Assembly: GCA_963739455.1 (NCBI GenBank)
Contig: CAVUAK010000001.1
Coordinates: forward strand, 160,001-224,000
Reading direction: 5' to 3'
Length of the DNA stretch: 64,000 nt
Source of the DNA: an uncultured Gemmatimonadales bacterium
GTDB taxonomy: Bacteria; Gemmatimonadota; Gemmatimonadetes; Gemmatimonadales; GWC2-71-9
Shown: positions 1-64,000 of the stretch, piece after piece
Position numbering within the stretch: the first letter of the stretch is position 1
Layout: the number at the start of each line of letters is the position of its first letter
Program-made: the position numbers and the translations under genes
Notes under the pieces: model-generated
Told to the model about the DNA's origin: nothing
The model's input: the letters and a program-made list of their open reading frames with translations, nothing else
Database searches by the model: none

Positions 1-300
1 AGCCGCGCGGAACGAAGAAGTCGCTGGCACCCGCCTCGATGAAGCCCATCGGGGCGCCGATGTTCTGGATCTGCCGCGGGTACGGTGACGCCGCGATCAG
101 CACCGGATACCGGCCCGGCTCCAGCGGGCCGGTGCACATCCACCAGCAGCTCGGTGCCGTCGCGCGTCCGGAACGGCAACGTCCTCGTCGCACGTTGCGG
201 TGAACTGCGGCGTCGAGAGGTTGCGGTAGGTGCGACCAGTGGTCTGGGGACCATTCAACTGGCGCTGACCGGGCTCGGTGCCGGAAACGAGTGGTCTCAT
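1..300 (-). CDS. CocE/NonD family hydrolase (peptidase S15-like), 5' part, runs off the window; frameshifted near 125-170
   Basis: Manual translation across the shift: MRPLVSG...DEDVAVP / RDGTELLVDVHRP..PGRYPVLIAASPYPRQIQNIGAPMGFIEAGASDFFVPRG, the typical CocE/NonD N-terminus. Confidence 0.8.
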
Positions 301-339
301 GACGAGGCAGACTGCATCAATTAGTTGTACAGGGCGGGA

Positions 340-441
340 GGGCGGGGCGCCCCTCGAGGGGATCGTGGAACGCACCCATACATCCGATCGAAGGGGAACC
401 CCGGCGTGCGTTCCCCTTTCCCCGAAGGGGGCGCCCCGCCC
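340..441. repeat. Long imperfect inverted repeat (~36-bp arms, 30-nt loop)
   Basis: 340-375 GGGCGGGGCGCCCCTCGAGGGGATCGTGGAACGCAC pairs with 406-441 GTGCGTTCCCCTTTCCCCGAAGGGGGCGCCCCGCCC. Confidence 0.75.
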
Positions 442-499
442 GATCCGCCACCGCGCAAGAGCGTGTGCCAGGAGGTCCGCAGGGTCCCCCGCGCCGCGC

Positions 500-2615
500 T
501 CACTCCACTCGTCCTGGGCCGACCAGCTTCTGGCTGAAGTACGTCATCTCCAGCGCCTTGATCCTCGCCCCCTGCGCAATGTCCGCATCCCCCGAATGCC
601 CCCCCGCCGTGTCCTCATAGAACAGGTACGGCAGCCCGTAGCTCGTTCATCCGCGCCGCGAACTTCCGCGCATGCTGCGGACCCACCCGGTCATCCTTTG
701 TCGTCGTCCAGATGAACGGCTCCGGGTACTTCACCCCCGGCTTCAGGTTCTGGTACGGCGAGATCGTCTGCAGGAATGCCGCTTCCTCCGGCACCGACGC
801 TGATCCATACTCGTCCACCCACGACGCCCCCGCCTGGATCAGCTCGTATCGCATCATGTCGAGCAGCGGCACCTGGATTACCACCGCGTTCCACAGGTCG
901 GGGTGCTGCTCCATCTCCACGCCCATCAGCAGTCCGCCGTTCGACCCGCCATAGATGCCGAACTTCGCCGGGCTCGACAGCTTCCGCGCGAAGATGTCCT
1001 GCGCCACCGCCGCAAAGTCGTCGTAGATGATCTGCCGCTTCGTCTTCCGCCCCGCCTCGTGCCATGCCGGCCCGAACTCCCCGCCGCCCCGGATGTTCGC
1101 CACCGCGAAGCTCCCACCCTGCTCGATCCACAGCTTCCCCATCGTGCCGGAATAGAACGGCGTATACGACACCTCGAACCCGCCGTACGCCGTCATGATC
1201 GTCGGCGTCGACCCGTCGAGCGGAATGTCCTTCCGGTGCACGATGAAGTACGGGATCTTCGTTCCGTCCGTCGATGTCGCCTCGAACTGCTGCACCACAG
1301 CGTTCGACGCGTCGAACCTCGCCGGCATCGCCTTGACCTGCGCCACGTTCCCTGTCGCCGCATTCACCGACCAGAGTGTGGTCGGCGTAATGAACCCGGT
1401 GACGTTCACGAACGCATCGTCGCTCCGCAGGGTGGTCGACACCAGGCCGATCGAGGCATTGTCCGGTAGCGCCAGCGGCTTCGACGTCCATCCTTTCGGT
1501 CCCGGCGTGAGCACCTCAACCCGGTTGCGCACGTTGTCCAGCACCACCGCGATCAGCCGGCTCTTTGTCGCAGCCGCCGCCTCGATTGATTGCTTCGCAG
1601 TCGGCTGGATCAGCACCGTCGGTGTCACCGGGCCGCCATTCAATTGGGCCAGCTCCACCGACAGCAGCGCGCCTGCCGGGATCTGCTTGCCGCCCGCCGT
1701 CCAGTCCTCGCTCGTCTTGATGATGACGTGTCCGTCCACCATGCCCCGGATGTCTGCGCGTTCCGGCAGCGGCAGCCGCACCGGCCCCTGCGGCAGCAGC
1801 GCGAACGTCTCGTGCCCGAAGAACGTCGTGCCACGCAGCATCATCGCCTGCCGGTTCCCCTGCGCATCGATCAGCATGAACGACCCCACGCCCACCTGGT
1901 CAGACTCCGCGCCGCGGAATACCTCGACCGCCTGGTCCACCGCCTGCCCTCGCTTGAGCCGCTTGAGCACGAACGGATATCCCGACGTCGTCATCGTTCC
2001 CGGGCCCCAGTCGCGCGACACCAGCAAGGTGTTGGCATCGATCCACGTCGCATCCTGCTTCGAGAGCGGCAGCACGAAGCCATCGGTGACGAACTTGCCT
2101 GTGCTCAGGTCGAATTCGCGGATCGTGATCGCATCTTCACCGCCGTCGGACAGGTTCACCAGACAGAGGCGCTCCTCCGGCTGCAGGCAGTTGGCACCAC
2201 TCCACACCCAGTTCTTGCCCTCCGCCTTTCCCAGCGAATCGATGTCGAGCATCGTCGTCCACTTCGGCTGCGCCGTGCCGTAGCTCGCCTCCGTGGTCCA
2301 GCGCCAGATGCCATGCGGATGCGCCCCGTCCCGCCAGAAGTTGAACACCCGCCCGAATGTCTGGTTGGGGTAGGCAATCCGGTCCTCCGCCGAGGCGATC
2401 GCGTACGCGTCCTTGTAGAAGCCGGCGTACCGCGGATCACTCTCCAGCCGCGGAATCGTCTTGGCGTTCTCGGTGGCCACCCACTCCATCGCCGCCTTGC
2501 TGTCCTTCTCTTCCAGCCAGATGTACGGATCGGTCACTGTGGCGGGCGACAGCGTCTGCGCCGCCAATGGGCGGGCGGCCGCGAGGGCAACGAGAGACAG
2601 CACGATTAGGCGCAT
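500..2615 (-). CDS. Prolyl oligopeptidase family (S9) serine peptidase with signal peptide; frameshift near 641
   Basis: DPYIWLE, GGSNGG nucleophile, DDRVGP; the catalytic His (AGGHSG) and stop at 500-502 appear after a 1-nt shift; start MRLIVLSLVALAAA at 2615. Confidence 0.92.
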
Positions 2616-2833
2616 TGAACTGCCAATAGGATGAGGAAAGCCAAATGTCGCGGCGAGGAGGTCCGCAGGGCCTCCTCGCTGCGGTCCCAATATGACGAAC
2701 CTTGGTAGCATTGACGCCACCTCAGGCTGCCCGCAAACTCCCAGCCTCGGCAATGGTATCAACGAGTGCCCCGCATTGGCACCGTACGGTCCCGTACTCC
2801 GTTTGGCTTCGAACCCGCAAGGAATCCAGACCA

Positions 2834-5174
2834 ATGGCGACGAAAAAGTTCAAGGGTGTCATCAAGCTCGACGTCCGCGACTCCACTCCGGATTGGGACC
2901 CTACACCCCGACGAAGGCGCCCGAGGGCGCGCCGAACGTCCTGTTCGTTCTGTACGACGACACCGGCCTGGCCGCCTGGTCGCCGTTCGGCGGCGGGATC
3001 AACATGCCGACGCTGCAGAGGCTGGCCGACAACGGCCTGATGTACTCGCAGTGGCACACGACGGCGCTCTGCTCGCCGACCCGCTCGACGCTCCTGACCG
3101 GCCGCAACCATCACCTCAACGGCATGGCGGCGATCACCGAGGCCGCCACCGGATTCCCCGGCGCCCACGGCCGCATTCCCGACGAGTGCGCCACGGTCGG
3201 GCAGATCCTCCAGGACGGCGGCTGGAGCACCTTCTGGCTCGGCAAGAACCACAACGTCCCCGAGACAGGACGTCTGCTCCGGCGGCAGCAAGAAGCAGTG
3301 GCCGCTCCAGAAGGGCTTCGATCGCTTCTACGGCTTCATCGGCGGCGAGACCAACCAGTGGTATCCCGACCTGGTCGAGGACAACCAGTTCATCGAGCAG
3401 CCGTACAGTCCCGGAGGAGGGCTATCACCTCTCCAAGGACCTCGCCGACAAGGCCATCGCGGATGATCCGCGACCAGAAGGCCAGCAACCCGTCGCAAGC
3501 CGTGGTACATGTGGTTCTGCCCGGGCGCCAACCATGCGCCGCACCACGCCCCGCAGGAATACATCGACAAGTACAAGGGCAAGTTCGACGACGGCTACGA
3601 GGCCTATCGCGAGTGGGTCCTGCCGCGCATGATCGCCAAGGGCATCCTGCCGAAGGGCACCCAGCTCACGCCGCTCAACCCGATGCCCGAGGACGTCGCG
3701 AACGCCGGCGACTTCGTGCGCCCGTGGGACTCGCTCAACGCCGACGAGAAGAAGCTGTTCTCGCGCCTGATGGAGGTCTACGCCGGATTCTCCGAGTACA
3801 CCGACGCGCAGGTCGGCCGCATCATCGACTACCTCGAGAAGAGCGGCCAGCTCGAGAACACGCTCGTCTTCTACGCCGCCGACAACGGCGCGTCGGGCGA
3901 GGGCAGCCCCAACGGCTCGGTCAACGAGAACAAGTTCTTCAACGGCTATCCCGGACGAGCTCTCCGAGAACATGAAGCTCATCGACGAGCTCGGCGGCCC
4001 GGACACCTACGAGCACTATCCGACCGGCTGGGCCGCGGCCATCTCGACGCCGTTCAAGATGTTCAAGCGCTACTCGGAGTACTCCGGCGGCACCTGCGAC
4101 CCGCTGGTCATCTCCTGGCCCAAGGGCATCAAGGCGCGCGGCGAGGTGCGCCACCAGTATCACCACTCCACCGACATCGTCCCGACGATCCTGGAGGTCT
4201 GCGGGCTGGAGATGCCCAAGGTCTACAAGGGCGTGGAGCAGTACCCGCTCTCCGGCGTCTCGATGCGCTACAGCTTCGACGCCAAGCCGGACGCACCGAC
4301 GCAGAAGAAGCGCCAGTACTACGCGATGCTCGGCACCCGCGGCATCTGGGAGGACGGCTGGAAGGCCGTCGCCATCCACGCGCCGATCAGCGGCAAGGGC
4401 CACTTCGACAAGGACGAGTGGGAGCTCTACCACGTCGACGAGGACCGCGCCGAGTCGAAGGACCTCGGCGAAGGAGCATCCCGAGAAGCTCCAGGACGCT
4501 GATCAAGGCCTGGTTCGAGGAGGCGGAGAAGAACCTCGTGCTGCCGCTCGACGACCGCAGCGCGCTCGAGATTCTCAGCACGCCGCGTCCCGCCGAAGAG
4601 ACGCCGCGCGAGCGGTACATCTACTATCCGGGTACCTCTCCGGTGCCGGAAAGCGTGGCCGTCAACGTGCGTGGCCGTTCGTACAAGATCCTCGCCGATG
4701 TCGAGATCACGGATCCGGACTGCGTCCGGCGTGATCTTCGCCCACGGTTCACGCTTCGGCGGCCACTCGCTGTTCATCAAGGACAAGAAGCTGTACTACG
4801 TCTACAACTTCCTCGGCATCAAGCCGGAGCAGCAGTTCGTCTCCGCCGAGCTCAAGCCCGGCAAGTACACGCTCGGCATGGAGTTCACCCGGGAGAAGGG
4901 CGGGCAAGTACGACGAGTCCATCGGCAAGACGAAGCTCTACGTCAACGACAAGGTCGTCGCCGAAGGCCCGATGCGCGACGCAGGTGGGCAAGTTCACGC
5001 TGTCGCGGCGACGGCCTCTGCGTCGGTATCGACAGCGGCGACGCCGTGAGCCAGGAGTACAAGACGCCCGGGAAGTTCACGAACGGCACGATCTTCGGCG
5101 TCGGCGTCACCGTCGAGAAGGCCCAGTACCTCGACCTCGAGAAGCTGGCCGCGGCCGCGTTCGCGATCGACTGA
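2834..5174 (+). CDS. Arylsulfatase (Cys-type, formylglycine-dependent), several frameshifts
   Basis: PNVLFVLYDD, CSPTRSTLLTGR (CxPxR), GKNH, ADNG motifs spread over ORFs 2702/2692/3509/3972/4671. Confidence 0.92.
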
Positions 5175-5177
5175 TTG

Positions 5178-5552
5178 ATGGACGAACTCCTTCGCCCGGC
5201 AGCCGACATCGTTTCACTCGGCCTCAACGCGCTGGCCCTCCTGGTCATCGCCGTTGGGGCCATCAACGCCTTGATCGGCCTGCTCAAGGTCATGTGGCCC
5301 GGGCGGCACGCCACCGGAACCGAGAAGCGCGGCGTCTGGCTCGAATTCTCCCGATGGCTCATTGCCGGTCTTACCTTCCAGCTCGCCGCCGATATCGTGC
5401 AGACGATGGTCGTCCCGGGCTGGCAGGATGTCGGCCGCGTCGCCGCCGTTGCGGTGATCCGCGCATTCCTCACCTACACCATCGATCGCGACATCGACAG
5501 TCTGCGCGAGCGCGATGCGGAACGGAGGGAACGGGATGCAGGCCACCCCTGA
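5178..5552 (+). CDS. DUF1622 family membrane protein
   Basis: WLIAGLTFQLAADIVQT and VAVIRAFLTY motifs. Confidence 0.8.
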   Translation: MDELLRPAADIVSLGLNALALLVIAVGAINALIGLLKVMWPGRHATGTEKRGVWLEFSRWLIAGLTFQLAADIVQTMVVPGWQDVGRVAAVAVIRAFLTYTIDRDIDSLRERDAERRERDAGHP

Positions 5553-6177
5553 TGCAGGAGCCATTCTCGGCTTGGGCGCAGTCGTGACGCTCTTCGTCAT
5601 CACGCTCGGCCCCATCAAGATCCTCGGACCGTTCGTCCAGATGACCCAGGAGGCCGACGCCAAGGTCCTCCGCCAGATCGCCATCCGCGCCTTCCTGATG
5701 TCCGTCGTCACCGTCGTGGCCGGCGGCTATGTCGGCGTCAGCCTCCTCCGGAAATGGCACGTCTCCATCCCGGCGCTCGAACTGTCCGGCGGGCTCATCT
5801 TCCTCATCGTCGGCCTGCGCATCGTCCTGGAGCAGTATCAGGCGGTCCACGCTCCTGTACCACAGCTGCCCCAGGCACCGACGGCTGCAGCGCTCAAGCT
5901 CACCTTCCCGACCATCGTTACGCCCTATGGCATCGCGGCGGTCATGACGCTCATCGCCAACAGCACGAGCCCCGAACGGACCACCACCGTCCTGCTCATC
6001 CTGGCCGGCGTCATGGTCCTCAACCTCCTCGCCATGCTCGCTGCCCGCGCCATCATGGGCAGCGTCATGATGATGGTGCTCCGGATCATTGGAGCGGTGC
6101 TGGGCGTGTTGCAGGTGGCCTTGGCGGTGGAACTCATGCTGCGGAGCCTGGTGAAGATGGGCGTGCTCCATGTCTGA
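5536..6177 (+). CDS. MarC family membrane protein
   Basis: LFVITLGPIKILGPF, FPTIVTPYGIA, several hydrophobic helices. Confidence 0.8.
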   Translation: MQATPDAGAILGLGAVVTLFVITLGPIKILGPFVQMTQEADAKVLRQIAIRAFLMSVVTVVAGGYVGVSLLRKWHVSIPALELSGGLIFLIVGLRIVLEQYQAVHAPVPQLPQAPTAAALKLTFPTIVTPYGIAAVMTLIANSTSPERTTTVLLILAGVMVLNLLAMLAARAIMGSVMMMVLRIIGAVLGVLQVALAVELMLRSLVKMGVLHV

Positions 6178-6625
6178 CGCGGCACCGGATCCCCTGGCCA
6201 AGCCCGCCGACGAGCTCGCCGCCCGCCGCACCGGCATGGCGTTCCAGCGCACTCGCATGGCCGCCGATCGCACCCTCATGGCCGTCATGCGCACCTCGCT
6301 GTCGCTCATCGGCTTCGGCTTCACCATCTTCCAGTTCTTCCAGCGGCTCACGCAAGCGGGCACCATCAGCCACGATCGGGCCCCGCGCCGCTTCGGCACC
6401 GCCCTCGTCGTCCTCGGCGTCGCCCTTCTCATTGCCGGCATTGGCTACCATGTGAGCTACATGGGCGAGCTGCGCCGCCTCCGCGCTGACCTCAAGGCCG
6501 AGGGCATGCTGCGCGCCGAAACCCAGTTCCCGGTGTCGCTCAGCCTCATTGTCGCCATCCTGCTGCTCATTACCGGTCTCTTCGCCGTCGCCAGCATGGC
6601 GTTCAACGTCGGCCCGCTCGAGTAG
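6170..6625 (+). CDS. DUF202/YidH family membrane protein
   Basis: RTRMAADRTLMAVMRTSLSLIGFGF motif. Confidence 0.85.
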   Translation: MSDAAPDPLAKPADELAARRTGMAFQRTRMAADRTLMAVMRTSLSLIGFGFTIFQFFQRLTQAGTISHDRAPRRFGTALVVLGVALLIAGIGYHVSYMGELRRLRADLKAEGMLRAETQFPVSLSLIVAILLLITGLFAVASMAFNVGPLE

Positions 6626-6636
6626 CTGGCCCTCCC

Positions 6637-7861
6637 GTGCCCTACCATCTGCTGGCCAAGCCCGCCGGCGCCGCGTGCAACCTTGGCTGCGAATACTGCT
6701 TCTTCCTCTCCAAGGAGAACCTGTATCCGCGCGAGACGCCCATGATGGACGACGAAACGCTGGAGACGTACATCCAGCAGCTCATGGAGTCGTCTACCGG
6801 CGGTGAGATCCACATCGCCTGGCAGGGCGGCGAGCCGATGCTCCGCGGCCTCGACTTCTACAAGCGCTCCGTGAAGCTGGCTGAGAAGTACCGGCCCCAG
6901 GGACGGCAGCGCATCGTCCACACCATGCAGACCAACGGCACCCTCATCGACGACGAGTGGGCCGCGTTCTTCAAGCAGAACAACTACCTCGTGGGACTGA
7001 GCATCGACGGCCCGCGGGAAATGCACGACGCCTTCCGCATCACCAAGCAGGGCACCGGCAGCTTCGACGAAGTCGTGCGTGGCTGGAACATCCTCCGCAA
7101 GCACAAGGTGGACGTCAACGTCCTCTGTACCATCCATGCCGGCAACCAGGACCACCCGCTCGAGGTCTATCACTTCTTCCGCGACGAGCTCGGCGCCGAG
7201 TACATCCAGCTCATCCCCATTGTCGAGCGCGCCACTCCCGAGACCATCGACATCGCCAACGAGGGATGGGGCGGGCAGCGCGGTCGCGATCGCCCGCTCT
7301 ACAAGCAGGAGGGGAACCTCGTCACGAAGCGCACCGTGAACTCGGAGAAGTTCGGCACCTTCCTGAATCACCATCTTCGACGAATGGGTCACGCGCGATG
7401 TCGGCAAGGTGTACGTCACCACCTTCGACGTGGCGCTCGGCAGCTTCATGGGACAGCACAACCTCTGCATCGTTGCCCCCACCTGCGGCGATGCCCTGGT
7501 CATGGAGCACAACGGCGACGTCTACTCCTGCGACCACTTCGTCGAGCCCGACTACAAGCTCGGCAACATCAACGACACGCCGCTCGGAACCCTCGTGGCG
7601 TCCGAGCGCCAGCGCAGGTTCGGGTCGCACAAGTACGAGTCACTTCCGAAGTACTGCAAGGAATGCCCGGTGCTCTTTGCCTGCTACGGCGAGTGCCCCC
7701 GCAATCGCTTCATCAAGACCCCCGACGGCGAGGAAGGGCTCAACTACCTTTGCGCCGGCTACAAGTCGTTTTTCACCCACATCAACCCGTCGATGCGCAC
7801 CATGGCCGGCCTGCTCCGGCAGGGCCGCTACGCCGACGAGATCATGACGGCGCCGGCATAA
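6637..7861 (+). CDS. Anaerobic sulfatase maturase (radical SAM/SPASM); frameshift near 7370
   Basis: KPAGAACNLGCEYC, WQGGEP, QTNG; SPASM cysteines (GDVYSCDH, CKECP..ACYGECP) in ORF 7409-7861; sulfatase nearby. Confidence 0.92.
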
Positions 7862-7866
7862 CGCCT

Positions 7867-8418
7867 ATGCCTGACGTGGCCCGCTGGACCCGCGCTGAGG
7901 TGCTGGCGCTCCCCGATGACGGGATGCGACACGAGCTCATCGACGGCGAGTTGATCGTGACGCCAACTCCCCGGGTGCGACACCAGGAGGGCGTCATGGC
8001 CTTGCAAGAATTGTTGTCGGCCTATGCCCGCGAACACGGCGTTGGCCGATGTTACAACCTGCCTGGTGACCTTGAGGTGCTGCCGGGCCAGGTGAACCAG
8101 CCCGACCTCTTCGTCGTCCCACCCGGCCCGCGCTTCAGCCGCTGGGAAGACGCCCCCACCCCCATCCTCGTCATCGAGGTCGCCTCACCCTCCACCGCGC
8201 GATACGACCGCGGCACCAAGCGCCGGTTCTACCAGCGCGCTGGCGTGCCCGAATACTGGATCGTAGACCTCGACGCGCGCCTGGTGGAGCGCTGGCGCCC
8301 GGACGACCTTCGCCCCGAAGTGCTCGACCACGATATCGCTTGGCAGCCAGCTCCTGACGCCCCGGCGCTCCGCATCGATCTTGACCGCTTTTTCGGCGAG
8401 GTCATGGACGCAACCTAG
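7867..8418 (+). CDS. Uma2/DUF820 family PD-(D/E)XK nuclease, copy 1
   Basis: ELIDGELIV.P.P...HQ, QPDL, IEVASPST..YD..K...Y...GVPEYWIVD; the ORF-track fusion to the maturase results from the frameshift. Confidence 0.9.
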   Translation: MPDVARWTRAEVLALPDDGMRHELIDGELIVTPTPRVRHQEGVMALQELLSAYAREHGVGRCYNLPGDLEVLPGQVNQPDLFVVPPGPRFSRWEDAPTPILVIEVASPSTARYDRGTKRRFYQRAGVPEYWIVDLDARLVERWRPDDLRPEVLDHDIAWQPAPDAPALRIDLDRFFGEVMDAT

Positions 8419-8479
8419 GAAGGCACCGCCAGCCGCAATCCCCTAGCCGCCCGCTGCCGCACCGTGCAAGTTTCGCCCT

Positions 8480-11210
8480 GTGAATCCCACCCTGGACCGT
8501 CTCTCAGCCGCCCTCTCTGACCGCTACCGCCTCGAGCACGAGCTCGGCCAGGGCGGCATGGCCACCGTCTACCTCGCCGAGGACCTGAAGCACAGCCGCA
8601 AGGTCGCCATCAAGGTCCTGCACCCCGAGCTGAGTGCCTTGATTGGTGGCGACCGCTTCCTTACAGAAATCAAGACCACGGCCGGCCTGCAGCATCCCCA
8701 CATTCTCGGCCTCATCGATTCCGGCGCGGTTCCTCTCACGACTCACGCCTCACGCCTCACTGACGACAGTCGACTGTCGACTGATCTCTTGTATTACGTC
8801 ATGCCTTTTGTCTCGGGCGAGTCCCTCCGCAACCGGCTGACCCGCGACAAGCAGCTCCCCATCGACGACGCGCTCCGGCTCGCGAAAGAAGTCGCCAGCG
8901 CCCTCGACTACGCCCACCGCCAGGGCGTCGTCCACCGCGACATCAAGCCGGAGAACATTCTCCTGCAGGACGGCTCCGCCCTCGTAGCCGACTTCGGCAT
9001 CGCCCTCGCCGTGCAGCAGGCCGGCGGCAGCAGGATGACGCAGACCGGCATGTCACTCGGCACCCCCGCCTACATGTCGCCCGAACAGGCCATGGGCGAG
9101 CGCGACATCGGTGCCCGCAGCGATGTGTATGCCTTGGGTGCGATGACGTACGAGATGCTCACCGGCGAGCCTCCCTTCACCGGCCTCAACTCCCAGGCCA
9201 TCGTCGCGAAGGTGCTGACCGAGACTCCACCTCCGCTCCGCCCCAAGCGTCCGACGGTGAGCCCTGCAGTCGAGCACGCGATCCTCACCGCGCTGCAGAA
9301 GCTCCCCGCCGATCGCTATGGAAGCGCGAAGGACTTCGCCGAGGCCCTCGACGGCAAGGGTGGGAACTATGCAGCCACGGTAGTTACCTCACGTCCTCAC
9401 GTCCTCACGTCTTCACGTCAGCGCCTTCCCGTCCTTGCCGCCTTGGTGCTTACGGCCATCCTCGCGGCACTCGCGGGAAGGGCGTCCCGTGCGGAGCCCC
9501 AGCCTCCAGTCGCACGCTACACCACCCTCCTCCCCGCCGACCAGGCCCTCGCCGACACGCGCGGCCATCGCATCGCCATTTCTCCTGACGGGTCCCGCCT
9601 GGTCTACTCCGGGAGCGGGTCCGACGGGTCACAACTCTGGCTCCGGAACCGGAACCAGCTCCGCGCTACGCCGATTCCCGGCGCCAGTCACCCGACCGTG
9701 CCGTTCTTCTCGCCCGATGGCCAGCGCGTCGGGTACACCGTCGAGGGAAACACCGAGATCAAGGTCGTGAGCCTCACTGGTGCGCCGCCCATTACCGTCG
9801 CCGACTCCGGTATTGGCGCCGACGGTGCCACCTGGAGCGAGGACGGCTTCATCTACTTCGACGGGCTCACGGGCGGTGGCACCACCGGCCTCATGCGCGT
9901 GGCACCAAACGGTGCGAAGGTCCTGGAACAGGTCACCACCGTCGACACCGCGCGCCGCGAGCAGGATCACTTCTGGCCCAACGCCTTGCCGAAGGGGCGC
10001 GGGGTGCTCTTCACCATCCAGGAGCGCGGGAACAATGAGGAGCGGAGCCAACTGGCCGTCCTCGACACGAAGACCATGAAGGTGCACACCCTGGTCCAGG
10101 CGCTCACCGGTCGCTACGCACCAGGCGGATACCTCCTGTACGTCACGGCGGCAGGCGAACTGCTCGCGGTGAAGTTCGACCTCGACCGTCTCGCCGTGGT
10201 GGGGGAGCCGTTCGCCATTGCCAGCGGTATTGCGCGACGGTCCTTCGGCGCCATCGACCTCGCCATCTCGATGTCGGGGACCCTCGTGTACCAGGCCGGC
10301 GGGGCCGCGATGGAGCCGAGTCAGGTCGTCTACGTGAGCCGCGACGGCTCGGCCGTCCCGATCGACACGAGTTTCGTGGGTGACTTCCAGACCCTGGCGC
10401 TCTCCCCCGACGGCCGCCGGCTCGCCATCAGCAAGATCGACGGCACCGAGCAGCAGGTCTGGATCAAGCAGCCCCAATGGTCCGCTCAGCAAGCTCAGCT
10501 TCGAGGGAAATCGCAGCATCCGACCCACCTGGTCGCCCGATGGCCAGTACGTGGGATTCATCGGCAACCAGGGCGCCGGTCCCCAGTTCTATCGCAAGCG
10601 CGCCGACGGAATCGGCGCGACGGAACCGGTGCTCACCATGCCGGGCCGCGTCGTCAATGCGGCGACCTGGAGCCGCGACGGGAAGTGGCTCGCGTTCCTC
10701 ACCAACCCTGCCGACCTCTTTGCCCGCCGTACCAGTGGTGACACCTCCCTGGTTTCCCTCGCGAACTCCCGGTTCGAGGAGATCACCCCGTCGATCTCCC
10801 CCGATGGGCGCTGGCTGGCGTACTCGTCCAACGAGTCGGGCGAGTTCGAGATCTACGTGCGTCCCTTTCCCGACGCCGGATCAGCCCGGTGGCAGGTCTC
10901 GACCGGTGGTGGCTTCGAGCCGTTGTGGTCTCCCGACGGCCACGAGTTGCTCTACTGGAGCGGCGGCGAGAACACCACCGGCCAGCTCAACACAGTGGCC
11001 GTGCTCCCGGGGCCAACGTTCATCGCCGGCCAGCGCCACATCCTCCCCATCCAGGGCTCGCCCTACGTCGGCACGCCCGGCTCCTGGGACATCACCCGCG
11101 ACGGCAAGCGCTTTGTCATGATTCGCCAGGGCGCCGGCAAGGGTGATGACCGGGAACTCGTAGTGGTCGAGAACCTTTCCGCCGAACTCACCGCGGAGCA
11201 TGCGCGGTAA
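8480..11210 (+). CDS. Ser/Thr protein kinase K1: kinase-TM-PD40/TolB-like beta-propellers; frameshift near 10470
   Basis: GQGGMATV, VAIK, HRDIKPEN, DFG, GTPAYMSPE; repeated SPDG motifs. Confidence 0.92.
8726..8785 (+). repeat. In-frame heptamer-repeat insert in K1 kinase N-lobe loop
   Basis: GCGGTT CCT CTCACGA CTCACGC CTCACGC CTCAC TGACGACAG TCGACTG TCGACTG. Confidence 0.85.
9387..9418 (+). repeat. Octamer repeat CYTCACGT x4 in K1 linker
   Basis: GTAGTT A then CCTCACGT x3, CTTCACGT. Confidence 0.9.
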
Positions 11211-11214
11211 CCAG

Positions 11215-11250
11215 GTCATTGCGAGGCCTGCGTAGCAGGCCGCGGCAATC
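11215..11250 (+). repeat. REP/RPE-like palindrome
   Basis: GTC ATTGC GA GGCCTGC GTA GCAGGCC GCG GCAAT C. Confidence 0.75.
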
Positions 11251-11367
11251 CCGTTGCATGGCACGGAGCCTTCCTGCGCATTTTCGATGACGTCGTCATT
11301 GCCGGTTCGGGCAACCTTGGGCAATGCCGACTTGCCCACCTTCACCCGCCGAGCGTACGCTATGGCT

Positions 11368-11919
11368 ATGCCTGACGTGGCCCGCTGGACCCGCGCTGAA
11401 GTACTGGCGCTTCCCGACGATGGGATGCGCCACGAGCTCATCGACGGCGAACTGATCGTGACCCCCACCCCACGCGTCAGGCACCAGGAAGGGGTCACAG
11501 CGCTGACGGCGCTCCTCCTGCCATACGTGCACGAGCATCGACTCGGCCGCTTCTTTGCCTTGCCAGCCGATCTCGAGGTGCTTCCCGACCAGCTCACCCA
11601 GCCCGACCTGTTCGTGGTGCCGCCCGGCCCACGGTTCGATCGCTGGGAGGACGCCCCAACACCCACCCTCGTCATCGAAGTCGCCTCGCCATCCACGGCC
11701 CGGTACGACCGCGGCACCAAGCGCCGGTTTTACCAGCGCGGTGGCGTGCCCGAGTACTGGATCGTCGACCTCGACGCCCGGCTTGTGGAACGCTGGCGCC
11801 CCAGCGACGCCAGGCCGGAAGTGCTCGACCACGACATCACCTGGCAGCCCAACCCGGACGTCCCACCGCTCCGCATCGACCTGGATCAATTCTTCGCGCA
11901 GGTCATGGACGCAAGGTAG
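11368..11919 (+). CDS. Uma2/DUF820 family nuclease, copy 2
   Basis: Same length (552 nt) and motifs as copy 1; start chosen by alignment to copy 1. Confidence 0.9.
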   Translation: MPDVARWTRAEVLALPDDGMRHELIDGELIVTPTPRVRHQEGVTALTALLLPYVHEHRLGRFFALPADLEVLPDQLTQPDLFVVPPGPRFDRWEDAPTPTLVIEVASPSTARYDRGTKRRFYQRGGVPEYWIVDLDARLVERWRPSDARPEVLDHDITWQPNPDVPPLRIDLDQFFAQVMDAR

Positions 11920-11942
11920 GAGATCTCCTGCCAACATAAATC

Positions 11943-11979
11943 TTGCCGCTGTGTTACAGGTGCGCTACATTGTAACACA
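11943..11979 (+). promoter_or_regulatory. Putative vapBC promoter with operator inverted repeat, probably leaderless
   Basis: TTGCCG-17 nt-TACATT; TGTGTTACA (11950-58) / TGTAACACA (11971-79); ATG 7 nt after the -10. Confidence 0.7.
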
Positions 11980-12281
11980 TGAAAGACGAGCACCTCACCC
12001 TGCGCCTCCCCCGCGACCTCGCCCGGGCCCTGACCCGCTGGGCCCGTGAGCACGGCGTGCCGAAGTCGCAGGTAGTACGCGAGGCAGTGACGCGCTATTG
12101 TCTTCCCGCCACTCGCGAGCCGGCCACTCTGGAGACCGCATCCCCCACCGTCACCGCGGCAGCGTTCGCGGTACGGTGGGCAGCGCTGCCTCGGCTCACC
12201 CCGGATGAGACGACTGCCTTCGAGGCCGATATCGACGCGGCCCGGCGCGCGCTGCCCGGCGCGCCCGACACATGGGAGTGA
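11979..12281 (+). CDS. vapB: Ribbon-helix-helix (CopG-like) antitoxin
   Basis: HLTLRLPRDLARAL...GVPKSQVVREAVTRY; overlaps a PIN-domain gene. Confidence 0.75.
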   Translation: MKDEHLTLRLPRDLARALTRWAREHGVPKSQVVREAVTRYCLPATREPATLETASPTVTAAAFAVRWAALPRLTPDETTAFEADIDAARRALPGAPDTWE

Positions 12282-12688
12282 TGCTCGACACCACCGTGCT
12301 GATCGCCGCCGAGCGACGTGCGCTGCGCTTCGATGACCTGCTTGGCGCCATCTCGACTGAGCCGATCGCCCTGAGCGCCGTCACCGCGTCGGAGTTGCTC
12401 CACGGCTGCCATCGAGCCCGCGACCGCGGTACCCGCTCGCGTCGATTGGCGTTCGTTGAGGGATTGCTGGGCGCGCTCCCGATCCTGCCCTTTGGCCTGG
12501 TCGAGGCGCGCCGGCACTCCGAGCTCTGGGCAGATCTCGCCGGCAGTGGTACCCTCATCGGTGCACACGACATGCTGATCGGCGCCACGGCGCTTGCGCA
12601 TGGCTATGCCCTGGCCACCTTGAATCAGAAGGACTTCGCCCGCATCGACGGCTTGCAGCTCGTCCCCGTTGAGCGCTTCACCACATGA
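12272..12688 (+). CDS. vapC: PIN-domain toxin
   Basis: LDTTVLI, SELLHG, DMLIGATA, TLNQKDF. Confidence 0.9.
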   Translation: MGVMLDTTVLIAAERRALRFDDLLGAISTEPIALSAVTASELLHGCHRARDRGTRSRRLAFVEGLLGALPILPFGLVEARRHSELWADLAGSGTLIGAHDMLIGATALAHGYALATLNQKDFARIDGLQLVPVERFTT

Positions 12689-15457
12689 CCACCGCCGACC
12701 GTCTCACCGCAGCTCTCTCCGACCGCTATCGCCTCGAGCGCGAGCTGGGCCAGGGTGGCATGGCCACCGTCTATCTCGCCGAAGACCTGAAGCACGGTCG
12801 CAAGGTCGCCATCAAGGTCCTGCATCCGGAACTCTCCGCCGTCATCGGCGGCGATCGGTTTCTGGCCGAGATCAAGCTCACCGCAAGCCTTCAACACCCC
12901 CACATCCTCGGCCTGATCGACTCGGGAGCCGTTTCACTAACGCCTCACGCCTCACGACTCACTGACGACAGTCGACTGTCGACTGATCTTCTGTACTACG
13001 TCATGCCCTTCATCGAGGGGGAGACCCTGCGCGGTCGCCTCACCCGCGAGAAGCAGCTCCCCGTCGATGACTCCATCCGCCTCACGAAGGAAGTCGCCGC
13101 CGCCCTCGAGTTCGCCCACAAGCGCGGCATCATCCATCGCGACATCAAGCCCGAGAACATCCTGCTGCAGGACGGTCAGGCCCTCGTCGCCGACTTCGGC
13201 ATCGCCCTCGCCGTGCAGCAGGCCGGCGGCTCCCGCATGACGCAGACCGGCATGTCGCTCGGCACTCCCGCCTACATGTCGCCCGAACAGGCCATGGGCG
13301 AACGCGACATCGGCGCTCGGAGCGACGTGTACGCGCTGGGCGCCATGACCTATGAGATGCTCACCGGCGAGCCGCCCTTCACCGGCCCCAACTCCCAGGC
13401 CATCGTCGCGAAGGTGCTGACGGAAACTCCGCCACCGCTCCGCCCCAAGCGCCCCACCGTGCCACCCGCGGTCGAGCACGCCGTCCTCACGGCCTTGCAG
13501 AAACTCCCCGCCGATCGGTTGGCAGCCGGCGAAGGAGTACGCAGAGGCGCTCGAAGGGAGAGGCAGCAACTATGCATCGACGGTAGTTACTTCACGTCCT
13601 CACGTCCTCACGTCTTCACGTCTCCATCACGTCCTCACGTCCTCACGTCCAGGGCGCGCCCTCGCCTGGAGCGCCGTCGCCGCCCTGATCGCAGCCACCG
13701 CCATGTGGGGCTTCATGCGGCGCGGAACGACGGGGGCGCCCGTAAGGCGCTACGCCCTCGCCCTCCCCGCAAACCAGCCGATGGAATGGAGCCGCATCGG
13801 GACCAACATTGACCTGTCTCCCGATGGCTCACGCTTTGTCTACGTCGGGCCCGGCGAGCAGGGCGGCAGCCTCTGGCTCCGCGATCGTGATCGGCTTGAG
13901 GCGACACCGATTCTCGGCACCTCCAATGCCATCAATCCCCGTTTCTCGCCCGACGGACGACAGATCGTCTTTTCCTCCGGAAGCCTGCTCGAGCTGAAGC
14001 TGGTCGGCGTCGACGGTGGCTCCCCCGTCACGATCGCCCGGGGAGGGTCGGGCGCGAGCGGCGGTGTCGCCTGGAGCGATGATGGCTGGATCTACTTCGA
14101 CGCCGTTCCCGGCCTGAGCCGCGTGCGCCCCAACGGCGATAGCGCACAACTCGTGGTACCGATCGATGCCTCGCGCGGCGAGGCGGGGCAGGCGTGGCCC
14201 GAGGCCGTCCCGGGCGGACGCTGGCTGGTGTATCGCACCCGGAGCAGTAACGCACTCGAGGAGTTTGATATCGGCGTCAGCGACCTGAAGACCGGTGCGC
14301 GCCACGTTCTCACCAGGGGCATCTTCGCCCGACGCATCGGGGCGGGGCTCTTCATCATCGTGCGCGCCGACGGTGTGCTCACTCTCGCCCGCGTCGATGA
14401 GCGCACCATGACGCTGCGCGGATCGCCGGTGCCGGTGCTCGACGGCCTCAAGACCAAGCTGCTGGGCTCGGTCGACCTCACTGTCAGCGGTGGCACCCTG
14501 ATGTATGTGCGGGGCGGATCGAATTCCTACCGGGTGTCTGCCGTCTGGGTCACCCGCGAAGGTGCCGCGAAGCCGATCGAGCCCGCCGTGGTCGTGACAC
14601 CGCCGAACAATCGCGGGCTCGCCCTTTCGCCCGATGGTCGCCGCCTCGTCGTGGACATGGTGGGGCCCAAGTCCACCGACGTCTGGGTGAAGGAGCTGCC
14701 GGCAGGCCCATTCTCCCGGCTCACCTTCGATGGCCTTGCGAACTTTGCGCCTTTCTGGAGCAGCGACGGCAAGTACATCATGTACCTCCTCAACCCCGGG
14801 CAGGGTTCCAATATTGTGCAGGTGTGGCGCAGGAAGGCCGACGGCAGTGCGCCCGCCGAGTCGGTGTTCGCCACCTCCCGTTCGACTATCGAAGCGTCCA
14901 TGTCGAAAGACGGTGAGTGGCTCTTCTATCGGATCAACAACGATTCCACCGGCCCTGACGTCTACGGAATCCGCCTGGGGGGCGACACGACGCCCGTACC
15001 TCTCCTCACCGGTCCAGCCGCCGAGACGAACCCTTCGCTCTCTCCCGACGGTCACTGGCTGGCATATGTGTCGAACGAGTCCGGAACCCTCGAGGTCTAT
15101 GTCCGGCCCTTCCCCCACGTGAACGCGGGACGGTGGCAAGTGTCGATCGGCGGCGGCACCGCGCCCCGCTGGGCACACAGTGGCCGCGAGCTCTTCTTCG
15201 TCTCCGGCACCGAGATGATGATGGCCCCCATCACCACGTCGGGGGGCGCATTCTCTCCCGGCACGCCCCAGAGGCTCTTCACCGGGTTCGGCACCCAGTT
15301 TCTCCAGGGGTTCATCCCCTACTACGACCTGAGCCCCGATGACAGGAACTTCCTCATGATGGGTATTCCTGTCGGCGACAGTACGCGTTCGCAGCTCATC
15401 ACCGTCGAGAACTGGCTTCAGGACGTGAACGCGAAGCTCGCGGCGGCACAACAGTGA
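12685..15457 (+). CDS. Ser/Thr protein kinase K2: kinase-TM-PD40 propellers; frameshift near 13520
   Basis: Kinase motifs in ORF 12685, propeller repeats in ORF 13703. Confidence 0.9.
12928..12987 (+). repeat. In-frame heptamer-repeat insert in K2 kinase loop
   Basis: GCCGTT TCA CTAACGC CTCACGC CTCACGA CTCAC TGACGACAG TCGACTG TCGACTG. Confidence 0.85.
13590..13648 (+). repeat. Octamer repeat (4+3 units) in K2 linker
   Basis: GTAGTT A, CYTCACGT x4, CTC, CATCACGT, CCTCACGT x2. Confidence 0.9.
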
Positions 15458-18203
15458 CCAGCACCGAAGCCCGCCTCACCGCGTCTCTTGCCGATCGCTA
15501 CCGCGTCGAGCGCGAGCTCGGCCAGGGCGGCATGGCCACCGTCTACCTCGCGGAGGACCTCAAGCACAGCCGCAAGGTCGCGATCAAGGTCCTGCATCCC
15601 GAGTTGAGCGCCGTCATCGGCGGCGACCGCTTCCTCACCGAAATCAAGGTCACCGCCAACCTCCAGCACCCGCACATTCTCGGCCTGATCGACTCGGGAG
15701 CTGTTTCACTCACGCCTCACGCCTCACGCCTCACTGACGACAGTCGACTGTCGACTGATCTCTTGTATTACGTCATGCCGTACGTCGTCGGGTGAGTCCC
15801 TCCGCAACCGTCTCGCGCGCGACAAGCAGCTCCCCATCGACGACGCACTCCGGCTTGCGAAGGAAGTCGCCAGCGCGCTCGACTATGCCCATCGCCAGGG
15901 CGTCGTCCACCGCGACATTAAGCCCGAGAACATCCTGTTGCAGGACGGTTCGGCCCTCGTCGCCGACTTCGGCATCGCGCTGGCCGTCCAGCAGGCCGGC
16001 GGCTCTCGCATGACCCAGACCGGCATGTCGCTCGGCACGCCCGCCTACATGTCGCCCGAACAGGCCATGGGCGAACGAGACATCGGTGCGCGCAGCGATG
16101 TGTACGCGCTCGGCGCGATGACCTACGAGATGCTCACCGGGGAACCGCCGTTCACTGGCCTCAACTCCCAGGCCATCGTCGCGAAGGTGCTGACGGAATC
16201 TCCGCGCGCTATGCGCCCTGCGCGCCCTAGCGTCCCCCCGGCAGTGGAACATGCCGTGCTTACGGCGTTGCAAAAGCTCCCCGCCGATCGCTACGGCACA
16301 GCGAAGGGAGTTTGCGGAGGCGCTCGACGGTAAGGGCGGTAACTACGCATCCACCGAGGTTACTTCACGTCCTAACGTCCTCACGTCTTCACGTCTACCT
16401 CACGTCCTCACGTCCTCACGTCCAGGGCGCGCCCTTGCATGGAGCGCTATCGCGGCCGCGATTGCAGCCACGGCTATGTGGGCCTTCGTGTGGCAGGGAA
16501 GGACGGGCGCGCCCGTAAGCCGCCAACGCGTCGTCCTCTGGCAGCATCCCCGCGGCCAGTTCCTCTCGGCCGGCCAGAGCCTGATCGCATCACAGGCCGC
16601 AATCGCCCCGGACGGATCGAGCATCGTCTATACCGATTCCATCGATGGCGTCATCCACCTGATGCGCAAGCTTCGGAGCGAGCGCGAGCCCGTACCGATC
16701 GCTGGCACCGAGGGAGCGGTGTCGCCCTTCTTCTCGCCCGACGGGAAGTGGATCGGATACCTCACGACCGATGGAAGGCTCCGCAAGGTCAGTGTCGACG
16801 GGGGCGGCTCGATCACCCTCGCCGAAGACGCGCAGCGGACCCAGGTCTCGGCCGCATGGCTGGACAATGGGACCATCGTCTACGCCGGCGCGGTGGCGGA
16901 CATGAAGAGGGTCTCCGCCGACGGAGGTCCGAGTTCGCCCATACGGGCCGACAGTAGCCTGCGTCGTCACGCGCTGCTCACGCTCTCTCCCCTTCCGGGC
17001 AGTCGGGGATTCCTTCACACGAGTTGCCCCGGCAACTGCGCCATCGAGTCCGCCGTGTATGTCTTCGATTTCGCGGCCGATAGCTCGCGGTTGCTCGTGC
17101 CGAATGCCGCCGGCGCCTGGTACTCACCCACCGGCTACCTGCTCTACACCGACCGCGCGGGCGGCCTGTATGCTGCGGGGTTCGACCCGAACCGGCTTGT
17201 GATGACGACCCCGGCCGTACCTGTCCTCGAGGACATCGTGCCGACCACCCTGGCGCTGTCAGCATCGGGGAGTGCGCTCTACTCCATCACCGCCGGCAAG
17301 CAGAAGCCATCCGAGCTCATGTGGGTCTCGCGCGATGGCAGCGCAGAGCCGGTCGACTCGGGCTGGCGGGGCGAGTTCGATTACCCCGCCGTCTCCCCCG
17401 ACGGCAAGGCGCTCGCCGTGAGCGTCCGTGATGGCCCAACCCACATCTGGATCTGGCGCGCCGACGGCACCCGGCAGAAGCTGACCCAGGAAGGGACCGT
17501 CAACTGGCGTCCGTCCTGGTCACCGGATGGAAAGTCCATCGCATTTATTTCCAACAAGCGCGGTGGCGGAAACCAGGACGCCTATGACGCCTACCGCATG
17601 CCCGTCGACGGCAGTGCGCCGCCCGACCTGCTCCAGCGGCACACCTTCGGCCTCTGGGAAATCGAGCTCTCGCGCGACGGTCAGTGGCTCATCGTCCGCG
17701 CTGACGAGGCGGTCGGCAGCTCCAACATTCGTGGCCGGCGCCTGGTGGGCGACACGACGCTGCTTCCACTCGTGGTGGACCCGAGCGTCAGCATGCAGGC
17801 GGCCCTGTCACCCGACGAGCATTGGCTCGCATACTCCGCCAACCCGACCGGCCTGATGGAGATCTACGTCGCCCCCTTCCCCTCGATGAAGTCCACCCGG
17901 CTCGTCTCCACCGGCGGCGGCACCGAGCCGCGCTGGGCCCACAGCGGCAAGGAACTGTTCTTCAAGAGCGGTGGCAAGCTGATGGCCGTCGACGTGTTGC
18001 CGGGCGAGGCCTTCACCTTCGGCACGCCCCACGCCCTGTTCCCGCTCACCGGCTATCTCGCAGCCAGGAACCGGCCCGAGTACGACGTGGCGCCCGATGA
18101 TCGCCGCTTCCTGATGATCCGGGTGCCGAAGGAATCGAACGAGGAAGTGGTGTACGTCGAGAACTGGTTTACGGAACTCAGGGCGAAGATGGAGAAGAAG
18201 TAG
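15454..18203 (+). CDS. Ser/Thr protein kinase K3: kinase-TM-PD40 propellers; frameshifts near 15790 and 16307
   Basis: Kinase split over ORFs 15454/15938, sensor in ORF 16251. Confidence 0.9.
15700..15759 (+). repeat. In-frame heptamer-repeat insert in K3 kinase loop
   Basis: GCTGTT TCA CTCACGC x3 CTCAC TGACGACAG TCGACTG x2. Confidence 0.85.
16363..16421 (+). repeat. Octamer repeat (4+3 units) in K3 linker
   Basis: GAGGTT A CTTCACGT CCTAACGT CCTCACGT CTTCACGT CTA CCTCACGT x3. Confidence 0.9.
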
Positions 18204-20474
18204 GTGCCGCTGAACCTCACATCCATCTCTCCCGGCACCTCCCTCGGCCGTTATAAGCTCCTCGAGAGCATCGGCGCCGGCGGCATGGGCGAGGTCTGGC
18301 GCGCCCGCGATGCCAACCTCGACCGCGACGTCGCCATCAAGTTCCTGCGCACCGGCCAGAGCGTCGGCACCGAGACCCGCGAGCGCTTCCGGCGCGAGGC
18401 GCTCGTCCTATCCCGGCTCTCCCATCCCGGCGTCGCCACCATATTCGACTTCGACACCCAGGATGGCACCGACTTCCTGGTCATGGAGTACGTCCCCGGC
18501 GGCTCACTCGAGACGCGACTGGAAACCGGCCCGCTATCACTGAAGGACCTGACCCGCTTTGGCGCCATCATCGCGGACGCGCTCCACAGCGCGCACGAGC
18601 GCGGCATCCTCCATCGCGATCTCAAGCCAGGCAACATCGTCCTCACCGAGAGCGGCCAGCCCAAGATTCTCGACTTCGGCATCGCGCTCCTCATGGACTC
18701 CGACCCGAACGCCGTGAAGCTCACTCAGGCCGGGATGATCCTCGGCTCGCTGCCCTACATGGCTCCGGAACAGCTTTCGGACGACCCGTCCGATGCCCGC
18801 ACCGACATCTACGCACTGGGTGTGCTGCTCTTCGAGATGGCCACCGGCCGGCGGCCGTTCATCAAGGAGCGCCGAGAGGCGCTGATGTTCGAGATCTTCA
18901 GCAACTCGCCACCCACCGTGCGCTCGCTTCGCCCCGAGGTGCCCGCGGCAGTGGATCAGCTCGTTGATGCCTGCCTGCGGAAGGAACCGGCAGAGCGCCC
19001 CTCATCAGCGGCCATGGTAGCCGAGACACTTCGTGCCGTGGCCGGCGGCACCAGCTCGGGCGCCATGGCAGCCCGCGAAACCGTCCGCGGAATCGTCGTG
19101 CTTCCGCTGCGCAACGTCTCTGGTGATCCGTCCCAGGAGTACTTCGCCGATGGCATGACCGACGCCATCATCTCCGATCTCTCCCGCATCAAGGCGCTGC
19201 GCGTCATCTCCCGCACTTCGGCTATGCGCTACAAGGGATCCACGCTCTCCCTCCCGGAGATCGCGCGCGAACTCAACGTCGACGCCGTCCTCGAGGGCTC
19301 GGCCCTGCTCGTGGGCAACCGCGTCCGCGTCAGCGTGCAGCTCGTCAGCGCCCGCACCGACCAGACCATCTGGGCGGCCCGCTGGGACCGCGACCTCGTC
19401 GACGTCTTGAGCCTTCAGGGCGACCTCGCCGCCACCATGGCCCACGAGATCGCCGTCCAGCTCACGCCCGCCGAGGAAGGCCATCTCGCTCATCGCGCTA
19501 CGGTGAATCCCGAGGCGCACCTCGAGATGCTCAAGAGCCGGCACAATCTCATCGCTGGTACCAGGGAGGCCCTTGAGCTCGGGCTGCTCCACGCCCGCCG
19601 GGCACTCGAGCTCGATCCGACCTACGCGTTCGCCTGGTCGGCACTCGCCGACTGCCAGAGTTTCCGCGCCGCCCGCGGCATGGCCAACCCCGCCGAAGTC
19701 GGTGGCGAGGCCACGGCGGCGGCCCGGCGCGCCATCGAGCTCGATCCCTCGCTCGGCGACGCATGGACCTCGCTCGGCCTCATCGCCGCCCATTCGGGCG
19801 ACGTGGTGGGCGGCATGCGGGCCCTGCAGAAGGCGATCGTGCTCAACCCCGGGCTCACGCTGGCGCACAACGTCCTCTCCCGCACGCTCTACGCCTTCGA
19901 GCGCCACGAAGAGGCGCTCGCGTCCGCCACCCGCGCGGTGCAGCTCGACCCGCTCTCGACCTTCATCCACACCGGGCTCGGCGACGCGAGCTACTTCGCC
20001 CGGGAGTACGACAAGTCGGTGTTCCACTATCGCATGTCGATCGAGCTCGATGCCCGCTTCGATGGCGCCCACACCGACATGGCTCGCTCGCTCGAGGCAC
20101 TCGGCCGCTTCGATGAGGCCCATGCGGCGTACGAGGAGGGCCGTCGCCTTGGCGGCGGTATCGCCGGGCCGTCCTTCGGGCTCGCGCATCTCGCCGCCGC
20201 ACGCGGCAATGAAGCGGAGGCCCGCCGCATCCTCGCCGAGCTCACCGCCGCCCGCGGTACGCGGGTCGTCTCGGCATGGGGCATCGGCGCGCTCCACGCC
20301 AGCCTCGGCGACGTGGACGAGGCCTTCAAGTGGTTGGAGATTGCAATCACAGAGAAGGCCTCGGGACTGATCCTGCTTCGCGTGCACCCGCGGCTCGATC
20401 CGATCCGGAAGGACCCGCGCTACTGGCCCATGGTCGAGCGGATGGGCCTGACCGACGCGGCACTCACTACGTGA
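18204..20474 (+). CDS. Ser/Thr protein kinase K4: kinase-TolB-N-like-TPR, no obvious TM helix
   Basis: GAGGMGEV, HRDLKPGN, DFG; VVLPLRN..GD..EYFADGMTD; TPR-like helices; no loop insert. Confidence 0.92.
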   Translation: MPLNLTSISPGTSLGRYKLLESIGAGGMGEVWRARDANLDRDVAIKFLRTGQSVGTETRERFRREALVLSRLSHPGVATIFDFDTQDGTDFLVMEYVPGGSLETRLETGPLSLKDLTRFGAIIADALHSAHERGILHRDLKPGNIVLTESGQPKILDFGIALLMDSDPNAVKLTQAGMILGSLPYMAPEQLSDDPSDARTDIYALGVLLFEMATGRRPFIKERREALMFEIFSNSPPTVRSLRPEVPAAVDQLVDACLRKEPAERPSSAAMVAETLRAVAGGTSSGAMAARETVRGIVVLPLRNVSGDPSQEYFADGMTDAIISDLSRIKALRVISRTSAMRYKGSTLSLPEIARELNVDAVLEGSALLVGNRVRVSVQLVSARTDQTIWAARWDRDLVDVLSLQGDLAATMAHEIAVQLTPAEEGHLAHRATVNPEAHLEMLKSRHNLIAGTREALELGLLHARRALELDPTYAFAWSALADCQSFRAARGMANPAEVGGEATAAARRAIELDPSLGDAWTSLGLIAAHSGDVVGGMRALQKAIVLNPGLTLAHNVLSRTLYAFERHEEALASATRAVQLDPLSTFIHTGLGDASYFAREYDKSVFHYRMSIELDARFDGAHTDMARSLEALGRFDEAHAAYEEGRRLGGGIAGPSFGLAHLAAARGNEAEARRILAELTAARGTRVVSAWGIGALHASLGDVDEAFKWLEIAITEKASGLILLRVHPRLDPIRKDPRYWPMVERMGLTDAALTT

Positions 20475-23400
20475 CCACGCCGGAGCGCCTCACTGCTGCC
20501 CTGGCCGACCGTTACCGCATCGAGCGCGAACTCGGCGCCGGCGGCATGGCCACCGTCTATCTCGCCCACGACCTCAAGCACAACCGCCAGGTCGCCATCA
20601 AGGTGTTGCGCCCCGAGCTCGCCGCCGCACTCGGCGCCGATCGCTTCCTCCGCGAAATCGAAACCACCGCCAACCTCCAGCACCCCCACATTCTCCCCCT
20701 CTTCGACAGCGGGGCTGTTTCACTCACTGACGACTCACGACTGCCGACTGCTGGAAGCCAGCTCCTCTTCTATGTAATGCCGTTTGTAAACGGCGAAACC
20801 CTCCGCGCCCGTCTCGCGCGCACCGGTCCATTGCCGCTCGATGAAGCAGTCCGCTACACCACCGAGATCGCCGACGCCCTCGCCAAGGCCCACAAGGCCG
20901 GCGTCGTCCACCGCGACATCAAGCCCGAGAACATCTTCATCGCCGACGGCCACGCACTCGTGCTCGATTTCGGCATCGCGAAGGCGGTGGCTTCCAGCCA
21001 CCGTCCTGAGGGCCCTCCGGGCCCGAAGGACCCCGCGAACCCGAGCGGGCCCTCTATCCTGACCACCCTCGGCGTTTCCATCGGCACCCCCGCCTACATG
21101 GCCCCGGAACAGGTGGCCGGCGACCCCAACATCGACCATCGCGCCGATCTCTACGCCCTGGGACTGGTCGCGTATGAGATGCTTGCCGGTGGGTCGCCCT
21201 ACACCGCTACCACGCCAGCCCAGCAGATGGCGGCGCATATCGCCCAGGCGCCTGCGCCGGTCGAGCTGAAGCGGAAGGATTGCCCACCGGCACTCGCCGC
21301 CCTCGTCATGCGCTGCCTCGCCAAGAATCCCGATGAACGCTGGCAGTCGGCCGACGACATCGTCAATCAGCTGCGCGCGCTCGACACTGCTCCGCTGCAG
21401 CGGTCCGCGGCCCGGGGCGGTCAGCGCATCGCGATCATTGCCGGCGCGCTTCTCTTGGGCCTTGCCGCCGTCTTCATGTTCCGCCGCAACGCGCACCCCG
21501 CACCCAGTGCCGCGTCAGCCAATGTCATCGCCGTCCTCCCCTTCACCGTGCGCGGTGGACCGCAGTTCGCCTATCTCGGCGAAGGGATCGTCGACTTGCT
21601 CAGCACGAGCCTCGACGGCGCCGCCGGTCTCCGCAGCGTCAACGCCCACGCCCTGCTCGGGTACGCTGGACAGGATGCGTCGGCCATGAGCGTCGAGCGG
21701 GCCGGCGCAGTGGCCGATCACTTCAAGGCCGGGCTATTCGTGATGGGAGACGTACTCGAGGTCGGCGGCAAGCTTCGGCTCAGTGCGTCGCTGTTCGATC
21801 GCGCCAACGAGGCGAAGCCACTCGCCGAGGCCACGGTGGACGGCGATCCAGGTGACGTGACCTCCCTCGTAGACCTGCTCGCCACTCGCCTCGCCGCCGA
21901 TCGCTCCGCCGAGGGCGGCGCGCGCCTCACGCGCACCGCTGCGGTCACGACTTCGTCCATTCCCGCCCTCAAGGCTTACATGGAGGGCGAGCAAGCCTAT
22001 CGCGCCGGGCAATACGTCGCCGCCACCAAGGCATTTCAGGAGGCCGTCACCGCCGACACCGGCTTCGCCCTCGCCTTCCATCGACTCGGCATGGCGCAGG
22101 AGCGCATGGCCTGGGCTGACGATTCGCGTCGCTCGGCAGAGCTCGCCTTTCTCCACAGCGACCGGCTCTCGGCGCACGACCGCCGCTTCCTCGAGGCGCT
22201 CCTCACAATGCGCCGCGGCCACGCGGGAGAAGCGGAACAGCAGTTCCGCGCCATCGCGCAATCATGGCCCGATGACGCGGAGGCCTGGTATCAGCTGGGA
22301 GAGCTCTCCTTCCATGGCAACCCACTGCGTGGCCAGTCGTTCACTGATTCGAGGACTGCCTTCTCCCAGGCGCTCTTCCTCGACCCCGGCGATCTCGGCG
22401 CCCTCTACCACCTCATGCGCATCGCCGCGCGCGATGGCAACCAGCCACTGCTCGATTCGCTCTCGGCTCGCTTCTACAAGCTGAGCCCCGAGGGCGATCG
22501 CACCCTCGAGCTGCGCGCGCTTCAGGCCCTCGCCACCGGCGATTCGGTTGCCGTGGACTCCGTCATGGCTGCTTTCGGCCGTGCGCCCGATGGTACCCTC
22601 GCGATCGGCATGTGGTCACTGGCGGTCTTCGCCCAGAGCCTGCCTTCCGCCAGCCGCCTGGCTCTGCTCATGACTGAGCCGGCACGCCCGCGGGGCGTGC
22701 GCGCCCAGGGGCATGTGTACCTCGCCTATCTCGCGCTGGCGCAGGGACGGCTCGCTCTGGCGCGCACCGAACTCGCAGCGGCCTCCGCGCTCGGAGGAAG
22801 CGAGGCGCCCCTGGTGGACGCCTGGTTCAACACCCTCCCCTTCGTTCCCGCGACCCGGGGAGAACTCGATGCCTCGCGCGCGCGCCTGGCCCGGTGGGAC
22901 GCGACCGATACCACGCTGCTGAGTACCCAGCCGAGCGCGTTCTTCAGTGGGCACAACGGCGTGCGCCCCATCCTCAAGCTGTATGTGCTGGGCCTCCTCG
23001 ACATCAGGCGTGGTGCCACCGCCGAGGCGATGAAAGGCGTGGAGCAGTTGCAGGGGATGGGAGCCGCGACCGAGGGGCCTCCGCTCGCGCTGGAGTTGGC
23101 CGAGGGACTCCGCGCCCAGATGGCACTCGCGAAGGCCCAGCCCGACAGCGCGCTCGCATCCCTCGAGGCGCTGCACCTCGAGGGATGGTACGAGCTCACC
23201 TTCATGTCCCCGTTCTATGGCGGGGCACTGGAGCGTTTCACCCGTGCCAAGTTGCTGGCGACACAGGGCCGCAACAACGACGCCCTCGCCTGGTACCGTG
23301 GCCTCGGTGAGAACTCGACGCCTGAACTGGTGTTTCTCGGGCCGGCAATGCTGGCCCAGGCGCGTATTCAGGAGAAGCTCGGCCACCCGAAGGAAGCGGC

Positions 23401-23494
23401 ATTATTCTACGATGGGTTTCTCAAGCTCTGGCAGGACAGTGACCCCGTCTTCAAGCCCATGCTCGACTCGGCCCGAACAGAGCGATCGCCTTGA
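20471..23494 (+). CDS. Ser/Thr protein kinase K5: kinase-TM-TolB-N-like-TPR
   Basis: GTG start overlapping the K4 stop; HRDIKPEN, DFG; IAVLPF; helical repeats. Confidence 0.9.
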   Translation: MTTPERLTAALADRYRIERELGAGGMATVYLAHDLKHNRQVAIKVLRPELAAALGADRFLREIETTANLQHPHILPLFDSGAVSLTDDSRLPTAGSQLLFYVMPFVNGETLRARLARTGPLPLDEAVRYTTEIADALAKAHKAGVVHRDIKPENIFIADGHALVLDFGIAKAVASSHRPEGPPGPKDPANPSGPSILTTLGVSIGTPAYMAPEQVAGDPNIDHRADLYALGLVAYEMLAGGSPYTATTPAQQMAAHIAQAPAPVELKRKDCPPALAALVMRCLAKNPDERWQSADDIVNQLRALDTAPLQRSAARGGQRIAIIAGALLLGLAAVFMFRRNAHPAPSAASANVIAVLPFTVRGGPQFAYLGEGIVDLLSTSLDGAAGLRSVNAHALLGYAGQDASAMSVERAGAVADHFKAGLFVMGDVLEVGGKLRLSASLFDRANEAKPLAEATVDGDPGDVTSLVDLLATRLAADRSAEGGARLTRTAAVTTSSIPALKAYMEGEQAYRAGQYVAATKAFQEAVTADTGFALAFHRLGMAQERMAWADDSRRSAELAFLHSDRLSAHDRRFLEALLTMRRGHAGEAEQQFRAIAQSWPDDAEAWYQLGELSFHGNPLRGQSFTDSRTAFSQALFLDPGDLGALYHLMRIAARDGNQPLLDSLSARFYKLSPEGDRTLELRALQALATGDSVAVDSVMAAFGRAPDGTLAIGMWSLAVFAQSLPSASRLALLMTEPARPRGVRAQGHVYLAYLALAQGRLALARTELAAASALGGSEAPLVDAWFNTLPFVPATRGELDASRARLARWDATDTTLLSTQPSAFFSGHNGVRPILKLYVLGLLDIRRGATAEAMKGVEQLQGMGAATEGPPLALELAEGLRAQMALAKAQPDSALASLEALHLEGWYELTFMSPFYGGALERFTRAKLLATQGRNNDALAWYRGLGENSTPELVFLGPAMLAQARIQEKLGHPKEAALFYDGFLKLWQDSDPVFKPMLDSARTERSP
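20714..20761 (+). repeat. In-frame heptamer-derived insert in K5 kinase loop
   Basis: GCTGTT TCA CTCA CTGACGA CTCACGA CTGCCGA CTGCTGG. Confidence 0.8.
21003..21031 (+). repeat. REP-like hairpin in frame in K5 activation segment
   Basis: GTCCT GA GGGCCC TCC GGGCCC GA AGGAC. Confidence 0.7.
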
Positions 23495-26247
23495 CTAGCA
23501 CAGAAGCCCGCCTTTCATCCGCCCTGAGCGACCGATACCGCCTCGAGCGCGAGCTCGGCCAGGGCGGCATGGCCACCGTCTACCTGGCGGAAGACCTCAA
23601 GCACGGCCGCAAGGTCGCGATCAAGGTCCTCCATCCGGAGTTGAGCGCTGTTATCGGTGGCGATCGGTTCCTCGCCGAGATCAAGGTCACCGCCAGCCTG
23701 CAGCACCCCCACATCCTCGGCCTCATCGACTCCGGGGCAGTTCCTCTGAACCCTGAACTCTCAACCCCTAACCCTTCTGACGACTCACGACTGCCGACTG
23801 CCGGCTTGCTCTACTACGTCATGCCCTTTGTCGCGGGCGAATCCCTCCGCGCCCGCCTGACTCGCGAGAAGCAGCTCCCCGTTGACGATGCGATCCGTCT
23901 CGCGAAGGAAGTCGCCAACGCGCTCGACTACGCCCACCGCCACGGCGTCGTCCACCGCGACATCAAGCCGGAGAACATCCTGCTCCAGGAAGGCGCCGCC
24001 CTGGTCGCCGACTTCGGCATCGCGTTGGCGGTCCAGCAGGCCGGTGGCAGCCGCATGACCCAGACCGGCATGTCACTCGGTACGCCGGCGTACATGTCGC
24101 CCGAACAGGCAATGGGCGAACGCGAGATCGGCCCCCGCAGCGATGTGTATGCCCTGGGCGCCATGACGTACGAGATGCTCGCCGGCGAGCCCCCCTTCAT
24201 GGGCCCCAACTCCCAGGCCATCGTCGCGAAGGTGCTGACGGAGCAGCCACCGCTGTTGCGCCCCAAGCGTCCGCTGGTTTCTTCCGCCGTCGAAAACGCG
24301 ATCCTGACTGCCTTGCAGAAGTTGCCGGCCGATCGCTACGGCTCGGCGAAGGACTTCGCCGACGCCCTCGACGGAAAGGGCGGCACTTACGCCGCCACGG
24401 TGGCACTCGGTTCCACCCGCCCTACCCGCCCTACCCGCCTTACCCGCCCCGTCATGCTGGCCGCGCTCGCCCTGATCGCCACCGCCGCGGGCGTCGCCGG
24501 CTGGTTCATGCGAGGAGGCCCGCGCGCCTCGCCCGTAAGCCGCTTTTTTCTCTCCTTCCCCCCCGGCCAGGCTCCACGGGGCGAGATGCTCATCACCCAG
24601 GACGGATCGCGCCTCGTCTACGCCGGACCCGGCGACAGTGGCGTGCAGCTCTGGGTGAAGGAGCGCGCCAACAGCATCGCCACGCCGCTCGCCGGCACCA
24701 ACGGCGCGCAGGGACTCGGCCTCTCGCCCGATGGCAGCAAGGTCGCGTTCGTGCAGCACGAGCAGCTCATGTCGATACCGCTGGCAGGGGGACAGGTGTT
24801 CAAGGTCGCCGACAGCGCCTTCGCCACCGGCGCGGCCTGGCTCGACGACGGTACCATCGTGTACACCTCGCTCTCGTTCAACCTGATGCGCGTGAAGGAC
24901 ACGGGAGAGCGGCCGACGGTACTCTGGCACTCGAAGAATTCCAACAAGGCATCGGTGCTTCCGAGGCCGCTGCCGCAGGCGCGCGGCGTCATCTTCACCG
25001 ATTGCAGCTTCAACTGTGATCCCCAAGCCGACCTCTGGGTGTACGACGCGACGTCGGGTGCGACACGACTCCTGGTGCCGGGCGCGATAGGCGGATGGTA
25101 TCTCTCCTCGGGCCACCTCGCCTACGTGAAGCTGGATGGCGAACTGGTTGCTGCTCCCTTCGACGTGGCCAAGTTGGAGTTCAGGGGACCTCCCGTTCAA
25201 CTCATGGACGGGATCGGGCTCCAATTCGTGGTGCCGGTGCTGTCGTTCTCCGACGCTGGCACACTGGTGGCGCAAGTCGGGGCCGCGCGCCGCACCGATA
25301 TCCGGGGCCAGTACGAAATGGTGTGGATCGACCGCGCTGGAACACAGGAACCGGTCGACACCAGCTGGAAGTTCAAGCTCAGCATCTCCAACCTCAACCA
25401 AGGCTGGGCGCTTTCTCCCGACGGCACCCAGCTCGCCATCGGCCTCAATACCAAGTCAGGCGATGACATCTGGATCAAGCGATTGCCGACGGGCCCGCTC
25501 TCGCGCCTCACCTTTGACTCATTGCCCGAACAACGCCCCCACTGGACACCCGATGGCAGGTCCGTCACCTACATCGTCGATGGAACCGGCGGCCTGAAGG
25601 AACGCCGAGCCGATGGGACCGGCAGTGAGAAGGCACTCGTGTCGCCTCGCGTGGAGCAGGTGAACGATGCCGCCTGGTCACACGACGGCAAGTGGCTCGT
25701 GGCCCGGATCGGCGGCCTGAGTGGACTGCGCGGACCTCGCAACATCTACGCATGGCGGCCCGGCGTGGACAGTGGCCCCCTCCCGCTGCTCGCCAATCCG
25801 GCGTACGACGAAGCCGCCATGTCGCTCTCGCCCGATGACCGCTGGATCGCATACGAGTCCGACGAAACCGGGAAGAACGAGGTCTACATTCGACCTTTCC
25901 CCAACGTTGACGACGGCAAGTGGCAGGTCTCGAGCAACGGCGGACAGGCACCCCTCTGGGCGCATGGCGGGAAGGAATTGTTCTACGTCGACGGGAACCG
26001 GAGCATGGTCGCCGTCCCCGTGACCGGGGGCGCCTCCATCACGCTCGGGAGCGCCAAGACGCTCTTTCCGCTCCCGGGGAACATCCTCCTCGCTCCCGAT
26101 GAGCATTACACCCCGTTCGACGTCTCGCCCGACGACCGGCGCTTTATCATGGTGCGCGAGGTCGGTGGAAAGTCCCGCGACGACGTGGCGGTGCTGCTGG
26201 TCGAAAACTGGTTTGCTGATGTGAAGTCGAAGCTCGGTGCGAAATGA
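23491..26247 (+). CDS. Ser/Thr protein kinase K6: kinase-TM-PD40 propellers
   Basis: Intact 918-aa ORF with all kinase motifs and SPD repeats. Confidence 0.93.
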   Translation: MTSTEARLSSALSDRYRLERELGQGGMATVYLAEDLKHGRKVAIKVLHPELSAVIGGDRFLAEIKVTASLQHPHILGLIDSGAVPLNPELSTPNPSDDSRLPTAGLLYYVMPFVAGESLRARLTREKQLPVDDAIRLAKEVANALDYAHRHGVVHRDIKPENILLQEGAALVADFGIALAVQQAGGSRMTQTGMSLGTPAYMSPEQAMGEREIGPRSDVYALGAMTYEMLAGEPPFMGPNSQAIVAKVLTEQPPLLRPKRPLVSSAVENAILTALQKLPADRYGSAKDFADALDGKGGTYAATVALGSTRPTRPTRLTRPVMLAALALIATAAGVAGWFMRGGPRASPVSRFFLSFPPGQAPRGEMLITQDGSRLVYAGPGDSGVQLWVKERANSIATPLAGTNGAQGLGLSPDGSKVAFVQHEQLMSIPLAGGQVFKVADSAFATGAAWLDDGTIVYTSLSFNLMRVKDTGERPTVLWHSKNSNKASVLPRPLPQARGVIFTDCSFNCDPQADLWVYDATSGATRLLVPGAIGGWYLSSGHLAYVKLDGELVAAPFDVAKLEFRGPPVQLMDGIGLQFVVPVLSFSDAGTLVAQVGAARRTDIRGQYEMVWIDRAGTQEPVDTSWKFKLSISNLNQGWALSPDGTQLAIGLNTKSGDDIWIKRLPTGPLSRLTFDSLPEQRPHWTPDGRSVTYIVDGTGGLKERRADGTGSEKALVSPRVEQVNDAAWSHDGKWLVARIGGLSGLRGPRNIYAWRPGVDSGPLPLLANPAYDEAAMSLSPDDRWIAYESDETGKNEVYIRPFPNVDDGKWQVSSNGGQAPLWAHGGKELFYVDGNRSMVAVPVTGGASITLGSAKTLFPLPGNILLAPDEHYTPFDVSPDDRRFIMVREVGGKSRDDVAVLLVENWFADVKSKLGAK
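23737..23805 (+). repeat. In-frame heptamer-repeat insert in K6 kinase loop
   Basis: GCAGTT CCT CTGAACC CTGAACT CTCAACC CCTAACC CTT CTGACGA CTCACGA CTGCCGA CTGCCGG. Confidence 0.85.
24415..24450 (+). repeat. Nonamer repeat ACCCGCCYT x4 in K6 linker
   Basis: TCGGTT CC then four units, encoding TRPTRPTRLTRP. Confidence 0.9.
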
Positions 26248-28913
26248 CCCCCGACCGCCTCGCCAAAGCCCTCGCTGACCGCTATCGTATCATTCGCGAG
26301 CTCGGCCAGGGCGGCATGGCCACCGTCTATCTCGCCGAGGACCTCAAGCACCACCGCCAGGTCGCCATCAAGGTTCTCCGTCCCGAACTCGCCGCTGCAC
26401 TCGGCGCTGATCGCTTCCTCCGCGAAATCGAGACGACGGCCAACCTTCGCCACCCCCACATCCTCCCGTTGTTTGACAGTGGCGCGCTGCCGACTGACGC
26501 ACGACTGCCGACTGCCGACTCACGACTCCTGTTCTACGTCATGCCCTTCGTCGATGGCGAAAGCCTCCGCTCCCGCCTCGACCGCGAAAAGCAGCTCCCC
26601 ATCGATGACGCACTCCAGATCGCTCGCGAAGTCGCCGATGCCCTGAGCTACGCCCACGCTCACGGCGTCATTCATCGCGACATCAAGCCGGAGAACATCC
26701 TCCTCGAGAGCGGGCACGCCGTCGTCGCCGACTTCGGCATCGCCAGGGCCATCAACGCTGCTTCTGGTGACAAGCTGACCGAGACCGGCATGGCCATCGG
26801 CACCGTGACGTACATGAGTCCCGAACAGGCCGCCGGTCAGCAGGACCTCGACGGCCGGAGTGATCTCTACGCCCTCGGTTGCGTGCTTTACGAAATGCTC
26901 GCGGGACAGGCCCCGTTCACCGGGCCCACCGTCGAGAGCATCGTGCACCAGCACCTGGTCGCGAACGCGCCGCCGATCACGCAGCTGCGCCCCGCCGTGC
27001 CGGCCGACGTCGCTGCGGCCCTGCAGCGTGCGCTTGCCAAGACCCCCGCCGATCGTTTCAACCCGGTGGCGCAGTTTGCCAGCGCCCTGCAGCCGCGCAC
27101 CATCGCGGCGACCGCACCGATCACGACGAGTGCTCCCCGCAATCGCGCGCTGCTGATCGGTGCATCGCTCACGGCGCTGGCAGCCCTGGGCTTCCTCGTT
27201 CTTCGCGCGCGGAACGCAGCAGCCAATGCGCTCCCGGTCATCGGCAAGACCATTCAGGTGACGCGCGCCCCCGGGCTCGAGGTTGACCCCGCCCTGTCGC
27301 CCGATGGCGAGAACATCGCCTATGCCGCCGGTCCCCCCACTGCCATGCAGGTCTACGTTCGCCAGGTCACTGGTGGTCGTGAGGTGGCACTCACCAGTGA
27401 CACGACCGGGAATTTCCGCTCGCCTCGCTGGTCGCCCGACGGATCCCAGATCGCGTATCAGTCCAATGACGGCATTTATCTCGTGCCGGCGCTCGGCGGG
27501 GTTCCACGCCGGGTGGCCCGCGCCGACAAGTCCATGCTTTTCCACGGCCAGGAATCAGTGACGCCACTGTCCGGGCTCGACTGGTCGCCCGATGGGTCAC
27601 GGTTGGCCTGGACCGCTGGCTACAACAGCGACGTAGTCACGGTGCTGACGCTCGCGAGCGGCGGGACGGTGACACTCCCCGCGCCCGCCGCAGCCTTCTC
27701 ACCGGCGTGGTCCCCTGATGGTCGCAGCATCGCCGTTTCGTCTGGTGACCCTGCATTCGTCTTCGGTACCGGCTATTTCGGGAACGTCGCCACGTCCTCT
27801 CTCTGGATGGTGCATCTCGACGGAACAGCGCCGACACCGGTAACGGCTGACAGTTCCCTGAATGTGGGGCCCCAGTGGTCACCCGACGGGCGCGCGCTGT
27901 TCTGGGTCTCGGATCGCGAGGGCAGCCGCGACATCTATCGCCAGCGCATCGGTGCGAATGGCGCCGCGCAGGGCACGCCCCAGCGCCTCACCACCGGAAC
28001 CGACGCGCACGGGATCAGTCTGAGCCGGAAGGGCGGACGCATGGCGTATTCCAGGCTCACGACCTACTCCAGCATCTGGTCCATTCCCGTGCCGGCCCGG
28101 GGCCCAGTCTCCATTCGGGGCGCGACGCGCATCACGACCGGGAACGAGACCATCGAGGACGTGGACGTCTCCCCTGATGGCCGCTGGCTGGCTTTTGACT
28201 CCGACCGGGGCGGAAACCCCGACCTGTACATCATGCCCGCGGCTGGTGGCGACGCACGCCAGATCACCACCGATCCAGCCGGCGACTTCAGCCCCACGTG
28301 GTCACCTGACGGACGCAGGATCCTTTTTCACTCACTCCGCAATGGCAGCCGCGACATCTACACCGTAGACACCGACGGCACGGGGCTCACCCGCTGGACC
28401 TCGTCCCCGGACGAGGAACTCGATTCCGGATGGTTCCCGGATGGCGAGACGATCCTGTTCACCGTGTTCGAACCTGGAAGGGCGGGATTCGGCATCCTGC
28501 ACCTGGTGCCCGATGCGAAGGTCAGCTTCCTGCCAGTGACTCAGGGCGACTACGGCATCTCCACGCCTGACGGCAGGGGCATCGTGTATCACGGCGCTGA
28601 CGGGTTGCATCTGTTGAAGGTGGCTGGCGGGGCCGATGCCCTCCTCGTCTCCAACGCCACCGAAAATGCCGAAGTGGTCTACGCAGACTGGTCACCAGAT
28701 GGGTCGACGCTCTACTTCCTGGCCCGGGCTCGGCAGGGCTGGTCGATCAGGTCCATGCCGGCGGCGGGTGGCGCGAGTACCGTACTGGTAGACTTCGACG
28801 ACCCCGCCCGCCAGCATACCAAGTACGGCTTCACCACCGATGGGAAGATCTTCTACTTCACGGTCGGCACACCCGAGAGCGACATCTGGGTCGCCAACCT
28901 GACGAAGCCTTGA
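26244..28913 (+). CDS. Ser/Thr protein kinase K7: kinase-TM-TolB/PD40 propellers
   Basis: Intact 889-aa ORF; WSPDG repeats. Confidence 0.93.
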   Translation: MTPDRLAKALADRYRIIRELGQGGMATVYLAEDLKHHRQVAIKVLRPELAAALGADRFLREIETTANLRHPHILPLFDSGALPTDARLPTADSRLLFYVMPFVDGESLRSRLDREKQLPIDDALQIAREVADALSYAHAHGVIHRDIKPENILLESGHAVVADFGIARAINAASGDKLTETGMAIGTVTYMSPEQAAGQQDLDGRSDLYALGCVLYEMLAGQAPFTGPTVESIVHQHLVANAPPITQLRPAVPADVAAALQRALAKTPADRFNPVAQFASALQPRTIAATAPITTSAPRNRALLIGASLTALAALGFLVLRARNAAANALPVIGKTIQVTRAPGLEVDPALSPDGENIAYAAGPPTAMQVYVRQVTGGREVALTSDTTGNFRSPRWSPDGSQIAYQSNDGIYLVPALGGVPRRVARADKSMLFHGQESVTPLSGLDWSPDGSRLAWTAGYNSDVVTVLTLASGGTVTLPAPAAAFSPAWSPDGRSIAVSSGDPAFVFGTGYFGNVATSSLWMVHLDGTAPTPVTADSSLNVGPQWSPDGRALFWVSDREGSRDIYRQRIGANGAAQGTPQRLTTGTDAHGISLSRKGGRMAYSRLTTYSSIWSIPVPARGPVSIRGATRITTGNETIEDVDVSPDGRWLAFDSDRGGNPDLYIMPAAGGDARQITTDPAGDFSPTWSPDGRRILFHSLRNGSRDIYTVDTDGTGLTRWTSSPDEELDSGWFPDGETILFTVFEPGRAGFGILHLVPDAKVSFLPVTQGDYGISTPDGRGIVYHGADGLHLLKVAGGADALLVSNATENAEVVYADWSPDGSTLYFLARARQGWSIRSMPAAGGASTVLVDFDDPARQHTKYGFTTDGKIFYFTVGTPESDIWVANLTKP
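26484..26525 (+). repeat. In-frame heptamer-repeat insert in K7 kinase loop
   Basis: CTGCCGA CTGACG CACGA CTGCCGA CTGCCGA CTCACGA. Confidence 0.85.
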
Positions 28914-31525
28914 GCAATATCGAAGCGCGCCTCGCCGCATCCCTGTCCGACCGCTACCGCATCGAGCGCGAACTCGGTGCCGGCGGCATGGCCACGGTCT
29001 ACCTCGCCGAGGATCTCAAGCACGGCCGCAAGGTCGCGATCAAGGTGCTCCGCCCTGAACTCTCCGCCGTGATCGGCAGTGAGCGCTTCCTCTCCGAGAT
29101 CAAGACCACGGCCGGCCTCCAGCACCCCCACATTCTGGGACTCATCGATTCCGGGTCAGTTCCTCTGAACTCTGGACCCTCAACTCCTAACCCTTCTGAC
29201 GACTCACGACTGCCGACTGCCGACTTGCTCTACTACGTCATGCCCTTCATCGAGGGCGAGACCCTTCGGGCTCGCCTCGAGCGCGAGAAGCAACTCCCAA
29301 TCGACGACGCCATTCGCCTCACCCGGGAAGTCGCCTCCGCCCTCGAGTTCGCCCACAAGCGCGGCATCGTCCATCGCGACATCAAGCCCGAGAACATCCT
29401 CCTGCAGGACGGCCAGGCCCTCGTCGCCGACTTCGGCATCGCACTCGCCACCAGTCAAGCCGGCTCTCGCATGACCCAGACCGGCATGTCGATCGGCACG
29501 CCCGCCTACATGTCGCCCGAACAGGCCATGGGCGATCGCGACATCGGTCCCCGCAGCGATGTCTACGCACTCGGTGCCCTGGCATACGAGATGCTGACTG
29601 GTGAACCGCCCTTCACCGGCCTCAACTCCCAGTCCATCGTCGCCAAGGTGCTGACAGAGCAACCACCGCAGTTGCGCCTGCGGCGTCCGATGGTTTCCCC
29701 CGCCGTTGAAGCCGCGGTGCTTACCGCTCTTCAAAAGCTCCCCGCCGATCGCTTCGCCAGCGCGAAGGATTTCGCCGACGCCCTTTCAAGTCCTCACGTC
29801 CTCACGCCCTCACGTCATCCTGAGCGCAGCGAAGGACCTCCCCGCCCTCCCCGCCATCCCCGCCTCGGACTCATCGCGGCCATCGCACTCATCTCCACCG
29901 CCGCGGGGTTCGCAGGTTGGTTCATGCTCAGAAGCACGCGCGCAGCGCCCGCCGCGCAAAGCGACCCCCACTCCCGCACCATCGCCGTCCTCCCCTTTCG
30001 CAACATCTCCCAGGACACCGCGCAGCAGTACTTCAGCGCCGGCATGACCGAGGAGATCGCCTCGCAACTCTCGCGCGTCGGTGCACTGCATGTGCTCGGC
30101 AGCTCTGCCACCGCGCAGTATGAGGGAAAGCCCGATCGCCTGCAGCGCATGGGCAGCGAACTGGGTGTTGGAAGCGTCGTGGAAGGGAGCGTGCGCCTGG
30201 CCGGTGACCAGGTGCGCATCGGGGTGGAGCTGACGGACGTGAAGACCGGCCAAAGGCTCTGGTCGGAACAGTATGATCGCAAGATCGACGATGTCTTCGC
30301 CGTGCAGGGCGACGTCGCACGAAACGTCTCGTCCGCCCTTCAGGCCACGCTCACCCCCATGGAAATGGGCCGCGTTGGTCATGTCGCCACCAGCAACACG
30401 GAGGCATACCAGCTCTATCTCCGCGCCCTCTCCGAGAAGCCGTTCCTGCGCGCCGGCAACGTCGCCCAGGCGGCGTTGCTGCGGCAGGCGATCCAGCTTG
30501 ATACCACCTTCGCCTCGGCGTGGGCCATGCTGGCCCGCAACAGGATGTTTCGCGGAGTCGCCGGCGAGCCTTCGTACATCGATTCGGGGTTCGTCGCGGC
30601 ACGAAAGGCCATCGCGCTCGATCCCGATGAGGCCCTCGGATACTTCGCCCTGGGAGATCTCCTGTCCAGCCGGCAGCAGCTCTCCGAGGCGCGTCGCTCG
30701 TACCTCAAGGCACTGGAACTGAATCCTGGCCACTTCGGCGCCATGGCCGATCTCGCCAATGTCTACTGGGCACTGGGTCGTTTCGACGAGGCACTCGACT
30801 GGGCCCTTCGCTCCCAGCAGCTCGACCCCAACCACCCGCACGGGCCGTATCACACCGGGCTGCCGTTGCTGGGCCTGGGCGATGACTCGGCCACGGCCCG
30901 GTATCTCCTCGCCGCGGAGCAGAAGTTCCCGGATCAACCACGGATTCAGGGCCTGCTGGTCTGGTTGGATATGCGACGCGGGCGGAATGCCCCTGCCACC
31001 GAGCGCGCGAAGCAACTCGTGCTGAACGAGCCCGACAACACCGAGGTTCCGCCCATCCGGGCCGAGCTGGCGGTGTTCACCAATGATCCCGACGCGGAAG
31101 GACTCATCGATCCCCTCGCCCGGAAGGACCCCGAGGCCGCCGGCCAGATGTTTCCCGAGTCCCTGCGATCGATGTACGCTCTCACCTTGAAGCGCCAGGG
31201 CAAGCAAGGTGAAGCGTCTGCGCTGTGGGAAGAATCCTCGAAGGCTGCACAGCGGAGGGTCGCCGATGGCCAGGAAGGCTCCAACGCGCCGATGGAGCTC
31301 GCGGCCATCAGCGCCATCGAGGGCCGCACCACCGAAGCACTCGACTGGCTGGAAAAGGGCTACCGCGCCGGCTGGAGGGACGCCGTGCTCCTCGAAATGG
31401 ATCCCTTCTTCGCATCGGTGCGACAGGAACCGCGCTACAAGGCCGTCGTTGCCTCGATCCAGCAGGACTTGAAGGAGATGCACGCTCGCGCCGCGGCGGC
31501 CCATCCCGATATTTTCACTCCATGA
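28910..31525 (+). CDS. Ser/Thr protein kinase K8: kinase-TM-TolB-N-like-TPR
   Basis: Intact 871-aa ORF; IAVLPFRN, YFSAGMTEE, TPR-like helices. Confidence 0.93.
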   Translation: MSNIEARLAASLSDRYRIERELGAGGMATVYLAEDLKHGRKVAIKVLRPELSAVIGSERFLSEIKTTAGLQHPHILGLIDSGSVPLNSGPSTPNPSDDSRLPTADLLYYVMPFIEGETLRARLEREKQLPIDDAIRLTREVASALEFAHKRGIVHRDIKPENILLQDGQALVADFGIALATSQAGSRMTQTGMSIGTPAYMSPEQAMGDRDIGPRSDVYALGALAYEMLTGEPPFTGLNSQSIVAKVLTEQPPQLRLRRPMVSPAVEAAVLTALQKLPADRFASAKDFADALSSPHVLTPSRHPERSEGPPRPPRHPRLGLIAAIALISTAAGFAGWFMLRSTRAAPAAQSDPHSRTIAVLPFRNISQDTAQQYFSAGMTEEIASQLSRVGALHVLGSSATAQYEGKPDRLQRMGSELGVGSVVEGSVRLAGDQVRIGVELTDVKTGQRLWSEQYDRKIDDVFAVQGDVARNVSSALQATLTPMEMGRVGHVATSNTEAYQLYLRALSEKPFLRAGNVAQAALLRQAIQLDTTFASAWAMLARNRMFRGVAGEPSYIDSGFVAARKAIALDPDEALGYFALGDLLSSRQQLSEARRSYLKALELNPGHFGAMADLANVYWALGRFDEALDWALRSQQLDPNHPHGPYHTGLPLLGLGDDSATARYLLAAEQKFPDQPRIQGLLVWLDMRRGRNAPATERAKQLVLNEPDNTEVPPIRAELAVFTNDPDAEGLIDPLARKDPEAAGQMFPESLRSMYALTLKRQGKQGEASALWEESSKAAQRRVADGQEGSNAPMELAAISAIEGRTTEALDWLEKGYRAGWRDAVLLEMDPFFASVRQEPRYKAVVASIQQDLKEMHARAAAAHPDIFTP
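29156..29224 (+). repeat. In-frame heptamer-repeat insert in K8 kinase loop
   Basis: TCAGTT CCT CTGAACT CTGGACC CTCAACT CCTAACC CTT CTGACGA CTCACGA CTGCCGA x2. Confidence 0.85.
29785..29865 (+). repeat. Composite in-frame insert in K8 linker: octamer x4, REP-like hairpin, nonamer x3
   Basis: TTCAAGTC CTCACGTC CTCACGCC CTCACGTC / ATCCTGAGCGCAGCGAAGGACCT / CCCCGCCCT CCCCGCCAT CCCCGCCT. Confidence 0.88.
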
Positions 31526-32049
31526 ACTTCACTCTCGCCGGTTCCACTGACGTCCTCCGCCGAACCCCATCGGCCCTGACCGCGCTGCTCCACGGCATCG
31601 ACGACGCTTGGGCCCGCGCCAACGAGGGCCCCGACACCTTCAGCCCATTCGACGTGGTTGGTCACTTGATTGATGGGGAAGAAACCGACTGGATCCCCCG
31701 CGCCCTGCTCATCCGCGCACGCGATGACGCCCCCTTTGCGCCTTACGATCGCTTCCGCCATCGCGAACGCAATGTCGGACGCACTCTCGATTCACTGCTG
31801 GAGGAGTTCGCTCGCCTCCGCGCCACGAATCTCGAGCTGCTCCACTCGTGGAATCTCTCCGACGCGGAGCTCGACCTGCGCGGTCTGCACCCCACCTTCG
31901 GCGCCGTCACCCTGCGCCAGCTGCTCGCCACCTGGACCGCCCATGACCTCGGCCACATCGCCCAGGTCGCGCGGGTCATGGCAAAGCACTATCGAGACGA
32001 GGTCGGCCCCTGGAAGGAATTTCTCCCAGTGCTGGCCGACCGGAAATGA
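31522..32049 (+). CDS. DinB family protein
   Basis: VVGHLIDGEETDW and WTAHDLGHIAQ metal-binding histidines. Confidence 0.88.
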   Translation: MNFTLAGSTDVLRRTPSALTALLHGIDDAWARANEGPDTFSPFDVVGHLIDGEETDWIPRALLIRARDDAPFAPYDRFRHRERNVGRTLDSLLEEFARLRATNLELLHSWNLSDAELDLRGLHPTFGAVTLRQLLATWTAHDLGHIAQVARVMAKHYRDEVGPWKEFLPVLADRK

Positions 32050-32597
32050 CACAGCCTCCGCGAGATACCCACTGGGAGGAAATGCCGGGACAGAAGCAGT
32101 CCGGACCGCTCGTCGGTATTCGTGGTTGGCTCCTGTTCTACGTAGCTGGTGCCTGTTTCGCCCCCGCCAATGCCTTCTCTGCCACCGCTGACCTCAGCAG
32201 CACCATCGAGGCGATCAAGGGAGCATGGGCCCATTCGCTTCCCTGGACTTTGGGCTTGGTGTCGTCGCTGTTCGTGCAGGGAGGTATCGCGGTCGGCTCC
32301 GTGTACGGGCTCTACCTGATTTTCACTCAGAACCGGGCAACTCGAGCATTCCATGTCGCGCTCTGGCAGGCAGCAGCAGTTGCAAGCCTGGTTTGCGCCG
32401 CCTGTCTGATGCTCGGCAGCACAGCGATGGCGGGGCACATTCCGCTCACCGTGAACGGAACCGTGGTTCAGGCCGGGCTGCCACCCTTCCTCGTCACTCT
32501 GCCGCACCTGGGCCTCGCCGCGACTGCAGCGATCTGGTGGCAATACTGGAAGAAGTCAGTGCGGGTCCGTAACACGTTCCCGGGCAACGATCCATAG
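32046..32597 (+). CDS. Membrane protein, DUF2569-like
   Basis: GIRGWLLF at the N-terminus and W..YWKKSVRVRNTF at the C-terminus; four hydrophobic segments. Confidence 0.65.
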   Translation: MTQPPRDTHWEEMPGQKQSGPLVGIRGWLLFYVAGACFAPANAFSATADLSSTIEAIKGAWAHSLPWTLGLVSSLFVQGGIAVGSVYGLYLIFTQNRATRAFHVALWQAAAVASLVCAACLMLGSTAMAGHIPLTVNGTVVQAGLPPFLVTLPHLGLAATAAIWWQYWKKSVRVRNTFPGNDP

Positions 32598-32600
32598 CCA

Positions 32601-32717
32601 TCTTCCCTCTTCCCCTCTTCCCTCTTCCCTCTTCCCTCTTCCCTCTTCCCTCTTCCCTCTTCCCTCTTCCCTCTTCCCGCAGTTACCTCAAGTCTTCAAG
32701 CCCTCAAGTCTTCAAGC
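32601..32717 (+). repeat. TCTTCCC x11, GCAGTT, CYTCAAGY x4 between convergent genes
   Basis: Read directly; the last octamer contains the K9 stop codon. Confidence 0.95.
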
Positions 32718-34391
32718 CCCCAGCTTCACCTGCCCCGCCCACGCATCCAGTTCACCCCTGATACACCCCGAAGCCTGCACCCCCCGCGCCCTCAGCTCCA
32801 CCGTGTGACGCCCCGCCGCGACTGGCCCCAGGTCCAGCACCCCCGTTCCATGCGCACCACCCAGCGCCACCGGACCAAGTGGCCCGATGCCCGATCGCAC
32901 AACGACCCCGTCCACCAGTACATCGAGCAGGATGTTCCCGCAGAACGCCGACGTCACCCGATAGTCCACGCTCAGCGGGCCCTTCGTCGTCACCTCCCTC
33001 GAGAACCCCTCATCGCAATTGAGGCCCGCCGAGCTGCACTCCACCACGAACGACTCGAAGCCCGCGGCATCCGTCCGCGACGAAGCACTCGACCTCGCGA
33101 TCCATCGCTCACGCCACCCAATCGTCACCACCGCGAGCAGCACCACAAGACCCAGTGCAAGCACACTCCGATGCTGCGACACGAACCGCGAGCTCCGATA
33201 CCAGAAACCGTCCCCGCCCGCGCCGACTGGCAATCCATCCAGGTGACGCCGCACATCCGCCGCCAGCTCTCGCACCGACTGGTACCGCCGCTCTGGTTCC
33301 TTCCTCAGCGCCTTCATCACGATGTTGTCCAGTTCGCCGCGAAGCCGCCGCTGCAGCGCCCTGGCACTTCCGTCGCCGGTGGCGCTCCAGATCTCCACCT
33401 GGGTCGCGCGCGGGCGCACCTCGTCCCCGCCCCGCTCCACCGGCCGCGTGACGGCGGTGCTCGGCTTCACCGGGTCGGTGTTGCAGACTGACTTCGCGAT
33501 CTCATGGGGCGCGCGGCTCAGGAACTGGTATGGCGAGCGACCCGTCAGCAGCTCGTAGAGCACCACGCCCAGCGAGTAGACGTCGCTGATCGGCGATGCG
33601 TGCTGCCCTGCGACCTGCTCCGGGCTGGCATACTCCGGTGTCAGCATCCGCCAGTCCGTCACCGTCGTCACAGCGTCGCTCTCGTCCGATTCCAGCAGCT
33701 TCGCGATGCCGAAGTCGAGCAGCCGCGGGGCGCCCGAGGCCGAGATGAGGATGTTCGAGGGCTTGATGTCCCGGTGCACCACCCGTTGCCGGTGTGCGTA
33801 CGACACCGCCTCGCACACTTCGAGGAAGAGGGTGAGCCGCTCGGGGATCGTGAGCTTCATCGCGGCGGCAAAGGCGTCGATGTGCTGCCCCTCGATGTAC
33901 TCCATCACGATGTACGGTCGGCCATCCGGGCTCGTTCCGGCGTCGAGCAGGCGCGCGATGTTCGGGTGCTCCAGCGACGCCAGGATGCGCTGCTCCTCCC
34001 GGAACCGCCGGAGGATGGCATCGGTGTCGAGGCCGCGCTTGGTAATCTTGATCGCGACGGACTTCTGGAACGCCCCGTCGGCCCGCTCGCCCAGGTACAC
34101 CGTCCCCATCCCGCCCCGCCCCAGCTCCCGCGCGATGCGATAGGCGCCAAGCTGCTGCCCGGTCATGGCGGCCTGTGCATCGTCGTCCAGCCCCGCCAGC
34201 ACCGCGCGAGCCGACGCCTCGCTCAGGAAGTCGTCGGAACGCGCATGCGCCGCCAGCAGGCGGCGCAATTCGTCGAGCAGGTACGGCTCGTCCGGGAAGA
34301 GCGTCTCCAGCCAGGCGGCCCGCGCCTCAGGCTTGAGCCGCAGCGCCTCCTCGAACGCCTCGTCGAGTCGTTGCCAGGTATCGGCGCTCAT
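32712..34391 (-). CDS. Ser/Thr protein kinase K9 linked to ECF sigma, with a small Cys-containing extracytoplasmic domain
   Basis: WQRLDEAFEEAL N-terminal region, GRGGMGTV, HRDIKPSN, DFG, TPEYASPE, TM helix. Confidence 0.92.
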   Translation of the reverse strand: MSADTWQRLDEAFEEALRLKPEARAAWLETLFPDEPYLLDELRRLLAAHARSDDFLSEASARAVLAGLDDDAQAAMTGQQLGAYRIARELGRGGMGTVYLGERADGAFQKSVAIKITKRGLDTDAILRRFREEQRILASLEHPNIARLLDAGTSPDGRPYIVMEYIEGQHIDAFAAAMKLTIPERLTLFLEVCEAVSYAHRQRVVHRDIKPSNILISASGAPRLLDFGIAKLLESDESDAVTTVTDWRMLTPEYASPEQVAGQHASPISDVYSLGVVLYELLTGRSPYQFLSRAPHEIAKSVCNTDPVKPSTAVTRPVERGGDEVRPRATQVEIWSATGDGSARALQRRLRGELDNIVMKALRKEPERRYQSVRELAADVRRHLDGLPVGAGGDGFWYRSSRFVSQHRSVLALGLVVLLAVVTIGWRERWIARSSASSRTDAAGFESFVVECSSAGLNCDEGFSREVTTKGPLSVDYRVTSAFCGNILLDVLVDGVVVRSGIGPLGPVALGGAHGTGVLDLGPVAAGRHTVELRARGVQASGCIRGELDAWAGQVKLGA

Positions 34392-34951
34392 GCAGCACCT
34401 GGTCCCTCGAGTGCGTCGAGCAGCCACGCCCGCGCGAATGTCCATTCCCGTTCGACCGTGGCAGCCGAGATATCCAGCACCGCCGCGGTCTCCTCGATCG
34501 TGAGTCCGCCGAAAAAACGAAGCTCCACTACCCGCGCCTTCCGTTCGTCCCGGTCGGCGAGTCGCTCCAGCGCGTCGCTGAGTGCGATGACGTCCACCGC
34601 CGGCTCCTCGCCTCCGCCCACCAGGCTGAGTGACACCCGCTCCTGCACGCCGCCCCGCTTGGCGGCCGCCCGGTCGCGCGCATGGCTCACGAGAATGCGC
34701 CGCATCATGTTGGCCGCGATGCCCAGGAAGTGCGCCCGGTTCCGCCAGTCCACCCGCCGCTGGTCAACCAGTCGGAGGTAGGCCTCGTGCACCAGCGCAG
34801 TGGGGGTGAGGGTGTGGTCTGGCCGCTCCCGGCCCATGTAGCGGACCGCGAGGTCGCGCAGCGCCGCATAGATGACGGGCAGGGCATCATCGAGGGCGCC
34901 CTTGTCGCCCTCACCCCACGCGATGAGCGACTGGGTAACGATGGTGTCCAC
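34388..34951 (-). CDS. ECF sigma factor of the kinase-associated type (ECF43/TIGR02999-like)
   Basis: RERPDHTLTPTALVHEAYLRL, AAKRGG, VELRFFGGLT; 4-nt overlap with K9. Confidence 0.9.
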   Translation of the reverse strand: MDTIVTQSLIAWGEGDKGALDDALPVIYAALRDLAVRYMGRERPDHTLTPTALVHEAYLRLVDQRRVDWRNRAHFLGIAANMMRRILVSHARDRAAAKRGGVQERVSLSLVGGGEEPAVDVIALSDALERLADRDERKARVVELRFFGGLTIEETAAVLDISAATVEREWTFARAWLLDALEGPGAA

Positions 34952-35014
34952 TGATGGGCCGGCTTTGGGATGGCACCAATATCACCCCCGTTACCCGAGG
35001 CCTCAACATCTGCC

Positions 35015-35098
35015 TCTTCCCTCTTCCCGTAGTTTCTGTTCCCTCCCCGCCCTCCCCGCCCTCCCCGCCCTCCCCGCCTTCCCCGCCTTCCCCGCCTT
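35015..35098 (+). repeat. TCTTCCC x2, GTAGTT TCTGTT, CCCCGCCYT x6 in divergent intergenic region
   Basis: Read directly. Confidence 0.92.
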
Positions 35099-35140
35099 CA
35101 AATCCCGCCGTAGATTCGCAGTTACGCACTGTTTTCCCTC

Positions 35141-36518
35141 ATGCCACGAAATCCCTTGCGCATTCGCTCCATCCGGCGCGCCATTATCGCAGCCCTGTCC
35201 TGCCTCGCCCTGGCGCACCCCGCCATGGCGCAGCAGGAGTATTCCCTCGCGGCCCCGATCCTCACCCTCGACGAGGCCATCGTCCTCGCCCTCAAGGGCA
35301 ACTACAGCGTCGAGAACGCCACCCTCGGTGTCGCCAAGTCCGGCGCCACCGTGAGCGCCATCAAGACCCATCGCCTCCCCGTCCTCCAGCTCGACGGTGC
35401 GGCCAACTACAGCATCCTGAAGCAGCCCTTCACCGTCCCACAGGGCGCCTTCGGCGACTATCCCATCATCGGGCCGATCCCGTACCAGGACACCACCATC
35501 GGTTCCATCGAGGGCTTCTTCGCCACTGCCTCGATCGGCGTTTCCCAGCCGCTCCTGCAGCTCTATCGCACCGGCCTCCTCGTCGAGCAGGCGGAAGTTG
35601 ACGACTCCATCTCGAGCCAGGGTCTGCGCAACAAGCAGCAGGACGTCGTCAAGTCGGTCAAGTCGCAGTACTACGAGATCCTCAAGACCGAGAACACCCT
35701 GCAGGCCACCAAGGCGAGCATCGCCTTCTACCGCGAGTTGGTGAAGCTGGTCGACAACTACGTGAAGCAGGAAGTGGCGCAGGAATACGAGCTGCTCGAC
35801 ACCCAGGCCCGGCTCGCGCGCGCCGAGCACAGCGCGCGGAGCCAGGGTAACGCGCTCATCACCGAGAAGGAGCGGCTCAACAACCTGCATGGGGCGCGAC
35901 CCCAAGACGCCGTTCCGCGTCAGTGAGGAACCGCCCGCGGCCCGCGCCGGCTATCCCTCCATGGTCGCCGCCGAGTCCATCGCGATCGCCCAGCGGCCCG
36001 ATGTGCAGGAGAAGATCCTCAAGCTCAAGCAGGCGGAGACCGGCGCGCGCATCACCCGCGCCGACTACATCCCGACGCTCAACCTCGTCATGCAGCTCAC
36101 CCAGCTCTTCAACGTCGACTTCGTGCCGCCCACCAACTGGATCGTCGGGCTCCAGATGCGCTGGGACATCTGGGACTGGGGCAAGAAGGGCAACGACCTC
36201 ACGAAGAAGAAGGCCGACATCGCGCAGGCGGCGAACGACCTCGATGACACGAGGGCGCAGGTCGCCATCGAGGTGGACAGTCGCATCCGCGAGCTCGAGG
36301 AAGCCCAGGAAATGGTGAAGGTCACGGAAATCAGCCAGGCGGCTGCCACGGAGAAGCTTCGCGTGCTTACCAACCAGTACAAGGAGCAGTCGGCGCTGCT
36401 CAAGGATGTGCTGCAGGCCGAGTCCGAACTCGCCGAGGCCAACGCGCAGCACGCCGACGCCGTTCTCTCCGCATGGAACGCCCAAGCCCAGCTCGACAAG
36501 GCACTGGGCCAGACGTGA
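35141..36518 (+). CDS. TolC family outer membrane protein; frameshift near 35887
   Basis: Signal peptide, LTLDEAIVLAL..N, AIAQRPDV, YIPTLNL, WDIWDWG. Confidence 0.85.
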
Positions 36519-37654
36519 ACCTCTCAACTCTGAACTCTCGACTCTGGACCTTTGTCGCTCTCTGTGCGGCGGCATGCAAGTCCGCACCTCCAAGCGAGCC
36601 CCCCGGCACCCCGGTTCGCACCCAGCTCGTCGAGACCGCGGGCGCCACCAGCGGCATCCGCTATTCCGCCAACGTCATCCCTCGCGCCCAGGTCGACGTC
36701 GCCTTCAAGGTCAACGGCTACGTCGACGCCATCCGCCAGGTGAAGGGCGCCGATGGCCGCACCCGCGACCTGCAGCAGGGCGACGTCGTGCCCGCCGGTT
36801 CCATGCTCGCCAAGGTGCGCGACACCGACTACGTCGACAACGTGAAGAAGGCGCAGGCCAACCTCGACAAGGCCAACGCGGCAGTCGAGAAAGCCACCAA
36901 CGATTTCCGCCGTGCCACCAACCTCAAGGCCACCAATAGCATCACCGGCCCCGACTACGACTCGGCGAAGCAGGAATACGAAACCGACAAGGCCGCCGTC
37001 GACGGCGCCAAGGCCCAGCTCAACGAGGCCCAGACCAACCTCGGCTATGCCACGCTGGTCGCACCAATGAATGGCGTGCTGCTGCAGCGGAAGATCGAGG
37101 TCGGTGACCTCGTCGGTCCCGGCACCACCGGCTTCGTCCTCGCCGACGTCTCCTATGTAAAGGTGGTGTTCGGCGTGCCCGACGTGATGCTCAACCGCGT
37201 GTCACTGGGCCACAAGATCCAGATCTCCACCGCCTCCGTGCCCGGCAAGCTCTTCACCGGCACCGTCACCGCCATCTCCCCCTCGGCGGACGCCAACACC
37301 CGCGTCAGTGAGGTCGAGGTGTCGGTGCCCAATGCTGATGGCGCGCTCCGCGACGGCATGGTCGCGTCCCTCGAGATCGGCGCGAAGCCTGGCCCGGCCG
37401 CCACTGCGCGCGCCGAGGCAGTGGCGGTTCCGCTCGCCGCCGTGGTGCAGTCAGGCCAGGGCAATGCCTCCTACGGCGTCTTCGTGGTCACCACCGAAGG
37501 CAAGAAGGACGTCGCGAAGCTCCATCAGGTGGAGCTGGGGCAGGTGGTGGGCAACTCCGTGATCGTGAACTCCGGCCTCGAGTCCGGCGCGCGCATCATC
37601 GTCACCGGTGCCACGATCGTGCGGGACGGTGATACCGTCCGGCCCATTCAGTAG
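36515..37654 (+). CDS. RND efflux periplasmic adaptor (MFP), lipoprotein
   Basis: AAAC lipobox, VAFKVNGYV, LVAPMNGV, GLESGARII. Confidence 0.9.
   Translation: MNLSTLNSRLWTFVALCAAACKSAPPSEPPGTPVRTQLVETAGATSGIRYSANVIPRAQVDVAFKVNGYVDAIRQVKGADGRTRDLQQGDVVPAGSMLAKVRDTDYVDNVKKAQANLDKANAAVEKATNDFRRATNLKATNSITGPDYDSAKQEYETDKAAVDGAKAQLNEAQTNLGYATLVAPMNGVLLQRKIEVGDLVGPGTTGFVLADVSYVKVVFGVPDVMLNRVSLGHKIQISTASVPGKLFTGTVTAISPSADANTRVSEVEVSVPNADGALRDGMVASLEIGAKPGPAATARAEAVAVPLAAVVQSGQGNASYGVFVVTTEGKKDVAKLHQVELGQVVGNSVIVNSGLESGARIIVTGATIVRDGDTVRPIQ
36523..36550 (+). repeat. Heptamer repeat x4 in MFP signal peptide n-region
   Basis: CTCAACT CTGAACT CTCGACT CTGGACC. Confidence 0.8.
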
Positions 37655-37661
37655 GCATCGC

Positions 37662-40600
37662 GTGGGCACTCGCGGAGGAACGCGAGCGGCAACTGCTCGA
37701 GAAGGAGAAGCAGACTCACAACACCGCGCGGTTCTTCGTCGAGAACCGGCACATCTCGTGGGTGCTGCTCGCCACCGTCCTCACCTGGGGCCTCTACGGC
37801 TACCGGAACATGCCGAAGCGGAAGGATCCCGCGATCCCCGTCCGCGTCGCCACCGCCATCACCCCCTGGCCCGGCACCAGCGCGCAGGAAATCGAGCAGC
37901 TCGTCACCCGCCAGATCGAGGCCACTGCCGCACAGAGCTCCGTCATTCATCCTTCCGGGGCCGGCGACTTCGGCATCAAGTCGCTCACCCTTCCCGGTGT
38001 CTCCATCGTCCAGATCCAGCTCGACGAGAGCGTGAGGGACCCCGAGAAGGAATTCAACGACATCAACCTCAAGCTCGCCGCCCTCAACCCCAGCCTGCCC
38101 GCAGGGCGCCGGGCCGATCCAGTTCAACAGCGGTTTCGGCGAGACCAGCGCGCTGCTGCTCTCGGTGGCGAGCCCCAAGGCGGGCGCCGTCGAGCTCTCG
38201 TTGCGGGCACGTGACCTCTCAGCGGCGATCGGGCGCGCACGCGAGGGCATCCCGCGCCGACAGCGCGCGTCCCCGCGCGGCACTCGTCATCGCGCTGCCC
38301 CAGGCGGTGAGCCCCGCCATCGTCGATCGCGCCCTGGAGACCTTCGACGGCGCCGTCCGCACCGAACCGTTCGCCAGCGGCATCATTGACCCTGCGCGGC
38401 CCCGGCTTCGTCGGCGTCGATCTCGCCACCAGTGCCAGCGACGACCGCGCTCGTGGCCTATGTGCAGGACTTCATGCAGAACCGGCTCGGCTACAGCGGC
38501 TTCTACACCGACGCCTGGCCTGCCATCGTCATTCGGGACACCTCGGAAACGCTCGCGCGCCTCACCGAGAATGCCGGGGACAAGTACACCTATCGCGAGC
38601 TCGACCAGTTCACCGACCTCCTGCAGCGGCGCCTCCTGAGCGTGCCGCAGGTGTCGAAGATCCTGCGCTCCGGCGTGCTCGCCCGAGCAGGTGCTTCTCG
38701 GCTACTCGCAGGAACAGCTCGCCGCCTACAACCTCCAGCCGACCAGCATCAAGGAGATCCTCACCGCCCGGAACACCACCATTCCCGGTGGCCTCTTCCA
38801 GGCCGGCGACATCAACGTGCAGGTGCAGCCCTCCGGTTCCTTCAGTGACGCGCGGGAGATCGGCGGCGTCATCATGACTCGCACGTCGTCGGGGCTGCCG
38901 GTGTACCTGCGCGACATCATGGACATGTATCGCGGGTACCAGACGCCGCCCCGCTTCCTCAACTTCGTCACCCGGCAGGACGAGCACGGAAGCTGGCAGC
39001 GCAATCGCGCCATATCGCTTGGCATCCAGATGCGGGACGGCGAGCAGATCGACGCCTTCGGCCGGGAAATCGACAAGGCACTCGGCACCATGGCGGGACG
39101 CCTCCCCGCCGACCTGATCATCGATCGCACGTCCGACCAGCCGCTGCAGGTGAAGGAGAACCTCGATCTCTTCATGGACGCGCTGTACGAGGCCATCGCG
39201 CTGGTGGTGCTCGTGGCGCTCATCGGCTTCTGGGAGTGGCGCGCCGCCCTCCTCATGATGCTCGCCATCCCGATCACGCTGTCGATGACCTTCGGCATCA
39301 TCTACCTGCTCGGCATCGACCTGCAGCAGGTGTCGGTCGCGACGCTCATCCTGGCGCTCGGCCTGCTGGTGGACGATCCCGTCGTGGCGGGTGACGCGAT
39401 CAAGCGCGACCTCGCCGCCGGCGACCCGCCCATCCAGGCCGCCTGGTGGGGACCCACCAAGCTGGCGACGGCGATCCTCTTCGCCACCGTCACCAACGTC
39501 GTGGCCTACCTGCCGCTGCTCCTGCTCACCGGAAACCAGGGAGACTTCCTCCACAGCCTGCCCATCGTCATGGCGTCGGCGCTCATCGCCTCGCGCATCG
39601 TGTCGATGACCTTCATTCCGCTCCTTGGCTACTACATCCTCCGCGCACCGAAGAAGCAGGAGCCCACCATCGAGGAGCGCCGCACCCGCGGCTTCACCGG
39701 CTGGTACTACCGGGTCGGCAAGTATGCCATCGAGCATCGGCGCATGGTCTTCGCCGCGTCCCTGCTTTTCATTGCGAGCGGTGCCTTCTTCAACCGGCAC
39801 CTGAGGCGCGCCTTCTTCCCCGACGACGTGCAGTACCTGTCGTACGTGGACATCTGGCTCCGGAACGCTGCTGCACTCCCCACCACCAACGACGTGGCCC
39901 GGGAAGCGGAGACGGTGATCCGTGAGGTGGCGGCGCAGTATGGCAGGGAGCACCCGGAGCACGGCAAGCCGACCGACGTGCTCGAGTCGATTACCGCCTT
40001 CGTGGGCGGGGGCGGCCCGCGCTTCTGGTTCTCGGTGTCGCCCGAGCTCCAGCAGCTCAACTATGCCCAGCTCATCGTGAAGGTGAAGGACAAGGACATC
40101 ACGCCCCGCATCGTGGGACAGATGCAGGACTCCCTCACCAGCCGGGTGCCCGGCGCGTTCATCGACGTGCAGCAGCTGCAGACCAACCCGGTGCAGTATC
40201 CGGTGGCCGTTCGCATCATTGCCCCGGCAGCGACGGCGGGAGACGAGGCCGCGAATGCCCGGGTGCTGCGCGGCATTTCCATGCAGGTGAGGGACATCCT
40301 CCGGAAGTCACGCCATGCCGCGCGCATCCGCGACGACTGGGGCGAGGAAGTGCTCGTCACCCGACTCGATGTCGATCCCGATCGCGCCAATCTTGCCGGG
40401 CTCACCAACCAGGATGTGGCTGCGTCATCGTCCGCCGGCCTCAACGGCACCCAGGTCGCCATCCTGCGCGAGGACAACAAGCAGATCCCCATCATTGCCC
40501 GGCTGCAGCCGCGCGAGCGGCCCGAGCTGAGCGACCTGCGCAACCTTTACATCTTTTCCACCGAGGACAAGAACAAGATCCCCATCGGGCAGGTGGCCAC

Positions 40601-41321
40601 CATCAGCCTTGGCATGGAGACCCAGCGCATCCGCCGGCAGGATCAGGTGCGCATGATGACGGTCTTCTGCTTCCCCATTCCCGGTGCGCTGGCATCCGAT
40701 GTCTACAACGACGTCGCAGCGCCGATCGCCGAGCTGAGCCGGAACATGTCTCCCGGCTACAAGCTCGTGGTGTCCGGTGAGCAGGCGAAGACCACCGAGG
40801 GATTCGGCCAGCTGCTCGGCGTCATGGCCATTTCGGGCTTCATGATCTACCTGGCGCTGGTGCTGCAGTTCCGCAATGCGGTGAAGCCATTCATCGTGTT
40901 CGCGGCGGTGCCCTATGGCCTCGTGGCTGCGATGGCATCGCTCTGGGTCATGCAGAGCAGCTTTGGCTTCATGGCGCTGCTCGGCATGGTGAGCCTCATC
41001 GGCGTCATCGTGAGCCACGTCATCGTGCTCTTTGACTTCATCGAGGAAATGCACGCGAAGGGGGAGCCGTTCGAGGATTCATTGCTCGACGCCGGCATCA
41101 TCCGCCTGCGGCCGGTGCTCATTACCGTGCTCGCCACCGTGCTGGCACTGTTTCCGCTGGCGCTGCATGGCGGCCCGCTCTGGCAGCCGCTCTGTGTTGC
41201 CCAGATCGGTGGCCTCCTCTTCGCCACGGTGGTCACGCTGATTCTCGTGCCGGTTATCTATTCCATCGCCGTCCTCGATCTCAAAGTCATCAAATGGGAA
41301 ACGAAGGAGTCCGAATCATGA
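37662..41321 (+). CDS. AcrB/AcrD/AcrF family RND permease, several frameshifts in the 5' third
   Basis: WPGTSAQEIEQLVT, GLLVDDPVV, RLRPVLIT, LWQPL. Confidence 0.9.
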
Positions 41322-41791
41322 ACCTCACGTCCTCACGCCTTCACGTCCTCACGTCTCGCGGAGCGCTCACGTCTTCACGTCTTCACGTCCTCACGTCACG
41401 CGCCGCCGCGATCTTCGTACTCGCACTGCTCCCCGCCCGCGCTGCGGCGCAGTCCATTGCCGGCGTGTGGTTTACCGAGGACAGTTCATCCAAGGTCACC
41501 ATCACCCAGAGCGGCAACGCCTACACCGGCAAGGTCAGCTGGGTAAAGAAGGATGGCGCCGTGGACGCGAAGAACAGTGATGCTTCGCTCCGCACCCGTC
41601 CCATCCTCGGCATCGACATCCTCACCGGCTGCACCGGCGACGCGACATCCGCCAAGGGCTGCCGCATCTACGCGCCCAGGAAGGGCTCCACCTACGACGG
41701 CGAGCTGAACCTCGACAAGGATGGAACGCTGAAGGTGAAGGTGAAGGCCGGTATCGGCGGGAAGACCCAGACTTGGACCCGCGCCTCTTAA
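41318..41791 (+). CDS. DUF2147 family secreted protein with repeat-derived N-terminal extension
   Basis: IAGVWFTED, D.KN....LRTRPILG, IYAPRKGSTY, KTQTWTR. Confidence 0.8.
   Translation: MNLTSSRLHVLTSRGALTSSRLHVLTSRAAAIFVLALLPARAAAQSIAGVWFTEDSSSKVTITQSGNAYTGKVSWVKKDGAVDAKNSDASLRTRPILGIDILTGCTGDATSAKGCRIYAPRKGSTYDGELNLDKDGTLKVKVKAGIGGKTQTWTRAS
41323..41396 (+). repeat. Octamer repeat, two blocks of four, at DUF2147 N-terminus
   Basis: CYTCACGY x4, 10-nt spacer, x4; encodes LTSSRLHVLTSR twice. Confidence 0.9.
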
Positions 41792-42318
41792 TACTGCTCC
41801 TCCTGGTCGCGGCGCCTGGCCTTCACGCCCAGGCGCCAGCCACGCCACCTTCCTGGCTCTTTGTCGTTCGCCCCGTACTGGGGATCTTCGCCGGGCTCGT
41901 CGTGGTCGGGGGGCTCATTTCAGGCAGGCTGCTCCGTGGATGGACCGGCCTCTTTCTCGTCACCACCATCCTCACCAATGCCACCGGCTTCCTCTTCCCC
42001 TTCATCAAGCTCTTGCCCTCGCATATCCTGGGCCGGCTGTCGCTCGTGCTCCTGCCGATTGCGCTCTACGCGCTGTACGGCAAGCACCTCGAGGGCGGAT
42101 GGCGGAAGGTCTTCGTCATCCTCAGCACCATGACGCTCTACTTCAACTGCTTCGTGCTGGTGGTGCAGCTCTTCTCCAAGTTCCCGCTGCTCATCGCCAC
42201 GGCACCGACGCAGAAGGAACCGCCCTTCGCCATCACGCACCTGATTGTCCTGGCCCTGTTCATCTGGCTCGGGCGCGCTGCGGTGAAGGGCTTCCGCAAC
42301 GGGAGCGCTGCTGCCTGA
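41773..42318 (+). CDS. Hypothetical membrane protein (start uncertain)
   Basis: Five to six hydrophobic segments, coding-like codon usage. Confidence 0.7.
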   Translation: MDPRLLILLLLVAAPGLHAQAPATPPSWLFVVRPVLGIFAGLVVVGGLISGRLLRGWTGLFLVTTILTNATGFLFPFIKLLPSHILGRLSLVLLPIALYALYGKHLEGGWRKVFVILSTMTLYFNCFVLVVQLFSKFPLLIATAPTQKEPPFAITHLIVLALFIWLGRAAVKGFRNGSAAA

Positions 42319-42338
42319 CCTGGCCGGGAACCCCTGAG

Positions 42339-42962
42339 GTGCGCCGTTCGCTGGTTTGTGCCGCGCTGGCGGTTGCGGCTGTGCGGGTATCCGCAGCTCA
42401 GCAACTGGGAAGCCTCAAGTCCGCGGTCGATGCGCGCGTTGGGTCGCAGGGTCTCCTCGTGTGGGCCGGCGACCGGCCGCTCGCGCGAGGCGACTTCCGC
42501 GGCATCGTACCGGCCGATACCAGTGCGCTCGGCGCGGTGTCCGCGGTTGGACTCCTGCATGCCATCATTTGCGACGCGAAGCACTTCGAGTTCGCAGTAG
42601 TCCCGTTCTTCATTCCTGACAGCTCGTGGACCCGCCCTGAGGTGCTGCGCAACGATGCCCGCGGCGCGTACGAGCTCGCGCACGAGCAAGGACACTTTGA
42701 CCTCACTGAGATATCGGCCCGGCAGCTCCGGGCCGAGTTGGCGCACTTCAACGTGGCCTGTGACTCCGCCACCGATGTGTTCACGACCATTGCCGATGCT
42801 GCGGTCGCGCGCCATGCCGCGCTGCAGGTGCAGTATGACAATGAGACGGTGCACGCACTGAAGGTGCCGGAGCAGGAGCGCTGGCTCGCGATGATAAAGG
42901 CCCTGCTGGATACCGTGCCGGCGGGCACCGCCGTGACGAACCGCAAGTACTGGAAGCCCTGA
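42339..42962 (+). CDS. DUF922-like putative secreted Zn-dependent protease
   Basis: W...RPL...DFRG, LAHEQGHFDLTEI (HExxH), YDNET.H. Confidence 0.7.
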   Translation: MRRSLVCAALAVAAVRVSAAQQLGSLKSAVDARVGSQGLLVWAGDRPLARGDFRGIVPADTSALGAVSAVGLLHAIICDAKHFEFAVVPFFIPDSSWTRPEVLRNDARGAYELAHEQGHFDLTEISARQLRAELAHFNVACDSATDVFTTIADAAVARHAALQVQYDNETVHALKVPEQERWLAMIKALLDTVPAGTAVTNRKYWKP

Positions 42963-43075
42963 CCTTGCCAAGGGCACTGGTTGGCCCCAGATAAGGAGGT
43001 GTGGCATATCCCACGGGCTGGGGCCTCGCCCGGTGCGATGCGACAACTGGGGCCCGTTTCTCCGAGGAGGGCGTC

Positions 43076-43360
43076 ATGATCATCATCCGCAACACCTTCA
43101 TCGCGAAGCCCGGCAAGGCCAGCACGCTCGCCACCCAGCTCAAGGCCGGGCTCGCCGCCGGCAAGGTGCCGAAGAGTCGCGTGCTGACCGACCTGACCGG
43201 TGACTTCAACCGCGTCGTCATGGAGACCGAAGTGGAGGACCTGGGTGGCGTCGAGGCAAACATGAAGCGCTACCAGACCGACGACGCCGTCCGTGCCGCC
43301 ATGCAGGGCTACACCGACCTGTTCATCGGCGGCCATCGGGAGCTGCTCCAGACGGCCTGA
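43076..43360 (+). CDS. Small hypothetical protein, dimeric alpha/beta-barrel (NIPSNAP-like)
   Basis: GAGGAGG RBS; RNTFIAKPGKA...RVLTDLTGDFNRVVME. Confidence 0.7.
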   Translation: MIIIRNTFIAKPGKASTLATQLKAGLAAGKVPKSRVLTDLTGDFNRVVMETEVEDLGGVEANMKRYQTDDAVRAAMQGYTDLFIGGHRELLQTA

Positions 43361-43367
43361 TTCGCAG

Positions 43368-45494
43368 TCAGTGCTTCCGTGGCACCGGCGCCCATCCCAG
43401 CCCATGCTTCACCGGCGGGGCGCCGTGTGCCATCGCCTTCCTCAGCGCGGTGAACGGACCCCCGCCCCGGAAGGCGAGCCGGTACGTGGCACCATCGGCG
43501 GGCGCCGTTTCCGCGTTGAACGGGATGTACTCGCCGCCGAACACCCACACACCCCAGTCCGCGTTCTCGCCCTTCTGCAGTGCCCAGGCGGCACTGAACC
43601 CGGCGACGCCCGTCAGGTCGGGATACACCAGGTCCCAGGTCACGGGCGCCGTCGCGTAGTAGTTCGACGATGCCCGGTAGAACGCCTGCCGGTAGGTCGA
43701 ACCACTCCCCTGCTCGAATGACACCTCGATCGCCTTGTTGTACTCCGCCTGCACCGGCATCTGGATCCGCGGACGCGAATAGGTCGTGCCCGTCGCCGTC
43801 GTGACCGTGGGTGTCACCGCCGCCGGCCCGAATGCCAGCGTCCGGTCCACCACGTCGCGATAGTACACCTCGGCGCGGCGCCACTCACCACTCTCCGCCT
43901 CCGCATACCCGACCATGCGCTGTACCTCACCCGGCGCGAGCTGCGCCACCGGCAGTGCGTCGTACGGCGTGGTCGTCGTCACGTCGAACGTGCCGTATGA
44001 CAGCACCGGATAGAAAAAGGTGCCGAGCGCCGTGTAGACCTGCGCCGATTCCCCGGCGAGGCCGCTCAGCGTCGCTGTGGCACTCGCCGGCGCGAACGCC
44101 TCCGCCGAGCCGAAATCCGCCACTGGGAGCGTCGAGCCATCCGCCGCATCCACGCCGCGCCGCAGGAGGAACCGGTTCACCCTCTCTGTCGCGTCGTCGT
44201 GCCGCGCCCCCACGAGGTCGAGCGGTCCGCTGGTGACGCCGAGCAGCTGGAAGGTCGATGCTCCCGCTGTTCCGCCGGCAAACTCCTCGCCGAAGCCCTG
44301 CCGCACCGCCGAAAACTCCGCCGCCCCCACCCCCGCAACCGACCCGTTCACCGTCTTGTCGCCGCAGTACCGGTTGAGGAACGTCACGTTCGCCCGCTGC
44401 TCCGAGAGCGTGGCGTAACTGAACGCCACCGAGAAGCCCCCATTGAACTCGTAGGCCGACGCGATCCCGCCTCGACCCGACGGGAGCGAGAAGGTGTACG
44501 TGTTCGTGCCTGACGCCGGCAGCACCTGCGTCCAGGCACCGTTGCCGTTCTGCTGGGCCACCCAGATCGGTGCGTCGGCATCGCTGCAATACGTAAGGCT
44601 GAACTGGTCCGGCGGCGGGCCCGGCTGCGGGTCTACCGCACCGAACGGGCTGAAATTCCGCACCCGTCCACCAATGCCGGCACGACGCGCGAGCAGCATC
44701 GCCACGCCGTTGCCCGCGGTGACACCGTCGCAGTCGAGGAATGGCGCATCCGCCCTCGGCAGTAGCTCGATGGTGGTCGGCGTCGCCGGGTCGGGATGCG
44801 CAATCTGCAGACGGGAGAGAATTGGGTCGGGGGCGTAGTACGCGCTCGCCGACTCAGTCACCTGGCACAGGCCCAGGATGGCGTCCGCGGCAAACGTCAC
44901 CGATGGCGTCACGTGGAAGTCGTAGAAGAGCGGATACTGGTTGAGGGTCGTCGGGAGGGGGCCATCGCCCGGCGCATACTGCGAGCTGTCGGGAAGGCGG
45001 TTGATCACCAGCAGGACGTTCCGGCTCAGGGCACTCGCCGGGATGTTGATTCCCGCGTGCTCGGTTCCGGTGACGAAATCGCCTCCCGCTGCATCCACCA
45101 CCGCCACCACACCATCGGTATCGAAGCTCTCGGGTGACAGCCCCGGGTCGCTCAGCCCCGCGGTGGTGAACGCATCGGTGATGAGGTCGCTCAGTCCCGA
45201 GCGCTGAGCGGCCGCGGTACCGCTCAACCGCCCTGCGGCGTACTCGTCCAGCGACAGGCTGGTGAGGTCGAACGCTGCCGCATCGGCCGCCGCGCCGCTC
45301 GAGCTCTCGAGCGTCGTGATGATGGTGAGCGCCTCGTCCCGTGCCGCCCCCGCCGGGAAGAGTGCCGTCGCCTGCTGGGCCAGGTCCCCCGGCGGGTTGG
45401 GGTTCGAACTGTCATCACCACAGCCAATTGCGAACGCCAATACCACCACCGCAGCACCGGCGAGCGCACGGCGCCACCCACCTCGAGTCTTCAT
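43368..45494 (-). CDS. Large hypothetical lipoprotein (708 aa)
   Basis: AIGC lipobox; long intact ORF. Confidence 0.8.
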   Translation of the reverse strand: MKTRGGWRRALAGAAVVVLAFAIGCGDDSSNPNPPGDLAQQATALFPAGAARDEALTIITTLESSSGAAADAAAFDLTSLSLDEYAAGRLSGTAAAQRSGLSDLITDAFTTAGLSDPGLSPESFDTDGVVAVVDAAGGDFVTGTEHAGINIPASALSRNVLLVINRLPDSSQYAPGDGPLPTTLNQYPLFYDFHVTPSVTFAADAILGLCQVTESASAYYAPDPILSRLQIAHPDPATPTTIELLPRADAPFLDCDGVTAGNGVAMLLARRAGIGGRVRNFSPFGAVDPQPGPPPDQFSLTYCSDADAPIWVAQQNGNGAWTQVLPASGTNTYTFSLPSGRGGIASAYEFNGGFSVAFSYATLSEQRANVTFLNRYCGDKTVNGSVAGVGAAEFSAVRQGFGEEFAGGTAGASTFQLLGVTSGPLDLVGARHDDATERVNRFLLRRGVDAADGSTLPVADFGSAEAFAPASATATLSGLAGESAQVYTALGTFFYPVLSYGTFDVTTTTPYDALPVAQLAPGEVQRMVGYAEAESGEWRRAEVYYRDVVDRTLAFGPAAVTPTVTTATGTTYSRPRIQMPVQAEYNKAIEVSFEQGSGSTYRQAFYRASSNYYATAPVTWDLVYPDLTGVAGFSAAWALQKGENADWGVWVFGGEYIPFNAETAPADGATYRLAFRGGGPFTALRKAMAHGAPPVKHGLGWAPVPRKH

Positions 45495-45587
45495 GCTTCA
45501 CTCCAGAGTCACGTACTTCGTACTGGGTTGCCTAATCTCACCGGGGGCTGCAAATAGTGAGTTGGTCCCTTCACTCACGAGCTGCTC

Positions 45588-47518
45588 ATGTGCGGCATTA
45601 CCGCGGTTCTATCATCCAGTGATGCCATTTCCGCGGAAATGCTCCATCGGGGCACCGCCGCGCTGCACCACCGCGGTCCCGACGGGCGCGGGCACTGGCT
45701 CTCCCCTGACTGCCGCGTGGGACTGGGACATACCCGGCTCTCGATCATCGACCTGCAGACCGGTGACCAGCCGATCGCGAACGAGGACGAGTCGCTATGG
45801 ATCGTCGCCAACGGTGAGTTCTACGATTTCGAGCGGATCCGCGACGAGCTCCGTCGCAGGGGCCACCGCTTCCGCACCGGCTCCGACAGCGAGATCGCGC
45901 TGCATCTCTACGAGGACCACGGCCCCGAGTGCCTGCATCACCTGCGGGGCGAGTTCGCGTTCGTCATCTGGGACGGGCGGAACCGGCGGCTCTTCGCCGG
46001 CCGCGACCGCTTCGGCGTCAAGCCGCTCTTCTACGCGGAGCACGCTGGCGCGCTCTACCTCGCGTCCGAGGCAAAGGCGCTGTTCGCCATGGGCGTGCCG
46101 GCGCGGTGGAGCGCCGAGATCGGTGTACGCCGGTGGCTTCATCATGCCGGGCGAGCGGACGCTGTTTCACGGCGTGCACGCCGTTCCACCCGGCCACTAC
46201 CTGCGCGCCACGCCGAAGGGCATCGGCTGCATCAGTACTGGGACGTGGACTACCCCGCCGACGCCGACGCGCCAGCCCCGCGGTCCGAGCGCGAGTACGT
46301 GCAGGGATTTCGCGAGGTGCTGGAGGAGTCGGTCAAGACCCGGCTCCGCGCCGACGTGCCGGTGGGCTGCTACCTGAGCGGCGGGATCGACTCGTGCGCG
46401 GTGCTCGGCCTGGCGGCGCTGCACCACAACGGTCCGGTGCGCGCGTACACCCTCACCTTCGATGGCGCGCAGTACGATGAGAGCGCCATCGCGAAGGAGA
46501 TGGCGCTCCTGGCCGGCGCCGACTTCCACCCGATCCCGATCACGCAGGCCGATCTCGCCGCCAACTTCCGCGACTCGGTGATGCAGGCGGAGCTTCCCTG
46601 CCTCAACGCACACACCGTCGCCAAGTACATGCTGAGCCGCGCCGTGCGACAGAACGGCTACAAGGTGGTGCTCACCGGCGAGGGCTCCGACGAGATCCTC
46701 GCCGGCTATCCGCACTTTCGCCGCGACATGCTGCTCTATCACACCGCCGGGCAGGATCCCGCCGAGGTCGCGCGGCTGATGCAGCAGCTCGAGGAAGCAA
46801 TCAGGTCTCGCGCGGCCTGCTGATGCCGGACGGCGAGACGGACTCCGGTGCCGTCTGCCAGGAACTGCTCGGCTTCGTCCCTTCGTGGCTCGACGCGCAG
46901 ACCGGCATCCTGCTTCGGATGCAGCCGTCTCATGCGCGACGACTTCCTCAAGGACCAGCAAGGTGCGGATGTCGTCGGCACCCTGCTCGCGTCGCTCGAT
47001 GTGCGCCGAAGATTGCAGGGTCGGAATGCCGTGCACGCGGCGCTCTACCTCTGGGCCAAGACCGTCCTGCCGCACTACATCCTCAGCAACCTCGGCGATC
47101 GGATGGAGATGGCCCATTCGATCGAGGGGCGCGTGGCCTTCATGGACCATCACGTGGCCGAGTACCTGCACCAGGTGCCGGTGTCGCTCAAGATTCGCGG
47201 CATGACGGAGAAGTACATTCTGCGGGAGGCGGTACGGACGTCATCACCGACACGGTCTATCGCCGCCAGAAGCATCCCTTCCTGAGCCCGCCGGCGACGC
47301 TCAATACCGAGGGTGACCTGCATGGCCTCATGCAGGACACCCTGCGAGGCTCAGCGGGTGCCGCCGTGCCCTTCCTCGACCAGTCGCGCGTCATTGGTGT
47401 CCTCGACAGCCTCACCGACTCCACCCTCGATTTCGGCGACCGCGTGGTGCTCGACCAGGTCCTCACCCTGGCACTGAGCTTCGCCTTCCTGCACCAGGGC
47501 CTGGGGCTCCAGGCCTGA
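45588..47518 (+). CDS. asnB: Asparagine synthase (glutamine-hydrolysing) family; several frameshifts
   Basis: MCGI, HRGPD, RDRFGVKPL, LSGGIDS, TGEGSDE, DRMEMAHSIEGR. Confidence 0.9.
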
Positions 47519-47542
47519 GCGCTTCACTATCTTTCAGTACCC

Positions 47543-50500
47543 ATGAAATCACTTCGCCTGCTTGCCCTGCTGGGTCTCGTCCTGGTGATGACCCGGCCGC
47601 TCCCCGCCCAACAGCTCCCGTACCGCACCGGTCAGTGGATTCCCGACTCCCTCGGCAATCATCGCGTGGTCGTCCACGTCGGCGCGCCGTCGCCAGGCGG
47701 TGCGCGTCCACATTCCCTGGCGCCGCCCCGATGCGAAGCCCGAGGCCGTCGAGATCATCGCCGTCGGGCCCCGCCGGCACCCGCATCGCCAATCTGTATC
47801 GCCGCAGCATTACCCGCGAGTTCGGTGACCTGGCCTTCCAGCCGGTCGATGGCCCTGGCGACTACTACCTCTACTATCTGCCCTATCGCGGGTCGATCAC
47901 TTCCAACTACCCGCGGATCTTCTATCCGGCGCCCACTGTAACCGCGGATGCCGCCTGGCAGGCATCAACGGTGGCACACTGGACCACGCTCCCGCGCGCG
48001 AACGTCGTCGCAATGGAGTCGATCGACGACTTCAACAGCTTCTCCCCCATGCAGGTCATCGCAACACAGGCGGAGACACAGGCGCTGGTGAGGAAGGCGG
48101 GGAATGCACCGTTCATTCTCTTCGCCGAGGACCGTGCACATCCCGGTACGCATGCGGAGCGACCTGCCCCAGAGATGGATCGCGAGTGGCGCTGGCGGCG
48201 CCGTCACCGGTGAAGCGCATCGCGGCGAATGGTTCGCCTTCCAGGTCGTGGTCTACGCTTCGAAGCAACCGCTCGACAGCGTATCCGCATCTTTCAGTGC
48301 CCTCCCCGCCCTCCCCGCCCTGGGCGCCTTCACCTGCGTCAACGTCGACGGCATCGACTGGCGCGGTCGGTCTTTCACTCGCAACGTCACCATCGCCAAG
48401 GGCGAGGTCTACCCTCTCTGGTGCGGCGTCCAGGTCCCGATCGACGCGAAGCCCGGCCGCTACATCGGAACGGCTACCGTAGTCGCTGTTCCTCCTCACG
48501 CAGTCGCCGTTCCTCCTCACGCTTTTCAGCGTCTTCCCATGGCCCTCACCATCCTCCCCGACACCATCGCTGCTGCGGGAGACAACGATCCGGCGCGCCT
48601 CTCCCGCCTCCGCTGGCTCAACTCGACGCTGTACCAGGATGACGGGCTCGTTCCACCCTACACACCAGTCACCGTCACCGGCGCGACACTTGGCGTGCTT
48701 GGCCGTGATCTCCGCATCGGTGCCAATGGTCTCCCCGAGTCGATTCGCAGCTTCTACACCCCGGAGATGACCTCCATCGGTTCTTCCCCTCACGAGCTGC
48801 TTTCCCAGCCGCTCTCACTCGCGGTTGAGAGCGCACACGGGTCGCTCCTCCCTTGGTCCTCCGGCCCGCTCACCTTCACGAAGAAGGCCGAGGGCGCCGC
48901 TGGCTGGAGCGTCACCAGTACCAGCGGTCCGCTCACGATCAGGCTGACGGCGCAGCTCGATTTCGACGGCACCGTCGAATACCAGGCGGCGCTCAGCAGC
49001 ACCGCCAACGTCAATCTCGCCGACGTCCGCCTCGAACTGCCGATGAAGAACGACGCCGTCCGCTACTTCATGGGCATGAACCTGAAGGGCGGCAAGCGCC
49101 CAGCGAGCTACGACTGGAAGTGGGAAGTCACCCGTAACCAGGACGCCGCCTGGCTGGGCGACGTGAACGGCGGCATCCAGTTCACCCTCAAGGACGACCA
49201 CTCCTACGTCCGACCCCTCAACACCAACTTCTACCAGCAGAAGCCGCTGGTCATGCCCGCCTCCTGGGCCAACCGTGGCCGGGGCGGCTGCACCTTCCGT
49301 GAAACGGCCGCCATATATAGGACAACCTGCTTCAGCGGCCCTCGCACGCTGATCGCCGGTGACACACTGCACTACGACTTCCGGCTGATGATCACACCGT
49401 TCCACCCGATCGACCCGGCCCAGCACTGGAAGGAGCGCTACTTCCACGCCTACGTGCCGCTCGACTCGGTGGCGAAGATGGGCGCCAACGTGATCAACGT
49501 GCATCACGCGACGCCCATCAATCCCTTCATCAACTACCCCTTCCTCCGCCCCGACACCATGCGGGCCTACATCGACTCGGCCCACGCCCGGCAGATGAAG
49601 GTCAAGATCTATTACACGGTGCGCGAGCTCACCAACCGCGCCCCCGAGCTCTGGACCCTGCGCACGCTCAACGATGAGGTCCTCGCCGACGGTCCCGGCG
49701 GCGGATGGTCCTGGCTCCAGGAGCATGTGGAGGGGAGCTACCTCGCTGGCTGGTTCGTCCCCGAGATCAGTGACGCCGCCCTCGTCACCAGCGGTGTGTC
49801 GCGCTGGCACAACTTCTACATCGAGGGACTCGACTGGCTCGCGCGGAACGTCGGCATCGACGGCCTCTATCTCGATGACGTCGCCTTCGATCGCACCACC
49901 ATGATGCGCGCGCGGAAGGCGCTGGAGCGGAACCGCCCCGGATCGCTCATCGACCTCCACAGCGCCAACCAGTACAACCCGCGCGACGGCTTCGCCAGCA
50001 GCGCCAATCTCTACCTCGAGCACTTCCCCTTCATCGACCGCCTCTGGTTCGGCGAGTACTTCGACTACGACTCGCAACCCGACTACTGGCTCGTCGAAAT
50101 CTCCGGTATTCCCTTCGGCCTCATGGGCGAGATGCTCGAGGGCGGCGGCAATCCCTGGCGCGGCATGCTGTTCGGCATGACCAACCGCCTTCCCTGGTCC
50201 GGCGATCCCCGCCCCATCTGGCAGGAGTGGGACCGCTTCGGCATCCAGGACACGAAGATGATCGGCTGGTGGGTGCCGGACCCACCCGTTACCACCGGCC
50301 GTAGTGATGTCCTGGTCACCACTTATGCCGGAAACGGAAAGGCCTTGCTCGCGATTGCGAGCTGGGCCCCCGATACCGTGAGCGTTCCGCTCCTCATCGA
50401 CTGGAGGGCGCTCGGTCTCGACTCGGCGCGAACTACCATCACTGCTCCCGCCATCGATAGCTTTCAGGTTGCTCGTGAGTTCAAGCCGGGCGAAGCGATC

Positions 50501-50548
50501 CCCGTCGCCCCGGCCCGTGGCTGGCTGCTGGAACTGACAACCCATTGA
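47543..50548 (+). CDS. Secreted DUF6067-like glycoside hydrolase domain protein; frameshifts in the 5' part
   Basis: Signal peptide; LGNHRVVV, INVHHAT.INPFINYP, KIYYTVRE, DGLYLDD; family recalled, not searched. Confidence 0.7.
48299..48522 (+). repeat. Two in-frame repeat tracts in the glycosidase gene
   Basis: GCCCT CCCCGCCCT x2 at 48299-48321; 21-bp duplication AGTCGCYGTTCCTCCTCACGC at 48481-48522. Confidence 0.75.
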
Positions 50549-50562
50549 GAACGAGGCCCGAG

Positions 50563-50922
50563 ATGCTCCGCGCCACCACCCTCACGGCACTTGCTGCCGT
50601 CCTCGCACTCGTCGCGTGCGACTCGAACAACCTACCGGATCCCGCGCCTAGCGTCTCCATCGTCACCAATGCCAGCGCGCTGGGACCGAACGCGTTCGAC
50701 CCGAATCCATTCACCCGGAGCTTCAACGCTGGAAGCCGGGTCGCCTGGGCCAACAACGATGGCGTCGTACACCGGCTCGTGTCCGTGGCCCCCGCACCGC
50801 TTTTCGACTCCGGCGATATCGCCCCTGGGGCGACCTTCGAGTTCACCTACTCCGCGCGCGGCACCTACGCCTATCATTGCTCCATTCACCCGTCTATGGT
50901 CGGCACCATCACTCTGAACTGA
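50563..50922 (+). CDS. Cupredoxin/plastocyanin-like lipoprotein
   Basis: LVAC lipobox; W.N.DG..H and YHCSIHPSMVG copper ligands. Confidence 0.85.
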   Translation: MLRATTLTALAAVLALVACDSNNLPDPAPSVSIVTNASALGPNAFDPNPFTRSFNAGSRVAWANNDGVVHRLVSVAPAPLFDSGDIAPGATFEFTYSARGTYAYHCSIHPSMVGTITLN

Positions 50923-50935
50923 GCCACGAGGTACC

Positions 50936-51589
50936 GTGCCGGACGCCCAGCCGCCGACCAATCGTACTCGCGTCCGCCGCCTCCCCGAGCGCGGCGCCTA
51001 TGATCGCGAGACCATCTACGCGATCCTCGATGCCATGCCGGTGGCCCACGTTGGCTACACTCTCGACGGCCAGCCCTTTGTCACCCCGACGCTGCAATGG
51101 CGCGAGGGGAACCACGTCTACTGGCACGGTTCCGCCGCGAGCCGCATGCTGCGCAGCATCGAGGGATCACCCGTCTGCCTCACCGTCACCCTTATCGACG
51201 GCATGGTCCTCGCCCGCTCCGGCTTCAATCATTCCATGAATTACCGCTCCGCCATGCTGCTAGGCCGCGCACGAGTCGTCAACGATCCCGCTGAGAAGGA
51301 GGCGCGGCTCAAGAACTTCGTCGAGTCGCAGTTTCCCGGTCGCTGGGACATCCTCCGCCCCATCACCACCCAGGAGTTGAAGGGCACCAGCGTGCTCACC
51401 ATGCCGATCGATGAGGCATCAGCCAAGGTGCGCACCGGCGAACCGCATGACGAGCCGGAGGACGAGGCGCTCGACATCTGGGCCGGCGTCATCCCGATTC
51501 GGTTCGAGGTCATGCCGCCGGTCGCCGACCGGCATGTGCACGCCGATCGCCGGCCTCCCACTCACGCATCCACCTTCCGCATCGGCTAG
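50936..51589 (+). CDS. Pyridoxamine 5'-phosphate oxidase-like flavin-binding protein (NimA-like)
   Basis: RRLPERGAYD, HGSAASRM, LARSGFNHSMNYRS. Confidence 0.88.
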   Translation: MPDAQPPTNRTRVRRLPERGAYDRETIYAILDAMPVAHVGYTLDGQPFVTPTLQWREGNHVYWHGSAASRMLRSIEGSPVCLTVTLIDGMVLARSGFNHSMNYRSAMLLGRARVVNDPAEKEARLKNFVESQFPGRWDILRPITTQELKGTSVLTMPIDEASAKVRTGEPHDEPEDEALDIWAGVIPIRFEVMPPVADRHVHADRRPPTHASTFRIG

Positions 51590-51593
51590 GCGC

Positions 51594-51648
51594 CACCGCC
51601 TTCCCCGCCTTCCCCGCCTTCCCCCGTCCTCCCCGCCCTCCCCGCCCT
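51594..51648 (+). repeat. Nonamer repeat CCCCGCCYT x~6
   Basis: Read directly; ends 4 nt before the padR -35 box. Confidence 0.9.
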
Positions 51649-51652
51649 CCTC

Positions 51653-51700
51653 TTGACAGTCTAAAGGAGACGACTTAGCCTCTTGTAGACTGTCAGGAGG
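51653..51700 (+). promoter_or_regulatory. Putative promoter and operator of the PadR gene
   Basis: TTGACA-17 nt-TAGCCT; perfect inverted repeat TGACAGTCTA (51654-63) / TAGACTGTCA (51686-95); AGGAGG RBS. Confidence 0.75.
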
Positions 51701-51705
51701 AACCA

Positions 51706-52056
51706 ATGCCCCACGATCCCGTCGAACTCCTCCCCGGTACCCTCGAGCTCCTCGTCCTCAAGGCATTGAGCCTCGAGCCGATGCATGGCTGGGGTATCGG
51801 CAATCGCATCGGCCAGCTCTCCAGTGACGTCTTCAGCGTGCAGCAGGGCTCGCTCTACCCTGCCCTCCAGCGCATGCTGCGGAAGGGATGGGTCCGCTCC
51901 GAGTGGCGCGCGTCCGACAACAACCGCCGCGCCCGCTACTACATCCTCACTCGCGAGGGCGCCCGCCAGCTCGCCGCCGAGACCTCACTCTGGCAGCGCG
52001 CATCCGGGGCGATCAACGAGATCCTCCAGGTCCGCCCGACCACCGCGCACGCATGA
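51706..52056 (+). CDS. PadR family regulator (acidobacterial type)
   Basis: LLPGTLELLVLK, MHGWGI, QGSLYPAL, NNRRARYY. Confidence 0.92.
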   Translation: MPHDPVELLPGTLELLVLKALSLEPMHGWGIGNRIGQLSSDVFSVQQGSLYPALQRMLRKGWVRSEWRASDNNRRARYYILTREGARQLAAETSLWQRASGAINEILQVRPTTAHA

Positions 52057-54677
52057 CCCGCATCGACCTGGTTGAACGCCTCAAGGCCCTTCTCTTCCGC
52101 GATCGCGCCGAGCGCGAACTCGATGAGGAACTCCAGTTCCATCTCGAGCGCGAAGCCGAGGCCCGCGCGCACGCCGGCAGTGCCACCCCGGAGCGCGACG
52201 CACATCTGGCACTCGGCGGCAAGGAGAAGGTGAAGGAGGACGTGCGCTCCGCCCGCGGCGTGCGCGCCCTCGAGGAGCTGCTAGCCGATACTCGCTACGC
52301 GTTGCGAGCGCTTGGACGGAATCCCGGCTTCACCCTCACCGTCATCGCGGTGCTTGGCATCGCCATTGGCGCCGCCACCGCGGTGTACACCGTGGTCAAT
52401 CGCGTTCTCCTGGCCGACCTGCCCTATCCCGCCGCGGGCCAGTTGGTGCGCATTCGCATGAAATACTCGCCCGGCGTGCTGGGCACCATCTCGGCCGTCG
52501 ATATCCTCGCAATCCGGGACCAGCAGCGCAGCTTCGACGCCTTCGGTGCAATTCGCTTCGGCACCGCGTCCGTCCCCGGCCCTGGTGGCCCGGAAGCCGT
52601 CACCTCCGGTCGTGTCACCTCAGGATTCTTCAAGGCACTCCGCGTTGGCGCAGCATACGGTCGCCTGCTCGAGCCCGGCGATGATGCCCCCGGCGCGCCG
52701 TCCATGGTCATCGTCTCCTACGCTTATGCCGAGCGCGCACTCGGCGGCGCCGCGCACGCCGTCGGCCAGGCGATCACCATCGATGGGGTGAGCAGTACTG
52801 TCGCGGGCGTCCTTGAAGCGAGCCAGCCCGACCTTATCGGGGTTCGCGCCGCCGTCTGGACCTCCCTCCAGGTCGCGACACCAAACCGCCGTGGCCCCTT
52901 CGGCTACAACGGCATCGCGCGACTCAAGGACGGCGTGACACTCGAGCAGGCCGCTCAGGATCTCGACGACATCAGCGTGCGCATCTTTTCCCTCTGGGCC
53001 GCCGGGTTCCAGGACAGCGCCGCGCGCCTCACGCCCCAGCCGCTGCGCGACGCCATCATCGGCACCGCGGGACGCCAGGTCGGGCTCTTCGCCGGTGCCG
53101 TGGCATTGGTGCTCCTGCTTGCCGTCGCGAACGTGGCGACTCTCATGCTTGTCCGCGCCTCCGCTCGCGAGCATGAGCTCGCCGTCCGTATCGCACTCGG
53201 TGCCGCGCGCCATCGCATTGCCCGCCTCATCCTCACCGAGTGCATCGTGCTCACCGTTCTCGCCGGGTTCGTCGGTCTCGCCATCGCTGCCAGTGCACTC
53301 GGTCTCGTTGGCCTCGTGGCCCCCGGTCTTCCCCGTCTTGCAGAGGTCGCGCTCGATGCCCGGAGCGTCACCTTCGCCGGAGCCGTGGCGCTCCTGAGTG
53401 GCGTGCTCGTCAGTCTTGCTCCACTTGCCGCTGTCTTCTCCCGTCGCTCACCAGCGGCTGCCGGTCTCCTCTCCTCACCAGCTCGCGGCGGCTCGAGTCG
53501 CCGCTCCAACATGGTACGGAGCGCACTGGTCGTCGCCGAGTTTGCCTTGGCGCTCCCGCTGCTGCTCGGCGCTGGATTGCTGGCCAACAGCTTCCTTCGC
53601 CTTCAGCAGGTCGACGCCGGCTTCGACCCGCGCGGTGTGGTGGGCGTCGGCCTCTCGCTCCCTCGAGCGCGCTACCAGGACAGCGTCACCCCGGCCTTCT
53701 GGCGCATGGCTGAGGCGCGCGCGCTAGCCGTCGACGGTGTGAGCGCCGCGGGGTTCACCAGCTCACTGCCACCCGACAATTTCGGCGACACCAACAACTT
53801 CGATCTCCTCGACCGCCCCGTGCCCGCCGGCACTTCCCAGCCAAATGCGCCCTGGCCCGTGGTGACCAACGGCTACTTCACCGCGATGGGTGTTGCGCTG
53901 CTCGAAGGGCGCCTCTTTAGCCTCGCTGACTTCGCCGAGGCCCCACCTGTTGTCGTCGTCAGTCGCGCATGGGCCGCGAAGTATTTCCCGGGCACCAGCG
54001 CGCTCGGACGCCAGATGTACAGTGGTGGCTGCAATACCTGCCCACCGAATACCGTCATTGGCGTGGTGGGTGACGTGCTCTACCAGGGACTCGCGGGTGA
54101 CGGCGTCGCGGTGTATGCACCGATTGCACAGGAGCCATCGCGATCGCTCACGCTCATCGTGCGCGGCATCGCCTCCCCGCCCACCATGCTCCGCTCTCTC
54201 CGCGAGGCCGTCGCTTCACTCGATCCCGCGCTGGCACCGACCGATGTCGTCATGAGCGAGCGCCTGCAGGATGCACTCGGTGATCCCCGCCGTTGGGCCG
54301 CAGTGGTCGGAGCCTTTGCTGGCGCCGGCGCCCTCCTCGCCGCGCTCGGAATCTTTGGCCTCATGTCCTATGTTGTCCGCCAGCGCCGTCGCGAAATCGG
54401 TGTCCGCATGGCGCTCGGTGCCACGCCCCGCGACCTCGTCTGGTTCGTCCTCCAGCGCGGCATGCGCTACGCGATCATCGGAACCGTGCTCGGTCTTGCC
54501 CTGTCTGCTATGGAATCGAAGTGGCTCGGCTCACTCCTCTTCGACGTGCGTCCATCAGATCCCCCTACCATCGCGCTGGCCGTCACGGCGCTGCTCGCAA
54601 TCGCGCTGGTCGCCTGCCTCCTGCCCGGACTTCGCGCCGCGCGCATAAGACCGCTGGAAGCGATCAGCGCAGACTAG
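52053..54677 (+). CDS. ADOP-type duplicated ABC permease (MacB/FtsX domains)
   Basis: ERELDEELQFHLE, DTRYALRAL..NPGF, RRREIGVRMALGA. Confidence 0.9.
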   Translation: MTRIDLVERLKALLFRDRAERELDEELQFHLEREAEARAHAGSATPERDAHLALGGKEKVKEDVRSARGVRALEELLADTRYALRALGRNPGFTLTVIAVLGIAIGAATAVYTVVNRVLLADLPYPAAGQLVRIRMKYSPGVLGTISAVDILAIRDQQRSFDAFGAIRFGTASVPGPGGPEAVTSGRVTSGFFKALRVGAAYGRLLEPGDDAPGAPSMVIVSYAYAERALGGAAHAVGQAITIDGVSSTVAGVLEASQPDLIGVRAAVWTSLQVATPNRRGPFGYNGIARLKDGVTLEQAAQDLDDISVRIFSLWAAGFQDSAARLTPQPLRDAIIGTAGRQVGLFAGAVALVLLLAVANVATLMLVRASAREHELAVRIALGAARHRIARLILTECIVLTVLAGFVGLAIAASALGLVGLVAPGLPRLAEVALDARSVTFAGAVALLSGVLVSLAPLAAVFSRRSPAAAGLLSSPARGGSSRRSNMVRSALVVAEFALALPLLLGAGLLANSFLRLQQVDAGFDPRGVVGVGLSLPRARYQDSVTPAFWRMAEARALAVDGVSAAGFTSSLPPDNFGDTNNFDLLDRPVPAGTSQPNAPWPVVTNGYFTAMGVALLEGRLFSLADFAEAPPVVVVSRAWAAKYFPGTSALGRQMYSGGCNTCPPNTVIGVVGDVLYQGLAGDGVAVYAPIAQEPSRSLTLIVRGIASPPTMLRSLREAVASLDPALAPTDVVMSERLQDALGDPRRWAAVVGAFAGAGALLAALGIFGLMSYVVRQRRREIGVRMALGATPRDLVWFVLQRGMRYAIIGTVLGLALSAMESKWLGSLLFDVRPSDPPTIALAVTALLAIALVACLLPGLRAARIRPLEAISAD

Positions 54678-54705
54678 CCGCGGCCGAAGAGGAAGTTCTG
54701 GGGAC

Positions 54706-55029
54706 CGCGGCGAATGGGTGCGCTCCGAAGGCGTGGCCGCGGCGAATGGGTGCGGCTCCAGAAGCACCGTTGCTCGGCGAGAGAAGGTTGGCCGCGGCAA
54801 ATGGGTGCGGCTCCAGCGGCACCGTTGCTCGGCGGCGGCGCAATCGAACTCTCCCCACCCGCACCACCGATCTGGCAGGCGTTGTGATGCTGAGAGGGCC
54901 GCGCCTGGCACGTGTGCCGCGGAGCCGCCCCAGAGCCGCGCCAGCGAGCGGCCCCAGAGCCGCGCCAGCGAACGGTCCCAGAGCCGCGGCAGCACGCCGC
55001 CCACAGCCGCAGCGCGTACGTCCCAGAGT
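54706..55029 (+). repeat. Intergenic direct repeats: ~45-bp unit x2 plus a partial copy, and a 22-24-bp tandem unit x~5
   Basis: CCGCGGCRAATGGGTGCG three times; CCCASAG starting at 54929, 54953, 54977, 55000, 55022. Confidence 0.75.
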
Positions 55030-55191
55030 TCACTTCCGGGACCATGAATCCCATTTCCGAACACCGCTCGCGCATCATCCACGGCCGTGCCATACCCAGC
55101 AACGACTTAGCACCATCTCACTCCGGGAATGACCGGCACACATCTTCCCTAGTAGGCTACCCGTCAGCCCCATCACCGCAAGGATCTCTAC

Positions 55192-56433
55192 GTGGACGTA
55201 GTTCGGGAAAAGAAGGTCAATCGCCGCCCCCAGTACCTCGCCGTTGCGGCGCTGGGACTCCTCGTCATCATGACCGCCGGCATCAGCCGCCTCAAGGATG
55301 CGCCCCCCAGCGTCGAGCGCGCGGCACTCTCCATCGACACCGTCGAGTCCGGCCCCATGGTTCGCGAGGTCCGCGCCCCCGGCACCCTCGTCCCCGAGCA
55401 GATCCGCTGGATCTCCGCTGTTGCCCCTGGTCGCGTCGAGAAGAAGCTCGTCCAGCCCGGCGCCAGGGTCACCGCCCAGACCATCCTCATGGAGCTCAGC
55501 AACCCCGACGTCGAGATTCAGCTCCTCCAGGCCCAGCGCCAGCTCACCGACGCCGAGGCCCAGCTCGTGTCGCTCCGCATCAGCCTCGAGACCCAGCGCC
55601 TCACCCAGGCCGGCGTCGTCGCCCAGGTCCGCTCCCAGTACAATGAGGCCGCCCGCCAGGCCGGCGCCGCCAACGAGATGGTCGACAAGCAGCTCATCTC
55701 CGCCTTCGATGCCGCCAAGGCGAAGGATGCCGTGGCCGAGATGACCGAGCGCCTCGCCATCGAGCAGCAGCGCCTCAAGATCCTCACCGACAACATCCCG
55801 CTCCAGCTCAAGGTCCAGCAGGAGCAGGTCGATCGTCTCAAGGCCGTCGTCGCCTTCCAGCGCTCCCTCGCCGGCGCCATGATCGTCCGGGCCGGCGCCG
55901 ATGGTGTCCTCCAGGAACTCCCCCTCGAGGTGGGCCAGTTCGCCCAGAGCGGAACCACCATCGCCAAGGTCGTGCAACCAGAGCGCCTCAAGGCCGTATT
56001 GCGAGTGCAGGAGAACCAGGCCCGCGATGTCACCATCGGCCAGGCTGCCGTCATCGACACACGCAACGGATTGGTCAGGGGACACGTCTCACGTACTGAT
56101 CCCTCGTCGTCCGGCGGCACCGTCACCGTCGACGTGGCGCTCGACGATTCCTTGCCGAAGGGCGCCCGGCCCGACCTCAGCGTCGACGGCACCATCGAGA
56201 TCGAGCGACTCGGCAAGGTTCTTCACGTCGGCCGCCCGACCTACGGACAGGCCAACAGCACCGTCGGCCTCTTCCGCCTCCTGCCCAATGGCGACGCCGA
56301 GCGGGTCCAGGTGGCACTCGGCCGCAGCTCGGCCAGCGAAATCGAGATCGTCCGCGGCCTCGAGCCCGGAGACGTGGTGATCCTGTCCGACATGACCCGG
56401 TTCGACGGCGTCGATCGCGTTCGCGTCAAGTAA
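55192..56433 (+). CDS. Efflux periplasmic adaptor subunit (HlyD/MacA-like)
   Basis: VRAPGTLVP, LSNPD, ARPDLSVDG, GLEPGDVVILSD. Confidence 0.88.
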   Translation: MDVVREKKVNRRPQYLAVAALGLLVIMTAGISRLKDAPPSVERAALSIDTVESGPMVREVRAPGTLVPEQIRWISAVAPGRVEKKLVQPGARVTAQTILMELSNPDVEIQLLQAQRQLTDAEAQLVSLRISLETQRLTQAGVVAQVRSQYNEAARQAGAANEMVDKQLISAFDAAKAKDAVAEMTERLAIEQQRLKILTDNIPLQLKVQQEQVDRLKAVVAFQRSLAGAMIVRAGADGVLQELPLEVGQFAQSGTTIAKVVQPERLKAVLRVQENQARDVTIGQAAVIDTRNGLVRGHVSRTDPSSSGGTVTVDVALDDSLPKGARPDLSVDGTIEIERLGKVLHVGRPTYGQANSTVGLFRLLPNGDAERVQVALGRSSASEIEIVRGLEPGDVVILSDMTRFDGVDRVRVK

Positions 56434-56460
56434 CCAGCTCGCAACTTGAATGGAGAGCAC

Positions 56461-57171
56461 ATGACAACCGCCGGCCCGGCGCTGATCCGCCTCGAAGGCA
56501 TCAAGAAGGTCTTCTACACCGATGAAGTCGAGACGCACGCCCTCGCCGAGGTGCACCTCGAGGTAAAGCGCGGCGAGTACGTCGCCATCTCCGGCCCTTC
56601 CGGCTGCGGCAAGACCACCCTGCTCTCCCTTCTCGGCCTGCTCGACACGCCCACCGGCGGCGAGTACTGGCTCGATAACAAGCCCGTTGCCCAGCTCTCG
56701 GCCGCCGAGCGCGCGCGCATCAGGAATCGCGAAATCGGCTTCATCTTCCAGGCCTTCAACCTCATCGGTGATCTCACCGTCTACGAGAACGTCGAGCTGC
56801 CGCTAACCTATCGTGGCATGCAGCCGGCCGATCGCAAGCAGAAGGTCATGGCCGCGCTGGAGAAGGTGGGCATGAGCCACCGCGTCCGGCACTACCCCGC
56901 ACAATTGTCCGGCGGTCAGCAGCAGCGCGTCGCCGTGGCCCGTGCCGTGGCCGGCGAGCCCCTCATCCTCCTCGCCGACGAGCCCACCGGCAACCTCGAC
57001 TCCACCAATGGGGAGTCGGTCATGCAGCTCCTGCAGGAACTGCATCGCGCCGGCGCCACCATCTGCATGGTTACCCACGATCCGCGCTACGAACGCCACG
57101 CCGACCGGTCGATCCATCTCTTCGACGGACGCGTCGTCGAGGACCAGGCGCTCGAACTGACGACCGCCTGA
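56461..57171 (+). CDS. ABC transporter ATP-binding protein (LolD/MacB-like)
   Basis: [31 protein letters not shown]. Confidence 0.95.
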
Positions 57172-57187
57172 GCCGAAGGAGCATCTC

Positions 57188-59659
57188 ATGGGACACCTGG
57201 CGAAGGACATCAGGTACGCGCTCCGCACCCTGCGCCGAAGCCCCGGCTTCGCCGCCATCGCGATCCTGACACTCGCACTCGGCATCGGCGCCAACACCGC
57301 GATCTTCTCGGTGATCAACGCGGTCCTCCTTCGCCCGCTGCCGTTCTTCCAGCCCGAACGGCTGGTCACGGTCACGCACGACTACCCGTCGCTCAAGATG
57401 CAGGCGCCGGTCTCGGTCCCCGGATTCGTCGAGTACGAGAAACAGAAGCAGGTCTTCGCCAGCGCCACCGTCACCTCCGGCTGGAACCCGACACTCACCG
57501 GCCACGGCGATCCCTCCCGCCTCCGCGCCACCATCGTGGCGGGCGACTACTTCGCCACCTTCGGCGTGCCGCCGCTCCTCGGCCGCTCCCTCCGTGCCGA
57601 TGAGTCGACCCCGGGCAACGACAAGGTGGCGGTCCTGAGCGAGAACTTCTGGCGCACCTCCTATGGCGCCGACAACGCCATTGTAGGCCGGAAGATCATC
57701 CTCAACGGTGAGTCGTTTGAGGTGGTGGGAGTTATGACCCGCGCGTTCAACTCGATGACCAATCGCAATACCGATCTCTGGGTGCCGCTCGCCTTCACGC
57801 CCGACCAATACCTCCCGTCCTCCTCGAACGAGTTCCTCACCTTCACCGCCCGGCTGAAGGACGGCGTGACGATGGAGGTCGCCAAGGCGGAAATGGGAGC
57901 GCTCGCCAACCGCATACGCGGCGACCGTCCCGGTGGCGGATATCCCGAGGACTGGACCCTTACTGTCACGCCGCTCAGGGACAGCATCGTCGACCCCACC
58001 ATGCGGAAGGCGATGCTCGTGCTGCTCGGCGCCGTCGGCCTCGTGCTGCTCATCGCCTGTGCCAACGTCGCAAACCTGCAGCTGGCGCGTGCCGCCGCTC
58101 GTTCCCGCGAGATTGCCGTGCGCGTGGCGCTCGGGGCTTCGCCCGGCGACCTCATTCGCCAGCTTCTCACCGAGAGCCTGATCCTCTCCCTCGCCGGCGG
58201 AGCCCTCGGGTTGCTCTTCGCCGTCTGGGGCGTGCCGGCCTTGCTCGCGCTCAACGCGCGAAACCTGCCGCCCGCCACCTTGATCGGCCTCGATGCGAAG
58301 GTGCTCGCGTTCACGGTGCTGTTGTCCCTCCTGACGGGACTCCTCTTCGGGTTGGCACCCGCCGTCCGCGTCTCACGCACGTCGCTGCAGGAGTCATTGA
58401 AGGAGGGCGGGCGCGGTGCCGCCGGCGATCGCGGCGGCCTCGCCCTGCGTCGTGGGCTCGTGGTGGCGACGGTGGCGATCGCGCTGACGCTCCTCGTCGG
58501 CGCCGGATTGCTCACCCGCAGCTTCGAGCGGCTCGTCGGCGTCGATCCAGGGTTCCGCCCCGATCACCTGCTCACGTTCAACATCGGCTTGCCCGCGACG
58601 AAGTATCCCAGCGATACGGTACAGATCGCGTACTTCGATCGCGCCACCGAGGCCATCACCTCTGTCCCGGGCGTCACCGCCGTCGGCGCCACGTCGGTGC
58701 TCCCCTTCAGCAACGGCTGGTCCACCACCTCCTTCTTTGTCGAGGGCCAGCCGACCGACCGGCAGGCCATTACGCCCTGGGGCGACGTCCGCATCGTCAC
58801 GCCCGGTTACCTCCCCGGGATTGGCGCGCCGCTGATCAAGGGACGGCAGTTTACCCAGCAGGACGACGCGAGCGCGCCGCTCGTGGCCATCGTCGACGAG
58901 GAGATGGTGCGTCGCTTCCTGCCCAACGAGGACCCGATCGGCAAGCGCATCACCTTCAATGGATCAGGTGATTCCACCATCACCTGGATCCAGATCGTGG
59001 GCGTCGTCGGTCACACGATGCATGAGGGGCTCGACGGGGAGCGCCGGCTGCAGGCATACTTCCCGCTCCGGCAGAATGGCAACCGCAACATGGCCTTTGC
59101 CGTTCGCACAGGCGGCGATCCACTCGGTGCCATGCCCGGCATTCGTCAAGCACTCAAGACCGTCGACCCCGACATCGCCATCGCGAACATCAGCCCGATG
59201 GACGAGCTCATCTCCACCAGCACCGGTCCGCGCCGGTTTTCCATGGTGCTCCTGGCCATCTTCTCCGGCCTCGCAGCCGCGCTCGCCGCCATCGGCCTCT
59301 ACGGCGTCATGTCGTATACCGTCACCCAGCGCTCCAAGGAGCTCGGCGTGCGCCTGGCCCTCGGTGCGACACCCGCCGGCGTGCAGCGCCTGGTCATGGG
59401 TCAGGGCATGCGCCTCGCCCTCGTCGGCGTGGGTGCCGGCCTCGTCGCGGCCCTGCTCCTGGTGAACTTGCTCCGCGCCTTCGACAACGCGGCGACGGTG
59501 AAGCCGGCCGACCGACTCCTGTTTGGGGTCAATGCAAACGACCCGGCCACCTTCGTGTTGATCTCGCTCTTCCTGCTCGGCGTGACATTGCTCGCCACCT
59601 GGCTGCCCGCGCGCCGGGCCACCAGCGTCGATCCCGTCGTCGCCCTGCGCGACGAGTAG
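57188..59659 (+). CDS. Duplicated ABC permease (MacB/FtsX domains)
   Basis: DIRYALRTL..SPGF, LIACANVANL, DPVVALR. Confidence 0.92.
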   Translation: MGHLAKDIRYALRTLRRSPGFAAIAILTLALGIGANTAIFSVINAVLLRPLPFFQPERLVTVTHDYPSLKMQAPVSVPGFVEYEKQKQVFASATVTSGWNPTLTGHGDPSRLRATIVAGDYFATFGVPPLLGRSLRADESTPGNDKVAVLSENFWRTSYGADNAIVGRKIILNGESFEVVGVMTRAFNSMTNRNTDLWVPLAFTPDQYLPSSSNEFLTFTARLKDGVTMEVAKAEMGALANRIRGDRPGGGYPEDWTLTVTPLRDSIVDPTMRKAMLVLLGAVGLVLLIACANVANLQLARAAARSREIAVRVALGASPGDLIRQLLTESLILSLAGGALGLLFAVWGVPALLALNARNLPPATLIGLDAKVLAFTVLLSLLTGLLFGLAPAVRVSRTSLQESLKEGGRGAAGDRGGLALRRGLVVATVAIALTLLVGAGLLTRSFERLVGVDPGFRPDHLLTFNIGLPATKYPSDTVQIAYFDRATEAITSVPGVTAVGATSVLPFSNGWSTTSFFVEGQPTDRQAITPWGDVRIVTPGYLPGIGAPLIKGRQFTQQDDASAPLVAIVDEEMVRRFLPNEDPIGKRITFNGSGDSTITWIQIVGVVGHTMHEGLDGERRLQAYFPLRQNGNRNMAFAVRTGGDPLGAMPGIRQALKTVDPDIAIANISPMDELISTSTGPRRFSMVLLAIFSGLAAALAAIGLYGVMSYTVTQRSKELGVRLALGATPAGVQRLVMGQGMRLALVGVGAGLVAALLLVNLLRAFDNAATVKPADRLLFGVNANDPATFVLISLFLLGVTLLATWLPARRATSVDPVVALRDE

Positions 59660-59663
59660 CGCC

Positions 59664-62072
59664 ATGCGGTGGCCTGAGCTGCGCTACGCCGTCCGCAACC
59701 TGTGGCGGACACCCGGCTTCACCCTCGTGGCCCTCGCCACCCTGGCGCTCGGCATCGGCGCCAACACCGCGATCTTCAGTGTCGTGCGCGCCGTGCTCCT
59801 GCGCGACTGGCCCTTCGAGCAGCCCGCAAGGCTCGTGCAGGTCGGGCATGAGCGCGCCGAGCGCGGCAGCGTCTTTGGCGGGTTCTCCCCGCAAGACGTG
59901 GACGACCTGCGTTCCGGCACGCCACAACTGTCGTCGGTCTCGTCGTATTTCTTCGTGCCTGGGCTCACCACACGCAACATGACCGGCGTTGGCGAGCCGC
60001 TCAACATCTCCGCCGCAATGGTGGATGGACGATTCTTCACCACGCTCGGCGTCTCGGCGGCGCGAGGCCGCGCCTTCGGCCCCGCCGATGACCTCGCCGG
60101 TTCCAATCGCGTGGTGGTGCTGAGCGACGCTTTCTGGCGCTCTCATCTTGGCGCTGACCCGAAGGTCGTGGGGAGTACGGTCCAGCTCGACGGACAGCCG
60201 TTCGAGATCATCGGCATCATGCCCCCCGCCTTCGCGTTCCCGAGTGGAGAAGCGCAGCTCCTCCTGCCACTGTCCGTCCTCACCGATGCTGACGTGCCCC
60301 ACGTGCGCGCCGTACGCTGGCTCAACGTCGTGGCTCGGCTCGCCCCCGGTGCCACCCTCGAATCGGCCCGCAACGGTGCCGGCTCGGTGATGGAGCGGCT
60401 CGCGCGCGACTACCCCGAGAGCAACGAGGGCTTCAACCACCCCGCGATCGTGCCGCTCACCCAATACCTGAGCGGCAACATCCGCCTGCCGCTGCTCGCC
60501 CTGCTCGCCGCGGTCGGTCTCGTCCTCCTCATTGCCTGCGTCAATGTCGCGCACCTGATGCTTGCGCGCGGACTGGGACGCGCCCGCGAAATGGCCATCC
60601 GGTCGGCCCTCGGCGCCACCCGCGGTCGCCTTCTCGGCCAGCTCCTGCTGGAGAGCGCGGTGCTCGCACTCGCGAGTGCGACGATCGGGTTGCTGCTCGC
60701 CTGGATCGGCGTACCACTCCTCGCCTCACTCGCCACCGATGTCATTCCACGCGCGGCGGAGATCGCCATCGACCCCGTCATCGCCGGCTTCTCCCTGCTC
60801 GCCGGCATCGCGGTCTTCCTCGTGGTGGGCATCATGCCGGCGATTCGCACCGCCGAGCCCGCGGCCGGCACCTCGCTGCGCGAGGGGCGCGGACAATCGG
60901 CCGGCACCGGTCGCCTCGCCGACGGCCTGGTTGCCGCTGAGAGCGGCCTTGCGGTCCTTCTGCTCTGCGGCTCGGCCCTGGCACTCACGAGTCTCTGGCG
61001 GCTGACGCACGTGGACCCGGGGCTTCGCGCCGACAACGTCGTCGCCATGCGCTTGATGTTGCAGGGAGGGCGATACGACAACGAGGTCACGGCACAGCGC
61101 TTCCGCACCGACCTGCTGGCCCGCCTGGCGGCGATCCCCGGCGTGACGGCGGCGGGTGCGAGCAAGCGCGCACCGCTCACGGCGGGCGGCGAGCCCTACA
61201 GCTTCCGCCTGGTGCGTGCTGGAGGCGTGGTGGACACGATCCAGCCCGCCGCCGGCATCATGATCATCACTCCCGGCTACTTCAGTTCACTCTCCATCCC
61301 GCTGCTGGGCGGTCGCGAGTTCAGCGCGGCCGATACCACCGATCCCGTCCCGATGATCGTGAGCCAGGCCCTCGCGAGGCAGGCGTGGCCCGGGCAGGAA
61401 CCGGTGGGCCAGCGGTTCCTCTTCGGCCGGGATGAGGGCGTGGTGGTCGGTGTCGCGGCGGATGTCCGACATCAGGGACTCGCGCTCCCCGCCGCGCCCG
61501 CCGCCTACATGCCGATCGCCATTCTCCAGCGCTCGGCGTTCAATGTCTTCGTGCGCGTCACCGGTGCGCCGCTCGGGTACATCGCGAGCATCCGCGACGC
61601 CGTGCATGAGCTCGATCCCGACATGCCCATCAGCGACCTCGGGTCGCTCAGCTCCCAGGTGTCGGGGTCGGTGGCCCAGCCACGGCTCTTCACCTTGCTG
61701 CTCGGCGTCTTCGGCGTCATCGCGTTGCTGCTCGCATCCATCGGCGTCTACGGCGTGGTGGCGCAGGCCGTCTCCCGTCGCCAGCGTGAAATCGGCATTC
61801 GCATGGCACTCGGCGCCCAGGGCCCCTCGGTCGTGCGCCTGGTGGTGGGTCACGCACTCCGGGCGACGATAGCCGGTACCGCGCTCGGGCTGGTGGCGTT
61901 CCTCCTGGCCTCCCGTCTGGTGCGGGCCCGGCTGTACGATGTGCGGGCCACTGATCCGCTCATCCTCGCCGCCGCCGTCGCCACGCTGCTCCTCGCCGCG
62001 TTCCTGGCCGCGTGGCTGCCCGCTCGTCGTGCCGCGCAGGTCGACCCGATGACAGCACTGAGAATCGAGTGA
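59664..62072 (+). CDS. Duplicated ABC permease (MacB/FtsX domains)
   Basis: LRYAVRNL..TPGF, LIACVNVA, DPMTALR. Confidence 0.92.
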   Translation: MRWPELRYAVRNLWRTPGFTLVALATLALGIGANTAIFSVVRAVLLRDWPFEQPARLVQVGHERAERGSVFGGFSPQDVDDLRSGTPQLSSVSSYFFVPGLTTRNMTGVGEPLNISAAMVDGRFFTTLGVSAARGRAFGPADDLAGSNRVVVLSDAFWRSHLGADPKVVGSTVQLDGQPFEIIGIMPPAFAFPSGEAQLLLPLSVLTDADVPHVRAVRWLNVVARLAPGATLESARNGAGSVMERLARDYPESNEGFNHPAIVPLTQYLSGNIRLPLLALLAAVGLVLLIACVNVAHLMLARGLGRAREMAIRSALGATRGRLLGQLLLESAVLALASATIGLLLAWIGVPLLASLATDVIPRAAEIAIDPVIAGFSLLAGIAVFLVVGIMPAIRTAEPAAGTSLREGRGQSAGTGRLADGLVAAESGLAVLLLCGSALALTSLWRLTHVDPGLRADNVVAMRLMLQGGRYDNEVTAQRFRTDLLARLAAIPGVTAAGASKRAPLTAGGEPYSFRLVRAGGVVDTIQPAAGIMIITPGYFSSLSIPLLGGREFSAADTTDPVPMIVSQALARQAWPGQEPVGQRFLFGRDEGVVVGVAADVRHQGLALPAAPAAYMPIAILQRSAFNVFVRVTGAPLGYIASIRDAVHELDPDMPISDLGSLSSQVSGSVAQPRLFTLLLGVFGVIALLLASIGVYGVVAQAVSRRQREIGIRMALGAQGPSVVRLVVGHALRATIAGTALGLVAFLLASRLVRARLYDVRATDPLILAAAVATLLLAAFLAAWLPARRAAQVDPMTALRIE

Positions 62073-62734
62073 TCCGCCTCGAGGGCATCGAGAAGGCCGT
62101 ACCGACCCGCCCTTCGCCCACCTTCCTGCTCCGCCGCATCTCGCTGGAGGTGGCCGCCGGTGACTTCGTCACCATCATGGGCCCCTCCGGTGCCGGGAAG
62201 ACCACAATGCTCACCATCCTTGGCATGCTCGACGGTGACTTCACCGGTGAGTACTGGTTCGGCGACACCGCCGTGCACCGGCTGGCGCCGCGCGAGCGCA
62301 ATGCACTGGCACGCACCGCCGTGGGGTTCGTCTTCCAGCACTATCACCTCCTCGACGAGCTCACGGTCGCCGAGAACCTCGATCTCCCGCTGAGCTATCG
62401 CAATGTGTCGGCATCGGCGAGGGCGGCGCTCGTTGGTGACACGCTCGACCGATTCCATCTCGTCGGCAAGAAGGACCTCTACCCCCGCCAGCTCTCCGGC
62501 GGGCAGCAGCAGCTGGTGGCCGTCGCCCGTGCCGTGATCGCCGGACCGCGCCTCCTCCTCGCCGACGAACCGACCGGCAATCTCCACTCGACCCAGGGGC
62601 GTGAGATCATGGAACTCTTCCGTCGGCTCAATGGCGAGGGCGTCACCATCGTACAGGTGACCCACTCAGAGGAAAATGCCCGCTACGGCAACCGCGTCAT
62701 CCACCTGAAGGACGGCTGGCTCATCCCCGGGTAG
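62069..62734 (+). CDS. ABC transporter ATP-binding protein
   Basis: [27 protein letters not shown] start overlapping the upstream stop. Confidence 0.92.
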   Translation: MIRLEGIEKAVPTRPSPTFLLRRISLEVAAGDFVTIMGPSGAGKTTMLTILGMLDGDFTGEYWFGDTAVHRLAPRERNALARTAVGFVFQHYHLLDELTVAENLDLPLSYRNVSASARAALVGDTLDRFHLVGKKDLYPRQLSGGQQQLVAVARAVIAGPRLLLADEPTGNLHSTQGREIMELFRRLNGEGVTIVQVTHSEENARYGNRVIHLKDGWLIPG

Positions 62735-62746
62735 ATTCAATCGCCC

Positions 62747-64000
62747 ATGGAACTCCCCGCACCGCGCATCCTCGTCGCCGACGACCAGTCGGACATCCTG
62801 CAGGCGCTTCGGCTCCTGCTCCGGAGCGAGGGCTTTGTCGTCGAGACCGCCACATCCCCGGCCGCCGTGCTCGCAGCACTCGAGGATCGCGACTTCGACG
62901 TCCTCCTCATGGACCTCAACTACACCCGCGATACCACGTCGGGCCGCGAGGGCCTCGATGTCCTGGCGCGCATTCACCTCCTCGACGCGGCACTGCCGAC
63001 GGTGGTGATGACGGCGTATGGCAGTGTGGAAGGTGCCGTCGAGGCGATGCGCCGCGGCGCCCGCGACTATCTCGAGAAGCCGTGGGACAACACCCGGCTC
63101 GTGTCGCTCCTGCGGACCCAGGTGGAACTTGGTCGCGCACTCCGCCGGAGCCAGCGGCTGGAAAGCGAGAACCAGTCGCTTCGCCGCGAGGGCCTCCCCG
63201 ATCTCGTCACCGAGTCTCCCGCCATGCGTGCGACCGCGCGCCTCATGGCTCGCGTCGCCCCATCCGATGCCAATGCACTGCTGCTCGGGGAACACGGCGT
63301 CGGCAAGGAAATCGCCGCGCGCTGGCTCCATGCCGCGAGCGGTCGCGCCGCGAAGCCGATGATCACCGTCAACGTCGGCGGACTGTCGGAGGGTGTCTTC
63401 GAGAGCGAACTCTTCGGTCACCTGAAGGGCGCCTTTACCGACGCCAAGGCCGATCGTATCGGCCGCTTCGAGCTCGCCGATCACGGTACCATCTTCCTCG
63501 ACGAGATCGCGAACATGACGCAGGGGCAGCAGGCCCGCATCCTGCGCGTGCTCAACACCGGGGAGTTCGAGCGGGTGGGATCGTCCCGCACGCGCACCGT
63601 GGAAGCGCGTGTCTTCTCTGCAACCAATGCCGACCTCGTCGCCGAAGTCGCGGCGGGCCGTTTTCGCGAGGACCTGCTCTACCGCCTCAACACCATCGAG
63701 ATCCGCATCCCCCCGCTGCGCGAGCGCCGGGAGGACATTCCCCTCCTCGCCGCCCAGTTCCTTGATCGCTACGCCGCCCATTACCGGAAGGCGCTGCGCG
63801 GCTTCCGTCCCGAGGCAATGGCAGCCATCCTCGCCTACGCCTGGCCCGGCAACGTGCGCGAGCTGGACCACACCCTCGAGCGCGCGGTCCTCCTCGCCGA
63901 TGACACCGAGATCAAGGTGGCCGATCTCTCGCTCACCGCCGGCGACCGCTCGGCTCACCTCGACCAGATGACGCTGGAGGAGGTGGAGCGCGTGCTCATC
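62747..64000 (+). CDS. Sigma54-dependent (NtrC/AtoC-like) response regulator, 3' end outside the window
   Basis: Manual translation (absent from the ORF track): RILVADD, LLMDLN, GEHGVGKE, ESELFGH.KGAFTDA, FLDEI, WPGNVREL. Confidence 0.92.
   Translation, partial: MELPAPRILVADDQSDILQALRLLLRSEGFVVETATSPAAVLAALEDRDFDVLLMDLNYTRDTTSGREGLDVLARIHLLDAALPTVVMTAYGSVEGAVEAMRRGARDYLEKPWDNTRLVSLLRTQVELGRALRRSQRLESENQSLRREGLPDLVTESPAMRATARLMARVAPSDANALLLGEHGVGKEIAARWLHAASGRAAKPMITVNVGGLSEGVFESELFGHLKGAFTDAKADRIGRFELADHGTIFLDEIANMTQGQQARILRVLNTGEFERVGSSRTRTVEARVFSATNADLVAEVAAGRFREDLLYRLNTIEIRIPPLRERREDIPLLAAQFLDRYAAHYRKALRGFRPEAMAAILAYAWPGNVRELDHTLERAVLLADDTEIKVADLSLTAGDRSAHLDQMTLEEVERVLI

What the first reader, a model, noticed from the sequence alone, without database searches (positions are those of the whole stretch)
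8726..51648. Candidate undescribed system: strand-polarised 7/8/9-bp repeat tracts written into genes and intergenic DNA
Seen: at least 18 tracts from several unit families: CTCACG(C/A), TCGACTG/CTGCCGA, CTGAAC(T/C)/CTCAACT, TCTTCCC (7-mers); CYTCACGT, CYTCAAGY (8-mers); CCCCGCCYT, ACCCGCCYT (9-mers). All are C-rich on the + strand. The same families recur in unrelated genes (octamer in kinases and DUF2147; CTGAACT family in K6/K8 and the MFP; nonamer in K8, the glycosidase and two intergenic sites). Blocks are often about four degenerate units, and different families abut at one site. Established: cyanobacterial STRR heptamers and Rickettsia palindromic elements are dispersed short repeats, the latter inserting in frame into ORFs. 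Inference: local slippage cannot easily produce the same units at unrelated loci, so a trans-acting templated or patch-insertion mechanism probably deposits them, with selection keeping frame-preserving events. The enzyme is not identifiable here.
Basis: partly seen in the sequence, partly recalled or inferred. Interest (0 to 1): 0.9.

Follow-up and report, generated by a model that had tools for sequence, protein, structure and literature searches.

The report
Protein-matched, chromosome-polarised short DNA repeats
Hundreds of short 7-9-base repeat blocks in this Gemmatimonadota bacterium match the arms around its small four-helix-bundle genes, sometimes overwrite enzyme genes without changing their length, and point toward a few fixed spots on the chromosome, which links unexplained bacterial repeats to a protein family and to an unusual chromosome pattern.

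Summary
The tracts are real and genome-wide: 468 sites in 8 families, with next to none in shuffled controls. All five four-helix-bundle genes (PF05635) are bracketed by inverted arms of one family each. Across 11 congeners, family abundance follows the cognate gene. This scan has noted the gene-plus-arms link on other DNA; I did not find it in print for dispersed repeats.

New here:
(1) Blocks peak at four units with a fixed grammar.
(2) Besides in-frame insertions, tracts overwrite conserved genes gaplessly (HisH, a tRNA synthetase), and families replace one another at the same site.
(3) Polarity ignores transcription and partly opposes the oriC-dif/KOPS axis. Of 316 solo tracts, 282 point their G-rich strand at four sharp GC-skew reversals, and density falls about tenfold with distance. 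A collinear congener shares three reversals and the polarity (79 of 93).

No reverse transcriptase or RAYT was found in this genome. Best model: the protein specifies the repeat, and host repair-type DNA synthesis running toward fixed centres writes short patches. The writer and the cause of the centres are inferred, not shown.

The parts
8735..8780 (+). CTCACG(C/A) block + 4-nt phase break + CTGACGA-family block in the loop after HPHI..DSG of kinase K1; +48 bp in frame against empty alleles
9387..9418 (+). four-unit octamer block (CYTCACGT) in the K1 linker after the kinase domain, head GTAGTTA
12937..12982 (+). K2 copy of the K1 loop tract (shared between paralogs, +48 bp)
13590..13648 (+). 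two octamer blocks in the K2 linker; the K2 frameshift was not mapped here
15709..15754 (+). K3 copy of the loop tract, +48 bp; the K3 frameshift is a surplus base downstream of the tract
16363..16421 (+). two octamer blocks in the K3 linker
20727..20754 (+). CTGACGA-family block in the K5 kinase loop
23746..23804 (+). CTGAACY block abutting a CTGACGA block in the K6 kinase loop (+57 bp)
24415..24450 (+). four-unit nonamer block (ACCCGCCYT) in the K6 linker
26487..26528 (+). unit + 4-nt break + four CTGACGA-family units in the K7 loop (+30 bp)
29165..29223 (+). CTGAACY + CTGACGA blocks in the K8 loop (+57 bp)
29784..29866 (+). octamer block and nonamer block in the K8 linker
32601..32719 (+). 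11 x TCTTCCC, tail CCCGCAGTTA, then a four-unit CYTCAAGY octamer block, at the 3' end of the minus-strand kinase
35013..35098 (+). short TCTTCCC run plus six nonamer units, intergenic; relatives lack the run
36516..36551 (+). CTGAACY block at the start of the HlyD-type membrane-fusion gene; G008 has a CTCACGA tract here, G006 and G009 are empty
41323..41396 (+). two octamer blocks at the start of the DUF2147 gene; one block in G008 and G006, none in G009
48299..48321 (+). short nonamer run (2.6 units) inside the GH123 gene
48481..48522 (+). two copies of a 21-mer made of the CTCACGC/GYWGTT tail motif of the CTCACCC family
51594..51648 (+). six nonamer units, intergenic

Best explanation
The tracts are the dispersed footprints of small cassettes. 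Each cassette is a four-helix-bundle gene (PF05635/TIGR02436, Xcc0516-like, Avd fold) between a G-rich 5' arm and a C-rich 3' arm. Each paralog specifies one repeat family. Shown: arm-family match, co-occurrence across congeners, unit and period tracking the protein tree. Inferred: the protein binds about four units of single-stranded nucleic acid. New tracts are built in place at seed sites, which are partial matches or an older family's tract. They arise as short patches of about 28-46 nt that replace sequence with or without net gain. Shown: both outcomes exist. Inferred: the patch is a template switch onto an existing arm or tract, matched up by the protein and carried out by host polymerases. 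Selection keeps in-frame events in genes. Solo tracts are written during strand-asymmetric DNA synthesis that runs toward three or four fixed chromosomal centres, with the G-rich strand as the nascent strand. Its frequency decays over 100-300 kb, and the same process creates the inverted sawtooth GC skew. Shown: geometry, decay and conservation. Inferred: repair forks converging on recurrent break or barrier sites. Inverted doublets and cassettes are symmetric, lie mostly between genes (enriched at convergent ends), and are spread evenly.
For: 5 of 5 PF05635 genes are bracketed, and these are the only same-family inverted pairs at 130-700 bp; the single solo pair up to 5 kb holds no gene fully between its arms. 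46 of 53 FHB loci examined (of 85 found) have a called arm unit, and units cluster on the protein tree. In 11 congeners x 3 families, all 9 cells with a cognate gene have >=23 matches, and 22 of 24 cells without one have <=5 (kin are not independent). Run lengths peak at 4 units (heptamer 31/91/6 for 3/4/5 units; octamer 34/64/10); a 4-nt break precedes 52 of 80 heptamer blocks. Only 4 of 16 CTNNCGA variants are common, and neighbours are identical in 101 of 256 (39% against 28% for independent draws). Gapless tracts occur in HisH and in a class I tRNA synthetase; in the latter they are confined to the three genomes that carry the cognate gene. In 34 of 78 non-kinase comparisons the relative has a tract of its own at the site. 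Polarity: 282 of 316 solos, 254 of 288 without kinase sites, 95 of them against the classical leading strand. In-gene solos are 35 C-sense and 36 G-sense. G006 gives 79 of 93 with its own families.
Against: No binding or writing was shown, and the protein has no known catalytic activity. Three of the eight G000 families (CCCTGTT 49 hits, CTGAACY 27, CTCTTCC 15) have no cognate gene in G000; CCCTGTT has one in G009. G001 has 21 octamer matches and G007 (60% complete) has 36 heptamer matches with no cognate gene found. The G000 gene for the CTGACGA family is split across frames, probably by read errors. The HisH series looks gradual, which fits stepwise mutation under a filter as well as single patches. 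The same-length overwrite test rests on 5 sites. 34 of 316 solos point away, and G006 solos near its dif-linked reversal show no polarity (4 of 10). Reading G-rich as nascent leading strand is a convention, not measured here. No shared element is present at every centre in one genome.
Confidence: 0.5

Rival explanations
1. Molecular drive on binding sites (works like Chi or DNA-uptake sequences; analogy recalled). Ordinary point mutation and slippage make candidates. The four-helix-bundle protein binds about four units and biases resection, repair or recombination, so better-matching alleles spread, in one orientation relative to the centres. Nothing is copied from a template.
For: Gapless, graded series in HisH; variable positions change between species among allowed variants that are one step apart. 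A sharp cut-off above four units resembles a footprint. Polarity and decay fit a polar stop signal.
Against: Net gains of 30-60 bp with complete grammar, two families abutting, non-repetitive tails (13 of 37 CCCTGTT runs), and 8-mer to 9-mer swaps at one site are more easily made as patches. Drive needs frequent allelic recombination, which was not tested.
Confidence: 0.27
2. RNA-templated writing (works like telomerase or a DGR). The C-rich 3' arm of the cassette transcript, held by the Avd-like ring, templates G-rich additions to 3' DNA ends.
For: Fold shared with DGR Avd (TM about 0.7 to 4DWL/8UB7). Arms pair into long stems in predicted RNA. The G-strand runs toward the centres.
Against: No RVT_1 match in G000 or in any of the 11 genomes of the genus. 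Avd model NF033474 is below its cut-off. Unit order in solos does not copy one arm.
Confidence: 0.1
3. A REPIN/MITE system. Doublets are non-autonomous elements moved by an HUH (RAYT/Y1) or other transposase, and solos are their remnants.
For: 71 doublets with G-arm first and 0 everted; cassettes are inverted or replaced at the same junctions.
Against: Y1_Tnp not found in G000; found in 1 of 11 congeners, which has none of the three families tested. Doublet spacers are locus-specific, often terminator-like hairpins. No target duplication was evident on inspection. Gapless overwrites are not transposition.
Confidence: 0.07
4. Local slippage shaped by mutational skew and by selection for G-quadruplexes or terminators, with no trans-acting factor.
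For: Some tracts did amplify locally (11 x TCTTCCC; 12 heptamer units at C1:1491.7 kb). Rehm et al. read a four-unit mode as quadruplex formation (PMC4692102).
Against: The two largest families have no GGG run on the G-strand yet peak at four units. Single heptamer units show the opposite strand bias (551 toward, 715 away). Family content follows the cassette gene across genomes.
Confidence: 0.04

Closest known systems
GGGAATC repeats of Xanthomonas and GGGGAYT (STRR-type) repeats of Nostoc (Rehm et al. 2015, PMC4692102; passages and Discussion read)
   Same: 7-bp units, mode of four units, inverted pairs, G-strand just after stop codons, genome-wide dispersal, function unknown.
   Different: Here eight families of 7, 8 and 9 bp coexist, and the two largest have no GGG run. 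Families are tied to PF05635 genes, tracts overwrite coding DNA, and solos are polarised. My term search of that paper found no 'four helix' and no 'leading strand'.
ORF-bearing 23S rRNA intervening sequence of Coxiella (S23p; PMC4990558; passages read)
   Same: Same protein family between terminal inverted repeats that contain direct heptamers (GACAGAT) and form an RNA stem.
   Different: The G000 cassettes lie at protein-gene junctions, not in rRNA, and their arm units are repeated at hundreds of gene-less sites.
TAACTGA repeats of Beggiatoaceae, cyanobacteria and Bacteroidetes (MacGregor 2015, PMC4679880; abstract and passages read)
   Same: Two to six heptamers, split sets, next to start codons, some inside ORFs.
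   Different: Read there as sites for a translational regulator; 'four helix', 'intervening' and 'avd' have 0 occurrences.
REPIN/RAYT systems (PMC3116915, PMC6006769; listing and abstract start only)
   Same: Inverted doublets plus singlets, and a dedicated gene flanked by its own repeats.
   Different: Units are tandem direct repeats, the flanked gene is not an HUH transposase, and no RAYT was found.
DGR accessory protein Avd (PDB 4DWL, 8UB7)
   Same: Four-helix-bundle fold.
   Different: Below the NF033474 cut-off, no RT found, no template/variable repeat pair sought or seen.
Gemmatimonadota chromosome architecture (Tomasch et al. 2024, PMC11237797; parts 1-2 of 6 and passages read)
   Same: High gene-strand bias and rRNA near the terminus, as in G000.
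   Different: The passages read describe one skew switch at ter and a 'degraded' skew in a repeat-rich strain, not several sharp reversals. Its skew figure (Fig. S2) is an image I did not see.

Membership tests
STRR/GGGAATC-type dispersed heptamer repeats | short tandem units with a mode of four | tested here: met
STRR/GGGAATC-type dispersed heptamer repeats | inverted pairs, and G-strand on the sense strand at gene 3' ends | tested here: met
   71 doublets, 0 everted; 3'-end solos 43 G-sense against 13 C-sense
STRR/GGGAATC-type dispersed heptamer repeats | quadruplex-forming G-tracts in each unit (as proposed in PMC4692102) | tested here: not met
   the CTGACGA and octamer families have no GGG on the G-strand (sequence); the nonamer, CTCACCC and CCCTGTT families do
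PF05635/TIGR02436 four-helix-bundle proteins | profile score above cut-off and Xcc0516-like fold | tested here: met
ORF-bearing rRNA intervening sequence | lies inside an rRNA gene | tested here: not met
   all five cassettes lie far from the 16S gene at C1:2580 kb and between protein genes; 23S was not mapped separately
ORF-bearing rRNA intervening sequence | terminal inverted repeats form a long RNA stem | tested here: met
   predicted arm-arm pairing for 5 of 5 cassettes, no shuffle control
ORF-bearing rRNA intervening sequence | excised by RNase III | not testable with these tools
   no RNA data
REPIN/RAYT | Y1 HUH transposase flanked by the repeats | tested here: not met
   0 in G000; 1 of 11 in the genus
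Diversity-generating retroelement | reverse transcriptase gene | tested here: not met
   0 of 11 genomes of the genus
Diversity-generating retroelement | Avd above the NF033474 cut-off | tested here: not met
   34.8 and 24.5 bits against 80
KOPS-like skewed motifs | polarity follows oriC to dif | tested here: not met
   GGGCAGGG does (249:65), also in skew-opposed segments; the tracts do not
Chi- or uptake-sequence-like driven motifs | recognition by a repair or uptake machine that biases inheritance | not testable with these tools
   needs biochemistry or population data

The most novel reading that the evidence does not exclude
PF05635 proteins are specificity subunits of a widespread, RT-free sequence-rewriting system that stamps their own repeat onto DNA being resynthesised. 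This genus also replicates or repairs much of its chromosome toward three or four fixed non-terminus centres (several marked by PhoB-like GTTAC-N6-GTTAC boxes), so the repeats record a mode of bacterial chromosome maintenance outside the oriC-ter scheme.
Probability: 0.35. Interest if true: 0.95.

Novelty: new variant of a known kind. Interest (0 to 1): 0.82.

Why it matters
Dispersed heptamer repeats and the '23S IVS protein' family are both long-unexplained. One genome with five paralogs matched to five repeat families gives a direct binding and swap experiment. Gapless rewriting of core enzymes means a DNA-level process is changing protein sequence. The tracts also map a conserved sawtooth GC skew that is independent of oriC, dif and KOPS. 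That points to forks or repair converging on fixed internal sites, which I did not find described in searches or in the scan's own notes.

Tried and rejected
Candidate partners.
- GxxExxY (PF13366), RT (PF00078) and Y1 (PF01797): no match in G000. G000 is rated 83.7% complete but is collinear with and as long as the 3.54-Mb G006 contig.
- The two Uma2 genes in the window are not bracketed by arms. GIY-YIG was not searched.
- A custom FHB profile found no sixth gene.
- Ku and two dnaE loci exist, but nothing ties them to the tracts.

Explanations tested and rejected.
- Transcription as the cause of polarity.
- The classical replichore as the cause.
- Misassembly as the cause of the sawtooth.
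- Extra dif sites at the reversals: none. Rfam at the reversals: nothing except tRNAs at the weak C3 tooth. Shared 11-14-mers among the four zones looked like chance coding matches.
- Doublet arm asymmetry toward the centres: 10 against 5 near, 12 against 14 far; inconclusive.
- An amino-acid-to-base code: only clade-level covariation was seen, not tested further.

Two genomes of another family (20 windows of 20 kb each) show a classical or weak skew and few tracts; G019 has an upward switch at dnaA. The sawtooth is therefore shown only for genus g1.

Sequencing runs: no holder above 7% of words and no RNA holder listed. No reads were laid, so length polymorphism and expression are open.

Literature: ten searches found no paper linking PF05635 to dispersed repeats beyond the Coxiella arms. 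The library lacks most subscription papers, and I read no supplements.
Full report
OBSERVATION. TRF finds the tracts where stated. A family scan gives 17 sites in the window, all C-rich on +. Twelve lie in Ser/Thr kinase paralogs, at a loop after HPHI..DSG and in the linker after the kinase domain, so they are not all independent. The window is C1:160001-224000 of a 3.60-Mb, 4-contig genome. Genome-wide I count 208, 104 and 121 tracts of period 7, 8 and 9; in 1 Mb the counts are 62/36/45 against 2/0/0 after triplet shuffling. Eight regex families give 468 sites: 10 cassette arms, 142 arms in 71 doublets, and 316 solos. There are no everted pairs. The genome is Gemmatimonadota by earlier scan notes and by its layout; many ORFs are split, as expected from long-read indels.

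THE LINKED GENE. PF05635 finds five genes. Each has a G-rich arm upstream and a C-rich arm downstream, of the AACGCCT, octamer, nonamer, CTGACGA and CTCACCC family respectively. These are the only same-family inverted pairs 130-700 bp apart, and extending to 5 kb adds no bracketed gene. The four proteins scanned pass TIGR02436 and stay below the DGR Avd cut-off. One matches Xcc0516/2GSC (E 1e-23; TM about 0.8, with BT_0352 and Avd next).

Among 30 relatives plus G000, PF05635 has 85 matches in 24 genomes. I examined 53, including all 26 in the genus; 46 have a called arm unit. Unit and period cluster on the protein tree, and the 9-mer genes are sister to an 8-mer gene. At three gene junctions, congeners carry different paralogs with different arms, some in the opposite orientation (flanks). 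In 11 congeners x 3 families, all 9 cells with a cognate gene have 23-237 pattern matches; 22 of 24 cells without one have 0-5. The exceptions are G001 (21) and G007 (36; 60% complete) (Fisher p 1e-6, overstated because kin are related). Three G000 families have no cognate gene in G000. I saw this link; the scan's notes report it on many other genomes.

GRAMMAR. Runs peak at four units: heptamer 31/91/6 and octamer 34/64/10 for 3/4/5 units; the nonamer peaks at three to four (48/30). A 4-nt phase break precedes 52 of 80 heptamer blocks, and 13 of 37 CCCTGTT runs end in a CCCGYWGTT-like tail. The heptamer uses 4 of 16 central variants (GC 100, CA 84, GA 71, GT 32, GG 1). Adjacent units are identical in 39% of pairs against 28% for independent draws. 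This fits neither plain slippage nor copying one master.

FILLED AND EMPTY ALLELES. Of 129 solo-site comparisons with G006, G008 and G009 DNA, 109 lack G000's family, 11 share it and 9 carry another G000 family. In-gene length differences are multiples of 3 in 51 of 56; 51 of the 129 are kinase-paralog matches. Of the 78 non-kinase pairs, the relative has a tract of its own in 34, G000 is longer in 24, equal in 10 and shorter in 10. At the membrane-fusion gene start G000 and G008 carry different families while G006 and G009 are empty. In five equal-length in-gene cases, differences inside the tract fall on codon positions 1/2/3 at 16/43, 20/45 and 20/44, against 43/204, 38/201 and 84/205 in flanks. 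HisH aligns without gaps in nine genomes and shows a graded change from a non-repetitive segment to four heptamers, with different variants and amino acids in G000, G003 and G008. In a class I tRNA synthetase, only those three genomes, which carry the cognate gene, have the block. So tracts are both inserted and written over seed-like sequence.

POLARITY. Skew at four-fold sites has the same sign in + and - genes and forms an inverted sawtooth. It reverses sharply from + to - at C1 ~79, 790, 1489 and 2459 kb and decays to about zero in between. oriC landmarks (dnaA 882 kb, parS 834 kb), one dif (C2:41 kb) and KOPS-like GGGCAGGG (249:65) define an ordinary two-replichore axis, which KOPS keeps even where skew is opposite (the dif, parS and KOPS motifs are recalled). 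Solos follow the sawtooth: 282 of 316 point the G-strand at the nearest reversal, 95 of these against the classical leading strand. Density falls from 13-20 per 100 kb within 150 kb to 1.5 beyond 400 kb, while doublets stay near 2. Without kinase sites the count is 254 of 288. In-gene solos are 35 C-sense and 36 G-sense.

G006, sampled over 1.2 of 3.54 Mb, is collinear and has three reversals at the orthologous places; its fourth is weak and at dif. 79 of 93 of its solos point inward, using its own families. Two genomes of another family look classical.

WHAT MARKS THE CENTRES. This is unresolved. A PhoB-like box (GTTAC-N6-GTTAC; the label is inferred from the pst operon) occurs exactly at only three places in G000, two of them at reversals (77 and 2460 kb), with a one-mismatch box 9 kb from the third. 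G006's only two exact boxes sit at its reversals, one at the site not used to derive the motif. G003 has both box and reversal at the 2460-kb ortholog; G006 has neither. Against: G000 has no box at 790 kb, and its boxes at 172 and 3559 kb have no reversal. I rate a causal link at about one in three.

MECHANISM. Shown: family-gene matching, the four-unit quantum, both insertion and overwrite, and polarity and decay toward the centres. Inferred: the protein recognises the units; host synthesis makes short patches at seeds; and that synthesis converges on the centres, as repair forks do on a break (recalled from E. coli work), with G on the nascent strand (SkewDB abstract). A drive model without templating explains the gradual cases equally well and is the main rival. 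RT- and RAYT-based models fail their gene tests. The arm geometry places the G-arm after a stop codon and the C-arm before a start, so a transcript could loop the insert out, as in rRNA intervening sequences (PMC4990558); this is untested.

KNOWN AND NEW. Four-unit heptamer repeats with inverted pairs are described in Xanthomonas and Nostoc (PMC4692102, passages and Discussion), TAACTGA repeats in Beggiatoaceae (PMC4679880, abstract and passages), and heptamers in the arms of the Coxiella IVS (PMC4990558, passages). Irregular skew with multi-origin replication is known in cyanobacteria (PMC7198777, passages). PMC11237797 (parts 1-2 of 6 and passages) reports one switch at ter in cultured Gemmatimonadota; its skew figure was not seen. 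PMC5524665 (passages) was irrelevant. STRR, HIP1, uptake-sequence drive and Chi are recalled. The repeats belong to a known descriptive class. The paralog-to-family match, coding overwrite and polarity to a conserved multi-tooth skew were not found.

VERDICT. A real feature and a new variant of a known kind; interest 0.82. The most novel reading has probability 0.35.

Noticed in passing
G000 C1 ~79, 790, 1489, 2459 kb; weak tooth at C3 ~300 kb; G006 C7 ~3407, 2698, 1919 kb: Inverted sawtooth GC skew with no switch at dnaA, on a chromosome whose KOPS and dif are classical; three teeth are conserved in a congener. This deserves study in its own right.
   Followed up: partly
window 11953-11970 (+): PhoB-like GTTACA-N5-CTACA box between a Uma2 gene and a PIN-type toxin-antitoxin pair; no skew reversal here.
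   Followed up: partly
L016 (G000 C1 ~2460.1 kb) and G003 C6 ~73.1 kb: About 70 bp of conserved non-coding DNA with three to four GTTAC boxes at 11-bp spacing, at the skew reversal; the downstream DNA differs between the two genomes.
   Followed up: partly
window 29815-29838: A 24-mer (TCATCCTGAGCGCAGCGAAGGA type) between the octamer and nonamer blocks; similar words fill the kinase loop in G008 and G009. It may be a separate small dispersed element that uses the same landing site.
   Followed up: no
G000 C1:1074.3 kb: A four-unit heptamer block lies inside a DNA polymerase III alpha gene.
   Followed up: no
window 2692-5587, 12685-18203, 37608-41321, 45588-47518: Sulfatase, kinases K2 and K3, AcrB and asparagine synthase are split into pieces, most likely by long-read indel errors; the K3 break lies outside its tract.
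   Followed up: partly
G000 C1:2545-2556 kb and ~1525-1600 kb: Islands with almost no skew and no tracts; the first is packed with toxin-antitoxin-like small genes. Probably recent acquisitions.
   Followed up: no
L089 (G012) and L179 (G014): Four-helix-bundle loci whose upstream arm reads in the unusual orientation or has a near-palindromic unit (AACGTTG, ACGTGTG).
   Followed up: no
window 54922-55028: A 24-bp-period repeat between two transporter genes, not of the eight families.
   Followed up: no

Follow-up and report, generated by a model that had tools for sequence, protein, structure and literature searches.

Long turns of tandem Gemmatimonadota kinases as probable footprints of dispersed short tandem repeats

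Introduction

Why is the same turn of the N-lobe long and filled with short DNA repeats in seven of eight neighbouring kinases? The question is raised by the tandem PknB-like kinase genes K1 to K8 of one Gemmatimonadota genome (G000, 84% complete), which we studied in a window of 64,000 nucleotides, the whole stretch of DNA that was analysed. A preliminary description had seen in the turn a hotspot of layered insertions, whose peptides might be neutral or serve as phospho or docking sites. Searches of main texts, most subscription papers excepted, did not turn up any account of kinase loops filled with repeats in Gemmatimonadota, nor of tandem-repeat arms around PF05635 genes.

Tandem repeats of dispersed heptamers are known from cyanobacteria as STRR, and small cyanobacterial repeats were reportedly treated by Elhai et al. 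in 2008. According to the accessible parts of two sources, dispersed heptamers also include GGGAATC in Xanthomonas and GGGGA(C/T)T in Nostoc (PMC4692102) and TAACTGA in Beggiatoaceae (PMC4679880), and for the spread of bacterial tandem repeats of 7-9 nt the latter source states that "no mechanism is evident" (PMC4679880). Our analysis makes it quite probable that the kinase loops are tolerated footprints of dispersed families of 7-9-nt tandem repeats, multiplied by paralogy.

The kinase array and its long turns

The Gly-rich loop, the VAIK Lys, the alphaC Glu, HRDxKPxN, DFG and an APE-like motif are all present, which identifies the proteins as Hanks-type (PknB-like) Ser/Thr kinases. The genes are as follows.

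8480..11210, + strand: K1 gene, Hanks-type Ser/Thr kinase with a membrane segment and a PD40/TolB-like propeller
12685..15457, + strand: K2 kinase-propeller gene, with a frameshift between kinase domain and propeller
15454..18203, + strand: K3 kinase-propeller gene
18204..20474, + strand: K4 kinase-TPR protein of another subfamily, turn short and without repeat
20471..23494, + strand: K5 kinase-TPR gene, whose GTG start overlaps the K4 stop
23491..26247, + strand: K6 kinase-propeller gene, intact
26244..28913, + strand: K7 kinase-propeller gene, intact
28910..31525, + strand: K8 kinase-TPR gene, intact
32712..34445, - strand: K9 kinase of another subfamily, outside the array, with a short turn

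K1 contains one frameshift, near 10470-10480, and K3 contains two, just 3' of its loop (about 15790) and near 16295, neither of them within heptamers. The frameshifts in K1-K3 all lie outside the loops. Because their density resembles that of non-kinase genes in the same assembly (10 in 22 kb and 11 in 24 kb, some overlaps being double-counted), they are probably assembly errors, the one in K1 included.

The loop, defined as the stretch between DSG and LL(Y/F)YVMP, is long in seven of the genes.

8726-8785, + strand: K1 loop, 60 nt, 20 aa, mosaic heptamers
12928-12987, + strand: K2 loop, 60 nt, 20 aa, 95% identity to the K3 loop
15700-15759, + strand: K3 loop, 60 nt, 20 aa, left part equal to that of K5 plus three CTCACGC units
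20714-20761, + strand: K5 loop, 48 nt, 16 aa
23737-23805, + strand: K6 loop, 69 nt, 23 aa, CTGAACC/CTCAACC-type units 5' of a GACT-type core
26484-26525, + strand: K7 loop, 42 nt, 14 aa
29156-29224, + strand: K8 loop, 69 nt, 23 aa, 91% identity to the K6 loop

The preliminary description is confirmed: the turn of these kinases has 14-23 residues, encoded by mosaic 7-nt repeats with a CTGACG core common to all seven loops. The normal number is 4. Removal of the three CTCACGC units from K3 leaves exactly the 21 nt with which the K5 loop begins. A step of 21 nt had been read from this pair as a general one; it applies to K3 and K5 in their left halves only, the right halves being different, and a tabulation of loop lengths modulo 21 placed the net inserts in seven classes among 18 loops, which rules out a general 21-nt length rule. 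The composition of the loops bears out a layered build from several repeat families; the K1 loop has a 5' junction resembling K6/K8, a 3' part resembling K2/K3 and a 14-nt palindrome. Simple insertion is not supported, in that the loops take the place of the four native residues, and same-length overwriting occurs in other genes. K4 and K9 had been taken as short-loop controls. Their turns are indeed short, but both belong to other subfamilies that lack the DSG...YVMP frame, and K9 is a minus-strand gene that lies away from the array. Kinases of the same subfamily as the array kinases are the proper control, and 15 of the 35 such genes in G000 have the normal turn of 4 aa (12 nt).

The linker that follows the kinase domain is a second repeat hotspot, and K5 carries a further insert in its activation segment, found in a shorter form in the ortholog from genome G006.

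9387..9419, + strand: 8-mer (CCTCACGT) array in the K1 linker
13592..13650, + strand: 8-mer array in the K2 linker
16365..16423, + strand: 8-mer array in the K3 linker
24415..24449, + strand: 9-mer array in the K6 linker
29786..29893, + strand: composite in the K8 linker, with an 8-mer array, a REP-like palindrome (29816-29836) and a 9-mer array, all in frame
20999..21046, + strand: K5 activation-segment insert, 16 aa, palindromic, resembling the REP-like family

Position of the loop and comparison of orthologs

Both the alignment with PknB and the predicted structure of K6 place the site in the beta4-beta5 loop, in agreement with its original assignment. In the K6 prediction the loop forms coil (residues 90-102, pLDDT under 50) between strands 80-85 and 105-112. 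The fold matches PknB of Mycobacterium tuberculosis (Foldseek E 4e-24, 34% identity), which has four extra residues at the same place. The hotspot is recurrent, as had been claimed: 42 of the 116 kinases in the alignment carry at least 4 extra residues at this turn, as against 3 elsewhere in the domain. On a quick kinase tree of 117 of 130 rows, built with the loop omitted, 22 changes are needed, at least 12 of them forced by well-supported branches. Eleven "REP" matches upstream of the loop were discarded as codons of the conserved LHPEL motif.

One explanation for this site is that the inserts are selected modules, serving as phospho or docking sites or as wedges by the back-to-back N-lobe dimer surface that stop cross-activation among some 30 paralogs. 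The loop begins two residues after an Asp aligned with PknB Asp76, and the accessible parts of two sources report that D76A/L33D in PknB disrupts the back-to-back interface (PMC13434768) and that the interface pocket lies between alphaC and beta4/beta5 (10.64898/2026.10.08.757607). The array loops, moreover, are 30% Ser+Thr, and the eIF2alpha kinase HRI is described, in the part of the source available, as having a Ser-rich beta4-beta5 insert (10.64898/2026.07.06.735516). However, the position of PknB Leu33 is His in these kinases, the Ser/Thr richness follows from the translation of GACT-type units, and the near-identical peptide of K1-K3 cannot distinguish these three proteins from one another. 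A homodimer prediction for the K6 kinase domain (score 0.01, mark 0.42) counts for neither side.

The orthologs, which we defined by sensor domain, also speak against a selected module. The turn is short in both orthologs of K1 and in all four of K3. One ortholog of K2 has a short turn and one a different long loop; K5 has a short turn in G006 and a REP-like palindrome in G008; K7 has another heptamer in two orthologs (CCCACGA units) and a short turn in one; and for K8 one ortholog is short and one carries another heptamer. Orthologs thus conserve neither the sequence nor the length nor the composition of the loop (Ser+Thr ranges from 0.15 to 0.29 by repeat class), and those with 4-residue turns persist. 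A phospho or docking role is unsupported, selected modules are an unlikely explanation, and the neutral option of the preliminary description gives the best fit.

Host repeat pools and loops across the phylum

The probable source of the loops in dispersed repeats finds its counterpart in the rest of G000. The genome contains 234 arrays of period 7, 114 of period 8 and 146 of period 9, short and dispersed far above chance. They are mostly non-coding by a rough classifier (205 of the 234 period-7 arrays are intergenic or at a gene edge under a rough codon model) and often form convergent inverted pairs, which fold as long hairpins. Tandem doublets of 10 of 11 units occur 8-65 times in the genome, as against 0 for reversed controls, and those of CTGTCGA twice, as against once for the reversed control. 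The CTCACTGACGAC core has 23 occurrences in the genome, 8 of them in kinase loops. The published units GGGAATC and TAACTGA are absent from the unit list of G000; the repeats are alike in kind, and the units differ.

Across the phylum, 83 genome labels together gave 116 long loops, of which 115 keep the frame and one does not; one contains a stop. Period 7 was detected in 16 and period 8 in 24 (codon shuffles gave 0.4 and 0.3), and 9 are REP-like, while 69 have neither periodicity nor palindrome by the tests used here. Some of these non-periodic loops recur as similar peptides in several genomes, which indicates that natively long turns exist in other subfamilies. Where the site holds 7-mers, 8-mers or palindromes, these usually belong to families abundant in the host genome, and loop units follow the host pools. 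The AATCGCCC unit has 266, 189 and 113 matches in three genomes with such loops and 0 in two others; AAGCGGGR has 107 and 10 matches, as against 0 in three other genomes. The GGACGGTC pattern speaks against such a link: it has 57 matches in one genome but 3, 1 and 0 in three more whose loops are related. Repeats have likewise invaded single-copy genes at recurrent sites, in some cases as same-length overwriting, and the orthologous arrays in these genes hold each genome's own unit.

Could the arrays arise locally by slippage of native codons and then drift, with no mobile system at all? Several units resemble Glu-Ala-Asp-Gly codons by eye (GCC GAC, GAA GCG GG, GCG GAC GG), and K3 and K5 differ by a clean three-unit step. 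Slippage nevertheless explains neither why the loop units are genome-wide families, nor the REP-like palindromes and whole hairpins in the loop, nor the genome-specific units of orthologous arrays, and we regard it as quite unlikely.

Allele sharing among paralogs and selection

Between paralogs that are not orthologous, loops have 90-95% identity, in most cases more than their flanks (76-92%). A single 60-nt allele is common to K1-K3 and C1:103533, the K7 loop is 93% identical to that of a distant paralog at C1:271432, and the non-repeat junction GTTTCACTMAC has four matches in the genome, all four in kinases. That non-orthologous paralogs have alleles in common while many orthologs are short points to a spread of loop alleles by gene conversion, and the seven loops cannot be counted as separate insertions, as had been assumed. 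Loop identity shows no correlation with the identity of the sequence just downstream (rho 0.09), and one common repeat pool, instead of conversion, could in part account for the high loop identity. Independent insertion of every long loop at a target recognised by its sequence, paralogs exchanging nothing, would fit the many unrelated families at one site and the recurrent sites in single-copy genes, which have no paralog donors; however, the shared 60-nt allele and the kinase-only junction make it very unlikely.

The preferred reading, that of tolerated footprints, also concerns what is kept. Stop codons are filtered out of the loops: none of 18 loop units, which are not independent of one another, gives TGA in frame, as against 16 of 38 CTGACGA units in other frames. 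The kinase cores, with dN/dS of 0.06-0.26 in 10 pairs, are under purifying selection. Two of the 18 loops in G000, of 62 and 70 nt, break the frame. Together with the single out-of-frame loop and the single stop among the 116 of the phylum, they might recall a contingency locus in which heptamer tracts toggle kinases by 7-nt slips, but the frame is shifted by +2 and +1 instead of 7, in line with the background of the assembly, and the tracts are mosaics of short length where long perfect runs would be expected. Such a switch is highly improbable.

The loop peptide of K2/K3 is found, identical, in the independently assembled G008, and all 8 sampled kinases of other genera have a 4-residue turn. 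Although PknB has its four extra residues here and, in some orthogroups, first loop residues are common across species, an ancestral, protein-conserved long loop with short turns as losses is ruled against by these 4-residue turns and by the unrelated contents of ortholog loops, as an assembly artefact is by G008, and either has hardly any chance of being correct; the case of a long, conserved and non-periodic ancestral loop, named beforehand as the one that would overturn the hotspot, was examined and does not hold. The common first residues do imply that a few long loops predate the species. G006 has 7- and 8-mer families of its own, yet short turns in 11 of 11 sampled kinases. In G001, 6 of 13 loops are long, mostly decayed, with one GACT match, so gain and loss cannot be ordered; a RecA DNA tree of 19 genomes is likewise too weak to order them.

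PF05635 cassettes as a candidate source

PF05635/TIGR02436 denotes the 23S rRNA intervening-sequence protein or Avd-like four-helix bundle, and rRNA intervening sequences carry an ORF between inverted arms. A four-helix bundle is not known to have catalytic activity. All five PF05635 genes of G000 lie between inverted arms, each with one repeat family, and one of the five arm families matches kinase repeats. Arrays flank PF05635 genes in 5 of 5 cases in G000, in 20 of the 28 cases from relatives and in 16 of the 17 from a further five genomes, as against 3.8% of random sites in G000, and the protein clades match the arm units. Three GACT-armed cassettes are syntenic and therefore count as one inherited locus. 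The cassettes are a candidate source of the kinase-loop repeats, with several misses: the 84% complete G000 yielded no PF05635 cassette for the K6/K8 CTGAACC/CTCAACC units or for the abundant CTGTTCC family, and no matching cassette was found for the loop units of G026, G027, G007, one of G023 and one of G025.

Other mobilisers were rejected. PF01797, for a RAYT transposase, occurs in 2 of 21 genomes and was not found in G000 (84% complete), and PF00078, for a reverse transcriptase or diversity-generating retroelement, in 0 of 21. Matches of the Avd model to the PF05635 proteins (35.7 and 29.6) are far below the cut-off of 80. Tentatively, and with considerable doubt, we suggest a reverse-transcriptase-free source of the loops: each repeat family would have its cognate cassette of the PF05635 (Avd-like) type, with the inverted arms serving as master copy, the protein would help host repair enzymes to write units genome-wide, and the kinase turn would record which cassettes had been active in a lineage. 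The flanks of three PF05635 cassettes align as protein-coding DNA.

Discussion

The origin of the loops as repeat footprints may be pictured in steps. It would start from several lineage-specific repeat families, mostly intergenic and often in inverted pairs, as observed here. Arrays would then enter coding DNA, either inserted or overwriting a stretch of the same length, a process suggested by its recurrence, and their units would turn over with the genome's current pool. Selection retains only open-frame products in tolerant places, as the frames found show, and in these kinases such places are the beta4-beta5 turn and the post-kinase linker. The sharing of alleles suggests that gene conversion copies and recombines them via flanks that are conserved in some 30 paralogous N-lobes, and it probably also restores short turns. 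The loop peptides would be disordered and nearly neutral. The weakest step is the source of the units, for which a repeat-armed PF05635 cassette system, as master copy or mobiliser, seems the most likely. The turn is then a natural recorder of a repeat-spreading process and not a new signalling module.

In this kinase family each genome offers homologous target sites by the dozen, and their empty state (12 nt) is known; alignments of the kinases therefore allow insertion, overwriting, the turnover of units and spread between paralogs to be read. The match of loop units to PF05635 arms names a protein as candidate. For annotators, the Ser/Thr/Pro-rich inserts in these kinases are repeat DNA and no evidence of regulatory motifs.

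Comparison with known systems is limited to the accessible parts of their sources. Like the heptamers of Xanthomonas, Nostoc and Beggiatoaceae, the repeats have 7-nt units in few copies, dispersed, mostly non-coding and in convergent inverted pairs, with no known mechanism of spreading in the text available. Unlike them, G000 has coexisting 7-, 8- and 9-nt families, and the Gemmatimonadota repeats recur in frame at one protein loop across the phylum, overwrite coding DNA and are linked with PF05635 genes. A tolerant site that is repeatedly and independently refilled by another 7-nt class, as at the kinase turn, is also described for the tRNA-Leu intron of Nostoc, in its P6b stem-loop (PMC4476775); P6b, however, is an RNA structure with two classes, whereas the turn is translated and has many families, a frame filter and spread among paralogs. 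Rickettsia palindromic elements are likewise short repeats in frame within working proteins (PMC10969869), but they are palindromes of about 150 bp with a conserved peptide in unrelated genes, whereas the kinase loops are tandem mosaics of 36-69 nt at one recurrent site, without a conserved peptide. Borg tandem repeats also form fast-evolving, disordered segments and a conserved hotspot with genome-specific units (PMC9879509); they are perfect amino-acid repeats of local origin, in contrast to kinase units of 7-8 nt from a genome-wide pool. PknB (+4) and HRI (about 140) tolerate extra beta4-beta5 residues as well, with fold and motifs alike, but their extensions are fixed within their families, and the parts of the sources available state no repeat-DNA origin. 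The PF05635 genes differ from Avd systems (PMC10053308) in that their Avd matches are far below the cut-off and no reverse transcriptase was found in G000. As in ORF-bearing rRNA intervening sequences, a four-helix-bundle ORF lies between inverted arms, in five of five cases in G000, but the arms in G000 consist of 7-9-mers in tandem, matching dispersed repeats and partly also the kinase loops.

The kinase array and its loops

The window corresponds to C1:160001-224000 of the source genome, G000 (3.6 Mb, 67% G+C, 84% complete), and carries eight co-oriented Hanks-type kinase genes, K1-K8, at 8480-31525. From K2 to K8 stops and starts overlap or abut; K1 is separated from K2 by Uma2, RHH and PIN genes. 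Two similar Uma2-family genes, within 11362-12688 and about 7860-8418, lie on either side of K1, and the RHH-PIN pair, which is VapBC-like, sits directly 5' of K2. The array kinases have intact catalytic motifs and C-terminal parts made of PD40 propellers or TPR arrays, and their closest solved relative is PknB. Among the matches listed, 113 of 116 loci with the same kinase motif in named records belong to Gemmatimonadota, and G000 is assigned to this phylum on that basis. K1-K3 are frameshifted outside the loops at a density that matches the assembly background; a sulfatase-like gene (named from its sequence; 3509-5587) and a radical-SAM gene (6637-7860) are frameshifted in the same way, which is consistent with assembly indels.

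The preliminary description gave correctly the lengths and coordinates of the seven long loops between DSG and LL(Y/F)YVMP, the CTGACG present in all seven, and the identity of the left part of the K3 loop with that of K5 plus three CTCACGC units. It also placed the insert rightly: in the K6 model it forms a coil of low confidence bounded by strands 80-85 and 105-112, and PknB is four residues longer at this place, so the site is the beta4-beta5 turn. The loops of K4 and of K9, a minus-strand kinase outside the array, are short as described but do not serve as controls, because both genes belong to other subfamilies; the true empty state is the 12-nt turn of same-type genes. This turn is found in 15 of the 35 same-type kinase genes of G000, heptamer loops in 18 (all within C1:91-305 kb) and other long loops in 2. 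Net loop lengths do not obey the 21-nt step once proposed as a rule.

A hotspot across relatives and phylum

With a partial sample of kinase clusters from related genomes, picked by similarity to K1, the set comprises 130 kinases including those of G000, of which 45 have long loops. In the 116 that could be aligned, extensions occur at the beta4-beta5 turn (42), in the activation segment (2) and elsewhere in the domain (1). At the DNA level, 7-mers concentrate in the turn (37), and 8-mers (37) and 9-mers (7) in the post-kinase linker, which joins the kinase domain to the membrane segment; the sensor domains of the same kinases hold almost no repeats. A tree that excludes the loop, made from 117 rows after 13 frameshifted or short ones had been set aside, requires 22 changes of the long state; strong branches force at least 12 of them, and shuffled labels give 35. 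A pattern scan of species genomes, overlapping the relatives' set, returned at least 116 long loops under at least 83 labels. Of the 116 listed, 115 are in frame, 16 have period 7 and 24 period 8 (codon shuffles expect 0.4 and 0.3), and 9 are REP-like; the repeat signal is absent in 69, some of which resemble turns that are long by nature in other subfamilies. The beta4-beta5 turn is a real and well-supported hotspot.

The post-kinase linker is a second hotspot (9387-9419, 13592-13650, 16365-16423, 24415-24449 and 29786-29893); the units it takes up are 8-mers, 9-mers and palindromes of the REP-like kind, whereas in this genus the turn accepts 7-mers and palindromes. The K5 activation segment holds a palindromic insert (20999-21046) that is shorter in the G006 ortholog.

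Shared alleles, probable gene conversion and selection

The seven loops do not amount to seven events: alleles are common to paralogs, and orthologs are often short. Orthologs, defined by the sensor domain, have the short turn for K1 (2/2) and K3 (4/4); for K2, K5, K7 and K8 they have a short turn, a REP-like loop or a loop made of a different heptamer; a K6 ortholog was not found among the sampled relatives' kinases. One allele is common to K1, K2, K3 and the kinase at C1:103533 (89-95% identical), and a second to K6, K8 and C1:262063 (86-91%). The K7 loop is 93% identical to that of C1:271432, and the kinase DNA downstream 67%. Non-repeat junction bases are common to allele-sharing paralogs only, and the K1 loop is a composite, its left junction being of the K6/K8 type and its right half of the K3 type. 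Judged from these sequences, gene conversion between conserved N-lobes would be the simplest reading of the shared alleles, although a common repeat pool also raises loop identity, and identity just downstream of the loop is not correlated with loop identity.

Selection acts as a filter on loop content. At positions giving an in-frame TGA, CTGACGA accounts for 0 of 18 units, against 16 of 38 in other frames (units that are not independent). Cys-coding units are likewise absent from that frame, and Cys makes up 1/706 and 2/1531 of loop residues. The first two loop residues have changed from Glu-Ala to small or beta-branched ones, extending beta4, and the kinase cores have dN/dS of 0.06-0.26. 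We consider it probable that the loops are neutral and were amplified by gene conversion at a real hotspot.

Loop units and the repeat pool

Loop units track the repeat pool of the host genome. Matches to the heptamer family of the kinase-loop core (GACT-type) number 124 in G000, 108 in G008, 40 in G007 and 22 in G003, the kinases of which carry GACT-type loops; there are none in G002, G005, G006 and G011, and all 19 kinases sampled from these four have the short turn. AATCGCCC is abundant in 3/3 genomes whose kinases have it in the loop, and 2 other genomes lack it; AAGCGGGR is abundant in 2/2 genomes with that loop versus 0/3 others. GGACGGTC is abundant in only 1/4 genomes tested. G006 keeps short turns despite its other repeat families, and in G001 the long loops are decayed and GACT arrays are almost absent. 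In G008, REP-like palindromes cluster in and just 5' of kinase genes (15/43 matches on kinase-bearing contigs C176, C182, C184, C112 and C34).

G000 contains 234 period-7, 114 period-8 and 146 period-9 arrays. By a rough codon model that misses some kinase loops, 205 of the 234 period-7 arrays are intergenic or at gene edges and 17 in frame, including 8 in kinase loops. Many arrays are paired in inverted orientation and can fold as long hairpins; the kinase-loop core, CTCACTGACGAC, is also present in such elements. Further arrays of these families in the window (32601-32719, 35041-35096, 36516-36551, 41323-41397 and 51596-51650) include eleven TCTTCCC units followed by 8-mers, plus 7-, 8- and 9-mer arrays; a 24-nt repeat of about 4 copies (54922-55028) falls outside them.

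Reports on Xanthomonas, Nostoc and Beggiatoaceae (PMC4692102, PMC4679880) describe dispersed repeats of the same kind with different units. The replacement resembles that of heptamers in the Nostoc tRNA-Leu intron (PMC4476775), and the in-frame position that of Rickettsia palindromic elements (PMC10969869). RPE, REP-RAYT, DGR and contingency-locus identities were each tried for the kinase-loop repeats and rejected; we file them with dispersed short tandem repeats.

Single-copy genes

The repeat invasion is not kinase-specific. We examined five single-copy G000 genes with in-frame arrays, encoding a DnaE-type polymerase, IleRS, TrpE, HslU and Fmt. The polymerase has three different repeat families at one site among 4 readable genomes, and at a second is extended in 5/9 genomes, with several units. 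A 34-residue IleRS segment of equal length in 7 genomes is partly overwritten in 3, each by its own genome's unit; TrpE is overwritten at constant length in 2/5 genomes, and HslU and Fmt (names inferred from sequences) have variable 9-mer sites. Replacement and unit turnover thus both occur without paralogs, and paralogy only amplifies.

The G000 polymerase repeats are at C1:1073639, 1074345 and 1076173-1076500 (L220), and the overwritten segments at C1:2221166 (IleRS, L219) and C1:357162 (TrpE, L221), with units that differ among congeneric genomes. The polymerase and an adjoining RecA-like gene probably form an imuA-imuB-dnaE2 cassette. At E 1e-100 the polymerase has no match in G002, G005 and G011, genomes that also lack PF05635 matches.

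PF05635 cassettes as a candidate source

Neither a RAYT transposase nor a reverse transcriptase was found in G000. The genome has five PF05635 (four-helix-bundle) genes. Every one has a G-rich arm upstream and a C-rich arm downstream; the two arms of a gene come from a single 7-, 8- or 9-mer family, which differs from gene to gene:

C1:2352934-2353455, gene at C1:2353092, frameshifted in the assembly; arms with GACT units and the kinase-loop core
C1:368059, PF05635 gene
C1:348511, PF05635 gene
C1:1832099, PF05635 gene
C3:177739, PF05635 gene

Arrays flank 20/28 PF05635 genes in relatives and 16/17 in five other genomes, compared with 3.8% of random G000 sites. Protein clades match arm units, the GACT clade being present in G000, G003 and G008. 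Homologous sites may have a cassette, lack it or have another in its place. That the cassettes write their units into genome sites nevertheless seems doubtful: the GACT cassettes are syntenic and therefore count as a single inherited locus, no cassette was found for several of the loop families, and the repeats could carry the cassettes as cargo instead of being caused by them.

Literature searches found no paper on a repeat-filled kinase loop or on a PF05635 link; new here are the ortholog-versus-paralog evidence for conversion, the tracking of the host pool and the partial agreement between loop units and the arms of cassettes. At C1:1266722-1266891, G000 has a palindromic element where the homologous site of G009 has a PF05635 cassette.
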